Part shown: piece after piece, positions 1 through 64,000 of the stretch | Layout of the letters: the number at the start of each line of letters is the position of its first letter | Position numbering within the stretch: position 1 is the stretch's first letter | Sequence record: OQ411014.1 | Origin: Escherichia phage EJP2 | Length of the DNA stretch: 64,000 nt | Reading direction: 5' to 3' (one strand) | Translations under genes and position numbers: made by a program | The notes under the pieces: model-generated | Database searches by the model: none | Told to the model about the DNA's origin: nothing | Seen by the model: only the letters and a program-made list of their open reading frames with translations

Positions 1-379
1 TAGCAATGCACAAAACAGAAATCACCTGAATTCAGGTGAAAGTACTTCAAGCTATGGTTATTGGAAATATAACTTCGCTGGAGTATCATCGGATACTTTA
101 TACATTACGAACTATGTTCCGTCTGGAAATATCAGAATTGTCGATTCAGTACAACATTATGAATATTATGATATTGACACGGAAAAGCCAAGTCTGTATA
201 CTATATCCGATATCGTAATTAGAAATGAAAAGACATTGTTCAACATGGTATTTCCAACGACTACTAAACTGTTTTCGAAGGAATACATGAAGTTCACAAT
301 TCCATTGTCTCTGATTATGAACAACCAATAAGAACGCGGAGTTCTTATATAACATCAACTACCAAAGAGGTAATATAAA

Positions 380-1852
380 ATGCAAAACGTAAATTTCATC
401 CTAAACGCAGATAGTTACAAGCACTCTCATTTACTAATGATGAAAGAAGGTGTTCAAGCTCTTGAATCAAACATCATTGCTCGTAAACCATCTAAATTCA
501 CCAGTCATGTAGTTATGATGGGTCTTCAGATTTTCGTTCAGGAATATCTGGATATCACAATTACTGCGGCTGATATCGATGAAGCAGAGATTGAAACAAA
601 CGAACGTGGTGATGATTTTGACCGCGACTTCTGGGAACACATCGTGAATGTACACAAAGGTAAACTACCTTTACATATCCGTGCTATCCCTGAAGGTACA
701 GTAGTTCCAGTTGGTATGCCGTTGGTTCGCTCCTTCAGTACTGACCCACGTACTATGGTACTCGCTAGTTTCGTCGAAACTCAATTACAACGTGCAATCT
801 GGTTCCAAACTACTGTTGCATCTAATGCTCGCAGTATCAAGGAATTTCTTGCTGATACTATGGAACGTCATGCTGGTCATCGCTTTGTGGATTATCATCT
901 ACATAACTTCGGCTGTCGTGGTGCAAGTTCCTATGAAACAGCAATGCTCGCAGGTGTAGCTCATGCCGCTCTATTCAGTGGCTCTGACTGCCTATTAGCA
1001 AACCGTAGTATCAAATACTACTACAATACTACTAAACCATATGTTAGTAGTGTTATGGCGAGTGAACACAGTGCTACATGTTCTAACTCCGATGCAGACA
1101 AGCGTGATGATTCAGCAATGGCGTTGAAGATGGTTCGCCTATGGGAAAAGAAAGTAGATAAGTTCATTGCTAATGGTTCAGTTGGTGCACCCCCAATTGT
1201 TTCTGTAGTAATCGATACTTATGATGCTTATCGCTTTGTTCGTGAGTTCATCGGTACTCGTCTAAAATCTACAATCGAAGAGATTGCAGCTAAATGTCCA
1301 AGTGCTAAACTAGTAATGCGTCCTGATAGTGGTAATCCACTAACTATGCCAATCGAAATCGTATCTATCCTTATGGAGAAATTCGGTTCAGTACTGAATG
1401 CTAATGGCATGAAAGTACTTCCATCTTTCATTGGTGTTCTTCAGGGCGACGGAGTTTCAGAAAGTTCAATCCGTGAAATCGTCCACAACCTAGAGAAAAA
1501 GAACTACTCTCTAGAGAATCTAATCTTTGGTATGGGTGGTAAAAACTCCCACGTCGAAGGTGGTCGTGATGCATATTCTTTCGCCCAGAAAGGTTGTGCA
1601 CAGCAACTAGCTGATGGTACTTGGGAAGATTTGTTCAAAGATCCTATTACTGACGTTGGGAAAAAATCCCTTCGTGGTCGTGTAACTACTTACTTGTGCA
1701 AAGAAAGTGGGAAGATGATGGCTGAACGAATCGAACTACAAGAAGTAAATCCTTTCTTAGAAGATATGATGGTTGACATTTTTGTAAATGGTGATATCAT
1801 GAATCTAAGCTCTTTTGATGATGTACGTGCTCGTGCGAACAAGGGATTGTAA
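380..1852 (+). CDS. nadV: nicotinamide phosphoribosyltransferase (NadV/NAMPT family)
   Basis: 490 aa; motifs LNADSYKHSH, AIPEGTVVP, FGCRGASS, RPDSGNPL, LQGDGV match the NAMPT family as recalled; RBS aaagagg upstream. Confidence 0.9.
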   Translation: MQNVNFILNADSYKHSHLLMMKEGVQALESNIIARKPSKFTSHVVMMGLQIFVQEYLDITITAADIDEAEIETNERGDDFDRDFWEHIVNVHKGKLPLHIRAIPEGTVVPVGMPLVRSFSTDPRTMVLASFVETQLQRAIWFQTTVASNARSIKEFLADTMERHAGHRFVDYHLHNFGCRGASSYETAMLAGVAHAALFSGSDCLLANRSIKYYYNTTKPYVSSVMASEHSATCSNSDADKRDDSAMALKMVRLWEKKVDKFIANGSVGAPPIVSVVIDTYDAYRFVREFIGTRLKSTIEEIAAKCPSAKLVMRPDSGNPLTMPIEIVSILMEKFGSVLNANGMKVLPSFIGVLQGDGVSESSIREIVHNLEKKNYSLENLIFGMGGKNSHVEGGRDAYSFAQKGCAQQLADGTWEDLFKDPITDVGKKSLRGRVTTYLCKESGKMMAERIELQEVNPFLEDMMVDIFVNGDIMNLSSFDDVRARANKGL

Positions 1853-1857
1853 TATCA

Positions 1858-1885
1858 ATGGGGAGTCTTAGTACTCCCTTTTTTG
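1858..1885 (+). terminator. hairpin gggagt/actccc followed by T6
   Basis: inverted repeat plus T-tract directly after nadV stop. Confidence 0.6.
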
Positions 1886-1895
1886 CGAGGTTTAT

Positions 1896-2534
1896 ATGTG
1901 GTCTAAAGTAAAAGATAATCTAGATGCGTACATTATCCCACTACACGATGTGGTATGGCTACGAGATGAAGTACGTAAGGCAATGACCGAAGGTTATGCG
2001 TTTCCAGCAGAAGAAGATGAAATTCAAAAAGATGCATCAGTAGTTTCTGATGAAATGATTATCGGTTATCCAGATCCAGAAAATGAAAATATGTTCATGT
2101 TTGGATTCAAAGATGATGATTGTCTGGACGACCAAAGTATCATTGACCACATTACACATCGCTGTTGGGAAGATATTAGTGAAGCTGGTATTGTTTCATT
2201 TGGTGAAATGGAAAGTTTTTCAGCAGTTGTGTATAATGAAGATGTTCCAAATTTCCGTAAGCACAAGACAGAAGTGGATAACTTCCTAACTCATTTGATT
2301 GGTCGATCTATTGTTAGTGATGAGCCATCATTCCTCAATAACACTGCGGAATGTAAAGAATTCATCTTAGAACGATATGATTATGAAAATATGAAACGTA
2401 CTGCGACGAATAAGTGGGGCAACTTCAATTATCGTTTATTTGAAAATGATGAAGGAGATGTCGTGACAATCGTTACATACAATGCTAAACTGATCTCCTA
2501 CTATAACTTCAGATACAAAGACGAGGATCTATAA
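1896..2534 (+). CDS. hypothetical protein
   Basis: 212-aa ORF, gagg RBS, tight spacing with neighbours; no motif recognised. Confidence 0.5.
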   Translation: MWSKVKDNLDAYIIPLHDVVWLRDEVRKAMTEGYAFPAEEDEIQKDASVVSDEMIIGYPDPENENMFMFGFKDDDCLDDQSIIDHITHRCWEDISEAGIVSFGEMESFSAVVYNEDVPNFRKHKTEVDNFLTHLIGRSIVSDEPSFLNNTAECKEFILERYDYENMKRTATNKWGNFNYRLFENDEGDVVTIVTYNAKLISYYNFRYKDEDL

Positions 2535-2535
2535 A

Positions 2536-2748
2536 ATGGTTTTGACTTATCTTTTCATGTTCGGTATGTACGCAGTAACCACTGGTTGTGCATGGTTCCT
2601 GACTTCAATTACATTCATTGGTTGGGCCAATCGTGAAGGTAAAATCAAATACGGCTTGTGGTTCCGTGAGTTCAGTCCTTTTGTAGTACCACTATGGATT
2701 ACAACTATTGTAATTTATATTCTCATCCCAGTAGTATTCTTGGGTTGA
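2536..2748 (+). CDS. small hydrophobic (membrane) protein
   Basis: 70-aa ORF starting one nt after the upstream stop; two hydrophobic segments. Confidence 0.35.
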   Translation: MVLTYLFMFGMYAVTTGCAWFLTSITFIGWANREGKIKYGLWFREFSPFVVPLWITTIVIYILIPVVFLG

Positions 2749-2788
2749 CATTACAGTACTGTTCAAGATTTTCTAATAAGGATTATAT

Positions 2789-3391
2789 ATGACTTGTATT
2801 ATCGCTTTTACTGATGGTAAATCATCCTTCATCGCAGGTGACAAACTAGGTTCCAACGGCTTTACTAAATCAGTAATGGTTGAACCAAAAGTCTTTGAGA
2901 AAGAGTTTCATCGTGTTAGTACCAATGATGAAGGTACTGTGCGGACGCGTGAAACGATGGCACTCGGTTATACTACGTCATTTCGTATGGGACAACTTCT
3001 GTCTTACAATCTAGTACTGCCTGACCAAGATGCGAATCAATCCTTCAGTCAGTACCTGGTTCAGAAAGTAATTCCACTTATTCGTCATATGTTCAAAGAT
3101 GAATGGGGTGCACGTGATAGCTCACAAGATATTGGTGGTGGTCAGTTCATTATTCTGCATAACCACACTATCTACGAAGTTCAAGGTGACTTCTCAGTAC
3201 TGCAACCTAAGACACAAATTACTGCTGTAGGTTCAGGTACTTACCATGCAATTGCAGCTATGCAAGCACTACAAAGTGTTTCATCTGATACTAAGAAAGA
3301 TCTACTACATTACGTACCAACGATTTTTGATATTGTCAGTACTAATGTAACTTCAGTATCTGCTGAACATGATGTATTGCATTACAAATAA
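2789..3391 (+). CDS. HslV/proteasome-like Ntn-hydrolase peptidase
   Basis: N-terminus MTCIIAFTDGKSSFIAGD parallels HslV MTTIVSVRRNGHVVIAGD (Thr after Met); AVGSGTYHAIAAMQAL parallels HslV IGSGGPYAQAAARAL. Confidence 0.5.
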   Translation: MTCIIAFTDGKSSFIAGDKLGSNGFTKSVMVEPKVFEKEFHRVSTNDEGTVRTRETMALGYTTSFRMGQLLSYNLVLPDQDANQSFSQYLVQKVIPLIRHMFKDEWGARDSSQDIGGGQFIILHNHTIYEVQGDFSVLQPKTQITAVGSGTYHAIAAMQALQSVSSDTKKDLLHYVPTIFDIVSTNVTSVSAEHDVLHYK

Positions 3392-3582
3392 TGGTTGATA
3401 TATTTTTCATTGTAATGATGATGCTTGGTGTATTCGGGTTGATTGCAATTACCCGAATCACTGATAGACCATACACAGATAACATTGAACGCGTTTGTAT
3501 GTTTCTACTAAGTACTATAATGTTGGTTATCGTTGGTGTAGTAGGTTCTATGTTTGCAGAACTAATTCTAATTGCGTACTGA
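3391..3582 (+). CDS. small membrane protein
   Basis: 63-aa hydrophobic ORF, start overlaps upstream stop. Confidence 0.3.
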   Translation: MVDIFFIVMMMLGVFGLIAITRITDRPYTDNIERVCMFLLSTIMLVIVGVVGSMFAELILIAY

Positions 3583-3605
3583 TGTACGCTTTTTAAGGAG
3601 TACTT

Positions 3606-3839
3606 ATGGACTTAGCAGATTTGGTTTATGTTGTATCGTTAGTACTGTACGGTATTTGTATAGTACTGACTATGTTAGAATGGAGTACTTGGAGTGATGG
3701 TTTCAAAGAACTAAATGGTGAGTTTACCTCTAAATACTATGCAATTAGTTATTTTATCATGAAGTTAGGTATGATTGGAATGTATGGTATTTTGGGATAT
3801 CTATTCTACTTCTTACCTGAACATATGAGATTATTTTAG
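3606..3839 (+). CDS. small membrane protein
   Basis: 77-aa ORF with ggag RBS; hydrophobic segments. Confidence 0.35.
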   Translation: MDLADLVYVVSLVLYGICIVLTMLEWSTWSDGFKELNGEFTSKYYAISYFIMKLGMIGMYGILGYLFYFLPEHMRLF

Positions 3840-3849
3840 GAGATATAAA

Positions 3850-4281
3850 ATGGCAGGAAAAGGATATTGCAGCCTAAAACTTGATAAAGCACAAGCAAAG
3901 GAATTGAAACGGATTTTAAAAATCGGTGGCGTTGAATGCTTAGACCCTTCGGATTTGCATTGTACTTTAATGTACGATGAAAGTAATCCTAACATCAAAA
4001 TGCTCAAGAACACAAAGACTTATAAAGCTAAAGTAACTGGTGTTAGTAAATTGGGTGATGCGATTGTATTGGATTTGGAATCCCCTGGCATCAAGAAACG
4101 TCATCAGGAATTGAAGAATGCTGGTTATAAGCACTCATTCCCTGAATTGAAAATTCATATGAGCATCAACTACGATCCAAAAAGTACTGATAAGGATTTA
4201 CTAGAACTCTTTATCAAATTGAAGGGTATTCCTTCAGTACTGATATTTGGTAATGAAAAATTTGAATCTCTAAAGCCGTAA
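3850..4281 (+). CDS. 2H phosphoesterase-family protein (LigT/Acb1-like fold)
   Basis: two H-x-T/S-x motifs (HCTL near residue 37, HMSI near residue 113) at the spacing typical of 2H phosphoesterases; 143 aa. Confidence 0.5.
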   Translation: MAGKGYCSLKLDKAQAKELKRILKIGGVECLDPSDLHCTLMYDESNPNIKMLKNTKTYKAKVTGVSKLGDAIVLDLESPGIKKRHQELKNAGYKHSFPELKIHMSINYDPKSTDKDLLELFIKLKGIPSVLIFGNEKFESLKP

Positions 4282-4291
4282 GGAGTATATA

Positions 4292-5050
4292 ATGGACGTG
4301 AATAAATTTCTTGACAACAAAGGACAAAAGCGTCTGTTAGTACTAACTGGTGCGGGTTTCAGTGCGGAATCTGGAGTTAGTACATTTCGTGATGCAGAAG
4401 ATGCCCTATGGGAAGGTGTGAAGATTAACGATGTATGTAACATTGCGAGCTTAGGCTTTAAGTACGCACAAGTACATGCATTCTACAACACACTAAGAAC
4501 TATCATCAAGGACAAAGAGCCTAACGAAGCACACTATGAAATTAGCGTTATGGAGTCAATGTACGGGGATAACTTCCTACACATGACTGCTAATATCGAT
4601 GATTTATATGAGCGTGCTGGTGGCACTGCTATGCACCTTCATGGCAACATCAAAGAAGTCATTGAGAACTATTCAATGGCACATAACGACTTTACAGTAC
4701 TGGATGTTGGATATGAAGTTTATATTCCAAAGGAAGGTGTATTTGCTAAACCTAATGTAGTATTCATTGGTGAATCAGAGCGTTATGTGAATAACCAGCG
4801 TATTCCGTTGTATGAAGAACGAAATAAAGTACTGGCATCCTTGACAGACTTAGATACCGTTGTTATCATTGGTTCATCGGATACAATCCTGAAGTGGAGT
4901 TCGTTGGTTGGTTTAGGCACACCAGCTTATACCATCAACATCAACACAAGAAAGAATGACACTGACTGGGCGTTCGATAAGAAGATTTACAAGCCAGTAA
5001 CTAAAGCGTTATTGGAATTGAGGGAGTTAGTTCTTACACGGATGGGATAG
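4292..5050 (+). CDS. Sir2-family protein lacking the zinc ribbon
   Basis: GAGFSAESGVSTFR, TANIDDLYERAGG, HLHG, PNVVFIGES, VVIIGSS match sirtuin core motifs; no CxxC pairs after the HG motif. Confidence 0.7.
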   Translation: MDVNKFLDNKGQKRLLVLTGAGFSAESGVSTFRDAEDALWEGVKINDVCNIASLGFKYAQVHAFYNTLRTIIKDKEPNEAHYEISVMESMYGDNFLHMTANIDDLYERAGGTAMHLHGNIKEVIENYSMAHNDFTVLDVGYEVYIPKEGVFAKPNVVFIGESERYVNNQRIPLYEERNKVLASLTDLDTVVIIGSSDTILKWSSLVGLGTPAYTININTRKNDTDWAFDKKIYKPVTKALLELRELVLTRMG

Positions 5051-5059
5051 GAGTGAGTT

Positions 5060-5614
5060 ATGGATTTTACAGAGATACCATTCGGACAACGCAGTGAAAG
5101 ATTTGACTGTGCGTTCGTTTGGATCTACGCTAAGAATTGCACACCATACAAGGATTATCCATATAATGATATTCCTAACGTATCTTTAGTACTGACAGAG
5201 TTACGCTTTGATGGTCTAATGGGTGCGGTTGGTGGAGCAGTTGAGGATGATGATCCTTCATTGGAAGTGGCAGTGCAACGTGAAGCCTTAGAGGAAATAA
5301 ACTTTTCTCTTGACATTACTAATCTGAAACCGTTATTATCATTACGTTCCCCATACGGAGCACATAACCATAGTTTCTCGTACGAAGTACAGTACGATGA
5401 GCTACTAGAGATTCGGAACAACGCATACAAAGGTGCTCACTTCAGTGCTGAAAATGCGGGTGTAAATCTGATTCACGTATGTCGCTATACGAAGGGAAGA
5501 GGGAACGAATGTGGTTACAATAACATTCTTACACAGAATTTTATTGGCACATCCAAACTGGAACTAGAGCGTTTAGTTCATAATGAAAATTTACTAATAA
5601 ATTACCTTGCATAA
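5060..5614 (+). CDS. Nudix-like hydrolase (imperfect Nudix box)
   Basis: GGAVEDDDPSLEVAVQREALEEINF contains REALEE with altered spacing from the canonical Nudix box. Confidence 0.45.
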   Translation: MDFTEIPFGQRSERFDCAFVWIYAKNCTPYKDYPYNDIPNVSLVLTELRFDGLMGAVGGAVEDDDPSLEVAVQREALEEINFSLDITNLKPLLSLRSPYGAHNHSFSYEVQYDELLEIRNNAYKGAHFSAENAGVNLIHVCRYTKGRGNECGYNNILTQNFIGTSKLELERLVHNENLLINYLA

Positions 5615-5624
5615 AGGATAAAAT

Positions 5625-5957
5625 ATGTATAAGATGTTTATAGACGACCTTCGGGATGCAGAGAAGCATTACCCAAATGAAGGATTCATCGTCACAAGGA
5701 CTTACAATGAAGCTGTACAGTACGTACAAGAACATGGTCTACCTAGTTTTGTTTCATTCGACCATGACTTGGGCGACACTGACAGTACTGATGAGAAGAC
5801 TGGATATTCTTTTGCTAAGTTCCTCATCGAGTACATGATTGATAACGATTTGCGGGAACCGTTTGAGTACTTTATTCACAGTGCTAATCCAGTTGGTGCA
5901 GAGAATATCAAACAGTACTTGCAAAATGGGTTCAACTTTATCCAAGGGCAAGCATGA
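5625..5957 (+). CDS. hypothetical protein
   Basis: 110-aa ORF with aaggat RBS. Confidence 0.45.
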   Translation: MYKMFIDDLRDAEKHYPNEGFIVTRTYNEAVQYVQEHGLPSFVSFDHDLGDTDSTDEKTGYSFAKFLIEYMIDNDLREPFEYFIHSANPVGAENIKQYLQNGFNFIQGQA

Positions 5958-6244
5958 AAGTAATAACATTTATTCTGATTTTGATTGTTGTTGTTGGTAT
6001 TCGCCTTAAAATAGCGGAGAACCAATACAACACTGAAAGACTGAATATTACGAAAGAATCTGGAACAGTAGTTGCAACTGGACAATGCAACAAATACACT
6101 TGTGCTTACTCTGTAAAAACCTCTAGTGGTTCTACAGTGAACAGTACTGGTGACACTCCGGTAAGTCTCGGTCAAATCGTATACCGTGAATGCTGGGAAG
6201 AAAGGGTCAGGGGTCCGCGTTGTTACGTAGACTTTAGACCATAA
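5954..6244 (+). CDS. hypothetical protein with N-terminal signal or anchor
   Basis: 96 aa; hydrophobic N-terminus VITFILILIVVVG; ATGA start/stop overlap with upstream gene. Confidence 0.4.
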   Translation: MKVITFILILIVVVGIRLKIAENQYNTERLNITKESGTVVATGQCNKYTCAYSVKTSSGSTVNSTGDTPVSLGQIVYRECWEERVRGPRCYVDFRP

Positions 6245-6269
6245 AACACTATCATGAAAAGGGAATTTT

Positions 6270-7724
6270 ATGAAAAAATATGCTATTGATACAAACGTAC
6301 TTCTAAGCGATCCAAACGCAGCAACCGCTTTCAAAGGTGCTACAGTGGTTCTACCATTTACAGTACTGGAAGAAATGGACTCCATCAAGAGTCGTGGTGT
6401 TGACGTTAGCCGTGATGCACGTGTAGCAATTCGCAATATCAGTAACATCCTGGAAGACGCGTCTCATGAAGAGATTAGTACTACTGGGGTTGATATGTCC
6501 AAACTACATCCACATTTAGATTCCGACAGTCGTCTAATGATTGTTACATCTGAAGAAGCTGAAGCACTTCTACGTGTTGCAGGTATTGATAAGTCCGATG
6601 CTGAACTTACAAAAGTTGCTACACTAATGAACAGTACTGTACCGGATGACAAGATTATTCTTGTTGCTCTAGCTACAGAATCAGTACTGGTTACTCGTGA
6701 TATCAACATGCGTATCAAAGCTATGGCTTATGGTGTTGAAGTTCAGGACTATCGTAGTGATGTTACTATTTCCGATTCTGACCTACTACATATTGGGAAC
6801 CACAAACTAGAGTTTTCGTTCTGGGATACCATTGCGGATCGTGGTTTAGAAGTTTTCAGTACTAAAGAAGGTCGTAACACTTATCAACTAATTGCTAAAG
6901 ATGCAATTCAGGATCTACTACCAGAAAATCTATGCGTTGGTGACTATCTATATGATGACACTGATTTGCTAATGGTATATGATGGAGAAGGTGATCGTGA
7001 GTTCTCTGATGGTGAAGTTGATGACACAGTGTACTCCGTGTTCATTGATGTTGGTCAACACAGTGCAATGCGTACTAAGATTTGGGATATCAAAGCTAAG
7101 AACGTGAAACAAGCAATGGCAATCAACAGTATTCTTGACCCTAATGTTCACTTGACAGTACTGTTAGGTTCTGCGGGTACAGGTAAGACTTTGATTACTC
7201 TAGCATGTGCACTAGAACTAACATTAGAGAAGCGTCAGTACGATAAAGTTATTTTCTCTAAAACCCAAGACTCACAGTTTGATGAAATTGGTTTCTTACC
7301 AGGAACCGAAATGGAAAAAATGCTTCCGAATTGTGGACCTGCACTGGATGCATTGGAATTCCTTCACAAAGATGATGCTAACCCTCAAGGTTCAATTGAA
7401 GAAATCATCAAACGTAATGTTGTACAATTCAAAGCACTGAACTTTATTCGTGGACGTTCGTTTACCAATACAATTCTAGTTGTTGATGAATTCCAAAACA
7501 TTACTCCGGCTCAAGCTAAAACTATCTTGACACGGGCAGGAATGAACTGTAAAGTTATCATCATGGGTAACTTAGCACAGATTGATAGTAAGTTTATCAG
7601 TTCTGTAAACAGCGGTTTGACCTATGTAGTTGAGAAGTTCAAAGATTGGGAAGGTTGTCGTATCATCGAACTCGAAGGTGTTGTACGTTCTGCACTAGCT
7701 GAATTCGCTGAAGAAAATATGTAA
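6270..7724 (+). CDS. phoH: PIN-domain / PhoH-like ATPase fusion
   Basis: N-terminal YAIDTNVLLSDP (PIN-like); Walker A LLGSAGTGKT; Walker B-like VVDEFQNI. Confidence 0.8.
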   Translation: MKKYAIDTNVLLSDPNAATAFKGATVVLPFTVLEEMDSIKSRGVDVSRDARVAIRNISNILEDASHEEISTTGVDMSKLHPHLDSDSRLMIVTSEEAEALLRVAGIDKSDAELTKVATLMNSTVPDDKIILVALATESVLVTRDINMRIKAMAYGVEVQDYRSDVTISDSDLLHIGNHKLEFSFWDTIADRGLEVFSTKEGRNTYQLIAKDAIQDLLPENLCVGDYLYDDTDLLMVYDGEGDREFSDGEVDDTVYSVFIDVGQHSAMRTKIWDIKAKNVKQAMAINSILDPNVHLTVLLGSAGTGKTLITLACALELTLEKRQYDKVIFSKTQDSQFDEIGFLPGTEMEKMLPNCGPALDALEFLHKDDANPQGSIEEIIKRNVVQFKALNFIRGRSFTNTILVVDEFQNITPAQAKTILTRAGMNCKVIIMGNLAQIDSKFISSVNSGLTYVVEKFKDWEGCRIIELEGVVRSALAEFAEENM

Positions 7725-7731
7725 TATATTG

Positions 7732-7758
7732 GGGGAGTTTCAATACTCCCCATTCATT
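7732..7758 (+). terminator. hairpin ggggagt/actcccc with interrupted T-tract
   Basis: inverted repeat directly after the phoH stop. Confidence 0.45.
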
Positions 7759-7971
7759 TGGACAGTACTATGAGTTTAGATTTGAACTTAGTTCGACACG
7801 CACTGTCACGGTTTGATTGGGCTGATACATTATTTTCGTTAGCTGAACAATCATTATCAACGGTTCCGGCTGATAACACTGACAGGCTTAAGCGTTTGTC
7901 GTTGTTATACAAAACACAAGCCTTAGTGAATCATGACAGAATTTTGAATAGAAGAAAAATGTTATAAATTA

Positions 7972-8001
7972 TTGAGACAAAACTCAATACTATGATATAA
8001 T
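7972..8001 (+). promoter_or_regulatory. sigma70-like promoter TTGAGA-N18-TATAAT with TGA extended -10
   Basis: ttgaga at 7972-7977, tgatataat ending 8001; member of the recurring promoter family. Confidence 0.55.
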
Positions 8002-8031
8002 AGATACATCAACAACAAAGAGGAAATAAAC

Positions 8032-8280
8032 ATGGAACAGAATAAAAAAGAAGCTCAAAACTCCCGTCGCGTAGCAATGGATAAACTATCCGCTCTAACA
8101 GAACTCAAGAAACTACGTCGTGACGGTATCCTAACTCGTCAACAGTTCCGTCGTGAAGTATGGGACAAAGGTCTACAAACTGGCGTGAAAGGTGTTCCAG
8201 AAATCACTGCTTTCGAAGTTGTGAAAGTAGATGGTAAGAAAGCACTAACCGTTCAAGTTCGTCCTTGGGGTCGTATCTGA
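8032..8280 (+). CDS. hypothetical basic protein
   Basis: 82-aa ORF, RBS agagga, downstream of promoter and upstream of strong terminator. Confidence 0.5.
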   Translation: MEQNKKEAQNSRRVAMDKLSALTELKKLRRDGILTRQQFRREVWDKGLQTGVKGVPEITAFEVVKVDGKKALTVQVRPWGRI

Positions 8281-8368
8281 AACGGGCATATTCTAAACAA
8301 TTTTGATAAATAACATTACAAGAATAATAATAAAGTTATTTAACTCCATGTTGTTTAGTTATACTTTC

Positions 8369-8397
8369 CAGCCCACTAATTTAGTGGGCTTTTTTTA
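8369..8397 (+). terminator. hairpin agcccact/agtgggct followed by T7
   Basis: perfect 8-bp stem, 5-nt loop, T-tract. Confidence 0.8.
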
Positions 8398-8409
8398 TGT
8401 GGTGACTAT

Positions 8410-9108
8410 ATGAATTTCGAACAGACAGTACTGAAAGCTGTTAGAGAACACGTAATATACTTCAGTGGTTACAGTACTTTTAGGGGGTATTACATCGTTG
8501 GTTCATTCATGCAATGTAAACGTTGTATCTTCATGGAACCTAAAGATATAGATGTAATTATTGTAACCAATGAGAAAGAAGAAATAGGTGAAAAGGAATA
8601 TAGTTTCTTCATTGAAGAAGCTGATAACATTGAAGTTAATGTTACAGTACTGACACCTGTTGAAAACCTAAATTCTATAATCAGACTCGAACCAAAGTAC
8701 TTTGATTCATTCTGTTCATCTAAGTCTCTTGAATGGGACATTGATGGTATTCGTAATATTTCTAATTCTGAAATCAGGTCTAAGGTCATGAAGTTCTCTG
8801 ACTTAGCTTTCAACAAAGGCAAAAAGAAACTCACCATAGAAAAAGATTACGATGAAGAATTAGGACTCAAGAATATTTGTCATGCTTATCGTTTTCTGAT
8901 TGATGCTATCCGGTTCTATTACCCATCTACACCTATGTTAGAGAAAGAGATGATGGACTTAGGTTATAGCAAGTACCGCAATCGGGTTTATAAAATTTAC
9001 AAAAATACGCAAGGTACACTTGACGATAAGTACCAAGCTATGGTAAAGTACGCTAAACCTGAATACAACAGGATGTGTTCAGAGTTTAGGAAATTGTTCC
9101 CTCGATAA
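8410..9108 (+). CDS. hypothetical protein
   Basis: 232-aa ORF; weak GS...DID nucleotidyltransferase-like pattern only. Confidence 0.45.
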   Translation: MNFEQTVLKAVREHVIYFSGYSTFRGYYIVGSFMQCKRCIFMEPKDIDVIIVTNEKEEIGEKEYSFFIEEADNIEVNVTVLTPVENLNSIIRLEPKYFDSFCSSKSLEWDIDGIRNISNSEIRSKVMKFSDLAFNKGKKKLTIEKDYDEELGLKNICHAYRFLIDAIRFYYPSTPMLEKEMMDLGYSKYRNRVYKIYKNTQGTLDDKYQAMVKYAKPEYNRMCSEFRKLFPR

Positions 9109-9119
9109 AAGGAGTTTAT

Positions 9120-9410
9120 ATGCAATACAGACCACTATACGACCATGTTCTTGCTAAACAGATTGTTCATGAAGCTAAGAGTTCTTTTGGTATCATCCTG
9201 AACAGTACTGGTGTAGAAGAGACAACTACTGCTACTGTTGTTGCAGTTGGTACTGGGTCGAAGAATAGCCTAGGGAAAGTTATTCCAGTTGGTGTAAACG
9301 TAGGTGATGTGGTATCATTCAGTCCTGATGCTGCTGTTCATCGTGTTACACTAGATGGTACTGAATATCTTGTTATGCGTAAAGATTGCATCTTAGGCGT
9401 ACAGGAATAA
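9120..9410 (+). CDS. GroES-like co-chaperonin (Cpn10)
   Basis: RPLYDHVLAK, AVGTG, VNVGDVV, ILGVQE align with E. coli GroES RPLHDRVIVK, AVGNG, VKVGDIV, ILAIVE. Confidence 0.75.
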   Translation: MQYRPLYDHVLAKQIVHEAKSSFGIILNSTGVEETTTATVVAVGTGSKNSLGKVIPVGVNVGDVVSFSPDAAVHRVTLDGTEYLVMRKDCILGVQE

Positions 9411-9411
9411 C

Positions 9412-9445
9412 ATAAAGGGAGCCATTATGGTTCCCTATTTTTATG
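9412..9445 (+). terminator. hairpin gggagccat/atggttccc followed by T-rich tract
   Basis: inverted repeat with one G-U pair after co-chaperonin gene. Confidence 0.55.
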
Positions 9446-9456
9446 AGGTCAATATA

Positions 9457-9798
9457 ATGAACGTGAATACCAGTACTGAACGATTGAAAATTTACGAAAC
9501 ACTAGAACGATATCTTGATATTGATGAAGTTAGTCCACAATATATTATTGACATTTTACAAAAACACGTCGATAATAATCCAGGAAAATGCCTTGTATGT
9601 TATTGCAACGAAGATATGTTAGAAATAACTGCTTCACACTTGGAAACTGATGAAGAATATAACGCCAGACAAAACTTTATCCAACAGCAGCAAGAACGAA
9701 AAGAAACTGAAAAACACATGAAAGCACTGATGAAGAAGTCATCACTCAGTACTGAAGAAAAAGCACTCCTAATCAAATACATTGAGGAAAACAAATGA
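9457..9798 (+). CDS. hypothetical protein
   Basis: start moved to ATG 9457 (gagg RBS, downstream of terminator); coiled-coil-like C-terminus. Confidence 0.45.
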   Translation: MNVNTSTERLKIYETLERYLDIDEVSPQYIIDILQKHVDNNPGKCLVCYCNEDMLEITASHLETDEEYNARQNFIQQQQERKETEKHMKALMKKSSLSTEEKALLIKYIEENK

Positions 9799-10568
9799 AT
9801 CGTGAAAAGATGCTTTATCATGCAAAAGAAAAGGGTTGTTTGAATTTTGATATCTACACAATGAAACGTGAAACACGTGATAACCTGGACTTCCTTTTGG
9901 ATGGTGACTTTTTAGATTTCAAAACAGACAGTGCATTCGGTAATGATCGCAACAGTAAATGGCAGGAATACGTAATCACCAATAGGGGTATTGCATTACT
10001 GGGAGTGTATCGTCTTGAGTATGCACATCTCAATGAACGTGATACTGAAAAACATATCGGTCGCATCGAACAACTTCGTGAATTACTTGATGTTGTTGAT
10101 GTAAAGCTAACTGATATTGAATATGCATTTACGAATAACCAACGTAAATCAGTGAACTACATGAACACCAACTATCCTACTGGTGCAAGTACATTAGTTC
10201 ACAAGATAAAAGAACAAGAAAAAAGTGTTGACACAACTCCCAATGATGAGCTATCATTACTCTCGTTGTTTGAGTTCAGTACTGAATTAGGTAAAAAAGG
10301 TTCCAGTACTAAACGCTCTGACGATTATGTCCTGAAGAAGTGTATGGAAGAACTTGGTGAGTTAGCTCTTGAAGTTACTATCAGTCAAGGTGAATCCTAC
10401 AAAGAACCAGGCAAAGATGGTGTCAAAGGTGAAGCAGTAGATTTAGCGATTTGTGCACTTGACATGTTCGCATTACAATGTAATAATATGAGTCCAGACG
10501 AGATAGAACGTGAGTTCTTGACTTATATGACAACTAAAGTGAATAAGTGGAGAAATACTCTAAAATGA
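9795..10568 (+). CDS. hypothetical protein
   Basis: 257-aa ORF; the C-terminal stretch ELGELALEV...GEAVDLAICALDM is acidic but matches no family motif recognised here. Confidence 0.45.
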   Translation: MNREKMLYHAKEKGCLNFDIYTMKRETRDNLDFLLDGDFLDFKTDSAFGNDRNSKWQEYVITNRGIALLGVYRLEYAHLNERDTEKHIGRIEQLRELLDVVDVKLTDIEYAFTNNQRKSVNYMNTNYPTGASTLVHKIKEQEKSVDTTPNDELSLLSLFEFSTELGKKGSSTKRSDDYVLKKCMEELGELALEVTISQGESYKEPGKDGVKGEAVDLAICALDMFALQCNNMSPDEIEREFLTYMTTKVNKWRNTLK

Positions 10569-10843
10569 GTAACACTAACAGTACTATCAAAGTTGAATGG
10601 TATGATAAAGTTACTGAAGTTCGTGCTCAGTGGGAGAATAATCATTTTATCTCTGACGGCGGGTTAGCTGGGCGAATCTACTTCAGTGATGAGTTCAATC
10701 AAGAATGGAGTGCTGGTGAACCTAAGTATTCAGTACTCCACGATGATGGACAATCTTCAGTAGTAGAGTTCGATGAAGAATGTGAGGAATTTGTTTCTGT
10801 TCAATCACATTTACCAATTATCTATTACAACAAAGAGAAATAA
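10565..10843 (+). CDS. hypothetical protein
   Basis: ATGA overlap with upstream stop; 92 aa. Confidence 0.45.
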   Translation: MSNTNSTIKVEWYDKVTEVRAQWENNHFISDGGLAGRIYFSDEFNQEWSAGEPKYSVLHDDGQSSVVEFDEECEEFVSVQSHLPIIYYNKEK

Positions 10844-11037
10844 TGAAAAAAGTTCTTGCAGTACTGCTATCTACTATGATAGTATCTTGTTCTGCTCCTG
10901 ATGTTAAACCTGGTGAAGCATACCAGGTTTATCCTGGACTGGTACAATTACAAATGCAGGGTGCAACGTACTCTTGTCATGAAATTCACGAAGATAATAC
11001 TCTATCTTTAATGTGTCGCAAAAACCGAATGAGGTAA
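10843..11037 (+). CDS. small putative lipoprotein
   Basis: signal peptide ending in lipobox-like IVSC; 64 aa. Confidence 0.4.
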   Translation: MKKVLAVLLSTMIVSCSAPDVKPGEAYQVYPGLVQLQMQGATYSCHEIHEDNTLSLMCRKNRMR

Positions 11038-11043
11038 TATAAC

Positions 11044-11376
11044 ATGAAAACTTCCGTACTAATTGCAGTTGATACCAGTGGTGAATACAACAACGAACAC
11101 ACCAAGAGTCGAGTACTGGACATTCTTCGTAACCTGTGTCCTCGTTCTAATGTTGATTTGATTACTTTCGATGCTGATGGTATTCTGCAATGGGATATTC
11201 CGGTGTTCCTTGAAAATAACATCGTCGGTTACGAAACCAAATCCGATTTCATGAGCATCCTTGAATATATGGATGAAACTGATTATGACCGTCAATTCAT
11301 TTTAGTTGAAAATTTTGATGGACTTCAAGACACAATTGATGTATATTCTCTGAAAACACACGGCTTTGTAGCCTAA
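11044..11376 (+). CDS. hypothetical protein
   Basis: 110-aa ORF, RBS gagg. Confidence 0.45.
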   Translation: MKTSVLIAVDTSGEYNNEHTKSRVLDILRNLCPRSNVDLITFDADGILQWDIPVFLENNIVGYETKSDFMSILEYMDETDYDRQFILVENFDGLQDTIDVYSLKTHGFVA

Positions 11377-11420
11377 AAAATAAACAACTTAGTAAATAAT
11401 TTCATATAGGAAAACAATAA

Positions 11421-11594
11421 ATGAGCAATACAAATAAACCCCTACTGTGTGGTCACTGTTCCAAAACACTGGGTGAACATAATTCCGTTGACGCAGGGTG
11501 TCCAATTCAAGTAGGGAAACTGGTCGTGGCTTTCAGTAAATCAAAGAAATTCACTGAACATGCTCCTATTGCTAAAATGGAATTCTTTTACTAA
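11421..11594 (+). CDS. small Cys-containing protein (below ORF-track cutoff)
   Basis: 57-aa ORF translated by hand; CGHC and GC cysteine pairs; agga RBS. Confidence 0.3.
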   Translation: MSNTNKPLLCGHCSKTLGEHNSVDAGCPIQVGKLVVAFSKSKKFTEHAPIAKMEFFY

Positions 11595-11741
11595 CTAACA
11601 AATGAAGTACTATAAGCCGTGCCGCTGGGTAATATCAGCATAAGACCGTACGCGACAGAAGCTAATACAGAGAGTCCCTACTCGGTATACCATCCTCTCT
11701 GGGCGATAGTACTTCACCCTTTAATTACAAGGAGTGCAGTG

Positions 11742-12380
11742 ATGAAAGACTTCAAAGATATGACCACATCAGATAAGTACTGGTACATCATCGAACATCC
11801 GGCGTTCATGAATGATGAGTTCGTTTCAGTAAACATCTGTGTTGAACCACAAAACGTATGCCCCATTACTGAACGTATCGAGAATTACAAACCACTGAAT
11901 ACTAAAGTTCAGTACTGGATAGAGTTCTGTCCTCCGTATAAAGATTCGTACACTAATAACAAATTCGTACAATCACACGATACTGATTGTGATTGTGGTG
12001 GTTGGACGTATGAAGAAGCAATCGATAATCTCTTCGATTTGGTTATCGAGAAGTACGGCTCTTACACCGACGAAGACCTAAAAACTAAAATGGGTGAAGT
12101 TTTTGGGACTACCAAACCAGTAATTTGGAAACGCAGCGTTGAGGATCGTGTCCAGGCACTACTCAAACAGCGTACATCAAATAAAGTAGAAGACCCGTTG
12201 GAATTCACTTTCTTAGAAAAAGATATCAAAAATCTAAAAGGTACACTCCATGCCTTGACTGAACATCGAAAGACTGCTAATATAGATTCATACAGTGAAA
12301 TTGACGATTGCATTCAGAATTGTAAAGTAGATATATCTATTCTGGAAGCATCATTAAAAATCGGAATGATGATTGAATGA
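11742..12380 (+). CDS. hypothetical protein
   Basis: ATG at 11742 with aaggag RBS preferred over the GTG at 11619. Confidence 0.5.
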   Translation: MKDFKDMTTSDKYWYIIEHPAFMNDEFVSVNICVEPQNVCPITERIENYKPLNTKVQYWIEFCPPYKDSYTNNKFVQSHDTDCDCGGWTYEEAIDNLFDLVIEKYGSYTDEDLKTKMGEVFGTTKPVIWKRSVEDRVQALLKQRTSNKVEDPLEFTFLEKDIKNLKGTLHALTEHRKTANIDSYSEIDDCIQNCKVDISILEASLKIGMMIE

Positions 12381-12751
12381 ATCCCAAATTAGAACGATTG
12401 GTAAATGAATTACGTACCCTGCCACCTTTGGAGTTAGATGAAGGTGCAGGGCGTAGACGTTATCGTGTTATTGCACGTGCACTTGATAAGCGTGGACGTG
12501 TGATTTGTACCAGAACTAACACGTATAAAACGTCACATCCAGTACAGAAGCATTTCGCGTTAAAGGTTGGTCGTCCTGATGCAATCTTTTTGCACGCTGA
12601 AATTTCAGTACTACTCTCTGCAAAACAGGATGTTCATACACTCCTTATTGCTAGAATCGATAGTAATGGTAATCCCGCTCTCGCTAAACCTTGCGAGATT
12701 TGTTCTATCGCAATTCAGCAATACGGTGTAAAAGAAATTATCCATACATAA
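12377..12751 (+). CDS. CDA-fold zinc-dependent nucleotide deaminase (dCMP deaminase-like)
   Basis: HAE and PCEIC zinc-binding/catalytic motifs at deaminase spacing; 124 aa. Confidence 0.55.
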   Translation: MNPKLERLVNELRTLPPLELDEGAGRRRYRVIARALDKRGRVICTRTNTYKTSHPVQKHFALKVGRPDAIFLHAEISVLLSAKQDVHTLLIARIDSNGNPALAKPCEICSIAIQQYGVKEIIHT

Positions 12752-12760
12752 GGAAGTACA

Positions 12761-13318
12761 ATGACTATTATCGTGAATTTAGTAGGTGGTCCGTGCTGTG
12801 GAAAAAGTACTACTGCTGCTGGACTATTCAGTACTATGAAACTTCAAACAACTAACAAGGTTGAACTTGTTACTGAAGTTATCAAAGACCATGTGTACGA
12901 TGAGAACAAAGGTGCAATGCAAGACCAGGTTCTTCTTACTGCTGAACAGAATCACCGATTCAAACGTTTAGATGGTAAAGTTGATTTTGTAATCTCGGAC
13001 GCTTCCCTTTTGAACGCAATCGTGTATAATCAGTTCTACAATCAAAACAAAGATATCAGTACTGAACTATCTCGTAAACTATTCGAGAAGTACGATAACG
13101 TTGTATTCTTCCTTCCACGTAAGCCTCAATATGATGCATACGGACGTACACAGTCAGAAGAAGATGCACGTTTCATCGATGAACTTTTCGAGAGTGTGTT
13201 CTGGGAATATTCTATTCCTTTCATTGATATGCGTGAATATACTCACGATGTTCTTCCAGAAAAGATTCTTGAGAAACTTCAAGAGAAATTTGGCAATACT
13301 GTAACCCTACGAGGCTAA
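12761..13318 (+). CDS. P-loop NTPase/kinase (AAA_28/NadR-like)
   Basis: Walker A GGPCCGKST at N-terminus; 185 aa. Confidence 0.5.
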   Translation: MTIIVNLVGGPCCGKSTTAAGLFSTMKLQTTNKVELVTEVIKDHVYDENKGAMQDQVLLTAEQNHRFKRLDGKVDFVISDASLLNAIVYNQFYNQNKDISTELSRKLFEKYDNVVFFLPRKPQYDAYGRTQSEEDARFIDELFESVFWEYSIPFIDMREYTHDVLPEKILEKLQEKFGNTVTLRG

Positions 13319-13319
13319 T

Positions 13320-13502
13320 ATGAAAACAATCTTCAGTAAAGAGTACGATGGAGAAGATCTTTACGATCTAAATCGTGATATCAGTGAAGCACTGGATGAA
13401 CGATTCAATACGTTAGTAGGTTCAATCCCTACTGATGAAAATGGTATTCAAGAAGGTAAATTCATTGTAACAGTAAAGTGGACTGCACACGAGGATGACT
13501 AA
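13320..13502 (+). CDS. hypothetical protein
   Basis: 60-aa ORF in tight operon spacing. Confidence 0.4.
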   Translation: MKTIFSKEYDGEDLYDLNRDISEALDERFNTLVGSIPTDENGIQEGKFIVTVKWTAHEDD

Positions 13503-13945
13503 TGCTTCAGTACTGTGATGGTATAGAGGTTAGTCACTATATAGAATCCAGAATACACAAGTATGATTTCTTAGGTTTTCTACCATTGATTGATGTGGAC
13601 GGTCTTGAGTACTATACTGTTGAAAACAAAGGTAGATTGAGTGATATTTTTGCACGTGTTTCTCCTGTTATTGGTGAGGAATCGGACATGATTACTGAAC
13701 TTGAGTATTGGTTCACTCAACCGATTCCCCAAGATGCACGAGAAGAACGAAAGTTATATCATGAATATTATCGTGATGAATTTATAAAACGCTTGCAAGA
13801 ATGGAAATACTGTGTTAGATTCTTAGGGTGCGACGACGCTGATTACTTCATGCGTTTCAAAAACAAGGAACATGCTCTGGAGTTCCTAAATACCGTCAGT
13901 TCGTTTGACGAAATATATAATCATGAACATTCAATGATGTGGTAA
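13502..13945 (+). CDS. hypothetical protein
   Basis: 147-aa ORF, start overlaps upstream stop. Confidence 0.5.
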   Translation: MLQYCDGIEVSHYIESRIHKYDFLGFLPLIDVDGLEYYTVENKGRLSDIFARVSPVIGEESDMITELEYWFTQPIPQDAREERKLYHEYYRDEFIKRLQEWKYCVRFLGCDDADYFMRFKNKEHALEFLNTVSSFDEIYNHEHSMMW

Positions 13946-13955
13946 GGAAAATATA

Positions 13956-14369
13956 ATGGCTAATACTATTGCAATGAAAAACACAACCACTGGTGAAATC
14001 CGTAATGGTTTCACTGGTTTCTCTTGGACAACCCTGTTCTTCTGGGCTTTCCCAGCAATCTTCCGAATGGACTTTGTTACATTCATCGTGGTGTTCCTAG
14101 TAACACTAGTACTGTCAGCTACTACCATGTTCGGTGGTGCTATCCTAGTAATCGTATGGGCGTTCCTGTACAACCGTTACTACACCATTAGTCTTATCCG
14201 AAAGGGTTACAAGTTCAATGGTACTCACGAAGAGAACAAAGCAGCAGCAATGATTCTCAGGATTGAACTAAATGCTAATAACTGTCTAACTACTGAACCA
14301 GTACCACAAACTCCAGCACCTGCACCAGTTGCACAACCTGAAGTTCAGGGAGAACCAGTACAGAAATAA
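13956..14369 (+). CDS. membrane protein with Pro/Ala/Gln-rich C-terminal tail
   Basis: two hydrophobic helices; 137 aa. Confidence 0.5.
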   Translation: MANTIAMKNTTTGEIRNGFTGFSWTTLFFWAFPAIFRMDFVTFIVVFLVTLVLSATTMFGGAILVIVWAFLYNRYYTISLIRKGYKFNGTHEENKAAAMILRIELNANNCLTTEPVPQTPAPAPVAQPEVQGEPVQK

Positions 14370-14380
14370 TCCTCTCTAAG

Positions 14381-14406
14381 AGCGTCCTTTATGGACGCTT
14401 TTTTCG
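14381..14406 (+). terminator. hairpin agcgtcc/ggacgct followed by T7
   Basis: perfect 7-bp stem plus T-tract. Confidence 0.8.
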
Positions 14407-14526
14407 TTTTATGTTAATGAAATATAACAGTACTAATATTGATTTAGGTCAACGTATTTTGGGCTTCATGGACGTATAATTCTTCTCAATGGATGTAAAT
14501 AATTTACTAATAACAAGGAGAAGAAT

Positions 14527-16332
14527 ATGAAACATGATAAACTATACGCAGATGTGAACGATTTCTTGAGTCAGAGTAATCCTGATATTCTACAAGAGAA
14601 TGCTAACAAAGATTCCAAAATGGTGAATACTCACAGGGATTTACTCGCTGGGATACTTTCCAAACACTTCGCAGAGGAAGTTATCTCAGATGATTTGATG
14701 AAGTGGCATACTGAAGGTTATGGTCATATTCATGATTTAGATTACTACATTAGCCCGTTGACTAACTGTTGTTTAGTGAACTATCAAGAGATGCTAGAGA
14801 ATGGTTTCAAATTGGGTAATGCACAAGTTGGTTCCCCTAATAGCATTGGTGTAGCGTGTACAGTACTGACACAGATAGTACTGGCAGTTTCAGCTTCACA
14901 GTACGGTGGACAGTCCTTAGCTCACATTGATGCCGGATTAGCTCCGTATGTTCGGAAATCTCACGAACGTCTATTGAAGGAACAAGAAAAGTATAATCTA
15001 CCAGATGAATACGTTACTTCTGCTCTTGAGAAGGAAGTGTATGATTCTATGCAAGCAGTACTGTACCAAGTGAATACCATCACAAGTTCCAATGGACAAA
15101 CGCCTTTTATATCTATTAGCTTAGGTTTGGACACTTCTGTGTATGGTCGGATGATTACTTCTGCGTACTTGAAAGTTCATGAGAAAGGTCTAGGTAAAGA
15201 TGGTACTACTCCTGTATTCCCTAAAGTTATTTTCTTTTTGGATGAAGGTACTAACTTCAAGCCTAATGACCCAAATTACGATCTAAAGGTACAAGCGATG
15301 CAATGTGCATCAAAACGCATCTATCCTGACTTTGTTTCAGTACCGAAGAATAAAGAAGTAACTGGCAGTACAAGTACAGCAGTAACACCTATGGGTTGTC
15401 GTTCTTTCCTGTCACAATGGAAAAACGATGACGGTACTGAACAATACAACGGTCGCTTCAACTTAGGTGTAGTATCCATCAACTTACCGCTAATTGCTCT
15501 TGAAAGTCCGTCAGAAGAGGATTTCTATAGTAATGTGCGTCATCATATGGATATTGCATTCAGAGCACAGATGAACCGTGTAGAGCGTCTAAAGAGCATG
15601 AAAGCGAAGCAGAACCCTACACTTTTCATGGAAGGGGCAATTGCTCGTCTAAAAGCAGATGACACTATCGAAGAGCTATTTTATGATGGTTATGCGAGTA
15701 TTAGTATTGGATATGTCGGTTTAGCTGAATGTTCAGACATTTTACGTTCAGGACTGGATAAAGATTTTTGTGTAGAAATCCTGACCTTTATGAAAAATAT
15801 TTGTAATTCCTATACTGAAAACTCCAAAATCGCTTTTAGTCTGTACGGTACACCTGCGGAGTCATTATGCTACAAATTTGCGAAATGTATCGAGAAAAAG
15901 CATCCTTCAGTACTGAAACGTGATTTTATCACTAACTCATTCCATCAACCAGTTTGGGTGGATAGTACTCCATTTGAGAAGTTCAAATACGAAGAAGGGT
16001 TCTCTTTGCTCAGTAATGGTGGTAATATCAGTTACGTTGAAACTCCTAACCTTGCACAGAATATGAAGGCTCTAGAAGGTATTATTGACTATGCTTATCA
16101 CAGAATCCATTATTTTGGAATCAACCAGCCTGTTGACAGATGTTATGCTTGTCAGTTCAATGGTGAGTTCAAAGTAGATAAAAATGGGTTTCATTGTCCA
16201 CAATGTAATAACCGAGACGAAACGAAGATGTCTGTCATTAGACGTGTTTCTGGGTACTTGAGTTCTCCTAATAGCCGTCCTTTCAACAAAGGTAAGCAAC
16301 AGGAAGTAATTGTAAGGGTAAAACATAAATGA
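14527..16332 (+). CDS. nrdD: anaerobic ribonucleoside-triphosphate reductase
   Basis: 601 aa; C-terminal RVSGYLSSPNSRPFNKGKQQE glycyl-radical-type tail; immediately followed by radical-SAM activase. Confidence 0.85.
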   Translation: MKHDKLYADVNDFLSQSNPDILQENANKDSKMVNTHRDLLAGILSKHFAEEVISDDLMKWHTEGYGHIHDLDYYISPLTNCCLVNYQEMLENGFKLGNAQVGSPNSIGVACTVLTQIVLAVSASQYGGQSLAHIDAGLAPYVRKSHERLLKEQEKYNLPDEYVTSALEKEVYDSMQAVLYQVNTITSSNGQTPFISISLGLDTSVYGRMITSAYLKVHEKGLGKDGTTPVFPKVIFFLDEGTNFKPNDPNYDLKVQAMQCASKRIYPDFVSVPKNKEVTGSTSTAVTPMGCRSFLSQWKNDDGTEQYNGRFNLGVVSINLPLIALESPSEEDFYSNVRHHMDIAFRAQMNRVERLKSMKAKQNPTLFMEGAIARLKADDTIEELFYDGYASISIGYVGLAECSDILRSGLDKDFCVEILTFMKNICNSYTENSKIAFSLYGTPAESLCYKFAKCIEKKHPSVLKRDFITNSFHQPVWVDSTPFEKFKYEEGFSLLSNGGNISYVETPNLAQNMKALEGIIDYAYHRIHYFGINQPVDRCYACQFNGEFKVDKNGFHCPQCNNRDETKMSVIRRVSGYLSSPNSRPFNKGKQQEVIVRVKHK

Positions 16333-16799
16333 ACTACCAAACTATCGTAATTGATGATATGGTGAACGGTGAGGGCATTCGCTGCTCTCTGTTCGTCAGT
16401 GGGTGCAGTCATGGCTGTGAAGGGTGTTTCAACGAAAAAGCGTGGGATTATCGCTCTGGATTTGAATACACTACCAGTACTGAAGAATGTATCCTAGAAG
16501 AGCTTCAGAAGGATTATGTGAGTGGTTTATCGCTATTAGGTGGTGATCCACTCATGCCGAAGAACATTATTGAGGTAATTGCTCTTTGTAAGAAAGTAAA
16601 GGAACAATTCCCAAATAAGACCATTTGGTGCTGGAGTGGGTACACTTTAGAGGAAATCCAAGAGAATCATGCTAAGGACGTATTACAGTACTTAGATGTT
16701 CTTGTGGATGGAAAGTTCGACTTAGAGAAGTATGACAGTACTGTTCAGTTCAGGGGTTCGAGTAATCAACGAATTCTGTATAAAGGTACTGACTTTTGA
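16329..16799 (+). CDS. nrdG: anaerobic RNR activating protein (radical SAM)
   Basis: CSHGCEGC radical-SAM cysteine cluster; 156 aa; ATGA overlap with nrdD. Confidence 0.8.
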   Translation: MNYQTIVIDDMVNGEGIRCSLFVSGCSHGCEGCFNEKAWDYRSGFEYTTSTEECILEELQKDYVSGLSLLGGDPLMPKNIIEVIALCKKVKEQFPNKTIWCWSGYTLEEIQENHAKDVLQYLDVLVDGKFDLEKYDSTVQFRGSSNQRILYKGTDF

Positions 16800-16803
16800 A
16801 TAT

Positions 16804-16828
16804 AGGCTCCTTTATGGAGCCTTTTCTA
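16804..16828 (+). terminator. hairpin aggctcc/ggagcct followed by T-rich tract
   Basis: perfect 7-bp stem after nrdG. Confidence 0.7.
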
Positions 16829-16881
16829 TTATAAAGGAGGTATAAATAAGTTATCGGATATCTATAACTAAGGGATATGAA

Positions 16882-19581
16882 ATGACTAAAAGAATTTATG
16901 GAGGCTTAGACGTTACTCATAACGTAACAGTTCAGGGCAAAAGGACAGTACAAGGTATCAATAATCAAGTATTCGATGCGAATGGTGATATGAAGATTAA
17001 TACCTATACTCAACAGGAATTACTCGATATTGTTAGCTTAATGCCAATATCACACTACGGTACTCACAACTACTTACCTGCTGGTGTTAGTGGGGACTTT
17101 AATGGTGCAGCGGAGAACCCAGCACAACGTAGAAACAAAATCCTACTGGAGAACGATGGTACACTAGTAATGCTACGTGCTGGTACAAACGGCAGTGTAG
17201 AAGGTTTATTCTATGCTTACCTACCAAATGCACTATCAGTTACTGATTTAGGTAGAGGTGTAAACACTGGTCGTCAGTACAAGCCAGGTTATTTTGGTAG
17301 TACTAAAACTGCTTTCGGTTTGTATAATACAGATGAGAACATTCTTCTAGGAAGATATTCTGATTCGTCAAATGGCAGTACTGGATGGTTTATTTCCATT
17401 ACTAACGGAACACTAGATGACACACAACATAATGGTTTCTTCTTGAATGCTTATACTGATATTGCCCCTCAAGGTGGTGTTGAATATGCAATGATGGCAG
17501 AAGATGGTTCAATTTACGTATTCAGTGTAGATACAAGTAATAACGAATTTAATATTGCAGTTGTTAGAGTTACTTTCAATTTGACGAATAAAACTTACAC
17601 AGCGTCAAGAATCACTGGTTGGACAACCAAGACGTTCTATAATACTACATATTCAGCAGATACTAATATTGTAGTGACGAAGAAAGTAAACTCAACTAAT
17701 ATCGCTGATAAGCCATATATGTACGTTCCGAATGGACTACTTGGTTTAGGTGTATACATGACGTCAATTGACTTGTGTGTAGCACAACAGCCAGGTACAC
17801 AGAACTTCCGCTTTAGAGTTAATGGTGATGCGTGGGCTACTATGGCAACGTATAATACCAGACCACAGCACAGTTATAGTTTCAACTTCAATATGAGTAC
17901 TAAACAATGTACGCTGGATGCAGGGAATGACATTGGTTCAAACGCAGCACCATTTATTGTTACTAATACAGGTTCACAATTAATTGCTTCTGGTAACGTA
18001 ATCAACCAAGATGATTTATATAATCACGGTGGGTGGAGAAACATTTATAGTTCTTACTATTACTTGGATATTGGTACAGTATTCTGTACTACGAGTCCTA
18101 ACTTGTCAGAACCATTGGGGATTGAAAAAGCAACATACCCAGCACAAAGTGTTTACAGTATGCTTAACGTAAGAGCAGTCAATGCATCAGCATTCAATAA
18201 AGGGAATCTTGGTCCTTCGTTCGGTTCAGCAGTTGGTTCTTACATTAACGGCGTAGAATTACTACCAGGTAACAGTACTAAACAATTCTCTCGTTCTTCT
18301 GGTACTGGTGCATTTAGACCATCATATGCAGTACATGCTGCTTCACCTACCTTTACGTTTAAATCTCTTTCAAGAGGTACAATGAAAGGTTATGAGCCTA
18401 CTGCTGAACGTGATTTCATTACAGATAATATAAACAACCGTATTTTCATTAGTACTGTATCTGGTTCGAATGTTACGACAAATGGTGGGATTTTCATGGT
18501 TGGTCAACGTTATTCACAGTCTTTGTCATTTGACAAACATGGTGTTGGTACTGGAACAATCTCGGTCACTGATTCAGTACTGGTAAATTTCAGAAATTCT
18601 GAATATGCAAAAGTACCTGCTTCATGGAATCTTTCTACAGCAGCAACTAAAGATATGACACTATTTGTTCCACAACAAACTGATATTCCTGCTTTTGTAA
18701 TGTTAAGTACTGTTACTACTGGAAATAAAAACTATATTAAGATTGTGGAAGTGAACGTTAATACCAGAAGTGGTAATATTACTTCAATTAGTTTTAAGCG
18801 TAATGTAATTGAAAACGTTTATGGTGATAGTTTTACACCAAATGGTGCTGGTGGTTTTGCTTCATCTTCTGTAGGTTTAACAATATATGATGGCGGTTCG
18901 TTCTACTTTATTGGTGGTTCAGATCCTTTATCTCACCCAACAATTGGCAATACGAATACACATCAATTCAGAGCTATTGTTACTAAAAGTACTGCACAAT
19001 TTGACAGCTTTATTATTTCAGGTTCACATGCTAGTTATGAACAGGGTATTCAACCTGCTGCTCTTCCTGGTATTGGCTTTGGGTATTTCCAAGCAATTGA
19101 CTACTCAAACAAAATGACATTCCAGAAATGTGGTACTACTGTTGCTGAATATAATGCATGGACAGCAATTGGTGATCCAATTAACGTAGTTTCACAAGAC
19201 GTTGCACAAGGATTTGTTGTTTACTTCAACGAAGAAACACCAGTAATGCTCAGTGGTAAGTCATTTACGATGCCAGTTCAAAGTGTTGATTTGAAAACTA
19301 TTAAAGCTAACCCAGCGAATACGACATTCCACATTTATGTGAGAATGAACCAAGGTAATGCAGAATATCATATAACTACTGAAGTTATTTCCGAAACTGG
19401 TAGTACTGCATATAACGTATTCTGGATTGGTACTGTTACTACGGATGCTATCCAAATCTCGACTATTAATGTATTCAAGCGTTCTCGTTTGGATGTATTT
19501 GGTGCATCACTTGAACCAACCGGATCATCATTCCCAGTGAGTTATGGTCTACCATCAGGCAACGGAACAATTAACTGGTAA
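16882..19581 (+). CDS. putative tail fibre / receptor-binding protein (paralog A)
   Basis: 899 aa, S/T/G/N-rich; N-terminal similarity to 20188 ORF; shared C-terminal motif ending GTINW. Confidence 0.5.
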   Translation: MTKRIYGGLDVTHNVTVQGKRTVQGINNQVFDANGDMKINTYTQQELLDIVSLMPISHYGTHNYLPAGVSGDFNGAAENPAQRRNKILLENDGTLVMLRAGTNGSVEGLFYAYLPNALSVTDLGRGVNTGRQYKPGYFGSTKTAFGLYNTDENILLGRYSDSSNGSTGWFISITNGTLDDTQHNGFFLNAYTDIAPQGGVEYAMMAEDGSIYVFSVDTSNNEFNIAVVRVTFNLTNKTYTASRITGWTTKTFYNTTYSADTNIVVTKKVNSTNIADKPYMYVPNGLLGLGVYMTSIDLCVAQQPGTQNFRFRVNGDAWATMATYNTRPQHSYSFNFNMSTKQCTLDAGNDIGSNAAPFIVTNTGSQLIASGNVINQDDLYNHGGWRNIYSSYYYLDIGTVFCTTSPNLSEPLGIEKATYPAQSVYSMLNVRAVNASAFNKGNLGPSFGSAVGSYINGVELLPGNSTKQFSRSSGTGAFRPSYAVHAASPTFTFKSLSRGTMKGYEPTAERDFITDNINNRIFISTVSGSNVTTNGGIFMVGQRYSQSLSFDKHGVGTGTISVTDSVLVNFRNSEYAKVPASWNLSTAATKDMTLFVPQQTDIPAFVMLSTVTTGNKNYIKIVEVNVNTRSGNITSISFKRNVIENVYGDSFTPNGAGGFASSSVGLTIYDGGSFYFIGGSDPLSHPTIGNTNTHQFRAIVTKSTAQFDSFIISGSHASYEQGIQPAALPGIGFGYFQAIDYSNKMTFQKCGTTVAEYNAWTAIGDPINVVSQDVAQGFVVYFNEETPVMLSGKSFTMPVQSVDLKTIKANPANTTFHIYVRMNQGNAEYHITTEVISETGSTAYNVFWIGTVTTDAIQISTINVFKRSRLDVFGASLEPTGSSFPVSYGLPSGNGTINW

Positions 19582-19590
19582 GGAGAAATT

Positions 19591-20178
19591 ATGCCATTAC
19601 AATACAGAACGGACGTGAACGCAGCAGGACAAATTAAAGTACAGAATAAAACAACTGGTGTTTCTATTACATCAGGTAACGGTCAAGTATATTCTACAAC
19701 ATCTGCGGGGGCGATTACGTTCCCAGTACTGACAACTGATGATGTGGATTATATTACACTTGAATTACCACTCTCTCAGTTCGGAGAATTGTATGAGAAT
19801 ACTAGTCTTAATATTACAAGTACTGGTTTAGTACTGAAGTTTAATAGAATAATTCCACTCTTCATGAGTGGGATTTACTACGATGTTCCAGTTCAGAACA
19901 TCACAGCACAAGCTGCAACGTCAGGTACAGCAACATATTATGTGTATGTTAAACTAGAACTTGGTGCACCAAAATATTTCATCTCCAGAACAGAAGGTGT
20001 TGAGAACGAAATAACCATGTTCATAGGTACTATCACAGTAAGTACTACCACAATAACAGCAATCAATATTAACAAAGTTTCCAGATTCGGTACATACAGA
20101 CCGAGTACTACACAGAAAGGTTCTTCTTTCCCTGTCAGTACTGGACACCCTTCACAAACTGGTTCAATTAACTGGTAA
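19591..20178 (+). CDS. fibre-associated protein sharing the C-terminal motif
   Basis: 195 aa ending RPSTTQKGSSFPVSTGHPSQTGSINW, paralogous to C-termini of flanking ORFs. Confidence 0.45.
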   Translation: MPLQYRTDVNAAGQIKVQNKTTGVSITSGNGQVYSTTSAGAITFPVLTTDDVDYITLELPLSQFGELYENTSLNITSTGLVLKFNRIIPLFMSGIYYDVPVQNITAQAATSGTATYYVYVKLELGAPKYFISRTEGVENEITMFIGTITVSTTTITAININKVSRFGTYRPSTTQKGSSFPVSTGHPSQTGSINW

Positions 20179-20187
20179 GGAAATAAC

Positions 20188-22941
20188 ATGTCATCTAAAA
20201 GAGTAATAGGTTCAGTTGAGTTTTTAAGTAACTTAGCTGTAAATGGGAAATACGCAATGCGTTCCTTTAATGGTGTCAATCCAGATGCCAATACTGGTAT
20301 AATCACTTATCCATTTTATACCAGAGAAGAAGTTCAGAAGATTCTCGATATACTCCCTGTTTCACGTATAGGTGAAATGGACTATCTACCACCGAACGTA
20401 AGTGGTTCCTTTAGTGGAGCTACTTCATTCTCGAATGATCGCAGAGTTCAGCCATGTATTATTGAAGATGATGGTACAGCCGTAATTATTCGCCCTGGTA
20501 CGAATGGTAGTCAGTTTGATTTTTATTATGCTTACATCCGTAACGTCAGAAATATCCCAACTCTAACACAAAGTGATATTGTTCAGACGAATACCAGATA
20601 TCACCCATCATATCTTACTAGTACTCAAAAGATTGAACAATTTTACGGTACTGATGGATATGATCTTCTTTGGTACAGAGTTTCTGACTCAGTTAATAGT
20701 TCAAACTATTTTGCAATTACATTAACTAACGGTTCCTTTAACGTAGTAGGTCACCAACATGCTCTTATTCCACAAACATCTATGCCTAATTTCACACCAG
20801 CATATGCTCATATCGTGAATGGTTCAGTATACATGTGGGGCTATGACAGTACTTTAGGTTCAGGTAGAGCATTGAAGTTATACACTATCCCAACTAGTTC
20901 GTTGCGTTCTGGTGTTACTACTGGTTTAACTGCTGTCACTGGATTTAATGGAAAAACTATCAACGGTAATGCTTATACAGCAGCCAGTACTGCTAGGATT
21001 TATGATACATATGCAAGTACTACCAGTACTGCTGATTGCTTAATTCAATACACGTCTAACATGTATTCTCCTGAATATCACGACTACGCCATCTCCAATG
21101 CAATGGCGGCTGGTAATGCTGATAATACACAGATTCGTTTCACTATGTTCCCTACATATCGTTACGGTTCTGCGTATGGTTTTAGTGGTATATTCATGTA
21201 CGCAATTAGTTTAGTCTATAATATCAGTACTAAAACATTTACGTACGATACTACATCTTTAGGTAAAATTGTGGTGAATGCTACACTAAATGGTTCTACA
21301 ATGACCTATACAGAAACTGCTAACCCATATTTGGTTGATGCAACTTCATGGCGTGGTTTTGGTGCAAGTCTAGGTAACTGTGGAACAATCTGTCAAGCAG
21401 GTGATGGTTTCATGGTGAGTACTCGCTCTCGTTGGGCAAGTTCTGCTCCTTACGGTGTCAGTACTTCTAAGATTAATAACTTTACTTCTCAATTCGATTC
21501 TATTAAAATGACTGGTAGAAGTGTTACTGCAAATACTCAACTATTTGCTAACCCAATCTACGGTTCTGCAATTGGTGAGAACTTGATGGGTCCACGTCTG
21601 TTAAGTAAAACTCGTATGATTCTTGCATGTTCAGGTACATACGATGGTGTATCCAACGCAAGCTATGACAATACTGTAGTTGCGGACTTCGGTACTGATT
21701 CGAACTTCTCATACAAGTCAATGACTCAAGGTACACTTACTGGGTATGCACCACAAACGTATCGTAAATTCGCTAATAATGACAACTTCAGACTATCAGA
21801 ATTAGTAACACTAATGGACAGTACTGGTAATGTTCAAGCAAGTAGTACTGCATTCATCGAGAACGTTAAGTACACTGGTGGGATTGGTATTAACCCTGAT
21901 ACACTTGAATACACTGGCAGTACTGTTAATATGTCCAATGCAGTTATCCAATCACTTAAACAAGGTATTGCAACTTCTGCTGGTATTCCATTGAATACAA
22001 GTTTGCTTACAGTGTATTACATTCCTGATACATCATATTGCAATCACCAAGCAGTACTAATGGTTCGTAATCCTGATAACACTGGCGTTGTAGTACTAGC
22101 TGAAATGAATTTAACTACAAGTACTTCTGGAAGTACAATTACTGTTACTGGTGGTTCTGTAATAAGAACTTTCGTTCAGAACAGACCAAATATTACTTCA
22201 GTAAATGGTGGGAACTACGCTCGTAACGTTGGTGTTTGTGCTGGTAAATTCAGTGGTTTTAATTACCTTAGTGTTCACTCAGCGAATAACTTTGGTGTTC
22301 CTGGTGATGCAAGGTCTTATTCGTTCTTTGCAAAAGTTAAGGGTGGTGCTATAGTATCACAGAGAATCGATGAGTCCTATTATTCACAGACATATGGCAG
22401 GACTGGTGGTTTCCTACCAGGGAAAGGTTTCGGTTATTATGATAACTCAGTGAGTGATTACCAGACCAAATCCGTGTTCCAACTCTTCGGTACTACTGAA
22501 GCACAGATGGATGCACTAATTGCTGGTACTGGAACATCAACACCTGTTGTTGTTATGTCTCAAGAAGTTCCTGAAGGTTTTAGTGTTTACTTTACACAAG
22601 AACTACCAGTATTCTTAGGTGGTATGTACGATAAGCTACCAATCCAGACAGTTGATTTGAGAACTATCAAAGCTGATCCATCCAATACTACTTTCTATAT
22701 CTACGTATCAATGGATAGAAGTAAAGGTGAAGCATCATACGTTATCAGTACTGCACTCTTGGATGAAACTCTAACCAGAGCATTCATTGGTACTATTGTG
22801 ACTATTGATGCAGGTATTGACCGGATTGATGCAGAGAAGGTAACACGCTTCTTGACTTACAGACCAAGTACTTACAAGAGGGGTTCTGCAATCCCTGCGA
22901 GTACTGGTGTTCCATCTGGGACTGGTTCACGCTGGCATTAA
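20188..22941 (+). CDS. putative tail fibre / receptor-binding protein (paralog B)
   Basis: 917 aa; N-terminal region YTREEVQKILDILPVSRIGEMDYLPPNVSGSFSGA parallels the 16882 ORF; C-terminus RPSTYKRGSAIPASTGVPSGTGSRWH. Confidence 0.5.
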   Translation: MSSKRVIGSVEFLSNLAVNGKYAMRSFNGVNPDANTGIITYPFYTREEVQKILDILPVSRIGEMDYLPPNVSGSFSGATSFSNDRRVQPCIIEDDGTAVIIRPGTNGSQFDFYYAYIRNVRNIPTLTQSDIVQTNTRYHPSYLTSTQKIEQFYGTDGYDLLWYRVSDSVNSSNYFAITLTNGSFNVVGHQHALIPQTSMPNFTPAYAHIVNGSVYMWGYDSTLGSGRALKLYTIPTSSLRSGVTTGLTAVTGFNGKTINGNAYTAASTARIYDTYASTTSTADCLIQYTSNMYSPEYHDYAISNAMAAGNADNTQIRFTMFPTYRYGSAYGFSGIFMYAISLVYNISTKTFTYDTTSLGKIVVNATLNGSTMTYTETANPYLVDATSWRGFGASLGNCGTICQAGDGFMVSTRSRWASSAPYGVSTSKINNFTSQFDSIKMTGRSVTANTQLFANPIYGSAIGENLMGPRLLSKTRMILACSGTYDGVSNASYDNTVVADFGTDSNFSYKSMTQGTLTGYAPQTYRKFANNDNFRLSELVTLMDSTGNVQASSTAFIENVKYTGGIGINPDTLEYTGSTVNMSNAVIQSLKQGIATSAGIPLNTSLLTVYYIPDTSYCNHQAVLMVRNPDNTGVVVLAEMNLTTSTSGSTITVTGGSVIRTFVQNRPNITSVNGGNYARNVGVCAGKFSGFNYLSVHSANNFGVPGDARSYSFFAKVKGGAIVSQRIDESYYSQTYGRTGGFLPGKGFGYYDNSVSDYQTKSVFQLFGTTEAQMDALIAGTGTSTPVVVMSQEVPEGFSVYFTQELPVFLGGMYDKLPIQTVDLRTIKADPSNTTFYIYVSMDRSKGEASYVISTALLDETLTRAFIGTIVTIDAGIDRIDAEKVTRFLTYRPSTYKRGSAIPASTGVPSGTGSRWH

Positions 22942-22946
22942 TTTAA

Positions 22947-22980
22947 ACTCAATTGAGGTTGTCTATTGACAGCCTCTTTT
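22947..22980 (+). terminator. hairpin aggttgtc/gacagcct followed by T7
   Basis: 8-bp stem with one G-U pair, overlaps -35 of next promoter. Confidence 0.55.
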
Positions 22981-22994
22981 TTTCTTGATATAAT
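22966..22994 (+). promoter_or_regulatory. sigma70-like promoter TTGACA-N17-TATAAT
   Basis: ttgaca 22966-22971, tataat 22989-22994 preceded by tga. Confidence 0.55.
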
Positions 22995-23021
22995 GTTTAG
23001 ACTCATGGAAGGAGGAAAATT

Positions 23022-23333
23022 ATGCAATACAGAACACCAGTACTGATCAATCGATACAAAAGTAAAGACTTTGATGTTTACATTGGTCGTGGGACAAAAT
23101 GGGGAAACCCGTTCCCAATCGATGAAGCATGTGGTCAAACTCGCCTAATCGTTATTGAAATGTACAGACACCAAATGTATGAATGGCTAGAAAATGGAAC
23201 CATCACTGTTCAGGATATTTTGGATTTATCGGGAAAAACCATTGCATGTTCTTGTGCACCAAAGGCATGTCATGGAGATATAATCATAGAGGTATTCAAT
23301 GAAATAGTGAGTATGATGAATGCAGGAACATAA
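23022..23333 (+). CDS. DUF4326-like small protein
   Basis: FDVYIGRGTKWGNPF resembles the YIGR...WGNPF signature recalled for DUF4326. Confidence 0.55.
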   Translation: MQYRTPVLINRYKSKDFDVYIGRGTKWGNPFPIDEACGQTRLIVIEMYRHQMYEWLENGTITVQDILDLSGKTIACSCAPKACHGDIIIEVFNEIVSMMNAGT

Positions 23334-23721
23334 AATATATGACATCATTAAAACTCTTAAAACTTGTAAGAGAGTAACATTATCTGAAAAAGTTTACTGC
23401 GGTTTAAATGATAAAAAGTGTATCATGTTCGATTGTATAGATGATGGTGAATCCAGCATTAGTATTGCTAGTCCTAAGAATCCTAATGGTGATTTTATCT
23501 TCTGTACAGTTACTGATGAACTTGAATTTGTACTCGTCAAGAGTGATGGTGCACAATCTGAAATCTTAGACTTGAGTACTGAAGATAGATTCTTTCAACG
23601 AAGTTTACTCTTTGACTTATCATTAACCTATGATGAGTATCAATCAGTACTTCATAATTTCAACAAATTTTATAACGGACTAATCAGTACTGTTATAATC
23701 TATTCAACCGAGGTCATATAA
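23320..23721 (+). CDS. hypothetical protein
   Basis: 133-aa ORF overlapping neighbours by a few nt. Confidence 0.45.
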   Translation: MQEHKIYDIIKTLKTCKRVTLSEKVYCGLNDKKCIMFDCIDDGESSISIASPKNPNGDFIFCTVTDELEFVLVKSDGAQSEILDLSTEDRFFQRSLLFDLSLTYDEYQSVLHNFNKFYNGLISTVIIYSTEVI

Positions 23722-24968
23722 TGTCAAAAAATATGCTCGAAAATATCATCGTAAAACACTACGCTGGTAGTATCGCTTATGGTACAAATACTCCCTTATC
23801 AGATGTTGATTTCCGTGGAATCTTTATGGCTCCAAAGGAATTCATCTTGTCTCCGTTCGTAAACGTAGGGGAAGCATCTGATTCAAAAGAAGAAGATACT
23901 AAATTCTACGAACTCAATAAGTTCATGAAACTAAATGTCGATGCGAACCCGAATATCCTCGAAACACTATGGGTCGATGATGAACACATCGTTGAAAGTA
24001 CTGAAATGTACCAACATCTTCGCAAGCACAGAAGTGAACTACTAAGTAATAAGATTGCATTTACTTATACTGGATTCGCATATAACCAAGTTCACCGCAT
24101 GAGCAACCATAATGGCTGGATGGATAAAGAGAGAATTGCTGAACGCAGACTCAATGAAATCATCGAAAAACATCCTTGTATTGAAGTGAAAGAGTGGATG
24201 TACGAATATTTCCCTCATTATGTCATTGACCGGATTGACTTCTCTAATGTAAAAGGTTATAGTGATGATGTTGATTTGGACTTGGATAAGTTCTTGCGTG
24301 ATAGTTCTCTGCAACTGATCAGTACTAAATCCTTAGCACAGCATCACTTCGTGCGTTTAGTACATAATTACTTACCACAGAAAGTACTTGACCGTGATTT
24401 CAACTTAGCTCATTTCAATACGAATCATGAACTAATTCACTACGGTGATAATATCTTTGCAGTAGTTCCAACTCAGGGGAAATCGAAAGTACTTTCAGTA
24501 CATAACGATTTAGTTTGGGATTCAAAGAAAGAACGTACTCCTGAAGAACTAAAAGTACTTCCATCTTTGATTGTGAAATTCAATCGCAAAGAATATGAAG
24601 AACTGAATGATAAACGCAAGCACTATCACAAGTGGAAAGAGAACCGTAACAGTATTCGTGCTGAACTGGAGTCAAAGAATGGCTTCGATACTAAGCACGC
24701 AATGCACGTGGTTCGTTTATTACGTACAGCAAAAGAAGCACTGTTGACTGGTGTCATCAACGTCAAACGTCCTGATGCGGAAGAATTACTTGCAATCCGT
24801 AATGGTGCTTGGACATATGAAGAAATGATGAAGTACTTTGAATCTGAATCTAAATTAGTAATGAACTTAGGTAAAACATCAAAAGTACTTCCATCGTCCC
24901 CAAACCGTAAACTAGCAACTCAATTAGTACTAGACTTACGTGAGATGCATTGGAAACAAGGAAAATAA
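23721..24968 (+). CDS. Pol-beta superfamily nucleotidyltransferase (PF10127-like)
   Basis: N-terminal AGSIAYGTNTPLSDVDFRGIF matches the GS...G...SDxDxRG signature; 415 aa. Confidence 0.5.
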   Translation: MSKNMLENIIVKHYAGSIAYGTNTPLSDVDFRGIFMAPKEFILSPFVNVGEASDSKEEDTKFYELNKFMKLNVDANPNILETLWVDDEHIVESTEMYQHLRKHRSELLSNKIAFTYTGFAYNQVHRMSNHNGWMDKERIAERRLNEIIEKHPCIEVKEWMYEYFPHYVIDRIDFSNVKGYSDDVDLDLDKFLRDSSLQLISTKSLAQHHFVRLVHNYLPQKVLDRDFNLAHFNTNHELIHYGDNIFAVVPTQGKSKVLSVHNDLVWDSKKERTPEELKVLPSLIVKFNRKEYEELNDKRKHYHKWKENRNSIRAELESKNGFDTKHAMHVVRLLRTAKEALLTGVINVKRPDAEELLAIRNGAWTYEEMMKYFESESKLVMNLGKTSKVLPSSPNRKLATQLVLDLREMHWKQGK

Positions 24969-24969
24969 T

Positions 24970-25122
24970 ATGCCTGAACTACAGAAACATATTGACGCTA
25001 TCATTGAACTTTACTTCAACGAAAAAGATACAGTAAAGCGTTATGAAATTGCAGCAGAAGTACAACATGCACTAGATGAAGCACGTCAAGCTACTGTTCA
25101 TAAAATCACTAAAGGCAAATAA
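24970..25122 (+). CDS. small hypothetical protein
   Basis: 50-aa ORF from ATG 24970, upstream of a strong terminator. Confidence 0.3.
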   Translation: MPELQKHIDAIIELYFNEKDTVKRYEIAAEVQHALDEARQATVHKITKGK

Positions 25123-25129
25123 CGAAAAA

Positions 25130-25157
25130 GGCCCAGATTATTCTGGGCTTTTTTATG
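25130..25157 (+). terminator. hairpin gcccaga/tctgggc followed by T6
   Basis: perfect 7-bp stem, 4-nt loop, T-tract. Confidence 0.8.
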
Positions 25158-25198
25158 TGCTAAATATTTGTACATTCATCATCAACACGGAGGTACAT

Positions 25199-25555
25199 AT
25201 GGGTGTATTCACGAAGTACTGGAAACTTGCTTCAGTACTTATTCTGTTACTAGGCTCATTCTATTCAGGGTGGTACGTAAAGACTCTAAAGGATGGTTAT
25301 GAACAGAATATTGTTAAAGAAGTAAAACAAGAAGTACAGGGTGCATTAAAGGAAGTAAAAGAACAGAACTACCAAAACTACTTAAACACGAAAGAGTATT
25401 TGGATTCTAAACAAATCAATGTAATCAAAGAAAAGATTCCAGTTATCATTGAGAAAGAAAAAGAGATATACTTCCAGTACTGTTTAGAAGAGGAAGGAGT
25501 AGAGGCTCTACGTATTCTACGTGAGAACTCAAGAATTGCGAGAGGTATGAAATGA
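25199..25555 (+). CDS. putative i-spanin (inner-membrane spanin subunit)
   Basis: ATG 25199 with ggagg RBS; N-terminal TM helix then K/E-rich coiled-coil-like region; directly upstream of lipoprotein gene. Confidence 0.5.
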   Translation: MGVFTKYWKLASVLILLLGSFYSGWYVKTLKDGYEQNIVKEVKQEVQGALKEVKEQNYQNYLNTKEYLDSKQINVIKEKIPVIIEKEKEIYFQYCLEEEGVEALRILRENSRIARGMK

Positions 25556-25875
25556 AAAAGTTAATCCTTAGTATTGTATTCGCTTGTACAGTACTTCTAT
25601 GTGGTTGTGCACCAAAAGCATTAGTAACAATGGAAGCACCTATACTGGAGACTGATTCTAAGTTCCTGGAGCGTTGTACTGCTGATACACCAGTACCGGA
25701 AAATCCTTACATTGATAAAGACGGGAAGAAGCTATACAATGGTATTTCCAGCATGGAAGCCTTTCAAAAATGGCAAACAGTATATGATGATTGTGCACTC
25801 AAACATGATGCACTAATAAATGTTATACTAGAATTGCAAAAAAATCGTACAGTACTATTGAAGAAAGAACATTGA
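25552..25875 (+). CDS. putative o-spanin (outer-membrane lipoprotein)
   Basis: signal peptide with lipobox LLCGC; 107 aa; ATGA overlap with the i-spanin candidate. Confidence 0.55.
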   Translation: MKKLILSIVFACTVLLCGCAPKALVTMEAPILETDSKFLERCTADTPVPENPYIDKDGKKLYNGISSMEAFQKWQTVYDDCALKHDALINVILELQKNRTVLLKKEH

Positions 25876-25927
25876 TGTATTATACTCAGGGGGTCCAATA
25901 TCGGATTCCCTTTTTTATGGAGCAAAT

Positions 25928-26293
25928 ATGACAACTAAAATTTTCCCTCAGAGTCTTATGAAGGATCTATCTTACGGTTACGGTACTACTAAGGTCATGG
26001 GTGATTATAATGAAAAGACTGATTCCTTCGCACCGGATATCGAATATGAAGTCTTACACAATGAACAGTGTAATACTACTCGTTGGAACAGTGTTCATGA
26101 TTTAGTTTTTCTTGACAAGAGTACTGGGAAAACGTATCATACACAGTATGAAGTTGGTCTTACCGAATCGCAGTATTTGAGTGCATTTGACTATGATAAA
26201 GAAGGTGTCGAATGTACTGAAGTACAAACGTGGGAAGAGCAAGTTACCTATACAGTGTTAAAATGGCGGGATAAAAATGATTCAAGATATTGA
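25928..26293 (+). CDS. hypothetical protein
   Basis: 121-aa ORF. Confidence 0.45.
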   Translation: MTTKIFPQSLMKDLSYGYGTTKVMGDYNEKTDSFAPDIEYEVLHNEQCNTTRWNSVHDLVFLDKSTGKTYHTQYEVGLTESQYLSAFDYDKEGVECTEVQTWEEQVTYTVLKWRDKNDSRY

Positions 26294-26666
26294 TTTTTCT
26301 AATTTGGAATACGTCAGTGCAGTCAAAAATATCAGTACTGAAGATGATATCAAATACGTTACTACTACGATTACGTTCTTGCGTAAAGAAGATAGTATTG
26401 CTCATCTAACTGGACTTGAGAAGACTTTCGCTGAACTCAAATTACAAGAAGAATCAAAGTACATCAAACTTGCTTCGGTGTACACTACGGTTGAAGATGT
26501 TATCCAGAAAGATGAGCCAATTAAGGTGATTTTTTCTGGGATAAATAAAAAGTACCGGCAGGTTACTCGTTCTGAAACGGATGAGAACATGCACATTATT
26601 CTGAATGACATTCAGTTCGTAGATATGGTTTTTGACCGTTCTGAAAATAAACATGTTTACATGTAG
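26277..26666 (+). CDS. hypothetical protein
   Basis: 129-aa ORF overlapping upstream gene. Confidence 0.45.
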   Translation: MIQDIDFSNLEYVSAVKNISTEDDIKYVTTTITFLRKEDSIAHLTGLEKTFAELKLQEESKYIKLASVYTTVEDVIQKDEPIKVIFSGINKKYRQVTRSETDENMHIILNDIQFVDMVFDRSENKHVYM

Positions 26667-26671
26667 TATTT

Positions 26672-26701
26672 TTGAGATGAATGAAAATTTTGTGATATAA
26701 T
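26672..26701 (+). promoter_or_regulatory. sigma70-like promoter TTGAGA-N18-TATAAT with TGTGA
   Basis: ttgaga 26672-26677, tgtgatataat 26691-26701; fires into an ORF-free region. Confidence 0.55.
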
Positions 26702-26704
26702 GTA

Positions 26705-27175
26705 TAGTACGGATAACACCTATGTTGAATGTCTTTGATAAACAGAACCTGATCCACTCGAAAATGTAGAGGGCAGATGAGTAGAACATTCACTACGAAG
26801 TGCAAATGAAACCCGTCAGTAATAAAGCGTAAGTGCGGTCATACAAACGAGACGTAAGACACACGCGACACGGCAAAGCGGCACTATAAAAGCGATAAGA
26901 AAACATATTCGCTCTTGATAGACTTATGAGGCATACTCACCCAGTTGAAAGGGAGTCTCTTTACGGAGAGACAGCAGTATTTGTTGCTGAATTAGCAAGT
27001 ACTGTAAGCGTGTGAGGAACACGACCGTTGTATGCAGACTGTAGTAGCTGGAAACAGGACAACCCGCCAGCGTTGCTACTTTTATTTGTACGGGAAAGAT
27101 CCGTCCAAAAAGTAGTGAATCTACAAATTCAGATTGGTAAGACTACCAGCGTCAGGATATTCCTGATTTTTTTTC
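26705..27175 (+). ncRNA. candidate structured non-coding RNA (about 470 nt), identity unknown
   Basis: no ORF of 60 aa or more on the plus strand; locally GC-richer; bounded by promoter 26672-26701 and hairpin plus T8 at 27153-27175; internal perfect hairpin gtctct/agagac. Confidence 0.3.
27153..27175 (+). terminator. hairpin cagga/tcctg followed by T8
   Basis: short stem and long T-tract at the end of the ORF-free region. Confidence 0.5.
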
Positions 27176-27311
27176 GGCCCTCCCTTGTGGGGGGATGGAA
27201 TTGGATCAACAAACCTCGTCAAGTATAATATGAATAGTATTAGTACTTAATAATTCAAATGAATTGAGAGATATGAGATGAGCGATAGCGAAATCGAATA
27301 TGTCTCAATTC

Positions 27312-27332
27312 TTGGCTTACGCAGTAAGCCAA
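27312..27332 (+). promoter_or_regulatory. perfect 9-bp hairpin in the 5' leader of the 27355 gene
   Basis: ttggcttac gca gtaagccaa, 10 nt upstream of RBS aggag. Confidence 0.4.
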
Positions 27333-27354
27333 CGAAACATTACAGGAGCTTATC

Positions 27355-27765
27355 ATGAGTCAGTTAGAACCAATTGTAGGATCTTATAATATTTTCTTCA
27401 AAGATACCAATGTAACACCAAGCAGTTCATATAACCAAAATACACGTGTAAGTACTTACACAATTGAGCATTTAAGTACTGGCAAGAATTTCAGTACTGA
27501 ATACGGGAAGTACGTCCAGAAGAACTCCGATTGTTTTCAGCTATTTCGTAACTCCCCACGTCAAGATATTTTACTAATCACAAACGAAGTGGAGTTCCGT
27601 CAAAGATCTCTTGATTTCCCTAATGCAGTTCATTATACTATTAGTGATATCGACTTCATCAAAGTACTTGTTCATTACGACGAAGTATCAAAGGTAAGTA
27701 CTTTTGAGGATTTGTCTTTTGATGAAGTAATTGCACTCAAGGATAAACTATATGAAAGCAAGTGA
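27355..27765 (+). CDS. hypothetical protein
   Basis: 136-aa ORF with aggag RBS. Confidence 0.5.
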   Translation: MSQLEPIVGSYNIFFKDTNVTPSSSYNQNTRVSTYTIEHLSTGKNFSTEYGKYVQKNSDCFQLFRNSPRQDILLITNEVEFRQRSLDFPNAVHYTISDIDFIKVLVHYDEVSKVSTFEDLSFDEVIALKDKLYESK

Positions 27766-28291
27766 ACTAGCTGCGATTCTACTCAAGAATCCAGATATGG
27801 AAGTATATACGGAGAATCATCATTATGACAGTTATGATAATGACTCTTATTTCACTACAGAAAAAGTAGATTCAGTAGTACTGTCACCTGATGGTCTTTT
27901 CTTGAATTTCAAAACTATTGACACGGATACTGCACTGAAGACTCCAATGAGTAAACCGAAGTTGCATACGTTCCGTATAAAACTAAAAGATGGTGAGTAC
28001 TTTAGGATTCCAGAGAGTTACCACACTCTCAGTACTTTGATTGATTTCGAAGTTGAAGGTCATATGGTATTTTATGTGTCATGGCATGATGACTGGTGGA
28101 TTTTAGCACCTGAAGATACAGAAGATGAGTTCGTAAAAGAAAAAATATCTTATTCTTCATCTACACATTACACTCCAGATGATGTAGAATGTGTTCAGAT
28201 AATTACTGCACTAGATGATAAGTGGGAACCAATCTACACTGACTTCACTTTGCAAGATGCCATTGAATTTGCCAATAGGAATACTAAATGA
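27752..28291 (+). CDS. hypothetical protein (tandem paralog 1 of 2)
   Basis: start set at MKASELAAILLKNPDMEVY, which parallels MKAKDLIDLLKNDPEQELY of the next gene. Confidence 0.45.
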   Translation: MKASELAAILLKNPDMEVYTENHHYDSYDNDSYFTTEKVDSVVLSPDGLFLNFKTIDTDTALKTPMSKPKLHTFRIKLKDGEYFRIPESYHTLSTLIDFEVEGHMVFYVSWHDDWWILAPEDTEDEFVKEKISYSSSTHYTPDDVECVQIITALDDKWEPIYTDFTLQDAIEFANRNTK

Positions 28292-28782
28292 AAGCTAAAG
28301 ACCTAATCGATTTACTAAAAAATGATCCAGAACAAGAACTATACGTGCAGCTTTCCCGAACAACTTCATGGGATGAAGATTACTGTACTGCTCATGTAGT
28401 GACTGATATTGAGATGACTCCATCTGGTATTTTCATTGAGTATGACTATCATAGTGCTAAGTCTGTAAAGATGCCAGCAGATGCACCATATGTCGGAGCT
28501 TTCCGTATCTTCCTGAAAAATGGTGAAGAATTCATTCCTAATGAAGTAGAAGATTTCTGGCCTAGTATTTTTGATTTTGGTTACTACGCATCATACAAAA
28601 CTGACAACGAATGTGTTGTACTGGAGTATAGTGAAGAATGTCAATACAATCCTGATAAAGTTGTCAGTACTGTAGATGATGTAGATCGTGTTGAAGTTGT
28701 AACTAGCGTTCAAGGATGGAAAACAGAATGGACATCTATGACGTTCCAGGAAGCATTCGAGTTTATGACGAATCTAGAGTAA
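28288..28782 (+). CDS. hypothetical protein (tandem paralog 2 of 2)
   Basis: N- and C-terminal similarity to the 27752 ORF; ATGA overlap. Confidence 0.45.
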   Translation: MKAKDLIDLLKNDPEQELYVQLSRTTSWDEDYCTAHVVTDIEMTPSGIFIEYDYHSAKSVKMPADAPYVGAFRIFLKNGEEFIPNEVEDFWPSIFDFGYYASYKTDNECVVLEYSEECQYNPDKVVSTVDDVDRVEVVTSVQGWKTEWTSMTFQEAFEFMTNLE

Positions 28783-29144
28783 ATCCGTTCGTACTAGAAG
28801 ATATGCTGTGTAAGTACTTTGAATTCAACATGTACAATAAAGAAAAATTGGCCCCTTGGGACGAAAGATGTTTGTTCGAAATATTGAGGCATAATTTTGA
28901 AGATGAACGCAGTCTATATGATACAGTACTGAAGTTAGTTGATATACTTAGTTCTACATTTGACGAACAGGTATTTGTGGCTTCATACCCAAGTAATTAT
29001 AGTGCTGTAGTTCATCCAAATGTTGTTTACCTTGATGAATTTGCATTCGGAAGAACATATCCAGAATGCAAAATTATCATTGCGTTCAACTATATGAATG
29101 TTGATGTTTCTTATAATGGTGTCCTTAGATATATAGTAAGATGA
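28728..29144 (+). CDS. hypothetical protein (start uncertain)
   Basis: ORF overlapping upstream gene; candidate starts 28716, 28728 or 28803. Confidence 0.4.
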   Translation: MDIYDVPGSIRVYDESRVNPFVLEDMLCKYFEFNMYNKEKLAPWDERCLFEILRHNFEDERSLYDTVLKLVDILSSTFDEQVFVASYPSNYSAVVHPNVVYLDEFAFGRTYPECKIIIAFNYMNVDVSYNGVLRYIVR

Positions 29145-29178
29145 TAAATATTCTATATCATTATATGAGGATTATTTT

Positions 29179-29625
29179 ATGAGCGATTTTGATGCAGCAG
29201 TAGATATGCGTAACATACTGGATTACATGGATGATACAGTACAAGAGAACGGTTCTTCTGAACTACTTGAGTTCGTTGAGGATTGTATCTTTTTGGAATC
29301 ATTGAGTCACCACTGGCACTTACAGTGTAAGATTTATTCCAAACATATGGAACTCGATGAACTATACAAAGAAATTGGTGAATACGTTGATTCCTTCATT
29401 GAAGGACTAATGAGTACTCGTGGTGTTCTACCTATGGTATCGGAGAAGCAATACTTCTTCGTAGGATTAGATCAATGTATTCCAGTACTGGAACAGTACG
29501 TACAACAAGCTAAAGTCATCCATGAGATGTTAGCTGCTGAAGATGATTTCGGTTCAGTGAATAGTATTGAAGACATTATTAGTTTTCTAGAACGTACTCT
29601 TTACAAACTGAAGTGTCTAGACTAA
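29179..29625 (+). CDS. hypothetical acidic protein
   Basis: 148-aa ORF with gagg RBS. Confidence 0.45.
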   Translation: MSDFDAAVDMRNILDYMDDTVQENGSSELLEFVEDCIFLESLSHHWHLQCKIYSKHMELDELYKEIGEYVDSFIEGLMSTRGVLPMVSEKQYFFVGLDQCIPVLEQYVQQAKVIHEMLAAEDDFGSVNSIEDIISFLERTLYKLKCLD

Positions 29626-29633
29626 AATACAAA

Positions 29634-29656
29634 GGACGCACAATGCGTCCTTTTTC
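29634..29656 (+). terminator. hairpin ggacgca/tgcgtcc followed by T5
   Basis: perfect 7-bp stem, 3-nt loop. Confidence 0.75.
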
Positions 29657-29672
29657 TATATGAGGATTTTAT

Positions 29673-30020
29673 ATGAGTGAAACACGTGTAATCTATGGCT
29701 TGATTGCAGAACTAAATTCACCTGTTGATTACGATGAAGAGATTGACCGCATCTCTGACAGTACTCTAAGTCTGAACTACAATGGTACATTAGTGTATAT
29801 GGTTCAAGAAGAACTAGAGTCATATGAATTTGGTTTGCTAATTTCTACTAAGCAATATGGCGATAAAGACAAGTTCCTTGCACTATGCAAAGAAGCAAAT
29901 CTTGATGTCAATCCTGACAGTACTGACATTTTCTGCGTACAATGGTATGACGGGGTAGATTGTCCTTTGGATTGTACCAGCATTGAAGAATATAGAGCGT
30001 ATCGTACCGGTGCTAAATAG
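29673..30020 (+). CDS. hypothetical protein
   Basis: 115-aa ORF with gagg RBS. Confidence 0.45.
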   Translation: MSETRVIYGLIAELNSPVDYDEEIDRISDSTLSLNYNGTLVYMVQEELESYEFGLLISTKQYGDKDKFLALCKEANLDVNPDSTDIFCVQWYDGVDCPLDCTSIEEYRAYRTGAK

Positions 30021-30056
30021 TATTATATCAATACTACTCTATAAGGAGATAATAAA

Positions 30057-30281
30057 ATGCAAGCTAACGATTTGTCTGGTAAAATTGTCACTGAAGGTGA
30101 CGTAGTAGCTTATGGACATGACAATGGAAGTACTTTAGAACTAGGTAAAGTATATAAGATTACGCCTAAGAAAGTTTGGATGTATCCTATTCAGGATGGT
30201 GTAGTACAGTTCCTGTGCAAACAGTGCCGTGATTGGAGGCGAGTGGTAAAGGTTGAGAATTTCTATAATCGAGATAAATGA
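30057..30281 (+). CDS. hypothetical protein
   Basis: 74-aa ORF with aaggag RBS. Confidence 0.4.
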   Translation: MQANDLSGKIVTEGDVVAYGHDNGSTLELGKVYKITPKKVWMYPIQDGVVQFLCKQCRDWRRVVKVENFYNRDK

Positions 30282-30516
30282 GATTTATGAAGAATACCGA
30301 GACGTGTGGCGTAATGCTGATTACAGTATAGTACGCCGCAAACGTCTACTGGAATTATTTGATAAGGGTCTTGTAATTGTGGTGAACACGAAGCATTGTC
30401 CACAACTAAAACAGGATGCGGATTTGAAAAAGTTGCTCAAGGATGGTAAACTAGAACAGTTCAATATCAGAGAGAGTAAGAATTTCAAGAGGACATATCT
30501 AAGAAGGAAGCCATGA
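30253..30516 (+). CDS. possible gene with non-ATG (TTG) start
   Basis: 87-aa ORF with no in-frame ATG; overlaps upstream gene; would otherwise leave about 235 bp non-coding. Confidence 0.3.
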   Translation: MRISIIEINEIYEEYRDVWRNADYSIVRRKRLLELFDKGLVIVVNTKHCPQLKQDADLKKLLKDGKLEQFNIRESKNFKRTYLRRKP

Positions 30517-30517
30517 T

Positions 30518-31072
30518 ATGGCAAAACTACAATTTACATATGCAGCAATGAATTGCGGTAAAAGTACTGCACTATTACAAACAGCTTATAACCTAAGTAA
30601 TATTGGAAAGAAAGTACAATACTACACATCAGCACTTGATGACCGATATGGTTATGGTAAAATTACTTCCAGAATTGGTCTGTCCGAAGAAGCTATGGTC
30701 ATTCCTAAAGATGACTTTTCAGTACTGAATGATATCATTACTGATTACAATGAAGGTACTGAACCTTTTGCAATTTTCGTTGATGAATGTCAGTTCTTGA
30801 ATACAAATCAGATTGACAAATTGGCGTATATCGCTGATAATTGCAATGTAGCCGTATATTGTTATGGACTCAGGACTGATTACAGTGGTGTACTCTTTGA
30901 GGGTTCTAAACGTCTCTTTGAGTTAGCTGATGACTTACATGAGCTAAGTAACAACTGTCAATGTGGTGCTAAGGCTACGATGACAAAGCGACTAAATGAC
31001 AGTACTGAACAAGTACTGATTGGTGATAATGACATGTATCAATGCGTATGCAGAGCGTGTCACAAGAAATAA
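30518..31072 (+). CDS. tdk: thymidine kinase
   Basis: [25 protein letters not shown] parallels E. coli Tdk [25 protein letters not shown]; C-terminal Cys cluster. Confidence 0.85.
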   Translation: [184 protein letters not shown]

Positions 31073-31081
31073 GGACAACAT

Positions 31082-31330
31082 ATGATTAGTTACAAAGACA
31101 TTATCTTTGCAGTACTGAAGCGTTTCAAAAATGAAGTACTTGATGAGTTTGATGACCGTACTCTGTTCAAACTATTAGCGTACTGTACTGCTGCATTTGT
31201 AGTATTCTCTTTTGTACCAGGGTGGGCTATTGTTGTTGCACTTCTGATTGGTTGGGTTACTTACATCGTTGACCGTTCACAAGACGCAAAGACTTGGGCT
31301 GAACATGAAAAAGATGTTGACGAAGAATAA
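31082..31330 (+). CDS. small membrane protein
   Basis: 82 aa with central TM segment. Confidence 0.4.
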   Translation: MISYKDIIFAVLKRFKNEVLDEFDDRTLFKLLAYCTAAFVVFSFVPGWAIVVALLIGWVTYIVDRSQDAKTWAEHEKDVDEE

Positions 31331-31390
31331 AAAATAACATACACTTAAAAGGTGCTACAGATGTAGTGCCTTTTTTCTTAGGAGAGTACT

Positions 31391-31870
31391 ATGTGGTTAT
31401 TTCTATTTTGTTTGATAATGGCATTTGCAACAGTGCAATTGTTCTTTGAGATGGTACATTCTGGTGTATTCGGAGATAGATTGTACTTCAAGGTGAAGTT
31501 TATTGGATTTGATGTAAACACTGAGCGTTCACAGGTGATCCGTACATTAATAATGATGTATCATTCTGGTAAGTACAAAATTGAACTGAACAAGCAGACA
31601 TTATATTTCATCCAAGAAGGCGAGAACAGTACTGAATACATTGTGGAGTGCTTACATGTAAGTGATGTGAATTCATATAAGTACGGACGTTTTGCTGGTA
31701 TTACTAGTACTACAATGGATAACCGAGGCATAATTGATTTCGACACTCGGATGATGTTGTATGATATTGTTGCTGAAGCAAAAGAGCCTGAACCACCAGC
31801 AGATGTTCCAACTTACCAGTACTCAAACTTGAAAGGTTTCTTTGCCCCTAAACAGGATATCGAATTATGA
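31391..31870 (+). CDS. hypothetical protein with N-terminal TM helix
   Basis: 159-aa ORF. Confidence 0.45.
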   Translation: MWLFLFCLIMAFATVQLFFEMVHSGVFGDRLYFKVKFIGFDVNTERSQVIRTLIMMYHSGKYKIELNKQTLYFIQEGENSTEYIVECLHVSDVNSYKYGRFAGITSTTMDNRGIIDFDTRMMLYDIVAEAKEPEPPADVPTYQYSNLKGFFAPKQDIEL

Positions 31871-32538
31871 TTATTGAATATGTAATTGCAATGTGTACTG
31901 CGAGTGCTGTAGCACCGTTGGGTTCTTATATTCTGTACCAGAATCGTGAAGTTATTTCGCGTAAACTGGGTAAACTCTTCGGTACTAAAAAGCTGATTGA
32001 CTGCTTAGATGAGAATCAAACTCATCTTATTGAACTGGCAGAAGATGGTATCATTCTTGAAAAAGTACCTGATATTTTTTCTTATGATGAAGAGTACAGC
32101 TTGAGTCTACTTGAAAAGATTCACCCTGATGCATCTAAAGAGTACGACCGCCGAGCGAAGATGGCACGTATCAACCATGAAGCAGACTCGGTTGTGTATA
32201 CAACTCTAATGCAGATGCGGGAAGGGAGAGTTGAAGTTGCAGGTAAAGACAAGTACAATATGGTTTTCTCGAATGGATTATCAGTCTGGACTGAAAACCG
32301 ATATTTTGCTTTCGGACACTTGACCAAGAACGACGACAATCCTCGGTTCAATACTGTTAGATTCAACTGGGAATATGAGCGTTACTCTAAATTCACATTC
32401 ATGTGGCTGGTGGATGTTTATCTTGAACATTATGAGAATGAAGTATGGCGTGGTCGCCGTGCCATGTACTCACATGATGATATTCAAGATCAAGAACAAT
32501 CTGAAAAACTAAGATTCAAGAATGCAATCACATGGTAA
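31867..32538 (+). CDS. hypothetical protein
   Basis: 223-aa ORF, ATGA overlap. Confidence 0.45.
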   Translation: MIIEYVIAMCTASAVAPLGSYILYQNREVISRKLGKLFGTKKLIDCLDENQTHLIELAEDGIILEKVPDIFSYDEEYSLSLLEKIHPDASKEYDRRAKMARINHEADSVVYTTLMQMREGRVEVAGKDKYNMVFSNGLSVWTENRYFAFGHLTKNDDNPRFNTVRFNWEYERYSKFTFMWLVDVYLEHYENEVWRGRRAMYSHDDIQDQEQSEKLRFKNAITW

Positions 32539-32783
32539 AAGAATATTATGATGCATGGATAACAGAGATTATGATATTCATGAATATTATAGACTCTGGT
32601 GTATTACAGTATGGTAATCCAAAAGCAACTCTTGAACTCTTACAGTACTGTCAAGAGGTTTGGTATCGCTGAGTTAGATGAAGAATATCATTACTTTCAA
32701 GGTGAATTACTAAAATACTTCAATGATTACAATAACTCTAGGTACGTTCCTAGATTATTTTTCTTTCATTCTGAGGATATGTA

Positions 32784-33233
32784 ATGACGTTAGAAGAATT
32801 ACTAAGTACTCATAAGTACTACATTGATGATGATAATAAAAATATTTCGGCTATCATTTCTATGTTGAATACAAAGTACAACCTACATGGTAAGTCCCCT
32901 AAAGCTGACGAAATTTTGGAATCACCGAAGAAATTTTTGATGTACAATCCAAAAACAAAGTGCATTCGACTTGTTGACAAAAGTTACTTAGCACCAGAAA
33001 CAACATTTACGGATATCGTCCGTGTGTACACTGGATTGCCATTCACTATCAATCATTTATTCGTTGAGGTGTACAGTACTGGAAGTCCTAATTACTGGAA
33101 TTATGCAGTACATAAAGGTGATGTAACACGTTACTTCAAACTGACCAAACTCAATGCTTGGCTTGAAGAAGAATACGTTGATACATCTGAAATGATCAAA
33201 ATTGAAGATTCGTACATACAAAATGTGAGATAA
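32784..33233 (+). CDS. hypothetical protein
   Basis: 149-aa ORF. Confidence 0.45.
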   Translation: MTLEELLSTHKYYIDDDNKNISAIISMLNTKYNLHGKSPKADEILESPKKFLMYNPKTKCIRLVDKSYLAPETTFTDIVRVYTGLPFTINHLFVEVYSTGSPNYWNYAVHKGDVTRYFKLTKLNAWLEEEYVDTSEMIKIEDSYIQNVR

Positions 33234-33254
33234 CGTCACAAAATGTGATATAAT
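33225..33254 (+). promoter_or_regulatory. sigma70-like promoter GTGAGA-N18-TATAAT with TGTGA
   Basis: tgtgatataat 33244-33254; same architecture as the other family members. Confidence 0.5.
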
Positions 33255-33282
33255 GGAATAACACACTAAAGAAGGAAACTAT

Positions 33283-33426
33283 ATGAAACTACTCCGTAAT
33301 AGCTTATTTGCGTTTTACATGGATTATCAAATCTCGCTAAAACTAAATCCAGTACTGACAGTACTAGGAACAGCCACTGTTGCAGCTTTCACTGCATGGT
33401 TAGTTACACTGTTTTGTGCTCTATAA
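33283..33426 (+). CDS. small hydrophobic peptide (47 aa, below ORF-track cutoff)
   Basis: translated by hand: MKLLRNSLFAFYMDYQISLKLNPVLTVLGTATVAAFTAWLVTLFCAL; RBS aaggaa; directly downstream of promoter. Confidence 0.4.
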   Translation: MKLLRNSLFAFYMDYQISLKLNPVLTVLGTATVAAFTAWLVTLFCAL

Positions 33427-33441
33427 TCTTAGGATAACAAA

Positions 33442-34071
33442 ATGACAACTCACGTTAGGTATTATATTGCATATAATGGAAGACCAGTTCGTTCTATTGG
33501 ATTAGATCTTGAGCCAGTAATGTCTGTACAGACTAATCTATACTTCAGTACTGAAGAAGAAGCAGACTCTTTCATTATGACTAGGATTGCAACTGCGTCC
33601 ACTACACTTTATCATATTCATTTTGATTGTATTGATAAGTACTCAATCGTCAAAGAAATTGTTCAGTTGGAACCGTGCAGTACTAAAACTAATTATATGC
33701 GAAACTATACTCTAACTTGGTTGCGATTACTCGACCAGGATATCTGTACTGATTCTATGATTTCCACTACTATACGTGCGTTCGTCATGCGTGGGTTTAG
33801 TACATCAGGATTGGATTTAGAAGAAGTGAAAAACTTGATTTTGGGTAATCCAAAACTTCAAAAAACCATTGACAAACTTATTCCAAAGCATATAATCTCT
33901 AATATTGAAAATTACATGCAAGATGGTTTAGTCAATGCTCCGGTGGAAGAGCTTGAATTCTTGAATCTAACAATTTCAGATGAAATGAAATTTGATCTTG
34001 ACTTCGAAGAACTCTTCCCTTACAATAAGTTCAAACCAACAAAATGGGAAAATCATGGAACTAGTAACTGA
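33442..34071 (+). CDS. hypothetical protein
   Basis: 209-aa ORF. Confidence 0.45.
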   Translation: MTTHVRYYIAYNGRPVRSIGLDLEPVMSVQTNLYFSTEEEADSFIMTRIATASTTLYHIHFDCIDKYSIVKEIVQLEPCSTKTNYMRNYTLTWLRLLDQDICTDSMISTTIRAFVMRGFSTSGLDLEEVKNLILGNPKLQKTIDKLIPKHIISNIENYMQDGLVNAPVEELEFLNLTISDEMKFDLDFEELFPYNKFKPTKWENHGTSN

Positions 34072-35308
34072 AGGTCGCAAACTCGTAACAATTCGTAAAA
34101 TCAATGCAATTGATGCAATTGAAGGTGCAGATCTGATTGTCAAAGCAACTGTTGACGGTTGGGATGTAGTTGTGAAGAAAGATGAATTCAACGTTGGGGA
34201 TTACTGTGTATTCTTCGAAATCGATTCATTCCTTCCAGTACAGACACCACAATTCGCATTCTTGGCGGGTTCAGGCTGTAAACTCGATGAACAGAATGTA
34301 GAACGTTTCCGTCTACGTACTCGTAAACTTCGCGGGGTAGTCTCTCAAGGCTTGGCTCTACCAGTATCTCTATTTGAGGCAGTACTGGAAGCTATTGACG
34401 AAGCTGGTGGTCATCACCCTGACTCGTACACTACAACGGCACGTGAAGAACTCCTAGTGAGTCTAGAGGCGAATCGTGAAGGCATTGAGCAATTCCTCAA
34501 TGTAACCAAATACGAGCGTCCTGATGAGCGTAATGGCGGTACTGGTGCATCTAAGTGCAAAGCTGCTGGTAACTTCCCTATCGTCATTCCTAAGACTGAT
34601 GAAGACCGTATTCAGAACGTAATGGGTAAGTACTCTCAGACTATGAAAGGTGTTGCATTCCGTAAATCACTGAAACTGGATGGTTCTAGCCAGACAATTG
34701 CATTCATTAGCAATCCTGATTTCTTTGTAGATAAAGTTGATGAAGAAGTCCGTGCATGGAATGAAGAGACTCAAGAACTTGAAGTTGTTGAAGTGAAGCC
34801 ATACCCGTTCCAATGGGAAGATGGTCAGGTAGCAGTATGTTCTCGCAATCTTGCGTTGAAATTTGATGCTGAATCTCACTTCTGGAAAGCAGCACTGAAA
34901 GATGATATTCCAGCACGTCTGAAAGAGTACTGTGTTCGTAATGACCGCCAACTAGCACTACAAGGCGAAGTAATGGGTCCTGGTATCCAAGGGAACCGTG
35001 AAGAACTGACCGAACATCAATTCTACGTATTCCGTATTTGGGATATTGATAATAAATGTTTCCTTGATGATGGTGATTTCTTGACACTATCTGCACTACT
35101 GGGATTGACTACAGTACCGCAAGGTGATATCGTGTACTTCTTCGATGAATACACTTCTATCAAAGAAGCATTGGCATCTGCTGACCACGCATCTATCAAG
35201 CATAAGATCGCGGAAGGCGATGTGTTCAAAAGTGTATCTAAAGTGAATGGTGTTACTGTACACTTCAAGGTAATCAACAACAAATTCTTGCTCAAATGTG
35301 AGGACTAA
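34055..35308 (+). CDS. ATP-dependent RNA ligase-like nucleotidyltransferase
   Basis: start set at ATG 34055; candidate motif I lysine in SLKLDGSS (KxDG) about 170 aa from the N-terminus, preceded by an N-terminal domain. Confidence 0.5.
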   Translation: MELVTEGRKLVTIRKINAIDAIEGADLIVKATVDGWDVVVKKDEFNVGDYCVFFEIDSFLPVQTPQFAFLAGSGCKLDEQNVERFRLRTRKLRGVVSQGLALPVSLFEAVLEAIDEAGGHHPDSYTTTAREELLVSLEANREGIEQFLNVTKYERPDERNGGTGASKCKAAGNFPIVIPKTDEDRIQNVMGKYSQTMKGVAFRKSLKLDGSSQTIAFISNPDFFVDKVDEEVRAWNEETQELEVVEVKPYPFQWEDGQVAVCSRNLALKFDAESHFWKAALKDDIPARLKEYCVRNDRQLALQGEVMGPGIQGNREELTEHQFYVFRIWDIDNKCFLDDGDFLTLSALLGLTTVPQGDIVYFFDEYTSIKEALASADHASIKHKIAEGDVFKSVSKVNGVTVHFKVINNKFLLKCED

Positions 35309-35916
35309 TGAAGAAAAAATTCGGCGTGGCGATAAATGACGCCGACTATGCTGTAACATCATATGACGATGCTGGTAAACGCCAGCATTGTCCCTTTTAT
35401 CGAAGATGGGCGAGTATGATAAATCGATGTTATGGTGATGTTGGTGCAACATACACTGAATCCTATGTATGTGATGAATGGTTAACCTTCTCTAACTTTA
35501 AGAGATGGATGGAAACACAAAAATGGGAAGGTATGGAGTTGGACAAAGATTTACTTTATATCAACAATAAGGAATATGGCCCAAATACATGTTTATTTTT
35601 ACCAAAGGTTATTAATTCACTATTCGTTGATAGTAAATCGAGCCGTGGTACTAATCCGATTGGTGTATCTTTTGAAAAACGTCGATTGAAATATGAAGCA
35701 TATATATCAATTGATAATAAGAAAAAACATCTTGGATATTTTGATAACCCAATTGATGCACATGTAAAATGGCAACATGCAAAATTGAAAGTATTGGAAG
35801 ATTTCATGAAAACGTTATCTGACCCTATACATATACAAATTGTAGATTTGCGAATCAACAAGCTAAAGAATGATATACAATCAAATATCATAACCGAATC
35901 TTTACATCATTTCTAA
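35308..35916 (+). CDS. AP2-domain DNA-binding protein, homing-endonuclease-like
   Basis: C-terminal YEAYISIDNKKKHLGYFDNPIDAHVKWQ resembles an AP2 domain; N-terminal W..M..RC pattern. Confidence 0.4.
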   Translation: MKKKFGVAINDADYAVTSYDDAGKRQHCPFYRRWASMINRCYGDVGATYTESYVCDEWLTFSNFKRWMETQKWEGMELDKDLLYINNKEYGPNTCLFLPKVINSLFVDSKSSRGTNPIGVSFEKRRLKYEAYISIDNKKKHLGYFDNPIDAHVKWQHAKLKVLEDFMKTLSDPIHIQIVDLRINKLKNDIQSNIITESLHHF

Positions 35917-35928
35917 AAAGGAAATAAT

Positions 35929-36123
35929 ATGATCAAAAAACGTCTAACTGTATATTGCAGTGGTGCACCTAATTTCTTTATCTATGGTGTAACAAAAGAT
36001 AATGAAACGTACAGCCTTATTGATAACCAGTACTGGATTCGTGCATCAAATGATTTGACACCTGCTGAAATTTCAGTAATGACTGTAGTTGAATCTGACT
36101 GTATGTATAACGTTCAAGAGTAA
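35929..36123 (+). CDS. hypothetical protein
   Basis: 64-aa ORF with aaggaaa RBS. Confidence 0.35.
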   Translation: MIKKRLTVYCSGAPNFFIYGVTKDNETYSLIDNQYWIRASNDLTPAEISVMTVVESDCMYNVQE

Positions 36124-36143
36124 ATAAAGTTGTATTGTTAGTA

Positions 36144-36172
36144 TTGACAATCAAACAGTTTCGAGATAGACT
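36144..36172 (+). promoter_or_regulatory. weak sigma70-like promoter TTGACA-N17-TAGACT
   Basis: consensus -35, poor -10; upstream of the endolysin gene. Confidence 0.3.
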
Positions 36173-36279
36173 AGTGTTTCACTAGAGCTATGTAGAAAGT
36201 CCAAAAGAGGCTTTGTGCAAACGGAGCCTAATAACTCCTGTTGCTGAAGCTACACAATAATTAGCAAATAGGAGGAATT

Positions 36280-37200
36280 GTGCATAAAGCGATACAAGAA
36301 CTCAAAACTCGTACTAAGGTTGTTCTATTAGTAAGTTTTCTGTTGCTTGCCGCTGCTATTGGATTATATGGTTTATATCAAAATGATCGTACTACATCAT
36401 CGGGTTCAGAAGAATCAGTAGTACAAAATCAAATTCAAAAGCAACCAGTTACAACGTTACCAATGCAAAAGGCAACAGTACTGGAAAGCAGGAAGCAATA
36501 CGTAGTGCAAGCAGGTGATAGTTATTGGATCATCACTAATAAGATGAAACCTAATAACGTTGAACCACTTGAGTATATGGCAGTACTGAAGAAAGTGAAT
36601 AACAATGTTCAGTTACACACTGCTGTACCAATCTACGTGCCGAATGACAATGATTTGATGCATGTTACATTACCAGATGTGGTTGTCAAATTTGACGTAT
36701 ACGACGATATTGTCGTAAACCACATCAAGGAAGCAGAAGGTTCGAAGGAAGCACAGTCTAATAACAAGAGACGTCTTCTGGGTGGTAAAGTAGGTCCGTC
36801 ATTTAGTAAAAATCGTTTCTATCCTTACAAGGACACGAAAGGAAATTATACTATTGGGTACGGTCATTATATTGGTCCCAAAGAGTCCGAAGCGAGAAAG
36901 TATCGTTTTGGGTTGACCGAACGTGAAGCACACAAACTGTTGATTCAGGATATGAAAAAGACTCGTGAAGATTTCATATTGTTGCTGAAGCGTAAAAATG
37001 CAGTGAATCTAAGTGTTGAACAGCAACGTGTTTTATACGAAATGGCATTCAACATGGGCGTTGACAAACTGAGTACATTTGGTAAACTATGGAAAAGTGT
37101 AGAACGTCAAAATGAAAAGAAGTTCAAAAAAGAAATTGAGAACTCATTGTGGTACAGACAAGTAGGCAACCGTGCTGAAATGTTACTGAGTTCTCTATAA
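36280..37200 (+). CDS. endolysin: N-terminal TM/signal-anchor, LysM-like segment, T4-lysozyme-like (GH24) domain
   Basis: GTG start with aggagg RBS; YKDTKGNYTIGYGH parallels T4 lysozyme YKDTEGYYTIGIGH; WYRQVGNRAEM parallels WYNQTPNRAKR; YVVQAGDSYWII is LysM-like. Confidence 0.75.
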   Translation: MHKAIQELKTRTKVVLLVSFLLLAAAIGLYGLYQNDRTTSSGSEESVVQNQIQKQPVTTLPMQKATVLESRKQYVVQAGDSYWIITNKMKPNNVEPLEYMAVLKKVNNNVQLHTAVPIYVPNDNDLMHVTLPDVVVKFDVYDDIVVNHIKEAEGSKEAQSNNKRRLLGGKVGPSFSKNRFYPYKDTKGNYTIGYGHYIGPKESEARKYRFGLTEREAHKLLIQDMKKTREDFILLLKRKNAVNLSVEQQRVLYEMAFNMGVDKLSTFGKLWKSVERQNEKKFKKEIENSLWYRQVGNRAEMLLSSL

Positions 37201-37207
37201 CAGAGAG

Positions 37208-37549
37208 GTGTTATATATGCTAAATGTAAACGTTCAAGGTAATGTAGAAATCACTGACGCAATTCATGAACATATTCTGGCTGAAGCGGATCATCTAGAA
37301 AAGTACAGTACTGATAAAGTACTGGAACTTGATGTTCACGTGAAAAAAGAACACAAAACTCAATACACTGTAACAATCGTTGGTAACGGCAAATCCAGTA
37401 CTGCCAACGCTGCTGATTTATACAAAGCAATCACTGACTCCTTTGGTAAAATGGATAAAGTGCTTGGTAAAGATAAGAGTGTAAAAATCAGTCGCCGTAA
37501 CAATCCTGTTCATCCTGTTGAAATTGACTTGACAGAAGACGAAGAGTAA
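37208..37549 (+). CDS. hypothetical protein
   Basis: 113-aa ORF. Confidence 0.45.
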   Translation: MLYMLNVNVQGNVEITDAIHEHILAEADHLEKYSTDKVLELDVHVKKEHKTQYTVTIVGNGKSSTANAADLYKAITDSFGKMDKVLGKDKSVKISRRNNPVHPVEIDLTEDEE

Positions 37550-37560
37550 TACATAATACA

Positions 37561-37586
37561 AGGAAGCCATATGGCTTCCTTTTTTA
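37561..37586 (+). terminator. hairpin aggaagccat/atggcttcct followed by T6
   Basis: perfect 10-bp palindrome plus T-tract. Confidence 0.85.
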
Positions 37587-37590
37587 ATAT

Positions 37591-38139
37591 ATGGAGAACA
37601 CAATGAGTGAATTTACAAAGGTAATCAATAAGGTTCGTAGTTTCACTGCTGAAGATTGGCACAGAACCAAACATGGCTCGTGGGAATCTTTTGACAAATA
37701 TAGTTTTCGTTCAGCAGATTATGAAATTATGTCCGAAGATATGGAAGATTTTGTTCTAGGTGATAGTACTCCATATCGTGAAGTACTCCCACTAATCGGT
37801 CATGTTGTTTGGCACGCTGAAGAGATGTCATATAGTAAAGATCTGCACTCAATTCAAATTATTGTTGGGTCTTCTAAAAGGAAAGGTGATATCACACTAT
37901 ATGTGCGTAAAGATTTGGTGTATCTGGTAAATGACACATTACGATACACGGAAAATCCCGAAGACTGCCCTACAGAATCGCAGTACTTCCAAATCTTACT
38001 TGAACAACCTGAATTTCCTGACATGTCCTACGATGAGTTCAAATCTTTGTTCACACTGTATGATCATTTGAACGAGGTAATCACAAAAGGTAAAACAATG
38101 ACATTTGCTGGGAGTAGATATCATGATTACAATGCTTGA
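37591..38139 (+). CDS. hypothetical protein
   Basis: 182-aa ORF. Confidence 0.45.
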   Translation: MENTMSEFTKVINKVRSFTAEDWHRTKHGSWESFDKYSFRSADYEIMSEDMEDFVLGDSTPYREVLPLIGHVVWHAEEMSYSKDLHSIQIIVGSSKRKGDITLYVRKDLVYLVNDTLRYTENPEDCPTESQYFQILLEQPEFPDMSYDEFKSLFTLYDHLNEVITKGKTMTFAGSRYHDYNA

Positions 38140-38242
38140 AGAAGACTGGGGCGTAGGTGGGGATTACAATCCATTTGAACCTGAAGAAAAAGAAGAGTCC
38201 CCATCGTGGTGGGATTGGGTTCGTGGATTATTCGGGCGATAA
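38123..38242 (+). CDS. tiny Trp-rich ORF (39 aa)
   Basis: hand-translated MITMLEEDWGVGGDYNPFEPEEKEESPSWWDWVRGLFGR; fills the gap before the paralog array. Confidence 0.25.
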   Translation: MITMLEEDWGVGGDYNPFEPEEKEESPSWWDWVRGLFGR

Positions 38243-38243
38243 T

Positions 38244-38657
38244 ATGAAAATAGAACCTGAACGCATTGCTAAACTAAAACAACTCATGGAACATACGTTA
38301 GAACTTCCACGAGAAAATCTAACATCATTCACAACCAAACCTTGGTGTACAGGTTGGTGGGTTAGTGATTATGTTTATGCTGATTATGACCACAACGAGC
38401 TAATGATTTGTGTACTGAAAAGTGACGTGGTGTGGGGACAGACTGGTAAGTTATACATAAGTTCAAATCACGTTCAATTGATAAAAACTGCACCACCGTT
38501 TACACTTAGCGTTCCGAGAATCAGTACTGAAGAAGAGTATTTTCAACAGTCAACACTTCATGATTTGACAAATTTGGACTTGGATTTCTTTTTGACTTGT
38601 AATAAACTCTATTCACTATGTTGCAGTTTACACACGATTGGGGATACAGATGTATAG
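38244..38657 (+). CDS. paralog-array protein 1 (conserved C-terminal STEEE...LDFF motif)
   Basis: start at ATG 38244; C-terminus ISTEEEYFQQSTLHDLTNLDLDFFLTCNKLY. Confidence 0.5.
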   Translation: MKIEPERIAKLKQLMEHTLELPRENLTSFTTKPWCTGWWVSDYVYADYDHNELMICVLKSDVVWGQTGKLYISSNHVQLIKTAPPFTLSVPRISTEEEYFQQSTLHDLTNLDLDFFLTCNKLYSLCCSLHTIGDTDV

Positions 38658-39042
38658 TCGTATGCTAAAAGAACTGAATGAACTTCTGGTGAATGTATTG
38701 GGATGGCCTGCTGATAATTACAGATACATCAGAGAACGTGATTTAGGAACCATCAGAGATTGCTGGGTGAATAAATTCACATTCGCAGAAGATAATTGTG
38801 GTGATGTTTCGGTATCTTTGTCTAAATGTTCGGATATTGATTTTTGTTACATCAAGATATTGGAAGATGCAGTGGAGTTCCGAAAAGGATTGTCTACGAT
38901 TTGGAGTTACCCACGATTGAGTACTGAAGAAGAGTTTTTTCAATTATCAGTACTGCATGATACATCTGGCTTGGATTTGGACTTCTTTTTGAATTGCACT
39001 AAACTATACAACCTGGGCAAAATTGCACTAATAGAGGGATAA
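38650..39042 (+). CDS. paralog-array protein 2
   Basis: C-terminus LSTEEEFFQLSVLHDTSGLDLDFFLNCTKLY; start overlaps upstream stop. Confidence 0.5.
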   Translation: MYSRMLKELNELLVNVLGWPADNYRYIRERDLGTIRDCWVNKFTFAEDNCGDVSVSLSKCSDIDFCYIKILEDAVEFRKGLSTIWSYPRLSTEEEFFQLSVLHDTSGLDLDFFLNCTKLYNLGKIALIEG

Positions 39043-39043
39043 C

Positions 39044-39454
39044 ATGGCTATGAATCCAAATAAAGTAGTACAGCTAAGAGATTTACTACCGTACATTTTA
39101 GAACTTCCTGAGAAAGCACATAAACGATTGTCCTTCCGATATGAAGTTGGTGGTGGGTGGATCAATGACTTTGTGAATGTATTTTTCATCAATGACAAGC
39201 TCACAGTTTCCGTGACTGCTGATGTGGAGTTTAAAACTGGTTACTTCACTATAAGCGAAAATACAGTTGAATATTACACTTCCAATAAAGGTGGTGCGAA
39301 ACCGGAAATAACGTACAAACTTGTCAGTACTGAAGAAGAGCATTTCCAGGAGTCACTAATTCATGATTTAACACTTTTAGATCTGGACTTCTTCCTGAAC
39401 TGTGCTAAAATATACGCACTATGTGATGATTTGATCACGATTGATTATTATTGA
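39044..39454 (+). CDS. paralog-array protein 3
   Basis: C-terminus VSTEEEHFQESLIHDLTLLDLDFFLNCAKIY. Confidence 0.5.
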   Translation: MAMNPNKVVQLRDLLPYILELPEKAHKRLSFRYEVGGGWINDFVNVFFINDKLTVSVTADVEFKTGYFTISENTVEYYTSNKGGAKPEITYKLVSTEEEHFQESLIHDLTLLDLDFFLNCAKIYALCDDLITIDYY

Positions 39455-39462
39455 GGATTATA

Positions 39463-39864
39463 ATGTACAATAGTGTAATGATGCAGCATTTCACTACAAT
39501 GATTGGTGCTGCCATGAATAGTCCTAAACTGAAAACGTTACGCATCATTGATGGTGCGTGCTGGATTACAGAAAATGCTTTTATCTGGATGCATGAGAGT
39601 CGTGATAAATTAACTATCACAATAAAGCCATCATTTAGTTTAGAAGAGATACTACAACATAGTAGTATTGATATCAAACATGATAGTATAGATATTCGTA
39701 ACTCCCATAACCCAAAAGGTATTAATATCCCACGTATTAGTACTGAAGAAGAGTACTTTCAACAAAGTACTATTCATGATTTATCAAATTTCAACCTTGA
39801 TTTTTTCAAACAATGTGCAGTACTGTTCGATAAAACATGGGATCAACTTACATGGTGTAAGTAG
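39463..39864 (+). CDS. paralog-array protein 4
   Basis: C-terminus ISTEEEYFQQSTIHDLSNFNLDFFKQCAVLF; gagga RBS. Confidence 0.5.
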   Translation: MYNSVMMQHFTTMIGAAMNSPKLKTLRIIDGACWITENAFIWMHESRDKLTITIKPSFSLEEILQHSSIDIKHDSIDIRNSHNPKGINIPRISTEEEYFQQSTIHDLSNFNLDFFKQCAVLFDKTWDQLTWCK

Positions 39865-39891
39865 TATTTTACATTATTATGAGGAACTAAA

Positions 39892-41001
39892 ATGAAAAAG
39901 TATTTGGTTGGTGGTTTTGTACGCGATAAGCTACTTGGCTTACGTCCTAAAGACAAAGATTATGTCTTGGTAGGAGCGACCCCGCGTGATATTCAGTACT
40001 TAAAAAGTATTGGATATGAGCAGGTTGGTGCAGACTTCCCTGTGTTCTTGGATAAGGACGGCAATGAGCACGCACTTGCCCGTACTGAACGCAAGGTGTC
40101 TGATGGCTATAATGGCTTTGAAGTGAATACACAAGGTGTAACGCTTCAGGAAGACTTGTATCGTCGTGATTTGACCATCAATGCGATTGCCTTTGACCCA
40201 CAGTTAAAGGTACACGTAGACCCATATGGTGGCAAAGAAGACCTAAAGAACAAAGTACTGCGACATGTATCTGAACATTTTGAAGAAGATCCAGTACGTA
40301 TTCTGCGTATCGCTCGTTTCAGTGCACGTTATTCGGACTTTACAGTACATGAAAGTACTGAATCGTTGATTCGCCGTATGATCAATCGTGGCGATATTTC
40401 TGAATTGACTAAAGAGCGAGTGTACGTAGAATTCGAGAAAGCATTCTCCGAAGAAGAGCCAGTTATCTTCCTGGAGAAGCTATCCAAATGGGGAGCCATG
40501 AGTAAGTTGATTCCTGGTAATCCTGAAAGTACTTACAAGACTATTGAATACATTAGTTCCAATTGTACTTTAGCGTATAAGGATTTTTACTTGTGGGCTG
40601 AACTAATTGGTTCTAATGAAGTACAAAAAGATGGAGTCTTTGGTCAGGTCAAGCTACCATCGCGTTACTCTAAGTTCAGTGCGTATGTATGCAAGCACGC
40701 GGATAGTATCAAGAATTTCCGTAAGAGCACCCCAGAAGAAATGGTAAATATTCTTACTGAGATGAGCGTAAAGAACAACGGTGGTGAAGAGTACTTGTAC
40801 AAAGTACTGGAATACTTTATCCTACGTAAAGAGATTGATTTGGACTTAGAAGATTTGATTATTCGAGTTTATGATCGCTTTGAGAATACGGTCATTGGTA
40901 ATATTGATCAGATGCTTAAAGATGGAACTATCACTTCACGTGAAATTCCTTCTTTTGTGAAAGAGAAGCGAATCGCTGAGGTGGAAAAAATCTTCAAATA
41001 A
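39892..41001 (+). CDS. CCA-adding tRNA nucleotidyltransferase / poly(A) polymerase family
   Basis: GGFVRDKLLG, DKDYV and RRDLTINA head-domain motifs; 369 aa. Confidence 0.8.
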   Translation: MKKYLVGGFVRDKLLGLRPKDKDYVLVGATPRDIQYLKSIGYEQVGADFPVFLDKDGNEHALARTERKVSDGYNGFEVNTQGVTLQEDLYRRDLTINAIAFDPQLKVHVDPYGGKEDLKNKVLRHVSEHFEEDPVRILRIARFSARYSDFTVHESTESLIRRMINRGDISELTKERVYVEFEKAFSEEEPVIFLEKLSKWGAMSKLIPGNPESTYKTIEYISSNCTLAYKDFYLWAELIGSNEVQKDGVFGQVKLPSRYSKFSAYVCKHADSIKNFRKSTPEEMVNILTEMSVKNNGGEEYLYKVLEYFILRKEIDLDLEDLIIRVYDRFENTVIGNIDQMLKDGTITSREIPSFVKEKRIAEVEKIFK

Positions 41002-41002
41002 A

Positions 41003-41032
41003 TTGAGATATTTTCGAAAAAAGTGATATATT
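41003..41032 (+). promoter_or_regulatory. sigma70-like promoter TTGAGA-N18-TATATT with TGA
   Basis: same architecture as the family, weaker -10. Confidence 0.4.
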
Positions 41033-41064
41033 ATAAGTATCTGAGATATGTAAGAGATAAAAAT

Positions 41065-41742
41065 ATGCGATATACATGCGGGATAATATTTTATCGAAAC
41101 GGTCAGATACTTGTAGGTCACACGACTGGTCAGAGTCATTGGGATTTACCGAAAGGTAAGACTGAAGGTTCTGAGACATTCAAGGAAGCGGCAGTTCGTG
41201 AATGCTATGAAGAAACTGGATACAGTATTGATGAACGAGATTTACTGTACTTAGGTGATGTATCATACAGAAAGGGAAAGCGTTTAGTACTGTTCTTTTA
41301 CACAGCCAAGACGAAACCAATTGCTGAAGAGTTGCAATGTATCAGTACTTACACGAATAAGTACGGTATTGTACGTCCAGAGTTGGACAAATTCAAGTAC
41401 ATAGACATTGAGGACTGTGAACTCTACTTGACTGAACGGATGTGTGATAGTATAATCAAAGCTATTACACAATTTGATAAAAAGACAAATAAAAAGGAAG
41501 ATAATATGAAAGTTGTAATTTATGGTCGTAAAGCTGGTTGTAAGTGGTGTACTACTGCTAAAGAAGTTTGTGAAACTAACTCAATTGATTTTGATTTCAT
41601 TGATTTAGATGAAGCTGGTATTGATGGTGCTAAACTCGCTGAAATTTGTGGCACTCCAGTACGTACTGTTCCACAAATTTTCGTTGACGATCAACACATT
41701 GGTGGTTGTACTGAGTTTATTTCGCACCTATCCAAAATGTAA
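41065..41742 (+). CDS. Nudix hydrolase fused in frame to a glutaredoxin/NrdH-like domain
   Basis: perfect Nudix box GKTEGSETFKEAAVRECYEETG; C-terminal MKVVIYGRKAGCKWC (CxxC) preceded by internal RBS aggaag at 41494 and ATG 41506, no stop between the domains. Confidence 0.6.
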   Translation: MRYTCGIIFYRNGQILVGHTTGQSHWDLPKGKTEGSETFKEAAVRECYEETGYSIDERDLLYLGDVSYRKGKRLVLFFYTAKTKPIAEELQCISTYTNKYGIVRPELDKFKYIDIEDCELYLTERMCDSIIKAITQFDKKTNKKEDNMKVVIYGRKAGCKWCTTAKEVCETNSIDFDFIDLDEAGIDGAKLAEICGTPVRTVPQIFVDDQHIGGCTEFISHLSKM

Positions 41743-41750
41743 GGTTTCAA

Positions 41751-42002
41751 ATGTCAAGTCTTCAAGAATTCCATAACAAAAGTTCTGCACAAGCCCAGCG
41801 ACTTGCTAAACATTTTGGTGTAGAACTCAAGATGCCGGATTTAGCAGAAATAGAAGCGAAAGCAAAGCATCGCATCATGTTGATGGAGAAGTATCATGAG
41901 CAGAAAGATATGTACGATGCAGCGATTCATAAACTGCTTGACATTGTACCTGCTGATGTATTACAATCTATCATATCGAAACTGCTAAATTCTTCGAAAT
42001 AA
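41751..42002 (+). CDS. hypothetical protein
   Basis: 83-aa ORF. Confidence 0.4.
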   Translation: MSSLQEFHNKSSAQAQRLAKHFGVELKMPDLAEIEAKAKHRIMLMEKYHEQKDMYDAAIHKLLDIVPADVLQSIISKLLNSSK

Positions 42003-42008
42003 ATAACA

Positions 42009-42299
42009 ATGAAGGGTAACAAATCCTTCGTTATGAAATTTGGGAGAAATACTATGACTAGTTTCCGTGAACAATTGGCTCAAGGTAAATTCGAGAGCAA
42101 AACATCCAGTACTAACATTCCTAAGAAAAGTGCTTTTCTGGGAACAATTACTGAAGATGGTTATTGTGATTACAACGTGCCAGAAGACTCTTGGTATGTT
42201 AGTAAGGACATGAAACGCAGTATTCGCTTACACCAAAGTACGGTTGCGAGAAAACAACGTAAGGAACTTCGTCGTTTATTGACGGGTTCTGAAGACTAA
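42009..42299 (+). CDS. hypothetical basic protein
   Basis: 96-aa ORF, start uncertain (42009/42033/42054). Confidence 0.4.
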   Translation: MKGNKSFVMKFGRNTMTSFREQLAQGKFESKTSSTNIPKKSAFLGTITEDGYCDYNVPEDSWYVSKDMKRSIRLHQSTVARKQRKELRRLLTGSED

Positions 42300-42309
42300 T
42301 AATTTAAAA

Positions 42310-42336
42310 GGACTCCTAAATCAAGAGTCCTTTTTT
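42310..42336 (+). terminator. hairpin ggactc/gagtcc followed by T6
   Basis: 6-bp stem, 9-nt loop, T-tract. Confidence 0.7.
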
Positions 42337-42350
42337 CATCGAGATAAAAT

Positions 42351-42851
42351 ATGAATAACATCACACATCACGTAGGAAATCTTTTCAACTTATATAAAGA
42401 AGTAGGTGAAGAGAATAACAGTACTGATAGTGAAGTAATGAACGTTATTATTCATGGTTGTAACGCACAAGGTCGTATGGGTTCTGGTTTTGCTAAAGAA
42501 TTACGTGCACGTTTTCCTGGTGCTTATAACGAATATAAAAAACAGTACGAAAGTACTGGACTTCAGTTAGGAAAGAACGTATACTACTTACCACATGATG
42601 AAAACACCCTTATCGTAAATGCTATCACTCAAGAGTATTACGGATATGATGGTAAGAAGTACGTTAGTTATGACGCAATTGATGATTGTATGATTGAACT
42701 AAATACTCTACTTTCTGGAATGGATGGAAATATCCAAATTCACTTCCCAAAAATCGGAGCCGATTTAGGTGGTGGTAATTGGGAAGTAATCAAAAGTATC
42801 ATTGAAACACGGGTAATCTTTGGTACTAAGCATCTATATACCCTAGTATAA
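42351..42851 (+). CDS. macro-domain protein (ADP-ribose binding/processing)
   Basis: VIIHGCNAQGRMGSGFA and IHFPKIGADLGGG resemble the two macro-domain glycine-rich motifs; 166 aa. Confidence 0.6.
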   Translation: MNNITHHVGNLFNLYKEVGEENNSTDSEVMNVIIHGCNAQGRMGSGFAKELRARFPGAYNEYKKQYESTGLQLGKNVYYLPHDENTLIVNAITQEYYGYDGKKYVSYDAIDDCMIELNTLLSGMDGNIQIHFPKIGADLGGGNWEVIKSIIETRVIFGTKHLYTLV

Positions 42852-42873
42852 TTTTATCAATAACTTCAAAGGA

Positions 42874-43215
42874 ATGAACAACATGGCTACTGAAAAAGCA
42901 CAAATCGTCGTAAAACTACTACACATTGCAGGTCAAGGTCCAGTACTAGCAGTACTACAAGGTGAAACCAACGATTCCCTAATCACCATGCATCCAGCAC
43001 AACTTGGTCAAGATGAGAATGGCGATATTCAAATCCTATCCTATCTTGGTGGTCTAGTTGCTGAAGATGCACCAGTAGTATTCATGAAGTCTAACATTGT
43101 TGCGGTATGTGAAGTTGAACCGACTCTAGGTAAAGAATACGTTTCTGCTGTAGAAGCATTGACAAAATCCTCTGTTGGTGTTATTATGCCTCCAGAAAAG
43201 AAAATCATTCTATAA
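42874..43215 (+). CDS. hypothetical protein
   Basis: 113-aa ORF. Confidence 0.45.
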   Translation: MNNMATEKAQIVVKLLHIAGQGPVLAVLQGETNDSLITMHPAQLGQDENGDIQILSYLGGLVAEDAPVVFMKSNIVAVCEVEPTLGKEYVSAVEALTKSSVGVIMPPEKKIIL

Positions 43216-43234
43216 GACAAAATAAGGTACTAAT

Positions 43235-43621
43235 ATGATCCGTAAAGAAGACACCAAACCAGTTGTAACTTTCCAAGCAATCGTAGTACTGAAAGGTACT
43301 GCACCAGAAGTCATTGCAGCAGAGTTAGTAATGGCAGGGATGACTACTCTACATCAGTACAATCCAAAGTCCAATTCATTTGTAGGTAATTATGAAGCGG
43401 GTGAATTCACTAAACATTGGGATTCATGGGTAAAAGACAATGACTTGCGTCAAGCTGTGTACTTTGCGGATAATATTGACCAGCTAAACGAAGTATCGTA
43501 TTTGGCAGAACTAGAAAGCGTTCCAATGAACGCATTCGATGAAGATAGTAGTGTTCTAGTACTGGGACCGTTCAGTGGAGAACGTATTGACTATCTGACC
43601 ACGAACTTCACTAAAGCATAA
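43235..43621 (+). CDS. hypothetical protein
   Basis: 128-aa ORF. Confidence 0.45.
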   Translation: MIRKEDTKPVVTFQAIVVLKGTAPEVIAAELVMAGMTTLHQYNPKSNSFVGNYEAGEFTKHWDSWVKDNDLRQAVYFADNIDQLNEVSYLAELESVPMNAFDEDSSVLVLGPFSGERIDYLTTNFTKA

Positions 43622-43682
43622 TAAAATAAAAAAGCATCTCTAAATACAGTAACAGTAAACGTTACTTATGAAGAGGTGCTTT

Positions 43683-44468
43683 ATGGCATATGATTATCAG
43701 GGCAACCCAGAAGCCCCAAATTACGACCACAGAGAAAAATTAAAAGATGTAATTACTACACGTCTAGGAGCTGGGGCAGTAGAAGTAGAAATTACTGATG
43801 ACCAGTTAGAGTTAGCTATTGACATGGCAGTAGAGAACTACAGAGCGTGGTCAGGCAATTCCAAAGAAGAATCATTCTTGCATATGAAACTATTCCCATC
43901 TGAATCAGTCTATGTGTTACCAACAGAAGTTGAAATCGTTCGCAGAATTTACCGCAGGGGTAATGGTGTAGTATCAGGAAACAGTAGTACTGTTGACCCA
44001 TTTAGTCTTGCTTATAGCAATACTTATCTATTATCGGCAGTTCGTGGTAGTACTGGTGGTGGTCTATTAACTTATGACTTGTATCACCAATTTGATGAAA
44101 CTGTAGCACGTCTATTCGGTCGTGAGATTATATTCCAATGGAACCCAGTTAACAAAAAACTAATTATTGATCGTGACATTCGTGGTGAAGAAGATGTACT
44201 ATTACATGTGTACCAAAACGTACCAGAGCCAATGCTATTCAAACAGCAAATGACTTATCCTTGGTTGCGTGATTGGGCTATGTCTGAAGCGATGCTAATG
44301 TTAGGTCGTAACCGTTCTAAATTTGCTACCCTTCCAGGGCCACAAGGTACATTCAGTATGGATGGTAATGAACTTCGCCAGGAAGCAATGGCAATGCAAG
44401 AGAAATTAGAGCAACAAATCCGTAATTACAGAGATGGTTCAATGCCATTATCTTTCATTATTGGATAA
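43683..44468 (+). CDS. putative virion structural protein (neck/tail-completion-like by position)
   Basis: start at ATG 43683 (aagagg RBS); lies two genes upstream of the sheath gene; no motif recognised. Confidence 0.35.
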   Translation: MAYDYQGNPEAPNYDHREKLKDVITTRLGAGAVEVEITDDQLELAIDMAVENYRAWSGNSKEESFLHMKLFPSESVYVLPTEVEIVRRIYRRGNGVVSGNSSTVDPFSLAYSNTYLLSAVRGSTGGGLLTYDLYHQFDETVARLFGREIIFQWNPVNKKLIIDRDIRGEEDVLLHVYQNVPEPMLFKQQMTYPWLRDWAMSEAMLMLGRNRSKFATLPGPQGTFSMDGNELRQEAMAMQEKLEQQIRNYRDGSMPLSFIIG

Positions 44469-44557
44469 AGTACTTTTACAGTACTGAAGTTTCAATACAA
44501 TACTAGAGATGCACTATAATGGTGTCATCTCTTTTCTTTTATATAAAGGAGTTATAT

Positions 44558-45202
44558 ATGGCACGGAAGATTGTAGCTATCAATGGGACAATTGGTTCAG
44601 GTAAGGACACATTTAGTGAAGAGTTTATTCAAGCTGGGTGGCATCGAATGTCATTTGCTTCTACACTAAAGGATGCTGTAGCAGTTATCTTTGGTTGGGA
44701 TCGTGAAATGTTAGAAGGTAATACTAAGGAAGCCCGTGTAATTCGTGAAACACGCGATGAGTACTGGAGTGTAAAACTCGGTCGTGAAGTTACTCCACGC
44801 TGGGTACTTCAAAACTTCGGTACTGATGTTGTTCGTACTCATTTTCATGATAATACGTGGGTATTTTCATTAGAAAACCAGATGCGTAAAATTGAAGGTA
44901 ATATTATTATTACTGACTGTCGTTTCCCGAATGAAATTCAGATGCTTCAAGAGAACGATGCAGTACTAATTGAAGTTCAACGTAACACTCCAGAATGGTA
45001 TGGTAAAGCATATGCATACAATTCAATTATAGATTCTGGTGCTTCTGCTGAAATACCTTCAGTACTGCAAGATATTCATCGTTCTGAATGGGCGTGGATT
45101 GGTCGTAATAAGAACAGAATTTTAGTAGAGAATAGTGGTACAATTGAAGAGCTACATAAGCAAGCTAGTTGGATTCGTCACGGTATAGAGGACTCTAAGT
45201 AG
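44558..45202 (+). CDS. deoxynucleoside monophosphate kinase (T4 gene 1-like)
   Basis: ATG 44558 with aaaggag RBS; GTIGSGKDT and ASTLKDAV parallel T4 dNMP kinase GVKRSGKDT and AGPIKDAL as recalled. Confidence 0.6.
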   Translation: MARKIVAINGTIGSGKDTFSEEFIQAGWHRMSFASTLKDAVAVIFGWDREMLEGNTKEARVIRETRDEYWSVKLGREVTPRWVLQNFGTDVVRTHFHDNTWVFSLENQMRKIEGNIIITDCRFPNEIQMLQENDAVLIEVQRNTPEWYGKAYAYNSIIDSGASAEIPSVLQDIHRSEWAWIGRNKNRILVENSGTIEELHKQASWIRHGIEDSK

Positions 45203-45285
45203 TCCCTTTCAGTACATTAGATTTAATCCTCCAATAAATAACATTATACGAATATTCTATAATACCAATTTTTTGGAGGATTAAA

Positions 45286-47931
45286 ATGGCTGATCTATTA
45301 TCACCAGGTGTAAGTGTAACAGTCACTGATGAGTCAATGAGCGGTGCTTCTGCTCCAGGGACTGTCCCACTTATCATCATTGCAACTGCACAAGACAAAT
45401 TGGTTCCAGGCAGCACATCTGTTGCACCAGGGACTCTCAAAGCGAACGCTGGTAAACTACAGCTACTAACTTCACAAAAAAATGCCCTTGACGTATTCGG
45501 GACACCTATTTTTCAGAAACATTTAGGTTCAGTAGTTCAAGGCGACGAATTAAACGAATACGGCTTACATGCTGCTTATTCATATTTGGGAATTGCAAAC
45601 CGTGCTTATGTAGTACGTGCTGACATCGACCTAGCACAGCTAGCACCAACTGGTACTGCACCAACTGGCCCTGTTACCAACGGTAAACTATGGTTAGATA
45701 CTACTGCAAGTCAAGTTGAAGCATATGTTGCTAAGAAAGATGACCCACAATCATTCTACGACTGGCAACTAAAACCAGTACGCATCGTTAGTGCGGCTGA
45801 TATTGCTGATGTTGATACTATTGGTCTAAACGTTGATGACCTAGTACTACGTTACAACCCAGCGAATGGTCAACTACTAATGTACAAATTTTCTGCTGCT
45901 GGTCTAGTTCAAGTTGAAACTTACCTATCACCAATCAACAAAGTACCATCAGGTATTGAATACAATGAAGGTGATATTTGGATTCGTGATGGTTTCACTA
46001 AATCTGGTTCTAACTACTTCGGTACTCGTTTTGTTATTAAACGTTATGCTTCTCTAACTCGCGTATGGCAGAATGTTGATACCTTTACTGGTACAAGTTT
46101 CTATGAAATTGAATCTAAAACTGGTGTAATGTCGTCTTCTTACATCACTGCACTATTCGATTATGATAGTAATAGTTTCTCCTTCTATATGCAACGTGCT
46201 TCATTACCTACCGTTACCGCTGGTGCAGTTCCAGTTGGTCAATCTTCGGTAAACACTGCTGCTGTTGATGGTTTCTTAACTGTTAATTATCTAAATAAAT
46301 CCGTTAAAGTACTAGCAGTACTACAAGGTCAACTAATTAATGCTGCTGTTATCATTGAAAATTTGAATAAGAGTTCAGTACTAATTAACGCAGGTTTCAC
46401 ATTCACTGGAACACAAGATGTTGTCATTACTAACCGTAATGGATATAGTTTTAAAGTGAGTCAATCAGACGAAGTGATTTTTAGCCAACAAGAACTCAAG
46501 AAACTAACTCAAGATAGCAGTAACTATGCACTAGTTAACGTTAACAACCTAGTAACTTCAGCAACCGAACCACGTGCTGTTGCACCAGAAGGTACTTACT
46601 GGTATGACTTTAGTAACTCTGACAATCTTGAAGTAACTCTTTATACTGCTAATACCAGTACTGAAGATTGGGATCTAGTAATTGCTAGTGACAAGTACAT
46701 CCAAGTTGATGAACCTGCTGCTGACCGTTCTTTCTGGGTTCTACCACTATCTCAAGGTATTGATGGTTATGAGTTCTATCGTAACGTAAATGGTGAGTGG
46801 ATTAAACTAGATCCAGCAGACCAAAGTACTCTAAACGGTATGATTTACGAAGACTTCAATGACGAAGTACCAAGTGCTAACCTATACCAAAACGGTATGC
46901 TTGCAATTGACCTAGGCAATACTGAAGGTGTTGTTAAACAAATGGTTAATGGTAAGTGGGTAGTAGTAAGTGGTGTTGCTATTGATGGTTCTGGTCTATT
47001 TGGTCGTCATGCACAACGTCAAATGATTGTTGAAGCTATGGCATCTGTTATCGTTAGCAACGAAGCGATTCGTTCTGAGACTGTCGATTTCAACCTAGCG
47101 GTTGCTCCTGGTTATGTTGAACTACTAGATGAACTAGTAACTCTAAACACTGACCGTAAAGAAACATCTTTCTTGATTACTGATGTTCCAGCACGTTTGA
47201 AACCTTCCAGTACTGACGTACAAGAATGGGCTACTAACGCTAACAACGCTCCAAGTAACGGTGATATCGGTCGTGTAACTGCATACGATTACGCTGCACA
47301 ATACATGGGTTGGTGCTTAGGTACTAACGTTGATGGTGAAGAAGTTGCTATTCCTGGTTCTTCTGTTGCACTACGTACCTATGCGTACAGTGACAGTGTT
47401 TCTTATGTATGGTATCCACCAGCAGGTACTGCACGTGGTGTTGTTTCCAACGCTGCTTCAGTAGGCTTCATCAATGATGAAGGCGAATATGAGCCAGTAG
47501 TTTACAACCAAGGCCAACGTGATATCATGTATATCAACAAGATTAACCCGATTGCAATGCGTCCAAACCGTGGTCTACTAGTTTATGGTGATAAGACACT
47601 AACTGCGAACGAAACTTCAGCACTAGCGAACGTAAACGTAGCACGTCTAATCGTATACATTCGTCGTCAACTAGACATTCTTGCTGAACCATTCCTATTC
47701 CGTCTAAACACCCCAAGTACTCGTCAGGAGTTCGCTGGTGTAGTGAACAGCTTCCTAGCAGAAATCGTTCAACTAAATGGCCTATACGACTTTACTGTTG
47801 TGTGTGATGAATCAAACAACACCCCAACTCGTATTGACCGTACTGAACTATGGATGGATATTGCGATTCAACCAACTCGTACAATTAACTACATTTATGT
47901 ACCAATTCGTATCGAGAAAACTCAAGCATAA
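45286..47931 (+). CDS. tail sheath protein
   Basis: 881 aa; N-terminus ADLLSPGVSV and C-terminus IDRTELWMDIAIQPTRTINYIYV resemble the T4 gp18 termini as recalled; followed by tube genes. Confidence 0.8.
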   Translation: MADLLSPGVSVTVTDESMSGASAPGTVPLIIIATAQDKLVPGSTSVAPGTLKANAGKLQLLTSQKNALDVFGTPIFQKHLGSVVQGDELNEYGLHAAYSYLGIANRAYVVRADIDLAQLAPTGTAPTGPVTNGKLWLDTTASQVEAYVAKKDDPQSFYDWQLKPVRIVSAADIADVDTIGLNVDDLVLRYNPANGQLLMYKFSAAGLVQVETYLSPINKVPSGIEYNEGDIWIRDGFTKSGSNYFGTRFVIKRYASLTRVWQNVDTFTGTSFYEIESKTGVMSSSYITALFDYDSNSFSFYMQRASLPTVTAGAVPVGQSSVNTAAVDGFLTVNYLNKSVKVLAVLQGQLINAAVIIENLNKSSVLINAGFTFTGTQDVVITNRNGYSFKVSQSDEVIFSQQELKKLTQDSSNYALVNVNNLVTSATEPRAVAPEGTYWYDFSNSDNLEVTLYTANTSTEDWDLVIASDKYIQVDEPAADRSFWVLPLSQGIDGYEFYRNVNGEWIKLDPADQSTLNGMIYEDFNDEVPSANLYQNGMLAIDLGNTEGVVKQMVNGKWVVVSGVAIDGSGLFGRHAQRQMIVEAMASVIVSNEAIRSETVDFNLAVAPGYVELLDELVTLNTDRKETSFLITDVPARLKPSSTDVQEWATNANNAPSNGDIGRVTAYDYAAQYMGWCLGTNVDGEEVAIPGSSVALRTYAYSDSVSYVWYPPAGTARGVVSNAASVGFINDEGEYEPVVYNQGQRDIMYINKINPIAMRPNRGLLVYGDKTLTANETSALANVNVARLIVYIRRQLDILAEPFLFRLNTPSTRQEFAGVVNSFLAEIVQLNGLYDFTVVCDESNNTPTRIDRTELWMDIAIQPTRTINYIYVPIRIEKTQA

Positions 47932-47947
47932 TTTGTGAAATAATAAA

Positions 47948-47975
47948 GGGAACCTTATGGTTCCCTTTTTCTTTT
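47948..47975 (+). terminator. hairpin gggaacc/ggttccc followed by T5
   Basis: perfect 7-bp stem, loop ttat. Confidence 0.8.
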
Positions 47976-48051
47976 CTAGTAACTACATTATGTGATAATT
48001 TTCTGATAAATATATTAAAGATAATTTTCCTTGTGAATTGGAGATCAATAC

Positions 48052-48741
48052 ATGGCAAATATGATAGATAAATATGGAGTCCCACTTCCTGGTGGTGGTC
48101 GCATTTCCATGAAGCAACCTAAAGCGAAATATAAGTTTCGTGTTATCTTCTTTGGCTTTGGTGTCGGGGATGATGGCAACTACATTACTGTAGATACAAA
48201 TACTGTTGGTGCAGTTCATGTGGAACACGAAGATGTAACCGTACATAGCTATAACAGTTCTGCACACTATAAAGGTAAGTACACTTGGAGTCCAATCGAA
48301 GTTGCTTTTCGTGATAGCGTTGGTAACATGAGTGCGAAAGCAGTTTACAACCAAATGCGTAAAGAATTTAACTACTACACCCAAGAATCCCGTATGACTG
48401 ACTCACAGTTCAAGTTCGAAATGTGGATTCAAGAGCTAGACGGTTCTAACAGTGAATCCACTACCAACCTATTCGAAGGTACTCTAAGTACTTGGGTATG
48501 TCAGGGTTGCTTTATTTCTGACTCTAACTTCGGTGAATGGGATTACTCCAGCAGTGATGCACAAGTAATCACCATGACTGTACGACCAGATGGTTGTGCA
48601 AAACTAGGTCCAGAAGGTCAACCATTCGGTGATGAAGTTTCCGGTAACGGTACTCCAGAAAACGCTACTAGTATTAGTGGTGCACAAACTGCAATTTCAA
48701 GTACTTCTATTACTGATAGTAACTTCTACAACGAACAATAA
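48052..48741 (+). CDS. putative tail tube protein (paralog 1)
   Basis: directly downstream of sheath; MANMIDKYGVPLPGGGRISMKQPKAKYKFRVI paralogous to the next ORF. Confidence 0.5.
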   Translation: MANMIDKYGVPLPGGGRISMKQPKAKYKFRVIFFGFGVGDDGNYITVDTNTVGAVHVEHEDVTVHSYNSSAHYKGKYTWSPIEVAFRDSVGNMSAKAVYNQMRKEFNYYTQESRMTDSQFKFEMWIQELDGSNSESTTNLFEGTLSTWVCQGCFISDSNFGEWDYSSSDAQVITMTVRPDGCAKLGPEGQPFGDEVSGNGTPENATSISGAQTAISSTSITDSNFYNEQ

Positions 48742-48768
48742 TAATAAAAGTACTTTTCAGTACTACAA

Positions 48769-48800
48769 AAGCCTTGGAAAAACATTCCGAGGCTTTTTTT
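48769..48800 (+). terminator. hairpin agccttgg/ccgaggct followed by T7
   Basis: 8-bp stem with one G-U pair. Confidence 0.6.
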
Positions 48801-48846
48801 ATGCTAAATAAATGATAATATGTTTTTTACAGATAGAGGTTACTTT

Positions 48847-49620
48847 ATGGCAAATATGTTAGACAAATACGGTGTACCGCTACCTAGTGGAGCTAACCGT
48901 ACAATGCTCCAGCCAAAAGCAAAGTATAAATTCAGAGTAATTGTATACAATTTCGGTACTGAGATTGATGAACGTGATCACATCGCACTGGACGTTGATG
49001 CAGTAGATAGACCAAGCATTACATTCAAAACACATAAGGTGTTTCAGTTCACCACGAACTCATCCTATGTTGGTAGCCACGACTGGAACCCAATTAAATT
49101 AACAATTCGTGATTCTATTGGTAACAAAAGTACTAAAGCGATTTCACGTCAATTACAAAAACAACTTGACTTTCAACGTAGGATTACGGCAAAATCAGAA
49201 CAGGATTATTCAGGCTATAAGTTCGGCATGATTATCCAAATGCTAAATGGTAGAAATAGTGATGATTCTCTTGACAATCTAGGAAGAGACACTATAATTG
49301 ATGCTGCAACTGCTGCAACCAATAATGGTGGTTTAGTTAACGCTGTGGATCAATTCCTAGGTGGAAGCAACTACAACAGTGCTGGAGTTATGGAGTACTT
49401 TGTATGTACTGGTTGTATCATAACTGATACCGACTATGATTCACTGGACTACTCTTCAAGTGCACCATTGAAAATATCCCTTACTATTAAGCCGGATACT
49501 GTACATCAATTTGATTCAATTGAGGAAATGTATAAAACCCGCATATCTTCTTTACTACCAGATGGTGTGAATCAGGGTCTTGATATACTTGATCGCATAA
49601 TCGGTTCAGTAGGTTTATAA
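48847..49620 (+). CDS. putative tail tube protein (paralog 2)
   Basis: start at ATG 48847 (agagg RBS); MANMLDKYGVPLPSGANRTMLQPKAKYKFRVI. Confidence 0.5.
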   Translation: MANMLDKYGVPLPSGANRTMLQPKAKYKFRVIVYNFGTEIDERDHIALDVDAVDRPSITFKTHKVFQFTTNSSYVGSHDWNPIKLTIRDSIGNKSTKAISRQLQKQLDFQRRITAKSEQDYSGYKFGMIIQMLNGRNSDDSLDNLGRDTIIDAATAATNNGGLVNAVDQFLGGSNYNSAGVMEYFVCTGCIITDTDYDSLDYSSSAPLKISLTIKPDTVHQFDSIEEMYKTRISSLLPDGVNQGLDILDRIIGSVGL

Positions 49621-49630
49621 GGAGAATAAT

Positions 49631-51739
<2,109 letters not shown>

Positions 51740-51764
51740 ATGAAACTACTGTTATGGAGTTATT

Positions 51765-52304
51765 ATGAATAATCTACAGAAAATTTTAACAGACAGCTTA
51801 CCAGTACTGGAATACCGCATTAAATTTGCGGTAGAGCCGTCTAAAGAGGATTTGAGTAAAATCCACAATCGCTTGAACGACCGATATGATGCAATTGAGA
51901 TTTCCCCTCTAATGAAATCAATCTTCCAAACACGCCCACTTGAGTTTTATGAACTCGATTGTGGTGAAATTTGGTGGTTAGATTTCAAATGTAATCGTGG
52001 TGTTCAACCTGAAGTACTACTATATGAAATCGGCAATATGCTCAAATGGTCTGAAGCACTATTACGTGTTCGTGGTAAATATGAGCCTATTGAAATCGAA
52101 GATGTACTGGACGATTCTGAAGAATTGGATTTTGATGAAATCGAACCAGTGATTGGTCAGCCATTTGGTGAACCCTTTGAGCCTGAAGCACAGGACATTG
52201 CGGGTCAACAACGTGCTGATGACGCAGTAAAAAATGCAAAAGAACGTTTAGGTAGATCACAGTACAGTAATTATATGTCTGCTGGTTATGGGAAAAAAGG
52301 ATAA
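51765..52304 (+). CDS. hypothetical protein
   Basis: 179-aa ORF. Confidence 0.45.
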   Translation: MNNLQKILTDSLPVLEYRIKFAVEPSKEDLSKIHNRLNDRYDAIEISPLMKSIFQTRPLEFYELDCGEIWWLDFKCNRGVQPEVLLYEIGNMLKWSEALLRVRGKYEPIEIEDVLDDSEELDFDEIEPVIGQPFGEPFEPEAQDIAGQQRADDAVKNAKERLGRSQYSNYMSAGYGKKG

Positions 52305-52307
52305 TAT

Positions 52308-52865
52308 ATGAGTATGTTACACGAACTATTTGAAGATGCCGAACCACTGAATGAGCGTCCTTATTCACGCACTCAATCAGCAATTGACTCCGCTAAGGGT
52401 GGAGTCAAGGGTATGTTCGGCTCCGGTCAAGTTGAGCAAGGAGCACGTGAAGCTGGTGATGTTGCTAACCGTCTATGGGTTGATTTCAAACGTATGATTG
52501 GTCGCAAATACGGAAAAGCTCAATCATCAGTACCTTTTGCTGATGTAGAAGCATTTTTCAAAACTAACCAACTAGATACCAAAGGTCTAGGTTCTAATGC
52601 TAATCGTACATTCACCCCTAAAGATGTAGGTAATGCACTATTAGCAGCAGCACGTGAGCAAGTCACTGCTGAGTATCGTCAATCACCTCCAGAACAAGCC
52701 CCTAACGCACCACAGGCGGCTCCTGCACAGGCACAAAGCGATTCTGAATCAGCACCAGTACCACCACAATCTAACCCCGCAGGACAAGCTGTAGACGGCT
52801 TAGAAGCTAAGATTGCATCACTTTCTAAAGCAGAACGTGACCAATTACTAGCAATGCTAGGGTAA
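52308..52865 (+). CDS. hypothetical protein with Ala/Pro/Gln-rich C-terminus
   Basis: 185-aa ORF. Confidence 0.45.
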   Translation: MSMLHELFEDAEPLNERPYSRTQSAIDSAKGGVKGMFGSGQVEQGAREAGDVANRLWVDFKRMIGRKYGKAQSSVPFADVEAFFKTNQLDTKGLGSNANRTFTPKDVGNALLAAAREQVTAEYRQSPPEQAPNAPQAAPAQAQSDSESAPVPPQSNPAGQAVDGLEAKIASLSKAERDQLLAMLG

Positions 52866-52879
52866 TAGGAGAATAAACC

Positions 52880-54358
52880 ATGATCAATATTTTCGGTACT
52901 AATAATGTAGTACCTAACGGCTACATTTATAAGACACACAAAGGTTCCGAATACATTTTTCTAGAAGGATTCTGGTTCAACCATTCTAATCTAAAGATGG
53001 TTGACCCAGCCAAAACTACTAAAATGAATGAGGCAGCATCCGCACAAATCTTGAAACATAATAGTACTGGGAAGCAAATGATTGGTGAATCTTTTTCCTT
53101 TACTGGTAATGATTATGTATACTTAGGTGAAGGTCGATTCACTGAAAACGGCGTTATAGTCGAATCTTCAGTACTGACTGAACTTATGGCAGATGATGAT
53201 CGCGTATATAAGGTATCCCGTGAAACCCTAAACAAAGAATGGGCTACATTGAACTTCTATATCCTTCCACCACACGCAGAAGATGTTTCTATCCCTGCTG
53301 GTCTTGAAGTTGAAGGGTTCAAATTCGTTCCTAAAGGACAACGTTTCATTGATATGCAAACTGGTCGGCCTGCATCCCCTGAAATGACCCGTAAATTACA
53401 TGCTGCTGGTATGCGTTTAGCGAGACAACAAGCAACATCCAACCAACTAGTTCCAATCAACTCAACTCTAAAGATGGGTAATGCTGTTGCTACTTGGAAT
53501 GGTAAAGATTTTTGTGATAATGATGGCAACGTTGTAGTACCAGCAGCACAAGCATCTAATATTTTCTCCAAATATAAGCAATTTGTACACGCAAACCCTA
53601 ATGATTTCCAGAGTTTAGTACAAGACACTAGCAAAGAACAACGTTTTGGTGTTGGTGAAAAGCCTGTTCAGAAACAACCTGTTACTGAAGCTGATGAAGA
53701 AGGTAAAGGTTTAGTTGTTCCTGACGGATATACTATTGTTTCTAAGTCACAAATCCCGTATTATAAAAAGAATGGTGAGTGGATTTCTACTAAAACTAAG
53801 AAACCAATCAACTCATCTGCTGCTAAGAGTGTTGAACGTGCTGCACAAGTCCGTATTGCTGAATACAACAAGTCCGCACCAGTGAAAATTGGTGAAGAAT
53901 GGACTTCAAGTAAAGGTAAAACTTATACTTATGTAGGTGATGACCGATTTATCAGTACTGATGGAAAGCTAATCCCTAAAGATTCTGCTAAAAAGATTCT
54001 TGCAAAACTCGAAGGTGAGCGTAAAGTAGATACTGATAGTCCTTTGGATACAAAAGACAAAGAGCCTAAAGTTCAAGATGCACCAAAACAAGATGCACCG
54101 AAGAGTGAACCAGAAGTTCAGAGTCAAGAAGAACCAAAACAAGATGCACCGAAGAGTGAACCAACACCTTCCAGTACTGAAAACAGTGAACTGTCATCTT
54201 TAGCTGATGCTATCAAACAACATCCTAAAGCGAGAAAGATCACAGTACTGATGACTCGCGGTGACAAGGTATCATTACTAGCAGCGGATTTGATTCTAGC
54301 TGGTAAGGAACAAGATGCTATCAAGATTTTGAAAGCATTAAATAGTAATGATGAATAA
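52880..54358 (+). CDS. hypothetical protein with C-terminal PKQDAPKSEP repeats
   Basis: 492-aa ORF; internal direct DNA repeat. Confidence 0.5.
   Translation: MINIFGTNNVVPNGYIYKTHKGSEYIFLEGFWFNHSNLKMVDPAKTTKMNEAASAQILKHNSTGKQMIGESFSFTGNDYVYLGEGRFTENGVIVESSVLTELMADDDRVYKVSRETLNKEWATLNFYILPPHAEDVSIPAGLEVEGFKFVPKGQRFIDMQTGRPASPEMTRKLHAAGMRLARQQATSNQLVPINSTLKMGNAVATWNGKDFCDNDGNVVVPAAQASNIFSKYKQFVHANPNDFQSLVQDTSKEQRFGVGEKPVQKQPVTEADEEGKGLVVPDGYTIVSKSQIPYYKKNGEWISTKTKKPINSSAAKSVERAAQVRIAEYNKSAPVKIGEEWTSSKGKTYTYVGDDRFISTDGKLIPKDSAKKILAKLEGERKVDTDSPLDTKDKEPKVQDAPKQDAPKSEPEVQSQEEPKQDAPKSEPTPSSTENSELSSLADAIKQHPKARKITVLMTRGDKVSLLAADLILAGKEQDAIKILKALNSNDE
54082..54163 (+). repeat. perfect about 31-bp direct repeat (accaaaacaagatgcaccgaagagtgaacca) present twice, 51 bp apart
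   Basis: copies at 54082-54112 and 54133-54163 inside the CDS. Confidence 0.8.
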
Positions 54359-54376
54359 TTTATAAGGATTTATGAA

Positions 54377-55351
54377 ATGAAAAACAAAATCAATGAAGCA
54401 TCTATCAAACTTGATGTGAACGGTCTTGAGTCATCTGACTTCGATACCTTATCCCGTATGCTTGCTCTAGCTGGTCAAGCTGAAACACAGGGTGGTAATA
54501 ACCCTGGTATGTCCGAACTACCAAAAATGAAAGCATTCGACTTTGATGCATTTGGTGGTGACGAAGCTGAAGTTGAACCAATTCCTTCTGCTGATCCATT
54601 TGGAGAGCCGGAGGCTGAACTTTCCGTCGAACCAATGGCAGAACCTGAAGTTGGTTCTGAAGAAGAACTTTCTCTTGACTTAGATGGTTCACCGTCACTA
54701 GAATCTGGTGATGAGTTCGAAGAAGATGATTTCGATTTCGGACGTATGTCTGAACTAGCTGGTCTAGGTGAAAGTGTTTCTCTAGCAACTTCAGAAGACG
54801 AAGCTGGTGAAGGTGAAGTAGAAGATGCTGATGAACTTGCCAAAGATGAAGAAGATGCAGCAGCAGAAGAACTTTCTGAAAAACTACTCCCTGACCTATC
54901 TCTAGATGAAGATGCTGAAGCACGATCTGACGATGGTGATCGTCACCACGTTGTGGATTCAAAAGAACATGGTCCATTCAGTACTGAACGTGAAGCTGTT
55001 CATGATGCAATGCGTGTAACCAATGGTACTGAATTCGAACATTTTGCTATCATCCCAGGAAAAGACGGTTATTACTGGAGACGTAACCTACAAGAAGGTT
55101 TCGATAACGAACCAGAACCAGAAGTTGTTGATATGGATGGTATTGAAAATAGTCGTCATGAATTCAAACGTGTTCCAGGAACTGCACTTGGTGATAACCC
55201 ACTAAAAGAATCTGAAGATGAAGACTCAGATAAGTGTGACAAATGCCACGAAGATCCATGTGAGTGTTCGGACGAGAAACTAGATGAAGATGTATCTGAC
55301 ATTCTAGAGAGCATCAATGCTCGCTACAATGAATACATCAAAGGTCTATAA
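54377..55351 (+). CDS. highly acidic low-complexity protein with C-terminal Cys cluster
   Basis: long D/E-rich tracts; CDKCHEDPCEC near the C-terminus; 324 aa. Confidence 0.5.
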   Translation: MKNKINEASIKLDVNGLESSDFDTLSRMLALAGQAETQGGNNPGMSELPKMKAFDFDAFGGDEAEVEPIPSADPFGEPEAELSVEPMAEPEVGSEEELSLDLDGSPSLESGDEFEEDDFDFGRMSELAGLGESVSLATSEDEAGEGEVEDADELAKDEEDAAAEELSEKLLPDLSLDEDAEARSDDGDRHHVVDSKEHGPFSTEREAVHDAMRVTNGTEFEHFAIIPGKDGYYWRRNLQEGFDNEPEPEVVDMDGIENSRHEFKRVPGTALGDNPLKESEDEDSDKCDKCHEDPCECSDEKLDEDVSDILESINARYNEYIKGL

Positions 55352-55352
55352 T

Positions 55353-55748
55353 ATGGATTATCGGTCATTAGTAGAATCTCTTGACAATATAATGCATGGT
55401 GAAGAGGGTTCGGATGAACTCTCTCCACAAGAATTACTAAAAGGGATTGTTCAATCACTACAGGGAATCACAAACTGTATCAGTGCTGAAGAAATCCAAG
55501 ATTATGATGCATTGATAGAAGTTTTGAAAGATGTGAAAAATATGCTTGACGAAGTTCAAGATACCCAATATAATGAACCCCATCAAGACGAGACAGTTGA
55601 AGAAGACCTTCTACCTCTTGATAGTATTGAAGGTAACGAGTTAGGTACTAAAGGTATGGGGCCAACAATCGACAGTGCTGGTAAACAGAACTACGCGAAG
55701 AAAGACGGCAAATCATACGCAGAGCGGAAAGGCTTCGTAGGTCCATAA
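55353..55748 (+). CDS. hypothetical acidic protein
   Basis: start at ATG 55353 immediately after upstream stop. Confidence 0.45.
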   Translation: MDYRSLVESLDNIMHGEEGSDELSPQELLKGIVQSLQGITNCISAEEIQDYDALIEVLKDVKNMLDEVQDTQYNEPHQDETVEEDLLPLDSIEGNELGTKGMGPTIDSAGKQNYAKKDGKSYAERKGFVGP

Positions 55749-55749
55749 T

Positions 55750-56130
55750 ATGATGATGATACCGCCAACTGATCGTACTGACTCCCAGATGGAAGTACTT
55801 TCTAAAATACGGTCAGTACAAGTGGAAAAATCTGACTTAACCGACCGTTTAGTACTGAAGTCTATCTTTGAAAATTACAGATCCGGTTCGGGTATGAGAT
55901 TGAGTAAATTTGGTAAAGAGATGTGCATTGAGCATGAACTCTATGAGTTTGCTAAGTTTAATATCCCTAAAGGAACTAAGAAATCAGTACTGTTTATAAC
56001 GCTTGACAGATTATGCAAAGAGCCGTATTATGTAGAAGGTTTCGATGTGTTTCTGTCGGATGCACAAGTAATAACAGAACTGACATTTTGTTGTGATGAT
56101 TTTGAAAAATTGATTAAACTTTATTTGTGA
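55750..56130 (+). CDS. hypothetical protein
   Basis: 126-aa ORF. Confidence 0.45.
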   Translation: MMMIPPTDRTDSQMEVLSKIRSVQVEKSDLTDRLVLKSIFENYRSGSGMRLSKFGKEMCIEHELYEFAKFNIPKGTKKSVLFITLDRLCKEPYYVEGFDVFLSDAQVITELTFCCDDFEKLIKLYL

Positions 56131-56154
56131 CAAACCAATAAAGTGTGATATAAT
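56125..56154 (+). promoter_or_regulatory. sigma70-like promoter TTGTGA-N18-TATAAT with TGTGA
   Basis: tgtgatataat 56144-56154; family architecture. Confidence 0.5.
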
Positions 56155-56301
56155 AGTTTTACAGTTTACAAGGCACTCTGATTTAAAATAAAATAAAATC
56201 AAAAGTGCCTTCTCTTTTGCCAAAATTTATGATACACTATAAATTCTGACAAAAGCATCTCACTAAAACGAGATGAGTTAAAAAAAGATTTAAAAAAGTG
56301 G

Positions 56302-56330
56302 TTGACAAGGCATTAAGAAGTACGTATAAT
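56302..56330 (+). promoter_or_regulatory. consensus sigma70 promoter TTGACA-N17-TATAAT
   Basis: perfect -35 and -10 hexamers with 17-bp spacer, about 120 bp upstream of the AAA+ gene. Confidence 0.7.
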
Positions 56331-56448
56331 TAATCACATCAAGACGAGAACGTGATTGAACAAATGAGAAAAAGGACTTGACTCTACCAACGGATTTTGG
56401 TAAACTAAACAAACTTTACTTATCATCAATAAATGAGGAATCAATACT

Positions 56449-57780
56449 ATGTCTACTAACAACGACCTGCTGAACATCAAACTGTCCCCAAAACAAGCTA
56501 AAGCTGCTATGGAAGCTGCTGACCTGTGCCGCGATAGTCTGATGATTTGGGGTGCACCTGGTATCGGTAAATCCGCAATTGCACGTCAATACGCTGATGA
56601 GAAATATCCACTGCGTAAAGACAACGTTGGTCGTATCGCATCTCTGAACAATCGTATTGCTCAAGAAACTGATGCTGATGAGAAGAAAGCACTAGAACGT
56701 GAACTGGCTTCACTAGAATCCAAACTGATTGATCAAGATACCAACTTCATTGACTTCCGTCTGTCTCAGATTGAACCAACTGACTTACGTGGTATCCCAG
56801 TTCCAGAAAAACTGTTCCGTTCTACTAACGGTAACCTGTTGAAAGAATCTGAACTGGCTGAAGCGAAAGAGTACGTAGCTGAAACCGCAGTAACTTGGGC
56901 TGCTCCTAAAGTACTGAAACTGGCTGACGATTGGAAAGGTGTGATTCTGTTTGATGAAATCAACTCCGCAATGCCGATTGTACAAGCAGCGTCCTACCAG
57001 CTAATTCTGGACCGTTGTGTTGGTGAAATGAAACTACCATCTACTGCACTGATTCTTGCAGCAGGTAACCGTGACGGTGACGGCGGTGTAACTTTCACCC
57101 TAGCTACTCCACTGCGTGACCGTATGACTCACATTGAAGTCACTCCGAATCACACTGACTGGATTGATGACTATGCAATCAACAAGCGTCTGAACGCAGC
57201 GACTGTAGCATTCATCAACAACACTGGTAGCAAGTACTTCAACACGCTAGACCCGAACAACCCAAGCCATGCTGGTGGTACTTCTCCACGCTCTTGGGAA
57301 AAAGTAGCCGAGTACGAAGATCTGAATCAAAAAGGTCTGTTGACTAAAGAAATCTACCGTGCTATGATTGCTGGACGTGTTACCGATGGTATCGCAGTTG
57401 AGTACATCGAGTTTGTTGAGAACGTTGCATCTCTACCAGATACCATGAAGATTCTGACTGGTGAGATCAAAGAGATTGATAAAGACTTGGATATTTCTTC
57501 CAACTACTTCATCACTCTGAACCTAGTGTACAAGATTATCGCACTCTTCGAAGAGAAGAATGAGAAACGTCTAAGTGCAGAAGAGTGGAACCAAATGGCG
57601 AATAACTTCGTAGTGTTCCTAGACCACAACTTCTCTGCAACACAAGGTGAGTTGGCAGTACTAGCAATTCGTAACATTACTATCGCAGGTGTTACTATGT
57701 CTTACAACGATGTTCCAGCGTTCCAGCCGTTCGTAAAACGCTACATGGGTCTAGTTCGTAAAGCACGTGCACTGAAGTAA
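56449..57780 (+). CDS. MoxR-type AAA+ ATPase (AAA_5-like)
   Basis: Walker A GAPGIGKS; Walker B VILFDEINSA; LILAAGNRDG sensor; LATPLRDRM; CTG-rich codon usage unlike neighbouring genes. Confidence 0.8.
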   Translation: MSTNNDLLNIKLSPKQAKAAMEAADLCRDSLMIWGAPGIGKSAIARQYADEKYPLRKDNVGRIASLNNRIAQETDADEKKALERELASLESKLIDQDTNFIDFRLSQIEPTDLRGIPVPEKLFRSTNGNLLKESELAEAKEYVAETAVTWAAPKVLKLADDWKGVILFDEINSAMPIVQAASYQLILDRCVGEMKLPSTALILAAGNRDGDGGVTFTLATPLRDRMTHIEVTPNHTDWIDDYAINKRLNAATVAFINNTGSKYFNTLDPNNPSHAGGTSPRSWEKVAEYEDLNQKGLLTKEIYRAMIAGRVTDGIAVEYIEFVENVASLPDTMKILTGEIKEIDKDLDISSNYFITLNLVYKIIALFEEKNEKRLSAEEWNQMANNFVVFLDHNFSATQGELAVLAIRNITIAGVTMSYNDVPAFQPFVKRYMGLVRKARALK

Positions 57781-57790
57781 TAACTCAAAA

Positions 57791-57817
57791 GGAGGCTGAA
57801 TAATCAGTCTCCTTTTT
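57791..57817 (+). terminator. hairpin ggaggctga/tcagtctcc followed by T5
   Basis: 9-bp stem with one G-U pair; may attenuate between the two module genes. Confidence 0.6.
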
Positions 57818-57840
57818 AAACAAACCGAGGAAATCATATA

Positions 57841-59253
57841 ATGAGTAAATTCAATAATTTGTCTACTAAACTTCCCGATTCAGTTTTGCAAGAATGTAAT
57901 GAACGTATGGTACTAGCTCGTACTTCACTGATGCTCTCTAAACCATTCTTTGGTGTTTTGGCATCTCGTCTTCGCCCAGTACCGAATGATACTTGGTGTC
58001 GTACGATGGCAGTAGATGGCAAACACTTGTACTATAACGTAGAATTCGTTATGGGTTTACAAGACCAAACTAAACGTGCACAATACGAAGAAGCACTAAA
58101 AGAATCAATCGACGATATCAGTACTGAACAAATCAATGACGTACTGAACGGTCTATCTGACCAGAACCTGATTGCTGTACTGTGTCATGAAATTCTTCAC
58201 TGTGCTTATGACCACTTCTTGCGTCGTGGTATGCGTGACCCACAACTGTTCAACAAAGCTGCTGACTATGCAATCAACCAGATTCTAGTTCGTGAAAACA
58301 TTGGTAAGATTCAGTCTTCTTGGTTGTACGACAAGAAATATGACGGAATGACCGCTGAAGAAATCTATGTTCTTCTTGAAGAAGAGAAGAAGAAAGAAGA
58401 GCAAGAAAACGGTGGTGGTGATGGCGACGGTGATGGTTCCGATGACCAAGATGGCGATGGTGACGGAAACAGCAACGGTGGTGGTAAGAAGAAAGGTAAG
58501 AAAGGTAAAGGCGGCACAATTGACCAGCATGACGTACCACAAGAAGGTGATGGTGAAGTAAGTGATGCCAAGCGTCGTGAATATATGGAAGATTTCAAAA
58601 CTGCAATGATGAACGCAGCACGTGCTGGTGGTACTCCAGCAGAAATCGAACGTATGATTGACTCCTTCACTAAACCAAAAATCGACTGGCGTTCTAAACT
58701 ACAACGTACTATGCGTTCTTGCATGAAGTCCGATGTAATTTTCTCTAACCCAAGTCGTCGTTCTTGGAGTACGGGCTTCGGTCACAGTGGTTCTTTCTTT
58801 GGTTCTCCTATCTTCCCAGGACTGAAACCAGATGAAGATATTGATATTGCAATTGCACTTGATGCGTCAGGTTCTATCAGTAATGATATGTTGCGTGACT
58901 TCATCAGTGAAGTGATGGGAATCACCAAACAGTTCAAACAGTTCAAGATTCGTATTATGACTTTTGATACTAAGGTTTATACTGTTCGTGATTATAAAAC
59001 TGGTGAAGAGAAGAAGATTCTAGAATATCCAGTTCATGGAGGTGGTGGTACTGATTTCCAAGCAGTTTGGGATCATATGCGTGATGACAACTACCGTCCA
59101 AAACAACTCGTAATGTTCACTGATGGTGAGCCGTGGGATTCCTGGGGTGACGAAAACTATTGTAAGACTCTTTTCGTAATCCACTCCAACCCTGAAAAGA
59201 TTGCACCATTCGGTGAAACCGTACACTACGAGTACGAAGCGAAGCAACACTAA
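57841..59253 (+). CDS. HExxH metallopeptidase-like domain plus vWA domain protein (DUF2201-like architecture)
   Basis: HEILH motif; G/D and K/G low-complexity linker; MIDAS-like DASGS in IALDASGSIS; 470 aa. Confidence 0.7.
   Translation: MSKFNNLSTKLPDSVLQECNERMVLARTSLMLSKPFFGVLASRLRPVPNDTWCRTMAVDGKHLYYNVEFVMGLQDQTKRAQYEEALKESIDDISTEQINDVLNGLSDQNLIAVLCHEILHCAYDHFLRRGMRDPQLFNKAADYAINQILVRENIGKIQSSWLYDKKYDGMTAEEIYVLLEEEKKKEEQENGGGDGDGDGSDDQDGDGDGNSNGGGKKKGKKGKGGTIDQHDVPQEGDGEVSDAKRREYMEDFKTAMMNAARAGGTPAEIERMIDSFTKPKIDWRSKLQRTMRSCMKSDVIFSNPSRRSWSTGFGHSGSFFGSPIFPGLKPDEDIDIAIALDASGSISNDMLRDFISEVMGITKQFKQFKIRIMTFDTKVYTVRDYKTGEEKKILEYPVHGGGGTDFQAVWDHMRDDNYRPKQLVMFTDGEPWDSWGDENYCKTLFVIHSNPEKIAPFGETVHYEYEAKQH
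58381..58515 (+). repeat. low-complexity tract within the CDS (E/K-rich, then GDGDGDG, then G/K-rich)
   Basis: encodes EEKKKEEQENGGGDGDGDGSDDQDGDGDGNSNGGGKKKGKKGKGG. Confidence 0.8.
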
Positions 59254-59261
59254 TATAAATA

Positions 59262-59298
59262 ATGCGTAAGTTCAGGATGTTCTTACGCATTTTATTTT
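59262..59298 (+). terminator. hairpin atgcgtaag/cttacgcat followed by T-rich tract
   Basis: perfect 9-bp stem, 11-nt loop. Confidence 0.65.
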
Positions 59299-59316
59299 GA
59301 GATATCATAAGAAATT
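59287..59316 (+). promoter_or_regulatory. sigma70-like promoter TTGAGA-N18-TATAAT with TGTGA
   Basis: ttgaga 59287-59292, tgtgatataat 59306-59316. Confidence 0.55.
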
Positions 59317-59358
59317 GTGATATAATATGAGTACAATAAACAATACATGGAGTGTATT

Positions 59359-59589
59359 ATGAGTGAACAAAACCAAGAACAACTAAGCATTGAAATTGAA
59401 GATATCATCAATGCAACCAAAATCATGGAAGCAGCAATCAAAGCGGGTGCTTTCGGTGTTGAAGACTTAGTAAAAGTTGCACCAATTGTTGACCGTTTCA
59501 TCAAGTTCAGTAATGCAATTATTGAACAACACAACAAAAATGTTGAAGCTCAAGAAGCGGCACAAAATGGAGGTACTGACCATGAGTAA
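59359..59589 (+). CDS. hypothetical protein
   Basis: start at ATG 59359 with ggag RBS downstream of promoter. Confidence 0.45.
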   Translation: MSEQNQEQLSIEIEDIINATKIMEAAIKAGAFGVEDLVKVAPIVDRFIKFSNAIIEQHNKNVEAQEAAQNGGTDHE

Positions 59590-60232
59590 GATTATCCGTC
59601 ACCAAGGTGTAGTTCGTAGTACTGGTTCCCGTGTGTTCGTTCTATGGCGACACATTCCTGATGATATCAACCACTGCCTAGTCATTTATCGTGACTCTAT
59701 TCCTGAAGTTTATATGCATACAGTGAATGAACTTGTAATGAATCAAGGTCAGAAAAGCGTTGAACTATGGGAAGTGATGGATAAAGTTGGTTATCTTGAT
59801 AATCGTAAAATGCTTGATGTTCTACACAATCTAGGTTATATTCGTAAGCAACGTACATGTGACATTGACATGCACGTGGGTGGTGGTGCGAAAGTTGCAC
59901 TCGACGAACTAAATGCTAGTATTCTTGAAGAGCGTATCCATCAAGATGGTAAAGTCAAAGACTTCAACCCATTTGATGCAAATGCACAAGACAGTACTGC
60001 TGAACGTGGTACAATCGTTGATAAACTAATTGCAGATGCAGAACAGTATCTACGTCTTCATGAAGAAAATCTTGAACGTGCTTATAACATCGACCCATCT
60101 CGTCGTCCAGTAGTTGAAGCGGCTGGTGAAGAAGATGATACCACATTCTCTATCGTTCTTGAGAAAGGCGTTTCCCAAGCGAAAGCAATTGAAATCGTCA
60201 AAAAAGCACTAGCAGCACAAAAGGCAAAATAA
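59582..60232 (+). CDS. hypothetical protein
   Basis: start at ATG 59582 (ATGA overlap); 216 aa. Confidence 0.45.
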   Translation: MSKIIRHQGVVRSTGSRVFVLWRHIPDDINHCLVIYRDSIPEVYMHTVNELVMNQGQKSVELWEVMDKVGYLDNRKMLDVLHNLGYIRKQRTCDIDMHVGGGAKVALDELNASILEERIHQDGKVKDFNPFDANAQDSTAERGTIVDKLIADAEQYLRLHEENLERAYNIDPSRRPVVEAAGEEDDTTFSIVLEKGVSQAKAIEIVKKALAAQKAK

Positions 60233-60233
60233 T

Positions 60234-60530
60234 ATGACTCGTGATGAAATCATTCAAATGATTCTCACTGAGCGTAATCGTCAAACAGAGAATCCAAACA
60301 CTGTTTCTGACTTACACAAAACCAAAAATGATTGGGCTGCTTTGGCAGCCTATTATTTGTTTGAAGGTGCAAGTCGTTCCGATAAACATGTATCTTTCGA
60401 AGAGTTTCGTAGTTCTCTAGTTCAAACTGCTGCCGTCATTATTGCAGCACTAGAAACCAGCTATGCTCATGAGAATGAAACGGTTCGAGATTTACTATCT
60501 CAACTGGAAAATAAAGATGACAAGCAATGA
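60234..60530 (+). CDS. hypothetical protein
   Basis: 98-aa ORF. Confidence 0.45.
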   Translation: MTRDEIIQMILTERNRQTENPNTVSDLHKTKNDWAALAAYYLFEGASRSDKHVSFEEFRSSLVQTAAVIIAALETSYAHENETVRDLLSQLENKDDKQ

Positions 60531-61107
60531 GTTACAACTTGCTCTTAGTGATCTAGATAATGTATGTTATAGTGGCGGTGCTAAAGGGGCAGACCGCCTC
60601 TTTGGTATCTGGGCTACTGAAAATGGTTTTCAAGAAGTACATTTCTCTTTCAAGAAACATAATTATGTTGTAGATGAAAGTACTATCATTGAAATTCCAG
60701 ATTCGATTCTACAGGATAGTACTGTAATCGATAAACTCAAGAAAGCGAACTACTCTTTAGGAAGAAGTATTCCAAAGAAAGGTTCTTATGTTTATAATCT
60801 ACTTGCACGTAATACGTTTCAAGTTCTTCTTACTGAACGTGTGTATTGCATCAGTCCTTTAGCATCACCAACAACCGTTTCAGGTGGTACAGCATGGGCT
60901 GTTCAAATGTACATTGACCAGTACGAGAATCCTGTAATTTACGGTTATGACCCACTTCGGAAAGAAGCATATCAGTACTGTAATACTAAGAAAGAATTCA
61001 TTACAGTTGATTCTGTTCCAGCACCTACTGGTAAATGGACAGGTATTGGTTCACGTGAAACTACAGAGAATCACATGCAAGCATTCGTTAGTTACTTCAG
61101 GAGTTGA
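60517..61107 (+). CDS. Rossmann-like nucleotide-processing protein (SLOG/LOG-like, tentative)
   Basis: YSGGAKGADRLFG and SPTTVSGGTAWAVQ resemble the glycine-rich LOG/SLOG motifs; start at ATG 60517. Confidence 0.3.
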   Translation: MTSNELQLALSDLDNVCYSGGAKGADRLFGIWATENGFQEVHFSFKKHNYVVDESTIIEIPDSILQDSTVIDKLKKANYSLGRSIPKKGSYVYNLLARNTFQVLLTERVYCISPLASPTTVSGGTAWAVQMYIDQYENPVIYGYDPLRKEAYQYCNTKKEFITVDSVPAPTGKWTGIGSRETTENHMQAFVSYFRS

Positions 61108-61373
61108 TGATGAGTGATGAGTGTGATAATTGCGATTACCGTTATGAATCAGGCCACAGAGACGGATATGAGCAAGGTTGTAAAGACTCCAGTTCGGAAA
61201 ATTACGAACAAGGTTATAAAGATGCAAAAGACGAAGGTGCTAGAGAATTAGATGATCAATTAGCGAACATGAGTTCGAACTTCTCTAGTGTAATACGAGA
61301 TTTAGTTGCAAGGAATAAGCAACTACAGCAAGAAATTTATGAGATAAGGAAATCCAATGCAACAGCTTCATGA
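61104..61373 (+). CDS. hypothetical protein
   Basis: 89-aa ORF, ATGA overlap. Confidence 0.4.
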   Translation: MMMSDECDNCDYRYESGHRDGYEQGCKDSSSENYEQGYKDAKDEGARELDDQLANMSSNFSSVIRDLVARNKQLQQEIYEIRKSNATAS

Positions 61374-62289
61374 TTTATATTCAAAAGTACTAAACGAAGG
61401 TGTCACATCAGAAGACCGTACTGGTACTGGTACTATCAAACTGATTGGTCAACAAATGCGTTTCGATTTGAAAGAAGGCTTCCCAGCGACAACAACGAAA
61501 CGTCTAGCATGGAAAGCAATGACTTCTGAACTGTTGTGGTTCCTCGAAGGTTCACAAAACGAACGTCGTTTATGTGAAATTCTACATGGTACTACTGACC
61601 CAGAGAAACGTACAATCTGGACTGGTAACTATGAGAATCAAGGACAGAAACTTGGATACGTCAATGGCAATCTCGGCCCTGTTTATGGTAAACAATGGCG
61701 TGAGTGGGAAGATGTAGTTATCCTTCCTGGTGTGTACACTGAAGTAGTAAAACATACTGAAATGGGTTACAATCTAGTTGAACGTACTACTAGTGGTATG
61801 TATGTAATGCAACGTACTATTGACCAGATTGCAGTACTGGTTGATGGTTTGAAGAATGATCCAAACGGTCGCCGCCACATCCTATCTGCATGGAACGTTG
61901 GTGATTTAGATAAGATGGCACTACCACCTTGTCATAGTTTTGTTCAGTTCTTTGTGGTTGATGGTAAGCTAAGTTGCTCACTATATCAACGCAGTGCAGA
62001 TCTCTTTTTAGGTGTACCATTCAATATTTCAAGTTATTCTCTACTAACTCATATGCTTGCACAAGTGTGTGGTTTGGATGTTGGTGAGTTCATTTGGAAT
62101 GGTGGTGACTGTCACATTTATCTAAACCACATCGACCAAGTTCGTGAACAATTGTCACGTGAACCAAAAGAATTACCACAATTGTGGTTGGATGAAAATA
62201 TTACTGATATTGATACATTTACAATGGATTCGTTCAAACTTCTGAACTACAATCCTGATTCAGTAATCAAAGCACCAATGGCAGTTTAA
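61357..62289 (+). CDS. thyA: thymidylate synthase (ThyA family; dUMP hydroxymethylase not excluded)
   Basis: DRTGTGT, GPVYGKQWR, SAWNVGDLDKMALPPCH, LSCSLYQRSADLFLGVPFNI, GGDCHIY closely parallel E. coli ThyA; active-site Cys and Asn conserved. Confidence 0.85.
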   Translation: MQQLHDLYSKVLNEGVTSEDRTGTGTIKLIGQQMRFDLKEGFPATTTKRLAWKAMTSELLWFLEGSQNERRLCEILHGTTDPEKRTIWTGNYENQGQKLGYVNGNLGPVYGKQWREWEDVVILPGVYTEVVKHTEMGYNLVERTTSGMYVMQRTIDQIAVLVDGLKNDPNGRRHILSAWNVGDLDKMALPPCHSFVQFFVVDGKLSCSLYQRSADLFLGVPFNISSYSLLTHMLAQVCGLDVGEFIWNGGDCHIYLNHIDQVREQLSREPKELPQLWLDENITDIDTFTMDSFKLLNYNPDSVIKAPMAV

Positions 62290-62292
62290 TGC

Positions 62293-62326
62293 CAAAATAA
62301 AAGGAGCCTAATGGCTCCTTTTTTAT
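62293..62326. terminator. bidirectional hairpin aggagcc/ggctcct flanked by A-tract and T-tract
   Basis: sits between convergent thyA (+) and the minus-strand fibre gene. Confidence 0.8.
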
Positions 62327-64000
62327 TATCTGTATGTTATGATGACACGACCATTAAAGCGAACATCTGGTGTTGCCGGAATGGACAGTACTGCATTAGT
62401 AGGGGAGATAGATACACTATCAACTTCTACTAGGTTGTAATTAGAACCAACTAGTTCTTGAACTACGATTGACTGAATGTTAGTACCTGTGATAGTATAA
62501 GTGTAATATGAACCACTTAATACCCAAGAACTTGTAGTAAATGATTGTTCAACACCACCACCACTTACAGTAGTCCATTGACCATTTGACTTCTGCATTA
62601 CAGTGTTACGTTGAGTACTGTAAGCAATCATACCATCTTCACCCACAGCGTTGTCTATTGGATTAAGTTTAGGAAGACCAATACCATAACGGTTGAACTT
62701 AGTTCTTACTGCTGCTCCATCATTAATTGTCATATCACCAAAAGCTGTCATGTCTAATTTTAGATTACCAGTAATTTGTGATATTGCTGTTGCAGTTGTT
62801 GCATGTTCAAATGTCAAAATTCCTGCTGGCATCATGTTAAGATTTTTGAATCTATTACTTGAACCATTGAAAGTTGTAGTTGTTTGAAAAGCACTATTCG
62901 CATTAACAACGAGAGTATCAGTATTTGTGTCACCGAGAATTGTATTCCCCTTAACTGTCATATTAGCATCAGTAATAACTGCTCCGTGGAATTCAGTACT
63001 GGCATCTTTGAACTCAACTTGGTTCTTATTTGCAATACTAACGGTCATGATATTATTGATTGCACTTAGACCAACGTTCGCTGTATTACCAGTACCTTGG
63101 AATTGTAATGCAGGAGCAGTTGTTGGGTTAACGTTAGCTGCTTGAATTACAATAATACCAGTTGGGTTGATTCTAAATTTCTCAACTCCTGAAGTACTGA
63201 AACCCATTGTTCCGGTTGCTTGGTGGAATATACCAGTTTTAGTATCAGTCCATTGTGTTGGGTCAATACCAGTATTAGTTACTGGGTCATATAATGCATC
63301 GTTAAATGCAATTGCTGGTTCAGTAGCAGAGCCATATACAACACCTAAACGTCCTTTACCTGCACCACCCTTGTTCATAGAGTCACCTGTGCGACGTAGA
63401 GCACCTAGAGCGGACGCATCGATAATAGACTGTACGGTACTATCATCACCTTCAAAACCGCGTCCTGAGCTATCTAGGAGCGTACTATCATACATTACAG
63501 TACTTGCAAGAATACTTACACGGCTGTTACGTAGGCGTTGTGCACGAGTACCGTTAAGGATTACCCAGTCACCATCGGTTAATGCTCTTTCTGTTGCTGG
63601 AGTTGCAGTGCTGACAAATGCATCAGTTAATTCGGTATCTTCAGCAAGGGAAGTTAAACCACCATGACCTGCTGGAACTGGAGTGATAATACGTCCGAAT
63701 GCGGATGTTACTTGACGAGAACCAGGAACGGTTGGGTTCGAATCTAGGTAGTACTTTATTTGTAACCAGTTACCTTGTCCACTAGGGTTTGTTGGTGTGA
63801 AAATAACCGAAGCTGCTGCTGTTGGGTTTGCATTGAAGTGAGTTTGTGCAGCATTCATAATACCACGAACGATATAGTACTCACCTGAGTTTGCCGTTGT
63901 TGGTGTGGGGAGTGGGGTATACACACCTGGGGTTAATGGTGGATCAATATCATCAGATAATGGGGAATATGTACCCACATAATGTAGCCCTGCTAATATC
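62326..64000 (-). CDS. tail fibre / tail spike-like protein, 3' part (N-terminus lies beyond the window)
   Basis: only minus-strand gene; S/T/G/N-rich with beta-helix-like repeats; ORF open to the window edge. Confidence 0.55.
   Translation of the reverse strand, partial: ILAGLHYVGTYSPLSDDIDPPLTPGVYTPLPTPTTANSGEYYIVRGIMNAAQTHFNANPTAAASVIFTPTNPSGQGNWLQIKYYLDSNPTVPGSRQVTSAFGRIITPVPAGHGGLTSLAEDTELTDAFVSTATPATERALTDGDWVILNGTRAQRLRNSRVSILASTVMYDSTLLDSSGRGFEGDDSTVQSIIDASALGALRRTGDSMNKGGAGKGRLGVVYGSATEPAIAFNDALYDPVTNTGIDPTQWTDTKTGIFHQATGTMGFSTSGVEKFRINPTGIIVIQAANVNPTTAPALQFQGTGNTANVGLSAINNIMTVSIANKNQVEFKDASTEFHGAVITDANMTVKGNTILGDTNTDTLVVNANSAFQTTTTFNGSSNRFKNLNMMPAGILTFEHATTATAISQITGNLKLDMTAFGDMTINDGAAVRTKFNRYGIGLPKLNPIDNAVGEDGMIAYSTQRNTVMQKSNGQWTTVSGGGVEQSFTTSSWVLSGSYYTYTITGTNIQSIVVQELVGSNYNLVEVDSVSISPTNAVLSIPATPDVRFNGRVIITYR

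Follow-up and report, generated by a model that had tools for sequence, protein, structure and literature searches.

The palindrome AGTACT occurs 243 times in the 64,000 nucleotides of Escherichia phage EJP2 analysed here (sequence record OQ411014.1; referred to as the window), where base independence predicts 21.0 copies, and the octamer CAGTACTG occurs 83 times where 0.77 are expected, a 108-fold excess. The excess is imposed on the DNA rather than on the encoded proteins, has a symmetric footprint and is restricted to one lineage, the RaK2-like phages of Enterobacterales, of which the phage carrying the window is a new jumbo myovirus. In the reading that we favour, with a probability of roughly 0.45, a DNA-binding protein of two-fold symmetry would recognise AGTACT, for which CAGTACTG is the preferred form and TTCAGTACTGAA the full consensus, as an operator-like site distributed over the genome. 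We found no earlier report in the literature of AGTACT hyper-abundance in RaK2-like phages.

AGTACT excess and its constraint at the DNA level

The original prediction, made from a manual scan, was that AGTACT is at least 10-fold over-represented across the whole window, and the exact count bears this out. Its tally of 37 copies for the first 10 kb has to be corrected to 38 (19 in either half), while all 17 start positions given there for CAGTACTG are right. Dinucleotide shuffles of the window yield 23.4 ± 4.5 copies of AGTACT and 1.3 ± 1.2 of CAGTACTG; codon shuffles within genes yield 47.9 ± 5.4 and 5.6 ± 1.2, respectively. Synonymous-codon shuffles, which preserve every protein as well as the codon usage of each gene, yield 74.0 ± 6.7 (z = 25) and 11.7 ± 2.5 (z = 28), and both words are thus found outside the codon-preserving range. 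AGTACT is the most deviant of the 6-mers in the window, and CAGTACTG of the 8-mers; the 12-bp palindrome TTCAGTACTGAA is present in seven copies (0.007 expected). Other 6-bp palindromes are nearly all purged from the genome (e.g., AAGCTT, 0 versus 14.9, and CTGCAG, 0 versus 22.6 in synonymous shuffles).

The sites are dispersed: every 4-kb bin of the window contains between 6 and 25 copies, against 1.3 expected, and their spacing (mean of 264 bp) is approximately exponential (CV of 0.91), with neither a helical nor a codon-independent period in the short-range spacing of the window sites. Individual features are collected in Table 1.

Table 1. AGTACT features in window coordinates.
Feature	Position	Strand	Basis
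Dispersed AGTACT array, 243 sites (83 are CAGTACTG, 7 are TTCAGTACTGAA)	1..64000	.	
Full 12-bp palindrome TTCAGTACTGAA, within NAMPT-like gene	1387..1398	.	
TTCAGTACTGAA	10275..10286	.	
TTCAGTACTGAA, within nrdD	15906..15917	.	
TTCAGTACTGAA	27490..27501	.	
TTCAGTACTGAA	30718..30729	.	
TTCAGTACTGAA	33544..33555	.	
TTCAGTACTGAA, within virion structural gene	54977..54988	.	
Intergenic doublet AAGTACTTTTACAGTACTG, sites 11 bp apart, upstream of ORF starting at 44519	44469..44485	.	
Intergenic doublet AAGTACTTTTCAGTACT, sites 10 bp apart, upstream of tail-tube ORF starting at 48820	48749..48764	.	
Intergenic doublet CCAGTACTGACAGTACT, sites 9 bp apart	33351..33365	.	
Terminator-like hairpin GGGGAGTCTTAGTACTCCCTTTTTT, motif in loop and stem	1860..1884	+	Direct sequence reading
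AGTACT as the whole spacer between Shine-Dalgarno AGGAG and the ATG at 31391	31385..31390	+	
Second AGTACT of the Shine-Dalgarno-spacer kind, ahead of the start at 3606	3599-3604		
Sole long minus-strand gene, 7 AGTACT (4.2 per kb), density as in plus-strand genes	62326..63978	-	

In the window, 226 of the 243 sites (93%) are intragenic, and 79 of the 94 ORFs carry at least one. The non-coding 6.6% of the window holds the other 17, i.e., some 4.0 per kb as compared to 3.8 per kb in coding DNA; in the complete genome of the relative EC22.5-2, the corresponding densities are 4.65 and 2.43 per kb. On the plus strand, the three codon phases account for 110, 30 and 79 sites, and the claim that copies fall in all phases, in unrelated genes, in the minus-strand gene and in intergenic DNA is thereby confirmed. 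The contexts are unique, with similar flanks in only six site pairs of the window. The equal density in non-coding DNA, the occurrence in all phases and the symmetry of the flanks (see below) together imply, as predicted, that the constraint is on DNA and not on protein. AGTACT occupies free positions, including Shine-Dalgarno spacers and terminator loops.

The motif nevertheless shapes protein sequence, as had also been proposed. Ser-Thr is the most over-represented of all dipeptides in the window (observed/expected of 1.68); AGTACT encodes 73.5% of the Ser-Thr pairs (17% expected), and GTACTN encodes 71% of the Val-Leu pairs (26% expected). The STEEE paralog motif, put forward originally as an example of such shaping, contributes almost nothing, since similar flanks are few, only seven AGTACT sites in the window have S-T-E-E as their context and AGTACTGAAGAAGAA is found just once.

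Symmetric footprint, lineage and early promoters

In five genomes, the flanks of AGTACT show two-fold symmetry over approximately 12–14 bp, reaching TTCAGTACTGAA, and they do so independently of gene orientation. At ±1, the sites prefer C and avoid G, and ±3 and ±4 preferentially hold T/A; these preferences are graded, and their symmetry extends to ±4. CAGTAC and GTACTG, the two half-extended forms, occur equally often (161 and 175 in the window; 561 and 555 in EC22.5-2). Near-consensus variants that retain GTAC (NGTACT) are enriched 1.9–3 fold, and none of the one-step neighbours of AGTACT is depleted (AGTATT/AATACT, 1.24 fold); this near-match pattern is graded and weight-matrix-like, without a conversion sink.

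The excess was found in every close relative tested (RaK2, PBECO4-type, GAP32 and Hallingskeid), and it is absent from T4, PA5oct, XacN1 and a sample of E. coli K-12 (3 copies versus 11.6 expected); the host is about 40–60 times poorer in AGTACT per kb. All loci with a tail-sheath identity of at least 65% have a 5–9 fold excess, while at an identity of 49% or below the loci range between 0 and 2 fold, with one exception (L022, 4.1 fold). The excess follows Enterobacterales hosts, none being seen in relatives on Pseudomonas or Xanthomonas. EC22.5-2 harbours 919 dispersed copies of AGTACT, and CAGTACTG is its top 8-mer (204 versus 3.4 expected; 59 fold). In comparison with three relatives, 31–39% of the AGTACT sites are conserved, against 14–24% of hexamers of the same composition (odds ratios of 2.1–2.9; p ≤ 7e-4). 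The other 61–69% of the sites are unshared, homologous positions often differing by two or three bases, which suggests that density counts more than position. Density declines from early through middle to late genes, a gradient that could merely track sequence constraint.

In the early regions of relatives, AGTACT is a fixed element of the promoter architecture TTGACA-N9-AGTACTG-TATAAT. In Hallingskeid, 20 of the 24 sigma-70-like promoters of the early region conform to TTGACA-N9-AGTACTG(G)-YATAAT, in which N9 varies, and the same layout was found again in RaK2, in an Asteriusvirus-type contig and in EC22.5-2. The site spans −20 to −14, within the spacer that separates the −35 from the −10 element, and a second AGTACT, some two helical turns upstream, adjoins the −35 element. 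The register stays fixed, while between genera the adjoining N9 has diverged freely. In some of the promoters, the TG of AGTACTG also serves as an extended −10 element, and the promoter conservation could partly reflect contacts with RNA polymerase. Early-promoter copies make up less than 5% of AGTACT and include none of those in the window, where 0 of 14 sigma-70-like hits carry the motif, the early region of this genome lying outside the window. The original statement that the motif is not a Chi, uptake or promoter signal therefore stands for Chi and uptake sequences, but not for promoters.

It is the flank symmetry and the position within promoters from which we infer protein binding. A dimeric-protein binding site, one of three roles originally proposed, fits best with the symmetric footprint. 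The putative reader would be specific to enterobacterial RaK2-like jumbo phages and is most probably phage-encoded; a host-encoded reader is also compatible with enrichment that tracks Enterobacterales hosts. Selection would hold the density high, at about one site per 260–400 bp, wherever the sequence can vary: at synonymous positions, in tolerant dipeptides, in promoter and Shine-Dalgarno-to-ATG spacers and in terminator loops. Binding at early promoters would be expected to control early transcription, in the simplest case by turning it off, while thousands of dispersed copies may give rise to genome-wide occupancy that marks phage DNA against motif-poor host DNA. Against the operator reading, a repressor with two to four sites per kb in late genes should hamper transcription and replication, and the promoter evidence comes from relatives.

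Alternative explanations

It is possible, though in our view unlikely, that a DNA enzyme with sequence specificity acts on AGTACT: a ScaI-type methyltransferase/restriction pair, a Mom-type modifier, a nicking or recombination-initiating endonuclease, a phage type II topoisomerase, or a terminase, for which the sites would constitute a distributed packaging or self-recognition signal. Dimeric type II enzymes classically target short perfect palindromes, and ScaI recognises AGTACT. The purge of other 6-bp palindromes makes an excess of unprotected AGTACT look risky unless the sites are occupied or modified, and the paucity of the motif in the host suits self-recognition for packaging. Recent work on the cyanobacterial palindrome HIP1 (see below), which is methylated, connects it with DNA uptake. 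However, published nanopore comparisons of native and amplified DNA from the relatives Hallingskeid and Kaldavass report only GATC, CCWGG and TGCAT, with no modification at AGTACT and no nicks. The Mom-like protein of RaK2 is sporadic and not co-distributed with AGTACT; the records and organism tallies listed for it include no Escherichia, Erwinia or Cronobacter phages. These two observations disfavour the originally suggested role as a target of sequence-specific modification. Moreover, a symmetric footprint of 12–14 bp exceeds typical type II sites, and the fixed register in early promoters would be left unexplained. Pfam was scanned with 10 of the 94 ORFs of the window, itself a minor part of the genome, and none of these 10 matched a methyltransferase or nuclease family.

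A neutral molecular drive that makes AGTACT without any function, such as biased mismatch repair (very-short-patch-like) or a gene-conversion bias linked to a phage nuclease, appears improbable to us. It would account for the high turnover of sites at maintained density, 61–69% of them lacking positional conservation, and for the way in which AGTACT fills any free position. Yet such a drive should deplete the one-step neighbours, of which none is depleted, and it does not predict sites conserved two to three times better than words of the same composition, a promoter register that is fixed beside a diverged N9, or graded and symmetric flanking preferences out to ±4.

Very improbable, in our judgement, is the co-option of a protein of the Enterobacterales host, with SlmA as the candidate, to block division or recruit host machinery. 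The site of this nucleoid-occlusion factor, GTGAGTACTCAC, is a palindrome that shares the central AGTACT; enrichment is found only in phages of Enterobacterales; and early promoters must act before phage proteins exist. SlmA is a dimeric helix-turn-helix protein whose half-site needs G1, T2, a purine at position 3, A4 and G5, but the phage sites have been selected for other flanks: position 3 is C at a frequency of 0.4–0.54 and G at 0.04–0.11, the outer G-T is not enriched, and the window contains a single full site match and seven copies of GT[AG]AGTACT against 7.8 expected. T4, which grows on the same host, has no AGTACT excess. We know of no other E. coli regulator with an AGTACT-type site.

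Finally, there is next to no chance that the excess follows from codon usage, from amino-acid composition, or from repeated protein motifs or paralogs: the expectation does rise, from 23 AGTACT in dinucleotide shuffles to 74 in synonymous ones, and AGTACTGAAGA occurs 11 times in the window, but this origin is refuted by counts 25–28 standard deviations above protein-preserving shuffles, by equal non-coding density, by sites in three phases with unique flanks, and by flanks that are symmetric despite asymmetric genes.

Known systems and a possible self-identity code

The anatomy of the AGTACT array resembles that of HIP1 (Highly Iterated Palindrome 1, GCGATCGC). Like CAGTACTG, it is an octameric perfect palindrome, 15–300 fold over-represented, that lies within genes in all frames as well as between genes, at about one per gene or more, and is a lineage-wide trait whose function was obscure for decades. 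In both cases, sites are conserved above control words, which argues for selection rather than neutral replenishment. The two differ in sequence and in setting, a cyanobacterial chromosome versus the ~350 kb genome of Enterobacterales-infecting phages. HIP1 is the target of two orphan methyltransferases, whereas modification of AGTACT is unreported in the two relatives. Periodicity over 10–90 kb is a further trait associated with HIP1; for AGTACT, the spacing analysis covered the short range. HIP1 is now linked to transformation and no gene-regulatory role has been found for it, while AGTACT is built into the early promoters of relatives at a fixed register.

Dispersed repressor operators are known from phages, as the "stoperators" of mycobacteriophages L5 and Bxb1 and the conserved inverted repeats of phiC31. 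As proposed for AGTACT in the relatives, one short site serves as early-promoter operator and is also present at many other places in the same genome, allowing genome-wide control via a single DNA-binding protein (for AGTACT, the putative reader). Stoperators are asymmetric 13-mers of temperate phages, mostly intergenic at about 0.5 per kb and oriented with transcription, and their repressor is known; AGTACT, by contrast, is palindromic, present at 2.5–7 per kb, 93% intragenic and found in a virulent jumbo phage lineage. Coating of the genome combined with repression of early promoters is known from the histone-like proteins TF1 of SPO1 and p6 of phi29. The mode of action proposed here is similar, in that a phage protein binding preferentially at certain sites would organise phage DNA and shut early promoters. 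TF1 and p6, however, respond to DNA modification or bendability and not to a sharply defined palindrome of 8–12 bp, and we are not aware of a comparable k-mer excess in the genomes of their phages.

The GATC/Dam/SeqA system of E. coli offers a palindrome of similar density (about one per 250 bp), helical-phase clustering in regulatory DNA and genome-wide reading by one protein, the latter putative for AGTACT. SeqA needs hemimethylation, whereas methylation at AGTACT is unreported in the nanopore data of the two relatives, and GATC is not over-represented 100 fold. Chi, DUS/USS and KOPS are likewise short words present in excess, which label a genome as "self" or give a DNA machine its direction, but they are asymmetric and biased in strand or orientation, while AGTACT is strictly symmetric. 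True Chi, GCTGGTGG, is enriched separately in RaK2-like phages.

More speculatively, and with a chance that we rate as low, AGTACT may constitute a sequence-based self-identity code of the enterobacterial RaK2-like jumbo phages. These phages have neither a phage nucleus nor hypermodified bases. A phage-encoded dimeric reader, possibly delivered with the virion, would occupy TTCAGTACTGAA-type sites at intervals of a few hundred bases, distinguish phage DNA from the motif-poor host chromosome, shield or organise phage DNA and switch early promoters. If true, such a code would play the role that base hypermodification has in T4, and it would be strong enough to reshape codon choice and dipeptide content over ~350 kb.

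Abundance of AGTACT and constraint on the DNA

In all, an exact count gives 243 copies of AGTACT and 83 of the palindromic octamer that extends it, CAGTACTG, in the 64,000-base window (38.3% G+C), where base independence predicts 21.0 and 0.77 copies, respectively. Shuffles that preserve dinucleotides yielded 23.4 ± 4.5 and 1.3 ± 1.2 copies, and codon shuffles within genes 47.9 ± 5.4 and 5.6 ± 1.2. The most generous null, in which synonymous codons are shuffled such that all proteins and the codon usage of each gene are preserved, gave 74.0 ± 6.7 and 11.7 ± 2.5; the observed counts exceed it by 25 and 28 standard deviations, and the over-representation claimed in the original prediction therefore stands. 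All 17 coordinates of CAGTACTG given there for the first 10 kb are correct, and its tally of AGTACT in that stretch was one too low (exact count, 38; 19 + 19). AGTACT is the most deviant 6-mer and CAGTACTG the most deviant 8-mer of the window. The enrichment is nested, rising from 2.7 fold for GTAC to 11.6 fold for AGTACT and 108 fold for CAGTACTG, and the full 12-bp palindromic consensus TTCAGTACTGAA is present in seven copies versus 0.007 expected.

We called 94 ORFs in the window (93% coding), nearly all on the plus strand. AGTACT occurs in 79 of them and in the one long minus-strand gene, in all three codon phases (110/30/79), with a flat distribution over deciles of position within genes, and is about as dense in non-coding (~4.0 per kb) as in coding DNA (3.8 per kb). 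The spread over phases, strands and non-coding DNA that had been predicted is thus borne out, and the constraint operates at the level of DNA, not of protein. Only six pairs of sites resemble each other in their flanks, and only seven sites lie in the S-T-E-E context that the first scan had singled out; therefore, repeats or paralogues cannot account for the excess. Together with the protein-preserving shuffles, the non-coding density, the use of all phases and the unlike flanks refute an artefact of codon usage or protein sequence.

Motif pressure is strong enough to mould the proteins themselves, as had also been proposed from the sequence: the dipeptide in greatest excess is Ser-Thr (observed/expected 1.68, versus 1.04 for Thr-Ser), AGTACT spells 73.5% of the Ser-Thr pairs (17% expected from codon usage) and GTACTN 71% of the Val-Leu pairs (26% expected). 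Between genes, AGTACT occupies whatever sequence is free (see table).

Positions of selected AGTACT sites, late-type promoter boxes and Chi octamers in the window
Feature	Position(s)	Strand	Context
AGTACT in terminator loop	1870		
AGTACT in Shine-Dalgarno-to-ATG spacers	3599, 31385		
AGTACT doublets, 9-11 bp apart	33351/33360, 44469/44480, 48749/48759		between genes
T4-late-type boxes (TATAAATA or ATAAATA)	~16,830-16,881; 29,120-29,178; 45,240-45,285; 48,000-48,051		
Chi octamer GCTGGTGG	4616, 18847, 32406, 34403, 57271, 58624	+	
Chi octamer GCTGGTGG	31793, 47416	-	

The other 6-bp palindromes are extremely avoided: across the window (1-64000), 23 of the 64 are absent, including AAGCTT (0 versus 14.9 ± 3.5 in protein-preserving shuffles), CTGCAG (0 versus 22.6 ± 3.8) and GGATCC (0 versus 5.9), and GATC is reduced to 92 copies versus 199 ± 9. 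This looks like strong purging of restriction sites from largely unmodified DNA, which makes the excess of AGTACT even more striking. The Chi octamer of E. coli, GCTGGTGG, is enriched on the plus strand of the window (six copies versus 1.3 ± 1.0 in synonymous shuffles) and in the complete Asteriusvirus-type genome EC22.5-2 (16 copies on one strand and 12 on the other, versus ~1 expected on each), and may afford protection from RecBCD.

Site anatomy and lineage distribution

In the window as well as in four relatives, the sequence around AGTACT has two-fold symmetry, even though the genes of those loci are oppositely oriented. Position ±1 is preferentially C (0.4-0.54), with G avoided (0.04-0.11), and at ±3 and ±4 there is a preference for T to the left and A to the right. 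Since CAGTAC and GTACTG are moreover equal in frequency, the consensus is a palindrome of 12-14 bp, TTCAGTACTGAA, a footprint as long as the operators that dimeric proteins typically bind. In Mimasvirus (GAP32), either A or C is tolerated at position -1; the preferred flanks have thus drifted inside the lineage. The top 8-mers of L004 (GAP32 100-150 kb) are TGCACCAG, GCACCAGT and TTGCACCA (13-14 copies each), not CAGTACTG.

Enrichment of 1.9-3 fold is seen for variants with an intact GTAC core, and none of the one-step neighbours of AGTACT is depleted. This pattern looks like graded selection with a halo of decayed sites, and unlike a repair process converting near-matches to matches; conversion of the very-short-patch kind was rejected on account of the undepleted neighbours. 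Spacing is near-exponential (mean 264 bp, CV 0.91) with no clear period. Pairs at 9-11 bp are only ~2 fold enriched (19 versus ~9, pooled), and other spacing peaks consist of orthologous pairs counted across related genomes.

The phage adds a new member to the RaK2-like (“group 2.2”) jumbo myoviruses. Among isolates, Erwinia phage Hallingskeid is closest, with ~77% nucleotide identity over conserved genes; the window agrees in gene order with it and with PBECO4, and with GAP32 in the neck-tail module. Recognisable genes include those for NAMPT, PIN-PhoH, NrdD/G, RNA ligase, tail sheath and tubes and a metallopeptidase-vWA protein; a scan of the whole window found no tRNA genes.

The AGTACT excess is a trait of this lineage and has clade limits. 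AGTACT ranks first or nearly first among hexamers in Hallingskeid (8.8 fold), PBECO4 (6.0), RaK2 (6.9) and GAP32 (6.8), and is enriched 5-9 fold in all IMG/VR loci with a tail sheath at least 65% identical to that of the window. In EC22.5-2 (351,992 bp), it occurs 919 times (7.7 fold) and CAGTACTG 204 times (59 fold), with at least 11 copies of AGTACT in every full 10-kb bin versus 3.4 expected and a density of 4.65 per kb in non-coding versus 2.43 in coding DNA. At tail-sheath identities of 49% or less, the ratio is 0-2 fold in all loci but one (4.1 fold), and no excess is seen in T4 (0.7 fold), Pseudomonas phage PA5oct (1 versus 8.4 expected), Xanthomonas phage XacN1 (0 versus 6.3) or a 50-kb sample of E. 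coli K-12 (3 versus 11.6).

When distant relatives were screened for a palindrome excess of their own, only two mild cases emerged, both IMG/VR loci: L022 (IMGVR_UViG_3300027985_000659; tail sheath 39% identical) carries 18 AGTACT versus 4.4 expected (4.1 fold), and L020 (IMGVR_UViG_3300033072_000363; 48% identical) 15 GGTACC versus 3.2 (4.7 fold). These excesses may be weaker or independent GTAC-core versions of the same phenomenon.

When the window was aligned with three relatives, AGTACT was retained at 31-39% of its sites, as compared to 16-22% for all hexamers and 14-24% for hexamers of the same composition (odds ratios versus the latter 2.1-2.9, p <= 7e-4). Retention above that of control words is the same type of evidence that argues for selection on HIP1 of cyanobacteria. 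The remaining 61-69% of sites are unshared, the homologous sequence often differing at two or three positions, so that mainly the density of sites is kept, not their positions.

AGTACT in early promoters

The chief new lead comes from beyond the window, from the first 25 kb of Hallingskeid, which consist of tiny early genes; the density of AGTACT there is 14.6 per kb outside coding DNA and 5.2 per kb within it. Of the 24 sigma-70-like promoters on the sense strand, 20 read TTGACA-N9-AGTACTG-TATAAT or TTGACA-N9-AGTACTGG-CATAAT, where the N9 is freely variable, and in many promoters another AGTAC(T) directly adjoins the -35 hexamer, upstream of the first copy by 20-22 bp. Searching IMG/VR for the exact pattern retrieved this architecture 14 times in RaK2, 16 times in an Asteriusvirus-type contig and in small numbers in several further contigs of the lineage; the single matches seen elsewhere come from contigs without AGTACT excess and are consistent with chance. 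EC22.5-2 has 17 matches, clustered at 30-48 kb, where AGTACT density peaks (5.6-6.9 per kb). This recurrence identifies AGTACT as a conserved early-promoter element, fixed in register, across genera.

The promoter copies occupy positions around -20 to -14 and around -41 to -36, precisely the places in which a dimer, once bound, would clash with RNA polymerase; they make up less than 5% of all AGTACT. Families of near-identical promoters, (C)AGTAC(TA)-TTGACA-N9-AGTACTG(G)-YATAAT, stand ahead of dozens of tiny early genes in L036 (Hallingskeid 1-25,000), in the phage loci L044, L047 and L048 and at 30-48 kb in EC22.5-2; in these regions, AGTACT enrichment reaches ~20 fold.

In the window, none of 14 sigma-70-like matches contains AGTACT, and late-type TATAAATA boxes stand in no fixed relation to it; T4-late-type boxes lie upstream of large structural genes, including that for the tail sheath. 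Two unusually long stretches lack a called ORF (26,667-27,027, 361 bases; 28,783-29,178, 396 bases), the second of which carries CAGTACTGTATCAT, similar to the early-promoter core, on the minus strand.

A candidate DNA-binding reader and its implications

AGTACT is most likely a distributed, operator-like site for a lineage-specific, two-fold symmetric DNA-binding protein. By binding AGTACT, such a putative reader would gate the early promoters and would also mark or coat the phage DNA. We favour a phage-encoded protein because T4, on the same host, lacks the excess, because the host sample is poor in AGTACT, and because a site in the promoter spacer best suits a factor that the phage makes or injects. 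That DNA-associated proteins travel with the genome is illustrated by phAPEC6, with its capsid inner body and its RCC1-domain virion proteins, the latter having been proposed as inner body candidates in the phAPEC6 paper; nothing ties them to AGTACT. Eight tandem paralogues annotated as RCC1-like (“regulator of chromosome condensation”) adjoin the early region of Hallingskeid (L036 23,542-33,003).

The reading of AGTACT as the substrate of an enzyme (methylase, restriction enzyme, Mom, nickase, topoisomerase or terminase) sits poorly with nanopore comparisons of the relatives Hallingskeid and Kaldavass, which gave GATC, CCWGG and TGCAT, not AGTACT, with neither methylation of AGTACT nor any nicks reported; the published study describes an unexplained TGCAT modification in Kaldavass, a Mimasvirus phage. 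Mom-type modification was rejected, as homologues of the Mom-like gene of RaK2 (ORF149) are sporadic among phages and apparently not common to the lineage. The substrate reading is weakened, and so is a neutral drive generating AGTACT, against which stand the undepleted neighbours, the conservation of sites and the fixed promoter register. Co-option of host SlmA was rejected: its site GTGAGTACTCAC has the same core as AGTACT, but the flanks selected by the phage differ from those that SlmA needs. CAGTA and TACTG are LexA half-sites, yet by our reading of the sequence they are everted and overlapping, the CTGT-N8-ACAG arrangement is absent and only one AGTACT pair lies at 18 bp, and LexA was likewise rejected.

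In anatomy, the closest known system is HIP1 of cyanobacteria, an octameric palindrome in 15-300 fold excess that occurs in all frames and whose sites are under selection. AGTACT differs from it in sequence and host, in having no reported methylation and in being part of promoters. In proposed mechanism, the closest systems are the dispersed repressor operators of temperate phages, such as the L5 stoperators and phiC31 repeats, and genome-coating repressors of early promoters, such as SPO1 TF1 and phi29 p6. The defining features of dispersed operators (asymmetry, intergenic location, a known repressor) do not apply to AGTACT. We found no prior description of the excess or of the promoter element for this phage group in the open-access literature; the RaK2, CBB, phAPEC6 and jumbo-phage review papers do not mention AGTACT. 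We rate it as a further case of a hyper-abundant genomic palindrome, with a very large effect, spanning a well-studied phage family and directly testable.

AGTACT offers a simple diagnostic k-mer signature for spotting members of the lineage in metagenomes; for the phages themselves, it is a ready-made early-promoter element and probably an operator. It also bears on their engineering or recoding for therapy, as synonymous changes that delete sites may have an effect. Should AGTACT indeed be read by a protein, the family of well-known jumbo phages that comprises RaK2, PBECO4/121Q, GAP32, CBB and their relatives would run an undescribed genome-wide DNA-marking system, strong enough to dictate codons and even amino-acid pairs, and would provide a viral system in which a counterpart of the unresolved cyanobacterial HIP1 problem could be tackled.

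Follow-up and report, generated by a model that had tools for sequence, protein, structure and literature searches.

Three juxtaposed gene units around the NadV and Sir2 genes of a Rak2-like jumbo phage

The gene block around NadV and Sir2 in this Rak2-like jumbo phage consists of three juxtaposed units and is not a single new pathway. Unit 1 is a NARP2-type NAD+ salvage unit, made up of NatV, a 179-aa protein and NadV, and ends at a hairpin 3' of NadV. Unit 2 is a variable islet comprising a 212-aa protein, small membrane proteins and an HslV-type threonine peptidase. Unit 3 is a translationally coupled run of genes for a 77-aa membrane protein, a 2H phosphoesterase, Sir2, a NUDT16-like Nudix hydrolase, cREC, a 96-aa membrane protein and PIN-PhoH2, which closes at a second hairpin at about position 7751. 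The likeliest reading, in which unit 3 would be an NAD+-consuming RNA-end healing system, is proposed tentatively, at a little under even confidence. The features located in the window, i.e. the whole 64,000-nt stretch of Escherichia phage EJP2 that was analysed, are as follows.

2..331, plus strand: last 109 aa of a conserved hypothetical protein of 179 aa; the gene runs off the left edge
380..1852, plus strand: NadV, nicotinamide phosphoribosyltransferase (PF04095, 3.5e-27; PF18127, 1e-13)
1860..1885, plus strand: terminator-like hairpin GGGGAGT-N6-ACTCCCT followed by T6, directly 3' of the NadV stop
1896..2534, plus strand: 212-aa protein, no assigned function (phrog_36508 the sole match)
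2536..2748, plus strand: 70-aa predicted membrane protein (hydrophobic translation)
2789..3391, plus strand: HslV/proteasome-beta-type N-terminal threonine peptidase (phrog_1040, 9e-21)
3391..3582, plus strand: 63-aa predicted membrane protein (from the translation)
3606..3839, plus strand: 77-aa predicted membrane protein, tm77 (from the translation), opening the tightly coupled run
3850..4281, plus strand: 2H phosphoesterase, Acb1 family (PF23474, 63.8 bits, cut-off 27)
4292..5050, plus strand: zinc-less, CobB-derived sirtuin of a phage sirtuin clade (PF02146, 1.1e-19)
5060..5614, plus strand: NUDT16-like Nudix hydrolase (PF22327 Nudt16-like, 2.6e-17)
5625..5957, plus strand: cREC, cyclic-phosphate-processing receiver-like domain (PF20274, 6.1e-26)
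5954..6244, plus strand: 96-aa protein, p96, membrane-anchored at its N-terminus and with Cys in its C-terminal part; between cREC and PhoH2 in 10/10 relatives
6270..7724, plus strand: PIN-PhoH2, a PIN endoRNase domain with a PhoH-type RNA helicase ATPase (PF13638, 1.3e-21; PF02562, 3.9e-43)
7732..7760, plus strand: terminator-like hairpin GGGGAGT-N6-ACTCCCC, its stem the same as that of the hairpin 3' of NadV

Limits of the units

What the genes encode, which catalytic motifs they carry, how far they are conserved and fused, and where the units end was established as described here and below. All five genes called in the preliminary description (NadV, HslV-like peptidase, 2H phosphoesterase, zinc-less Sir2 and Nudix) were found on the plus strand at the positions given for them, and profile, structure and motif evidence upheld the five assignments. 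The region 380-5614 had been taken as one NAD-centred block; the focus on NAD and ADP-ribose holds, but the limits do not, as NatV lies beyond the left edge and the run extends to about 7751. By ending the block at 5614, that description missed cREC, the 96-aa membrane protein and PIN-PhoH2, which are tightly packed with the same run. It had also counted the shared orientation of the genes as evidence; since nearly every ORF of at least 100 aa in the 64 kb lies on the plus strand, co-orientation is uninformative.

The GGGGAGT-N6-ACTCCC-type hairpin pattern occurs exactly twice in the 64 kb, against 0.03 occurrences expected, and hairpins are also present at the equivalent positions, 3' of NadV and 3' of PhoH2, in phages Hallingskeid and RaK2. 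The idea of one variant NAD pathway is contradicted by the terminator-like hairpins that split NadV from the Sir2 run in the window and two divergent relatives, and by phage 121Q, which keeps Sir2-Nudix-cREC with neither NadV nor 2H at the site. Another hairpin (3574-3589), with a T run, precedes the gene of the 77-aa membrane protein. From this gene through cREC the spacers are 9-10 nt and the stop codons are embedded in the Shine-Dalgarno sequence of the following gene, as in the case of the tm77 stop codon and the 2H gene; cREC and p96 share 4 nt, and 25 nt separate p96 from PhoH2. The order Sir2-Nudix-cREC-p96-PIN/PhoH2 is invariant in all ten Rak2-like phages compared, nine of which have NadV at the site.

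NAD+ salvage unit and variable islet

NadV matched phrog_448 at 1.7e-129 and NCBIfam PRK09198 with 403.4 bits (cut-off 405), and shares 76-80% amino acid identity with its counterparts in related jumbo phages. NatV, its partner, is placed about 0.2 kb past the left edge of the window by the contig L017 (94-99% identical), in which NatV and NadV are both complete; NatV of L017 is a 357-aa protein with CTP_transf_like and NUDIX domains. The product of 2..331 is identical in 108 of 109 residues to the C-terminus of the L017 gene 3805-4344, directly 3' of NatV, and the gene for the 179-aa protein is situated between NatV and NadV in relatives. NadV and NatV make up the NARP2 NAD+ salvage pair, by which NAD+ is re-formed from nicotinamide and PRPP. 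NARP2 was shown to overcome both Thoeris and DSR2, and it over-produces NAD+ even when no defence system is present (10.1101/2024.02.11.579819); the earlier placing of NadV in an established counter-defence pathway was borne out.

In the islet, the 212-aa protein has homologues in Hallingskeid and RaK2, where they are located elsewhere; the sampled regions of the other seven phages yielded none. The 70-aa membrane protein gave no family match in Pfam and PHROG searches, and tblastn against nine sampled GenBank relatives found nothing; it is present in the near-identical contig L017. The 63-aa membrane protein showed weak similarity in Hallingskeid only. The HslV-like peptidase matched nothing in the Pfam search, while its family profile matched HslV in the PDB at 2.8e-8, and an alignment of 42 family members revealed invariant T2, D18 and K34, equivalent to Thr1, Asp17 and Lys33 of HslV, as well as an invariant G148-S-G150. 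The AF2 model (pLDDT 93.7) had HslV/ClpQ, BPH and Anbu as top Foldseek matches. The peptidase is apparently active. It had been regarded as a member of the module; since it occurs near the site in only three of the ten related phages (the window, 7t3 and 121Q), it does not count as a conserved partner of units 1 and 3.

Proteins of the third unit and their context in other phages

The 2H protein carries the catalytic tetrad (H37-C-T39 and H103-M-S105) and matched phrog_755 at 2e-29 and the Acb1 structure 7T26 at 3.8e-4. Homologues were found in 224 phage records, and the gene is just upstream of Sir2 in 8/10 related phages; in KVP40-type Vibrio phages, which are on the match lists of both proteins, the two genes are far apart. 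Its former assignment to an NAD module is not sustained, as it belongs to the Acb1 anti-CBASS family, for which the degradation of cyclic nucleotides has been demonstrated (PMC9117128).

The closest solved structure to the sirtuin is E. coli CobB (1S5P/6RXJ, about 5e-24). G20-A-G22, F32-R33, N101, D103 and H117 are conserved, whereas the zinc cysteines of CobB are missing in this protein and in all 12 other phage sirtuins aligned. A role as a defence-type NADase is not supported, because PADLOC gave no match and the nearest proteins in sequence and predicted fold are the protein deacylase CobB and also Sir2Af and SIRT5. No feature pointing specifically to an RNA substrate was seen in the sirtuin sequence, and a literature search found no experimental paper on this clade.

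The Nudix protein matched NUDT16/X29 structures in the PDB at 7e-8 to 3e-6. Its REALEE box is intact, and the residues of the Nudix box, G59-x5-D65-x8-R74-E75-A-L-E78-E79, are spaced as in NUDT16. The substrates of characterised NUDT16-type enzymes are RNA caps and macromolecule-linked ADP-ribose. Homologues occur in 72 phage records only, nearly all Rak2-like, the weakest being NudE of Aeromonas phage PX29. Among the distant Nudt16-like homologues no Sir2 or cREC neighbours were seen, and the fusion of one of them to an ITPase suggests a role in nucleotide-pool sanitation instead. The cREC translation contains D7-D8 and D46/D48, and Nudix and cREC are fused in 5/10 relatives and about half of 41 metagenomic homologues. 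PIN-PhoH2 matched the NCBIfam model 'RNA 5'-3' helicase PhoH2' at 3.4e-44, under the equivalog cut-off, and a family search with p96 was without match.

Outside the Rak2-like group, phage ECP26 (rV5-like) encodes in a row a calcineurin-like phosphoesterase, a P-loop kinase, an Rnl1 RNA ligase, cREC and Sir2; in the T5-like phage IME178, Sir2 is followed by a HAD_SAK_2 RNA-repair phosphatase, and in Aeromonas phage 65 cREC adjoins a tRNA nucleotidyltransferase. The RNA ligase-cREC-Sir2 and Sir2-HAD_SAK linkages were thus confirmed as independent linkages in other phages. In this phage no RNA ligase or kinase is adjacent to the run, the ligase being 29 kb off; the window also encodes RlaP, an RNA ligase, a CCA-adding enzyme and a Macro domain, with ligase and CCA-adding enzyme 29-35 kb downstream of the run. 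The combination had been said to differ from known two-enzyme pathways. However, a sirtuin with 2H, Nudix, cREC and PIN was described in Serratia phage BF by Iyer et al. 2022 in a computational survey, which predicted that these genes serve NAD-dependent RNA repair, the sirtuin playing a KptA-like part, and not NAD reconstitution (PMC9503650, section 3.7.3). Unit 3 is the sirtuin-centred neighbourhood of that survey and the window is another example of this computationally described arrangement.

Possible function of the third unit

We infer all the substrates of unit 3 and the direction of its metabolite flow. RNA cut by metal-independent nucleases would bear a 2',3'-cyclic phosphate, to be opened by 2H or cREC. 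In the manner of KptA/Tpt1, the zinc-less sirtuin would use NAD+ to ADP-ribosylate the terminal phosphate of the RNA, with release of nicotinamide, and cREC and the NUDT16-like Nudix, often one polypeptide, could degrade what results, an ADP-ribose (cyclic) phosphate or an adduct, as far as mononucleotides. RNA unwinding or trimming may come from PIN-PhoH2, while the distant ligase and CCA-adding enzyme would be supplied from downstream. Nicotinamide set free in this way would be recycled by the nearby NARP2 unit, which would also, independently, offset NAD+-depleting host defences. The 2H protein might instead, or additionally, act as Acb1 on CBASS signals. Favouring this reading are the RNA-repair genes beside Sir2 or cREC in the three unrelated phages, the RNA enzymes encoded elsewhere in the window, the NUDT16 type of the Nudix and its fusions with cREC; weighing against it are the likeness of the sirtuin to CobB, the Acb1 membership of the 2H protein, the distance of the ligase and the context of the distant Nudt16-like homologues.

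It is rather unlikely, yet a serious alternative, that the sirtuin is an NAD+-dependent protein lysine deacylase remodelling host or phage acylation, with Nudix and cREC clearing O-acyl-ADP-ribose, NadV/NatV removing inhibitory nicotinamide and restoring NAD+, and RNA uninvolved. The best sequence matches are CobB and cellular 'NAD-dependent deacylase' proteins (33-36% identity), all residues needed for deacylation are kept (catalytic His, Asn and Asp, FGE loop and NAD motifs), and the AF2 model (pLDDT 93) superposes on CobB-peptide complexes with an rmsd of about 3 A and TM scores of 0.78/0.87, its top 50 structural matches all being deacylases. O-acetyl-ADP-ribose is hydrolysed by Nudix enzymes. 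But the whole phage clade has lost the zinc module that gives the peptide-binding cleft its shape, a conserved GYE-containing segment standing in its place, and the acyl-recognition motif YxxR of CobB/SIRT5 reads YNTLR here. O-acyl-ADP-ribose is normally cleared by Macro domains, and none is adjacent. Deacylation also leaves unexplained why, in three unrelated phage lineages, the sirtuin repeatedly adjoins RNA ligase, kinase, HAD_SAK, cREC and PIN-PhoH2. The same links of the sirtuin to RNA ligase and HAD_SAK point to RNA and tell against the counter-defence idea of the preliminary description, in which 2H/Acb1 would cleave CBASS cyclic oligonucleotides, Nudix and cREC would degrade Thoeris-type glycocyclic ADPR, ADPR-1''-phosphate or similar, and NadV/NatV would rebuild NAD+. 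We consider this improbable, even though 2H passes the Pfam Acb1 threshold with its tetrad present, NARP2 defeats Thoeris and DSR2, cREC and Nudix are predicted to process derivatives of ADP-ribose (PMC7824862, PMC9503650), and phage phosphatases acting on ADPR-1''-phosphate are newly reported in counter-defence (10.64898/2026.01.28.702374). It gives no role to the NAD+-consuming sirtuin or to PIN-PhoH2, invariant partners of Nudix-cREC; two of the ten relatives keep the rest without the 2H gene; and the literature search found no anti-defence annotation or experiment for the Sir2/Nudix/cREC trio, for which a counter-defence role is less supported.

NUDT16 has deNADding and decapping activities, and the homology of the Nudix protein would also fit the stripping of NAD (or FAD/dephospho-CoA) caps from RNA, accumulating as NARP2 raises NAD+, with sirtuin and cREC processing released or RNA-linked nicotinamide nucleotide products. 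The over-production of NAD+ by NARP2 agrees with this, but the trio persists in 121Q without NadV at the site and the roles of sirtuin and cREC are left vague, so we regard it as very unlikely. Slightly less likely still is that there is no functional unit, the genes acting singly and being neighbours only through collinearity. All the Rak2-like relatives do share the gene order over tens of kilobases to either side, so that synteny within the group is by itself weak evidence, and nearly all genes are co-oriented. Against this, the conserved adjacency, the Nudix-cREC fusions, found in many genomes, and the 9-10 nt spacers with stop/Shine-Dalgarno overlap are above chance; the cREC-Sir2 adjacency recurs in an unrelated Vequintavirus; and in the ten Rak2-like phages the core remains intact while the variable genes around it come and go.

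Gene content and predicted transcription units

Twelve genes, all in the same orientation, were found within positions 380-7724 of the window. The closest deposited relative over the conserved genes of this block is Erwinia phage Hallingskeid (about 72-80% amino acid identity), and a contig from the Logan metagenome collection is 94-99% identical to the window at the nucleotide level.

Genes of the block (position, strand, product, basis of assignment)
380-1852, +, NadV (PF04095 and PF18127)
1896-2534, +, 212-aa protein with no known function (sole match phrog_36508)
2536-2748, +, 70-aa membrane protein (without family match)
2789-3391, +, HslV-like protein, 200 aa (family alignment, profile, AF2 fold)
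3391-3582, +, 63-aa membrane protein (without family match)
3606-3839, +, 77-aa membrane protein (without family match)
3850-4281, +, 2H protein, 143 aa (Pfam Acb1, 63.8 bits)
4292-5050, +, Sir2 (PF02146)
5060-5614, +, Nudix (Pfam Nudt16-like)
5625-5957, +, cREC (PF20274, 6e-26)
5954-6244, +, p96, a 96-aa membrane-anchored protein (without family match)
6270-7724, +, PIN-PhoH2 (PF13638 and PF02562)

The five genes named in the preliminary description (NadV, HslV-like, 2H, zinc-less Sir2 and Nudix) agree with the profile searches and are retained here; the block drawn there was incomplete, with cREC, p96 and PIN-PhoH2 overlooked. To count the components among relatives, the window proteins were searched by tblastn against nine representative Rak2-like phages, giving ten genomes with the window included.

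Components of the block in ten Rak2-like phages
Sir2-Nudix-cREC-p96-PIN/PhoH2: present in 10/10
NadV: present in 9/10 (absent at this site in 121Q)
2H: present in 8/10 (absent in 121Q and RaK2)
HslV-like: present in 3/10 (window, 7t3 and 121Q)

The genes are closely packed from the 77-aa gene through cREC, where the spacers are 9-10 nt and each stop codon lies in or beside the Shine-Dalgarno sequence of the next gene (TAGGAG, TAAGGAG, TAGGAGTG, TAAAGGA). The cREC and p96 genes overlap by 4 nt, and p96 is followed by PhoH2 after 25 nt. The p96 protein combines a membrane anchor at its N-terminus with a C-terminal part containing four cysteines, and it is kept between cREC and PIN-PhoH2 in all ten phages. 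A strong terminator-like hairpin with a T6 run is present after NadV (1860-1885), and a second one with the same stem (7732-7760) ends the Sir2 run after PIN-PhoH2. The stem motif, GGGAGT-N6-ACTCCC, occurs at exactly two sites in the 64 kb (1861-1878 and 7733-7750), against 0.03 expected. Among 17 loci compared, this stem sequence is common only to the window and the Logan contig, and Hallingskeid and RaK2 carry hairpins of other sequence at the same two positions.

Based on the gene spacing and the hairpin positions, we infer two transcription units, one running from NatV to NadV and the other ending with PhoH2. The proposal in the preliminary description that the genes form a single variant NAD pathway is not supported, and one operon extending from NadV to Nudix was rejected, because hairpins stand 3' of NadV here and in two relatives and because 121Q carries the Sir2-Nudix-cREC trio without NadV at this site.

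The hairpin pair brackets the Sir2 run together with a variable islet, which comprises the 212-aa protein, small membrane proteins and the HslV-like protein. The 212-aa protein is located elsewhere in two relatives. The HslV-like protein gave no match in the Pfam search; however, the profile of its family matched HslV in the PDB (2.8e-8), and its AF2 model (pLDDT 93.7) matches the fold of HslV/ClpQ, BPH and Anbu. In the 42-sequence alignment of the family a GSG motif is invariant, as are T2, D18 and K34, which correspond to Thr1/Asp17/Lys33 of HslV and the proteasome beta subunit after removal of the initiator Met. Judging from the alignment and the model, the protein looks like an active threonine peptidase. 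It shares the catalytic residues, the GSG motif and the predicted fold with HslV (ClpQ), BPH and Anbu, but is just about 16-20% identical to them, is patchy among related phages and has no HslU-type partner identified in the block. Among the ORFs of about 60 aa or more in 1-12751 (left-edge fragment excluded), none matched an HslU-type protein, and PhoH2 was the sole P-loop ATPase found. Since the gene was found near the site in just three of the ten phages, in searches covering about 9 kb on each side of the matched gene, the peptidase was rejected as a core member of the block and is an accessory.

The NAD+ salvage genes

NadV contains both Nampt-type domains (NAMPT_N, PF18127, 1e-13; NAPRTase, PF04095, 3.5e-27), and it scored 403.4 bits against NCBIfam PRK09198, slightly below the cut-off of 405. 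NatV is absent from the window itself, the left end of which is cut by the window edge. An open frame at this edge (2-331) is identical at 108 of 109 residues to the C-terminus of a 179-aa gene product, and in the Logan contig this gene comes directly after NatV, a bifunctional NMNAT-Nudix. NatV lies two genes 5' of NadV in that contig and in eight of the nine GenBank relatives examined, the only exception being 121Q, which is also without NadV at this site. Every relative having NadV keeps NatV, a small gene and NadV in that order, in RaK2 with an HNH endonuclease as the middle gene. From the match of the left-edge frame and this conserved order, the NatV-NadV pair of the window phage is probably complete, with the end of NatV predicted to lie about 0.2 kb beyond the window.

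The pair resembles NARP2, which is composed of NadV (Nampt) and NatV (Nmnat) of Vibrio phage KVP40 and defeats Thoeris and DSR2 (Osterman et al., bioRxiv 10.1101/2024.02.11.579819). The likeness consists in the domains of NadV and in the bifunctional NMNAT-Nudix gene two places upstream in the Logan contig and the relatives with NadV. The differences are that NatV sits outside the window, that NadV, here a predicted enzyme, is just about 27-29% identical in amino acids to the KVP40-type and other phages' NadV, and that the neighbouring sirtuin operon is confined to the Rak2-like lineage. Defeat of NAD-depleting defences by NAD+ reconstitution has been shown for the KVP40 genes only (10.1101/2024.02.11.579819).

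The identity to the Logan contig is 94.4% over NadV (window 1-1884) versus 99.1-99.3% elsewhere (1906-14610), and the contig has an additional 306-aa gene (DUF723/DUF5889-like) precisely at the junction 3' of NadV. Together with the HNH endonuclease of RaK2, these differences look like the footprint of recombination or a homing endonuclease around the NAD salvage genes.

The sirtuin and the enzymes encoded beside it

The closest match of the sirtuin was E. coli CobB (about 5e-24), and outside its own phage clade its nearest sequences are cellular CobB-type deacylases with 33-36% identity. The residues G20-A-G22, S24, F32-R33, N101, D103 and H117 vary little or not at all, and they correspond to the NAD-binding GAGxS...FR motif and the catalytic Asn, Asp and His. 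CobB-peptide complexes gave the best superposition with the AF2 model (pLDDT 93), and Foldseek aligned the model to 6RXQ and 1S5P with E-values of about 1e-17 to 1e-16 and TM-scores of 0.78/0.87. The similarity to E. coli CobB and class III sirtuins (1S5P, 6RXJ) therefore extends over sequence (about 31-35% identity), catalytic residues and predicted fold. Unlike CobB, the phage sirtuin has no zinc-binding cysteines, has an altered YxxR motif and carries a 9-residue insertion specific to Rak2-like phages. In the alignment of 12 phage-clade sequences, drawn from Rak2-like, KVP40, rV5-like, T5-like and phi92-like phages, none has cysteines at the CobB zinc-ligand positions, and a conserved GYE-containing segment stands where the zinc ribbon was. 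Because the same was found in every phage sirtuin aligned, zinc loss is, as judged by these sequences, a trait of the clade and not peculiar to the window gene.

The possibility that the sirtuin is a defence-type Sir2 NADase (ThsA, DSR1/2 or SIR2-HerA) was rejected: its sequence and fold are CobB-like, PADLOC gave no match at E<=0.01, and no defence NADase was present among its top 50 structural matches. The sirtuin family was found in 991 of 50,697 phage records. Our literature searches found no experimental work on the phage sirtuin, the NUDT16-like Nudix or cREC; the DruSM1 knockout screen deals with other genes.

The Nudix protein scored 63.7 bits against PF22327 (gathering cut-off 27) and aligns over its full length to vertebrate NUDT16 and Xenopus X29, with which it shares an unusual Nudix-box spacing. 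Its R74-E75-A-L-E78-E79 segment aligns to RELREE of NUDT16, with the acidic residues (REALEE) intact. It differs from these proteins in the low identity (alignment E-values 1e-6 to 1e-8), in having asparagine for the last Nudix-box glycine and in being often fused to cREC. This type of Nudix is present in just 72 of the 50,697 phage records, and almost all of these are from Rak2-like phages; a word-indexed search for homologues returned close Rak2-like relatives only, and an exhaustive HMMER search of 1.84 billion proteins gave just 201 cluster representatives. In the three distant Nudt16-like contexts inspected (P0285, P0286 and P0288), no Sir2, cREC or RNA-repair neighbours were found. A substrate attached to RNA or to some other macromolecule would be in keeping with the NUDT16 identity of the phage Nudix.

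Other distant homologues (P0339, P0361 and P0398) are fusions with Ham1 (ITPase), HD_4 and ankyrin repeats. The Ham1 fusion, which suggests that some members of the Nudt16-like family serve in nucleotide-pool sanitation, echoes the inosine diphosphatase activity of NUDT16. The fusions thus point away from the setting of the phage Nudix, for which the distant homologues gave no informative independent context.

The cREC protein, of a family defined by the Iyer/Aravind group (PMC7824862), scored 91.4 bits against PF20274 (gathering cut-off 27), and its translation contains the receiver-like acidic residues D7-D8 and D46/D48. Nudix and cREC are separate genes in the window, 7t3, 121Q, RaK2 and Hallingskeid; five of the ten phages, and roughly half of 41 metagenomic homologues, have them as one polypeptide, an example of such a fusion being GAP32 gp120. 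So frequent a fusion suggests that a single ADP-ribose-phosphate species is processed by the two, one after the other. A Tunturi_5 protein annotated as 'nudix hydrolase' also matched cREC, in an uninformative gene context.

The 2H protein scored 63.8 bits against PF23474 (gathering cut-off 27), and its best PDB match was 7T26, Acb1 of Erwinia phage FBB1. Its motifs H37-C-T39 and H103-M-S105 align to those of FBB1 Acb1, Ser in place of Thr in the second motif being permitted in the 2H superfamily. The Acb1 family, which includes T4 gp57B, degrades CBASS signals, and the base-stacking aromatics, the adenine-contacting Glu and the C-terminal lid of Acb1 involve Y12, W74, F107, W147 and E141 (PMC9117128). 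The 2H protein is similar in size to Acb1 and has the 2H signature with an HxT/HxS tetrad. It differs in that its second motif is HxS, not HxT, that its gene lies directly 5' of the sirtuin operon, and that the pairwise E-value to FBB1 Acb1 is just 3.8e-4, over an alignment spanning residues 16-109 only; its C-terminus has a Phe and no Trp. Substrate specificity differs among viral 2H enzymes (2025 preprint, 10.1101/2025.08.21.671373).

Related neighbourhoods and possible function of the sirtuin run

The run corresponds to the type 1 neighbourhood of Iyer et al. 2022, described for Serratia phage BF (AQW88637.1), a member of the same Rak2-like lineage. All five components are present in the order 2H-Sir2-Nudix-cREC-(p96)-PIN/PhoH2, and alignment with the Eneladusvirus BF species gave 46-78% amino acid identity gene by gene. 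In the window, however, Nudix and cREC are separate genes, with insertions upstream of the run that encode an HslV-type peptidase and several small membrane proteins. The locus belongs to a described type of neighbourhood; a known salvage pathway adjoins it, and accessory genes interrupt it. Iyer et al. propose that the sirtuin clade is KptA-like and would remove RNA 2'-phosphate with NAD+ (PMC9503650, section 3.7.3), while the accessory enzymes would either break down ADP-ribose cyclic phosphate or act on cyclic phosphates by opening them; rV5-type and HAD-type variants were also described by them (PMC9503650).

Rak2-like genomes keep their gene order over tens of kilobases, so that synteny among them counts for little as evidence; it is the gene fusion and the recurrence in unrelated phages that carry weight. 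In the Vequintavirus Escherichia phage ECP26 the order is calcineurin-like phosphoesterase, P-loop kinase, Rnl1-type RNA ligase, cREC and Sir2. The cREC of this phage (positions 6672-7022 of the compared locus L011; PF20274, 1.1e-13) is immediately 5' of Sir2 and is mis-annotated as the second part of an 'RNA ligase 1 and tail attachment protein'. An rV5-like ORF of 102 aa had no match in Pfam. The T5-like phage IME178 has a HAD_SAK_2 RNA-repair phosphatase after Sir2, and in Aeromonas phage 65 cREC is beside a tRNA nucleotidyltransferase. In the window itself, five further genes lie 18-37 kb downstream of the Sir2 run.

Genes downstream of the Sir2 run
23721-24968, RlaP nucleotidyltransferase ('RNA repair pathway' family)
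33992-35308, RNA ligase (PHA02142 OB and RNA_ligase domains)
39892-41001, CCA-adding enzyme
41023-41742, Nudix-glutaredoxin fusion (about 36 kb from the Sir2 run)
42351-42851, Macro-domain protein (about 36 kb from the Sir2 run)

From RlaP, the RNA ligase and the CCA-adding enzyme it follows that RNA-repair capacity is encoded at a distance from the sirtuin run. The 64-kb window was found to contain no tRNA genes. Macro domains dephosphorylate ADP-ribose 1''-phosphate, which would be the step following cREC. The Macro homologue of Hallingskeid is annotated as 'phosphatase'.

We favour, tentatively and with a little less than even confidence, the published reading, in which the second unit would heal RNA ends at the expense of NAD+, its substrates all being putative. 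The neighbouring NARP2 would supply NAD+, recycle nicotinamide and also serve counter-defence. In the Tpt1/KptA RNA 2'-phosphotransferase pathway, a cyclic phosphodiesterase and Macro clean up ADP-ribose 1''-2'' cyclic phosphate. The proposed phage system would be alike in spending NAD+ to remove an RNA terminal phosphate, in degrading an ADP-ribose (cyclic) phosphate by-product and in having Macro and an RNA ligase, which here are encoded elsewhere in the window; the proposed transferase is, however, a Rossmann-fold sirtuin and not of the ART fold, and the clean-up would fall to cREC and Nudix. The resemblance would be a functional analogy without homology. In the main rival reading, the sirtuin is no more than a protein deacylase like CobB, and Nudix and cREC clear O-acyl-ADP-ribose. 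The sequence and fold of the sirtuin favour this explanation, but the genomic context in three phage lineages speaks against it, and we consider it unlikely, though a serious contender. The counter-defence module put forward in the preliminary description accords with Acb1 and NARP2 but offers no explanation for the NAD-consuming sirtuin or for PIN-PhoH2, and seems to us improbable.

A bolder form of RNA-end healing, of which we are rather doubtful, is that the zinc-less sirtuin would be the first RNA-acting sirtuin, ADP-ribosylating a terminal RNA phosphate like Tpt1/KptA, and would form a functional closed NAD+ cycle with NARP2. In such a cycle, NadV would recapture the nicotinamide freed by the sirtuin, the ADP-ribose cyclic phosphate would be converted to AMP and ribose 1,5-bisphosphate via cREC and the NUDT16-like Nudix, and a host ribose-1,5-bisphosphokinase (PhnN-type) could make PRPP, the other substrate of NadV, from ribose 1,5-bisphosphate. 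RNA repair would then proceed without net NAD+ cost to the phage, even under NAD-depleting attack. Should the published reading be right, a sirtuin would join Tpt1/KptA as an NAD-dependent RNA-repair enzyme, and in large phages the healing of RNA would be seen to be tied to an NAD+ supply of their own, which would bear on the survival of jumbo phages under tRNA-cleaving and NAD-depleting defences. The locus is a well-preserved further example of a neighbourhood already described and makes RNA repair by a sirtuin no more testable than do phages already in culture; what it adds is the NUDT16-type Nudix, the clade-wide zinc loss, the mapped predicted boundaries of the transcription units and the HslV-like accessory.

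Two minor observations concern the DNA beyond the block. A 124-aa ORF (12377-12751) matched cytidine/dCMP deaminase below the threshold (23.2 bits, cut-off 25), and relatives annotate a second dCMP deaminase at the equivalent position. The Logan contig (15986-16942) encodes a 318-aa protein whose C-terminal domain is of the WGR type known from PARPs; this protein is missing at the equivalent place in the window (about 10568-11044), a further presence/absence difference between these near-identical phages.

Follow-up and report, generated by a model that had tools for sequence, protein, structure and literature searches.

The gene at positions 2789-3391 of the window (the whole 64-kb stretch of DNA analysed here, part of a genome of ~350 kb) almost certainly encodes an active proteasome-like Thr hydrolase. 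Its product belongs to a compact, propeptide-free subfamily that is related to HslV and to BPH (Betaproteobacteria proteasome homologue; PDB 5OVS, 5OVU) and that is widely spread by phages. It is not an orthologue of HslV and, by analogy with its relatives, it is probably a stand-alone enzyme that does not depend on HslU. The sequence-only reading had proposed a phage-encoded Ntn hydrolase resembling the proteasome and HslV, and this was borne out by profiles, by the predicted fold and by a complete set of active-site residues. The label 'HslV-type' that came with it was appropriate for the superfamily fold and active site, but not for HslV in the strict sense: the protein fell well short of the equivalog models, BPH was the best structural match and no HslU-like gene was found among the neighbours examined. 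The family itself had been described before (PHROG 1040; Fuchs et al. 2021); the correction brought here concerns the label, from 'HslV' to probably HslU-independent homologue.

Gene, predicted fold and active site

The peptidase gene lies on the plus strand, as do all features described below, and is composed of 200 codons and a stop, from an ATG start to the stop codon at 3389-3391. Its reading starts MTCIIAFTDGKSSFIAGDKLGSNG and includes the internal segment AVGSGTYHAIAAM; the N-terminal and GSG motifs quoted in the sequence-only reading were all present. An AAGGA ribosome-binding site, read from the sequence, is located at 2778-2782, 6 nt before the ATG, and overlaps an in-frame TAA (2777-2779) situated three codons 5' of that ATG. 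This stop codon fixes the N-terminus, since it excludes an N-terminal extension and leaves no room for a propeptide. The G+C content of the gene (0.38-0.40) was the same as that of the flanking DNA.

On the downstream side, the peptidase stop overlaps the ATG of the next ORF (TAATG), which encodes 63 aa including two hydrophobic stretches (3391-3582, from ORF calling and hydropathy); this overlap suggests that both may be translationally coupled. The same arrangement was called in metagenome contigs L087-L089. On the upstream side, a 212-aa gene (phrog_36508, 1896-2534) and a 70-aa hydrophobic gene (2536-2748) are probably co-transcribed with the peptidase. Terminator-like hairpins occur at 1860-1879 and, followed by a T-run, at 3574-3589; both were recognised by consensus match only, and they possibly bracket a four-gene unit composed of the 212-aa, 70-aa, peptidase and 63-aa genes. 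Terminator-like sites numbered 10, versus 3.6 +/- 1.7 in shuffles. The 212-aa protein was discarded as an obligate partner, since no more than 10 phage records contain it and, in phage A4, its gene does not adjoin that of the peptidase. Likewise, the flanking small hydrophobic ORFs were discarded as a conserved module, with one weak SHEFM2K match at a different position. When all six-frame ORFs of the 64-kb window were searched with the family HMM, the peptidase gene was the only match, and neither a duplicate nor an alpha-like partner was found.

Searches with the single sequence did not settle the family (no significant Pfam match for the query, and a marginal phmmer match to HslV in PDB, E 0.026), so that profiles and structure were needed. 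A profile built from an alignment of 63 diverse relatives matched HslV in PDB over its full length (E 1.4e-9 to 1e-7), as well as BPH (E 1e-5) and proteasome beta5 (E 1.5e-4), and hhalign against E. coli HslV gave a probability of 97% (E 7.5e-11). Using the 63-relative alignment, AlphaFold2 predicted a structure (pLDDT 94.7, pTM 0.90) in which strands and helices follow the expected order. Helix pairs H1/H2 and H3/H4 surround a beta-sandwich, which is the alpha-beta-beta-alpha arrangement of Ntn hydrolases, and helix H2 was modelled with high confidence. Foldseek of the predicted structure agreed with a proteasome-like fold, the best structural match being BPH.

The active site was located by hhalign, in which HslV Thr1, Asp17, Lys33, Gly45 and Ser124 fell on T2, D18, K34, G60 and S149, and conservation was counted among 260 aligned relatives. 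The Thr directly after the initiator Met, pointed out in the sequence-only reading, is present and aligns to HslV Thr1; as the predicted N-terminal nucleophile (mature Thr1), Thr2 is encoded at 2792-2794. M1 and T2 were kept in 257/260 relatives, with an MT start in 253/260 proteins. Asp18 (codon 2840-2842), equivalent to proteasome/HslV Asp17, was D in 259/260, and Lys34 (codon 2888-2890), equivalent to Lys33, was K in 260/260. The oxyanion-hole Gly and the start of helix H1 compose the signature G60-YTTSFRMGQLL-71 (2966-3001), delimited by conservation and hhalign, where high counts were recorded for G60 (258/260), T62 (254), S64 (259), R66 (252) and Q69 (255). Cys3 was also near-invariant. 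Finally, G148-S149-G150 (3230-3238) corresponds in alignments to HslV G-S124-G and to the proteasome Ser129 loop; both glycines were strongly conserved (G148 in 260/260, G150 in 259/260), and position 149 was occupied by S (153 relatives), C (89) or A (13).

This fold, together with the conserved Thr/Asp/Lys/Gly/Ser set, leaves very little doubt about catalytic competence. A 'peptidase' activity, rather than that of another amidase, would be expected by extrapolation from relatives, of which BPH binds epoxomicin covalently (PMC5777263). The query had no match to PF00227 (Proteasome), while 13 of the 63 relatives did match (best E 2.4e-5) and two further ones scored 19.8 and 17.6 bits, under the 22.4-bit cut-off. 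This model is too narrow for such a divergent subfamily, and the assignment rests on fold and active site. The C-terminal extensions displayed by longer relatives contained no Pfam domain.

Relation to HslV and to other proteasome homologues

The distance to HslV was apparent from the HslV equivalog models TIGR03692 and NF003964, with 23.7 bits versus a cut-off of 157.75 and 25.8 bits versus 137; these matches were confined to residues 120-171, around the GSG region. HslV and the peptidase displayed about 24% identity over aligned columns. They differ clearly after the oxyanion Gly, where the GFAGGTADAF segment of HslV is replaced in the present family by G-Y-T-T-S-F-R-M-G-Q-L-L, the phage peptidase being four residues shorter before H1. 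The basic pore residues of HslV (Arg86/Arg89/Lys90, PMC5777263) aligned to E109/A112/R113 in a low-confidence loop alignment by hhalign. The loop matching these pore residues was net acidic in 218/260 relatives and, in this respect, the family is BPH-like and unlike HslV. As for the HslV pocket for the HslU C-tail (Phe54, Phe57, Gln114 and Lys80 in E. coli/H. influenzae, PMC6429459), F54 aligned to the conserved F65 and F57 to G68, here again in a low-confidence loop alignment by hhalign.

The HslU ATPase is usually encoded beside hslV. No AAA+ unfoldase or HslU-like gene was present among the peptidase neighbours examined in the 64-kb window and, when the neighbour genes of 80 bacterial and 80 viral loci were clustered, no AAA+ partner recurred in the ten commonest clusters. 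A phage-encoded ATPase partner located elsewhere in the ~350-kb genome is possible. The phylum of the Actinomycetes has no HslV listed in Table 1 of PMC8665760 and, since the family is common there, it should as a whole work without HslU.

The peptidase matched PHROG 1040 'peptidase HslV family' (E 9.3e-21, 75.6 bits), with query residues 1-161 aligned on profile positions 14-130 of 277, and the T5-like and Aeromonas orthologues likewise match this PHROG. The catalogue of 22 new proteasome homologues by Fuchs, Alva and Lupas (2021) explicitly included phage-borne ones (PMC8665760). The phage-borne types are PPH, AAH and CPH, all included into 'group I' together with HslV and BPH. Group AAH was reported from Actinobacteria, where it is most abundant, from Alphaproteobacteria and other phyla, and from 'many phage genomes' (PMC8665760). 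The peptidase likely belongs to this group, an assignment made from distribution and architecture only and not from sequence clustering. Like AAH, the family is compact (about 180 aa; median 186 aa among the 260 relatives, 200 aa for the query), is devoid of a propeptide, displays H1-H4 and carries neither a C-terminal S12/H5 nor an extra domain. It also kept the Thr1/Asp17/Lys33/Gly47 equivalents, is related to HslV and BPH, and occurred in Actinobacteria, Proteobacteria and many phages. In contrast, the jumbo-phage clade displays a hairpin insertion of ~16 residues, while group I was described as 'without insertions' (PMC8665760).

PPH resembles the peptidase in being a phage-borne proteasome-like Ntn hydrolase of the same PHROG. 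Yet, membership of this type was excluded, since PPH proteins have about 140 aa and no helix H2 (PMC8665760), whereas the peptidase has 200 aa and an H2 at residues 86-106. In Aeromonas phage 2L372D, a family member adjoins a second, 294-aa PHROG 1040 protein, whose alignment to the family was confined to the surroundings of GSG (hhalign E 1.4e-5) and which may be of the PPH/RPC type. As to BPH, its similarity at the sequence level was weaker than that of HslV (profile E 1e-5), and its pore loop was described as elongated. Moreover, BPH is a chromosomal gene of Betaproteobacteria stress operons, whereas the peptidase is phage-borne.

Spread of the family and gene neighbourhoods

A phage-encoded peptidase of this kind had been presented as uncommon in the sequence-only reading, a view that was contradicted by the size of the family. 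Members were found in 196 of the 50,697 deposited phage genomes of INPHARED and in at least 592 IMG/VR contigs (one exact motif scan), and the family comprised 2,485 50%-identity clusters at E<=1e-30 (9,020 at E<=1e-3); phage-borne homologues were, besides, already reported in PMC8665760. BFVD contained 32 structure representatives with the peptidase fold. In phages, annotations vary between 'peptidase HslV family', 'proteasome subunit', 'threonine-type endopeptidase' and 'Ntn hydrolase-like'. Phage proteasome homologues thus form a large family with thousands of clusters, distributed over jumbo, T5-like and many uncultured phages.

In bacteria, the range covered Actinomycetes, Alpha- and Betaproteobacteria, Myxococcota and Dehalococcoidia, with genome-scan matches in Streptomyces, Actinoallomurus, the Actinoplanes group, Nocardiopsis, Gluconacetobacter, Neoroseomonas, Paraburkholderia, Polyangiaceae and Dehalococcoidia. 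These chromosomal copies sit alone. No experimental study of any family member or phage proteasome homologue was found in the literature; the peptidase goes unmentioned in the phAPEC6 virion proteome paper, as does its orthologue g082 in that on phiR2-01. The gene described here is a clean and typical example of the family and a reasonable entry point for experiments, while the locus is no more tractable than hundreds of others for asking what phage proteasome homologues do.

The window belongs to a jumbo phage related to Asteriusvirus (PBECO4/G17 group). The peptidase displayed 74-76% amino-acid identity to its counterparts in Asteriusvirus-type jumbo coliphages and Salmonella phages (310-386 kb), named relatives being PBECO4, G17 and SHEFM2K. 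Given these Escherichia and Salmonella phage relatives, the jumbo phage is probably enterobacterial, and its lineage is not represented in the collection of deposited phages. Megablast of the window against deposited phages gave no match; metagenome contigs were found that encode an identical protein and share about 99% DNA identity, the longest among the matches listed reaching 105 kb. The window is filled with a tail sheath gene (45286-47931), NrdD, RNA ligase and other phage genes, all on one strand, and a virion structural protein is encoded at 52880-54358. A 443-aa product called 'ATPase' (phrog_1297, 56449-57780) had no Pfam or PDB sequence match.

The surroundings of the peptidase look like an island for NAD+ salvage and counter-defence. 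NAMPT (380-1852) is encoded upstream. Downstream come a small hydrophobic ORF (3606-3839), the anti-CBASS gene Acb1 (3850-4281, PF23474 with E 1.8e-17), Sir2 (4292-5050), a Nudt16-like Nudix gene (5060-5614), a cREC receiver domain gene (5625-5957) and PIN-PhoH (6270-7724). In the near-identical metagenome contigs, an NMNAT-Nudix gene was observed upstream of NAMPT and would complete an NAD+-reconstitution pair with it. The order peptidase-Sir2-Nudix-cREC-PhoH was common to the window and Asteriusvirus SHEFM2K, which reflects common descent. PADLOC gave no match for the peptidase or five of its neighbours. A 'protease' encoded beside the SHEFM2K orthologue (phrog 26024) proved to be unrelated (hhalign probability 0.1%) and has no equivalent in the window.

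Other phages displayed different contexts. The family gene adjoins thymidylate synthase and RNase H in T5-like phages, is found amid small unknown genes in Vibrio, Psychrobacter and Moorella phages, and stands beside HD, Thg1, PheRS and NAD+-ligase genes in a giant-phage clade. Among 80 viral loci, tRNA-related genes were neighbours in a subset, and about 25/80 IMG/VR loci had the gene within 1-3 kb of portal or large terminase. No neighbour in the commonest clusters of these 80 viral loci recurred across taxa, the commonest being present in 12/80, and none of the neighbours identified was an ATPase unfoldase. The 80 bacterial loci yielded only antisense shadow ORFs and lineage-restricted neighbours. 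Since neighbours differ between phages, context provides no general clue to function.

Proposed mode of action and alternative readings

The account that we favour builds on directly supported features, namely the fold, the catalytic residues, the absent propeptide, the non-orthology to HslV and the lack of a partner gene that recurs among the neighbours examined. As a whole, including HslU independence and ring assembly, it is held with moderate confidence. From what is known of T1 peptidases, host methionine aminopeptidase would remove Met1 and thereby expose Thr as residue 1. The Thr1 O-gamma would then attack the peptide bond, with K34 and D18 (Lys33/Asp17 equivalents) acting as proton relay. 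The G60 backbone NH would serve as oxyanion hole, and the S149 loop would place the free amino group. To judge from BPH and from HslV, the latter a dodecamer of two hexameric rings, the phage subunit probably self-assembles into a homo-oligomeric double ring with its active sites turned inward, and this ring would work without HslU or a dedicated unfoldase. It would act on peptides, on unfolded polypeptides or on a single dedicated substrate, and would not be a general ATP-dependent protease. A substrate preference conserved across the family is suggested by the invariant stretch GYTTSFRMGQ next to the catalytic centre. A role in host takeover, as put forward in the sequence-only reading, would be one conceivable use of such an enzyme.

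An enzyme that does rely on HslU seems unlikely. In this reading, phage HslV-like rings would dock onto the host HslU ATPase and either steer ATP-dependent degradation to targets of the host or of the phage, or deprive host HslV of HslU by titration. HslV was indeed the best PDB relative at the sequence level, in both the profile (E 1.4e-9) and hhalign (E 7.5e-11) comparisons, and the presumed enterobacterial hosts of related phages encode HslU. The alignment of the HslV pocket residue Phe54 (PMC6429459) to conserved F65 would also make some HslU contact possible. Yet, the peptidase failed the HslV equivalog models, carries the four-residue deletion before H1 and, in the low-confidence loop alignment, has G68 opposite F57 and E109/A112/R113 opposite the basic pore residues. 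The family further thrives in Actinomycetes, which are without HslUV (PMC8665760, Table 1), and in phages that infect a variety of hosts, and the best structural match, BPH, is itself HslU-independent (PMC5777263). Similarly doubtful is a connectase-like enzyme that is no protease, i.e. a highly specific amidase, transpeptidase or ligase that would act, in monomeric form or as a small oligomer, upon one defined protein or small-molecule amide. A single conserved substrate is suggested by T62, S64, R66, Q69 and Cys3, whose conservation by far exceeds that seen in general proteases; weak matches to the Pfam connectase N-terminal domain were observed for the query (E 0.067) and for 4/63 relatives (best E 0.003), and several of the new homologues may not form rings (PMC8665760).

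Two further readings derive from genomic context. The peptidase might be a counter-defence effector by which a defence protein of the host, or a protein conjugate, is degraded or processed during infection, an idea compatible with the favoured account and, in our estimation, just as improbable as the two readings above. It draws on the position between NAMPT and the Acb1, Sir2, Nudt16-like Nudix and cREC genes, on the NMNAT-Nudix gene that precedes NAMPT in near-identical metagenome contigs, and on the gene order also found in SHEFM2K. However, this association is limited to the jumbo-phage lineage and explained by shared descent, other neighbours occur in T5-like, Vibrio, Psychrobacter and Moorella phages and in the 80 IMG/VR loci, and family members stand alone in bacterial chromosomes; the terminator-like hairpin at 3574-3589 separates the peptidase from Acb1, and PADLOC returned no match. 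A morphogenetic protease, processing proheads or virion proteins, is by far the least probable reading. Although proximity to portal or large terminase in about 25/80 IMG/VR loci would agree with it, the window peptidase lies amid metabolic and accessory genes, with the identified structural genes >40 kb away, and SHEFM2K has a separate head maturation protease (phrog 94). Small phages, moreover, place the gene upstream of terminase and portal and not in the portal-protease-scaffold-capsid position, and the bacterial chromosomal copies have no capsid context.

Two traits are particular to the lineage of this copy: its position by NAD+-salvage, Acb1, Sir2 and Nudix genes, and a hairpin extension. 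The latter is a lineage-specific insertion of ~16 extra residues at about residues 38-55 (2900-2953), delimited by alignment gaps and secondary structure; it extends the beta-hairpin that connects the strand of Lys33 to that of the oxyanion Gly. The K34..G60 segment counts 11 residues in 196/260 relatives and 22-28 in 49/260, the query with its 27 being among the latter, and the relatives with a long hairpin identified in the alignment belong to the jumbo-phage clade. AlphaFold2 modelled the hairpin as strands 35-46 and 49-61 (pLDDT 97-98). In proteasome-like barrels the active site faces the lumen and, since both ends of the hairpin lie at this active site, its tip would be expected to stand out from the outside of the barrel, a prediction drawn from known architecture rather than computed. 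If so, the insertion would be compatible with ring assembly and could be a docking surface.

Both traits come together in a more speculative proposal, which we consider slightly less probable still than the counter-defence effector taken by itself: the peptidase would be an unfoldase-independent mini-proteasome of the counter-defence island that removes a host immune protein or conjugate, with the outer hairpin arm docking the target or an adaptor. If true, this would be the first function for any viral proteasome homologue and for the AAH family.

Genes flanking the peptidase

Downstream of the proteasome-like peptidase gene, and separated from it by two small ORFs, lay a gene for a 2H-phosphoesterase of 143 aa (window 3850-4281), which matched the Pfam anti-CBASS family Acb1 above the gathering score (E 1.8e-17) and carries the label 'RNA ligase' in PHROGs (phrog_755). 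It was followed by a block composed of Sir2, Nudt16-like Nudix and cREC_REC (cyclic-phosphate processing receiver) genes (4292-5957), syntenic with Asteriusvirus SHEFM2K, and then, beyond a 96-aa ORF, by a PIN-PhoH fusion (6270-7724).

NAMPT was encoded at 380-1852 (PF18127 and PF04095) and, in the near-identical metagenome contigs, was immediately preceded by a bifunctional NMNAT-Nudix gene (1001-2074 in contig L087). Together with an AAA_28 domain protein (PF13521, window 12761-13318), this set resembles a phage NAD+-reconstitution pathway.

Two DUF723 genes distinguished these contigs from the window. One (306 aa) lay between NAMPT and a 212-aa ORF in L087 and L088 (4185-5105), and the other, a DUF723/CapR gene of 424 aa, followed PhoH in one contig (L087 10983-12257). 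Both were missing from the window, where the junction between NAMPT and the 212-aa ORF lies at about 1884-1906; this looks like a presence/absence polymorphism of mobile, homing-endonuclease-like genes.

Further genes of the window

A second 96-aa ORF (9120-9410) differed at 2 of 96 residues (~98% identity) from a gene of the near-identical contig L089 displaying a Pfam Cpn10 (GroES) match, and is a candidate phage-encoded co-chaperonin. Paralogous genes at 16882-19581 and 20188-22941, with a 195-aa ORF between them, each encode a protein of about 900 aa that belongs to phrog_3573 (E 1e-246 and 1e-206, respectively); a Pfam scan of one of these proteins returned no domain. A nucleotidyltransferase (phrog_388, 23721-24968), an RNA ligase (phrog_968, 33992-35308) and a tRNA nucleotidyltransferase (phrog_2244, 39892-41001) form an RNA/tRNA repair toolkit, yet no tRNA gene was found in the window. 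The sole candidate ATPase seen within the window was a 443-aa protein of PHROG 1297 ('ATPase', 56449-57780), for which neither a Pfam match nor a PDB sequence match was obtained.

Peptidase relatives in other genomes

Aeromonas phage 2L372D carried two proteasome-like genes side by side (L003 4001-5454). The first encodes a 183-aa member of the peptidase family, and the second a 294-aa PHROG 1040 protein that could be aligned to the family only around the GSG loop and is possibly of the PPH/RPC type. The pair could encode the subunits of a heteromer, or two enzymes.

Eight family members of 309-388 aa (P0122, P0131, P0147, P0154, P0168, P0174, P0061 and P0072) were extended at the C-terminus by long, strongly acidic stretches in which no Pfam domain was found. 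The Asteriusvirus orthologue (P0003 and related clusters) was recorded on 103 contigs of up to 370,817 bp, many of them labelled Escherichia coli; bacterial assemblies appear to contain complete jumbo-phage genomes. At the myxobacterial loci (L007-L063), the family member often had, immediately beside it and in the same orientation, a gene for an Ala/Pro-rich protein of about 260-310 aa (neighbour cluster 2), a neighbour confined to the Polyangiaceae/Myxococcota lineage.

Follow-up and report, generated by a model that had tools for sequence, protein, structure and literature searches.

A putative lidless Acb1-family 2H phosphodiesterase encoded beside NAD+-rebuilding and Sir2-Nudix-cREC genes in a GAP32/CBB-like jumbo phage

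Introduction

What does a jumbo-phage gene do whose GenBank labels vary between 'RNA ligase', 'structural protein' and 'hypothetical'? We analyzed one such gene in a 64,000-nucleotide stretch of phage DNA (the window). An earlier note on this DNA had read a pair of H-x-T/S motifs in the encoded protein as a 2H phosphoesterase fold and had left two roles for it: degradation of a cyclic oligonucleotide signal, as by the phage anti-CBASS nuclease Acb1, or RNA repair together with the ligase and CCA enzyme of the same window. Using profile searches, a structural model and comparison of gene neighbourhoods, we place the gene in the Acb1 family and weigh these roles against each other.

Results

The open reading frame and its motif pair

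The gene and its translation start are defined by the following features.

3850..4281, + strand: CDS of a 143-aa Acb1-family 2H phosphodiesterase (lidless core)
3838..3842, + strand: ribosome-binding site AGGAG, 7 nt 5' of the ATG, read directly
3958..3969, + strand: first catalytic motif, H37-C-T39-L, equivalent to T4 Acb1 H44/T46 in the alignments
4156..4167, + strand: second catalytic motif, H103-M-S105-I, equivalent to T4 Acb1 H113/T115 in the alignments, with Ser for Thr

The short N-terminus of the protein is real, since direct reading finds an in-frame stop at 3826-3828 and no alternative start between this stop and the ATG. Both motifs of the earlier note are present in the 143-aa ORF, HCTL at residues 37-40 and HMSI at residues 103-106, although the two histidines, which it had put about 76 residues apart, are separated by 66 when counted. 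By itself, such a motif pair is weak evidence. Two or more H-x-[TS] motifs occur in 5.3% of composition-preserving shuffles of the protein, and a pair at a spacing of 50-90 residues occurs in 1.8% of them. The case for the family therefore rests on profile and fold evidence. The 3850-4281 ORF is the one Acb1-family gene in the window.

Family assignment and relatives

We found that the window protein is a member of the Acb1 family. Its score with the Pfam Acb1 profile (PF23474) is 63.8 bits (E 1.8e-17), where 27 is the cut-off, and the alignment spans positions 4-137 of the 144 in the profile; 66 of 66 homologues carry the same domain. The LigT-type profiles gave a single match, PF13563 (2_5_RNA_ligase2), which is below threshold (19.2 versus 27 bits); PF02834 (LigT_PEase) in Pfam and the NCBIfam models did not match the 143-aa protein. 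PHROG 755 is matched with an E value of 2e-29, and its name, 'RNA ligase', is misleading. When a profile of 37 clade members was aligned by hhalign with T4, FBB1, KVP40 and the BCSR5 enzyme PDE-9, the probability was 98.9% (E 1.1e-17), and the best match by sequence to a solved structure is FBB1 Acb1, 7T26 (E 3.8e-4). Pairwise identity between the window protein and the tested enzymes is 22-28%. The family is large, with 2441 cluster representatives at E <= 1e-3 in an exhaustive profile search.

The best protein match comes from Erwinia phage Hallingskeid (366 kb), at 75% identity, followed by GAP32, CBB, BF, fHe-Yen9 and SE_PL at 49-57%; the window phage is a GAP32/CBB/Hallingskeid-like jumbo phage. 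At the DNA level, megablast with 4 kb around the gene gave no match among 50,697 phage records. CBB_118, GAP32_118 and the corresponding genes of Serratia phage BF and Yersinia phage fHe-Yen9-04 are orthologues with 54-57% identity in the same syntenic position, and their products, at 148 aa, differ from the window protein by an insertion of 5-6 residues in a beta-hairpin. The UniProt name of the orthologues, 'Anti-CBASS protein Acb1', was assigned by a family rule. Among the 75 viral 2H phosphodiesterases curated by Doherty et al. (2025, bioRxiv 10.1101/2025.08.21.671373) are distant relatives (AH04_67, pTD1 gp030, V07 and PaBG) and EJP02_129 of the E. coli jumbo phage EJP2; we found no GAP32-like member in that list. 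We likewise found no GAP32, CBB, BF, fHe-Yen9-04 or 121Q in the accessible part of the Hobbs 2022 supplements, and literature searches returned no assay of any member of the lidless GAP32-like clade.

Predicted fold and comparison with characterized 2H enzymes

An AlphaFold2 model built from a 37-sequence alignment (pLDDT 92.9, pTM 0.85) contains six strands and three helices and predicts a compact 2H fold in which six central strands make a U-shaped pocket. In Foldseek comparisons with the PDB, the model gave TM-scores of 0.81 to PDE-9, 0.66 to FBB1 Acb1 and about 0.55 to LigT-type enzymes; its closest solved structures are cyclic-dinucleotide phosphodiesterases, not RNA-end-healing enzymes, and its core aligns with PDE-9 over 139 residues. 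In a viral structure library the top matches were fHe-Yen9-04 (TM 0.96), pEt-SU and RisingSun, which bear the UniProt name 'Anti-CBASS protein Acb1'. The 2H fold that had been proposed from the motifs is thus borne out by the structure prediction, which on comparison with Acb1 and LigT lies closer to Acb1.

The Acb1 enzymes of T4 (gene 57B) and Erwinia phage FBB1 (PDB 7T26/7T27) share their Pfam family with the window protein and are of similar size (152 aa for T4 versus 143 aa). The catalytic histidine pair, the first-motif Thr and the equivalents of Y12, R94-H95, F107, Y118 and E138 are common to all of them. Identity is 23-28%, however, the second motif is HxT in T4 and FBB1 and HxS in the window protein, and the C-terminal lid, W147 and the aromatic W74 of the T4 and FBB1 enzymes are absent here. 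The neighbours of the Acb1 gene in T4, FBB1 and KVP40 are 57A and a dNMP kinase, unlike those of the window gene. The 2H enzyme PDE-9 of Burkholderia phage BCSR5 (PDB 9Q2G/9Q2Y) shares with the window protein a helix after the second motif and a short C-terminus; it is 22% identical and has a 15-residue N-terminal lid where the window protein, which starts about 13 residues later, has none. Reading the sequences by eye, without a tool, we match the Trp of PDE-9 in 'TIWQDH' to T4 W74 in 'EVWKTQ'. LigT/ThpR-type enzymes (such as E. coli LigT, PDB 5LDM; PF02834/PF13563) have the 2H fold and the HxT/S pair in common with the window protein but are larger, at 170-190 aa, and the window protein falls below their Pfam threshold.

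Active-site conservation and the missing lid

In T4 and FBB1 Acb1, the catalytic residues are H44, T46, H113 and T115, the base-stacking aromatics are Y12, W74, F107 and W147, E141 reads adenine N6, and residues 145-152 form the C-terminal lid (Hobbs et al. 2022, PMC9117128). The features of the window protein that bear on these are listed here.

3865..3867, + strand: Y6, equivalent by alignment to the base-stacking Y12 of T4 Acb1 (role from Hobbs 2022); Y or F throughout the clade
4138..4140, + strand: F97, equivalent in the alignments to the base-stacking F107 of T4 Acb1 (role from Hobbs 2022); Y, F or H in the clade
4174..4230, + strand: segment between Y108 and P128, residues 109-127, 19 aa, with a helix at 114-123
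4255..4281, + strand: short C-terminus, seven residues past the invariant E136, no lid

H37 and T39 are unchanged in all 62 sequences of the clade, and 108 of the 110 other representatives have both. H103 is invariant; S105 is invariant in the clade, with 93 Ser and 17 Thr among the other representatives, and Ser in place of Thr in the second motif is the majority state across the wider family. Altogether H37, H103, T39, S105, R84 and E136 show little or no variation among the 62 members of the clade and over 100 distant representatives, as is to be expected if the enzyme is active.

The base-binding residues are less completely kept. Two of the four T4 base-stacking aromatics are retained (Y6 and F97), and R84-H85, Y108 and E136, the counterparts of T4 R94-H95, Y118 and E138, are conserved. 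The position of T4 W74 is taken by V65 or G69 depending on the alignment, neither of them aromatic, and the equivalent of W147 is absent, along with the LxLxW lid, because the C-terminal tail is missing. E139 aligns with T4 E141; this column holds 29 G, 10 E and 10 K in the clade and so is not conserved. The segment between Y108 and P128 is 19 aa long in the clade versus 9-14 aa in T4, FBB1 and KVP40, and that of PDE-9 is similar to the clade's. Past E136 there are seven residues here (clade median six) versus 13-14 in T4-like enzymes, and before Y6 there are five (clade median five) versus 11-12 in T4-like and about 15 in PDE-9-like representatives. With short ends on both sides, and neither the C-terminal lid of the T4/FBB1 type nor the N-terminal lid of the PDE-9 type, the clade is a bare Acb1 core, equivalent to PDE-9 minus its N-terminal lid.

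Published deletions suggest how such a core might behave. PDE-9 without residues 1-15 still degrades 3'3'-cGAMP and degrades 2'3'-c-di-AMP poorly, T4 Acb1 without its lid does not trigger Panoptes and is inactive in the Panoptes assay, and specificity is set by the core and not by the lid (Doherty et al. 2025, bioRxiv 10.1101/2025.08.21.671373). Every Acb1-group enzyme tested, namely T4 Acb1 with nine homologues, PDE-8 and PDE-9, cleaves 3'3'-cGAMP. Specificity does vary among the structural groups of 2H phosphodiesterases, two of which cleaved none of 18 compounds (Doherty et al. 2025). An active 2H phosphodiesterase could therefore work on another small nucleotide than a CBASS signal, such as the type III CRISPR messengers cA4/cA6, 2',3'-cNMPs, 2'-5'-linked oligoadenylates or an unknown messenger, and be anti-signalling or metabolic instead of anti-CBASS. 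The wide differences in substrate between groups, some of which cleave 0 of 18 known messengers, would fit this, as would the missing lid, the missing counterparts of W74 and W147 and the variable E141 position, changes that may alter recognition of the second nucleotide. We consider it improbable, as 3'3'-cGAMP is a substrate of every group-3 enzyme tested and of the closest structural matches, and the core that sets specificity according to Doherty et al. is the part that aligns with PDE-9.

A related idea, unlikely in our view, is that the GAP32-like clade represents a naturally lidless, virion-carried Acb1 core with shifted specificity. By analogy with the lid-deleted PDE-9 of Doherty et al., such an enzyme may degrade CBASS signals and spare 2'3'-c-di-AMP; if so, it would leave decoy-based systems such as Panoptes untriggered. 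Its open cleft may, as a second option, let it act alongside the adjacent Sir2, Nudix and cREC enzymes on ADPr>p or on RNA that ends in a 2',3'-cyclic phosphate, which would be the first case of an Acb1-family enzyme taking part in NAD+-dependent RNA repair.

Genomic neighbourhood

The genes around the 2H gene, together with the RNA enzymes encoded elsewhere in the window, are as follows; those given with a strand are context.

380..1852, + strand: NAMPT (nicotinamide phosphoribosyltransferase), an NAD+-rebuilding enzyme of the NARP2 type
1896-3839: variable stretch between NAMPT and the 2H gene
4292-5050, + strand: Sir2
5060-5614, + strand: Nudt16-like Nudix
5625-5957, + strand: cREC
5954-6244, + strand: small membrane protein
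6270-7724, + strand: PIN+PhoH
23721-24968: RlaP
33992-35308: RNA ligase
39892-41001: CCA/poly(A)-polymerase-like enzyme

An NMNAT/Nudix partner of NAMPT lies just upstream of NAMPT in relatives. NAMPT and NMNAT make up the NARP2 pathway, which has been shown to defeat NAD+-depleting defences, and the 2H gene occupies a hypervariable slot adjoining these NAD+-rebuilding genes. The order NMNAT/Nudix-NAMPT-variable-2H-Sir2-Nudix-cREC-PIN/PhoH is kept in Hallingskeid, in GAP32 and in a 99%-identical Logan contig, and the order from NMNAT/Nudix to PIN/PhoH, with the 2H gene, is also kept in two metagenomic relatives at 43-46% identity. One 8-kb stretch hence combines NAD+ rebuilding by NAMPT, a putative cyclic-nucleotide phosphodiesterase and a Sir2-Nudix-cREC-PIN/PhoH block of predicted role.

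A sirtuin-2H-Nudix-cREC-PIN neighbourhood has been described in Serratia phage BF, where NAD+-dependent RNA-end repair was predicted without experiments (Iyer et al. 2022, PMC9503650, section 3.7.3), and the window matches it exactly. The 2H enzyme would then perform the cyclic-phosphate-opening step of a sirtuin-centred repair, either on tRNAs that host anticodon nucleases have left with 2',3'-cyclic phosphate ends or by linearising ADP-ribose 1''-2'' cyclic phosphate, and the adjacent Sir2, Nudix and cREC proteins would process the phosphate and ADP-ribose by-products. Several observations agree with this prediction beyond the naming of precisely these components and the gene order kept in Hallingskeid, GAP32 and the metagenomic relatives. 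The genes from Acb1 through Sir2, Nudix and cREC to PIN/PhoH lie on one strand with tight spacing, and no strong terminator-like hairpin occurs between 3590 and 7732; the open, lidless cleft with its single base-stacking pair could perhaps admit a polymer end; and RlaP, an RNA ligase and a CCA-type nucleotidyltransferase are also encoded in the window. In an earlier survey, the Iyer group interpreted the 2H enzymes of jumbo phages as specialized on 2',3'-cyclic phosphates. Promoter-like sites around the 2H gene are at the level of shuffled sequence (35 versus 31.3 +/- 5.7, no excess), and we therefore make no claim about a transcription unit beyond the absence of strong terminators.

The distribution of the 2H gene, however, argues against a fixed partnership with its neighbours. 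RaK2 keeps NMNAT-NAMPT-Sir2-Nudix-cREC-membrane-PhoH and PBECO4 keeps Sir2 through PhoH; in the 14-kb region searched, both lack the 2H gene, intact or as a remnant, and Pfam detects no other 2H there, although a very divergent one could lie elsewhere in Asteriusvirus genomes. Among Escherichia phage records, the cREC query finds 32 and the 2H query, even with matches up to E 0.01 admitted, no more than 4. In GAP32, CBB and L009 the 2H and Sir2 genes are separated by small ORFs, and the other two sirtuin configurations of Iyer et al. (PMC9503650) have no 2H. Homologues with 32-39% identity in N1M2, RisingSun, PS2 and L011 have unrelated neighbours and no Sir2-Nudix-cREC block, and adjacency is thus conserved within a single syntenic lineage only. 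The behaviour of the 2H gene is that of an accessory gene in a variable slot, separable from the block.

Biochemistry and distance weigh against RNA repair as well. Sequence and fold place the enzyme with Acb1 and not with LigT. The product of Acb1 is a 3'-phosphate (Hobbs 2022) while the sirtuin step needs a 2'-phosphate (Iyer 2022), a mismatch that would apply to the window protein if it shares the Acb1 chemistry. The earlier note had proposed repair in concert with the ligase and CCA enzyme, a link that the map does not uphold: these two genes and RlaP lie 20-36 kb downstream, and at this distance they lend no neighbourhood support and no operonic link. The relevant context is instead the adjacent Sir2-Nudix-cREC-PIN/PhoH block together with NAMPT, which that note had left unmentioned. 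No tRNA genes were found in the window. Taking both sides together, we regard a role in sirtuin-centred RNA repair as unlikely.

Virion association and domain fusions

The orthologue CBB_118, which is 56% identical and lies in the same position, was detected by mass spectrometry in virions purified on CsCl, where 7 unique peptides covered 60.4% of it, a result to be read with the caveat that abundant contaminants can turn up in virion proteomics. The CBB virion table does not contain CBB_115 (NAMPT) or CBB_119-123 (including Sir2), and the Nudix neighbour is likewise not listed. Since the 'putative structural protein' labels of the pEa_SNUABM phages are homology-based, the evidence for virion association comes from CBB alone; the available part of the text on RisingSun lysate proteomics does not mention gp120. 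Elsewhere, members of the family carry a fused portal, Mu F, DarA_N, Tad5 (a Thoeris inhibitor) or GNAT domain, and such fusions have been read as packaged counter-signalling enzymes (Iyer et al. 2022, PMC9503650). We also considered a capsid-targeting or protease-cleavage signal at A16-K17-E18 and rejected it, as cutting there would take away strand 1 and Y6.

Association with the virion fits an enzyme that is present at DNA entry, not a partner of cytoplasmic Sir2 and Nudix proteins, and the finding of the orthologue in virions without its Sir2, Nudix and NAMPT neighbours thereby counts against the RNA-repair prediction. It could also mean that the protein is a structural or accessory component of the particle that keeps the 2H fold and has no catalytic role. 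A '(putative) structural protein' label is found in GenBank for CBB, XbC2, the pEa_SNUABM phages, RisingSun and pEt-SU, and that of CBB rests on mass spectrometry. Near-invariance of the histidines, T39, S105, R84 and E136 in the clade and among the distant representatives makes such a role very improbable. Of the two roles first put forward, the Acb1 candidate is the one favoured by our data: the protein passes the Acb1 model of Pfam and fails the LigT-type models, its nearest structures are cyclic-dinucleotide phosphodiesterases, and an orthologue is virion-associated.

Discussion

The window protein is probably a signal-degrading counter-defence enzyme, namely a soluble, metal-independent Acb1-family 2H phosphodiesterase of a GAP32/CBB-like jumbo phage. 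For a proposed mechanism we take Acb1 of T4 and FBB1 and PDE-9 of BCSR5 as models. An alarm signal in the form of a cyclic di- or trinucleotide, for example 3'3'-cGAMP or cAAA made by CBASS, would enter the U-shaped, six-stranded cleft, where Y6 and F97 would stack on one of its bases. H37 and H103, aided by T39 and S105, would then provide acid-base catalysis for attack of the 2'-OH on the 3'-5' phosphodiester, forming a 2',3'-cyclic phosphate intermediate that is subsequently hydrolysed. The signal ring would be linearised in this way and the CBASS effector would never be activated. The enzyme is probably carried by the virion and would be delivered, or be at hand, from the first moment of infection. 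What the enzyme cuts and releases, its injection into the host and its effect on CBASS are inferred. Counting against an anti-CBASS role are the 22-28% identity to tested enzymes, the absence of a lid, the loss of two base-stacking aromatics, the unconserved E141 position, the varied specificities of 2H groups and the adjacency to the Sir2 block that is kept down to 43% identity.

Part of this picture is already known, as the orthologues are named Acb1 in UniProt and the neighbourhood is in print (Iyer et al. 2022). The find is therefore largely expected, with the lack of an active-site lid its one unusual aspect. In the literature that we searched, we did not find the lidlessness of the clade and of about a third of its close relatives stated, nor the CBB virion proteome entry connected with Acb1, nor the argument from the natural 'deletion' in RaK2 and PBECO4. 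A jumbo-phage gene with inconsistent GenBank labels is now placed in a characterized counter-defence family. The clade bears on whether an Acb1 core can work without a lid and on the validity of the RNA-repair role that has been predicted for such a neighbourhood; its interest would grow if the lidless core proved selective, for example by sparing a Panoptes decoy, or active on RNA ends. If delivered by the virion, the enzyme would act before host signalling starts. Jumbo phages of this group, whose hosts are Erwinia, Pectobacterium, Cronobacter and Salmonella, are under consideration as biocontrol agents, and their counter-defence repertoire is relevant to host range.

NAD+ salvage genes and a variable slot beside the 2H gene

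Upstream of the 2H gene lies a NAD+ salvage enzyme, from which it is separated by a hypervariable slot.

380-1852, NAMPT (domains NAMPT_N and NAPRTase)
1896-3839, hypervariable slot, flanked by NAMPT and the 2H gene
2789-3391, HslV-family peptidase-like protein, within the slot
12761-13318, AAA_28 domain protein (69 bits)

In Hallingskeid, GAP32, RaK2 and two further loci of relatives (L009 and L010), an NMNAT+Nudix gene ('cytidyltransferase') is found 0.5-1.5 kb 5′ of NAMPT. It is thus very likely that EJP2 has the NARP2 pathway of NAD+ reconstitution and that the start of the window falls between the NMNAT/Nudix and NAMPT genes. AAA_28 is the family of the ribosylnicotinamide kinase of NadR, and the protein encoded 9 kb from NAMPT may thus be a third component of NAD+ salvage.

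Besides the peptidase-like protein, the slot encodes a 212-aa protein (phrog_36508), along with three hydrophobic ORFs, each small (63-77 aa) and, judged by sequence, a putative membrane protein. Wholly different genes occupy the slot in Hallingskeid, GAP32, L009 and L010, and its genes differ in part even in L014, a contig whose 2H gene is 99% identical. Content that changes in this way typifies hot spots of accessory or counter-defence genes.

Sir2 to PIN+PhoH block and RNA-repair genes

4292-7724, block of Sir2, Nudt16-like Nudix, cREC, small membrane protein and PIN+PhoH
23721-24968, RlaP-family nucleotidyltransferase
33992-35308, RNA ligase with PHA02142 OB-fold domain
39892-41001, CCA-adding/poly(A)-polymerase-type enzyme
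41023-41742, Nudix-glutaredoxin fusion, directly after the preceding gene

Conservation of the Sir2 to PIN+PhoH block extends over the Rak2-like jumbo phages; RaK2 and PBECO4, both of which are without the 2H gene, keep it too. Its Nudix and cREC parts form one fused protein in GAP32 and BF. The function of the block is a predicted one, NAD+-dependent RNA repair (Iyer 2022, PMC9503650). The RNA-repair set of the window is scattered over 23721-41742, and no tRNA gene was detected in the 64 kb.

Nucleotide metabolism and other genes

9120-9410, GroES/Cpn10 co-chaperonin, phage-encoded (70 bits)
14527-16799, NrdD, an anaerobic ribonucleotide reductase (546 bits), then its radical-SAM activase (Fer4_12), both within this interval
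44519-45202, dNMP kinase, adjoining the tail sheath gene
45286-47931, tail sheath
57841-59253, DUF2201 putative metallopeptidase with VWA-like domain
61357-62289, thymidylate synthase

The Acb1 genes of T4, FBB1 and KVP40 are at most two genes away from the one for dNMP kinase, whereas in the EJP2 window the 2H and dNMP kinase genes are 40 kb apart. Upstream of the DUF2201 gene, the 443-aa ORF at 56449-57780 had no match in Pfam.

Annotation of the family and a distant homologue

Homologues of the 2H protein are labeled in GenBank/RefSeq as 'RNA ligase', 'structural protein', 'prohead protease', 'phosphoesterase', 'nuclease | immune evasion protein' or 'hypothetical'. The name 'RNA ligase', which stems from PHROG 755 and has spread widely in records, is misleading.

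L011 6001-6654 (ENA contig ERZ25071132), 217-aa Acb1-family homologue P0066
L011 4232-4681, Macro-domain gene, opposite strand to the P0066 gene and 1.3 kb away

P0066, with an identity of 32% by BLASTP and 29% in an alignment, has an N-terminal extension of 65 residues. At this locus, against another phage background, an Acb1-type enzyme is again paired with a gene for ADP-ribose processing.
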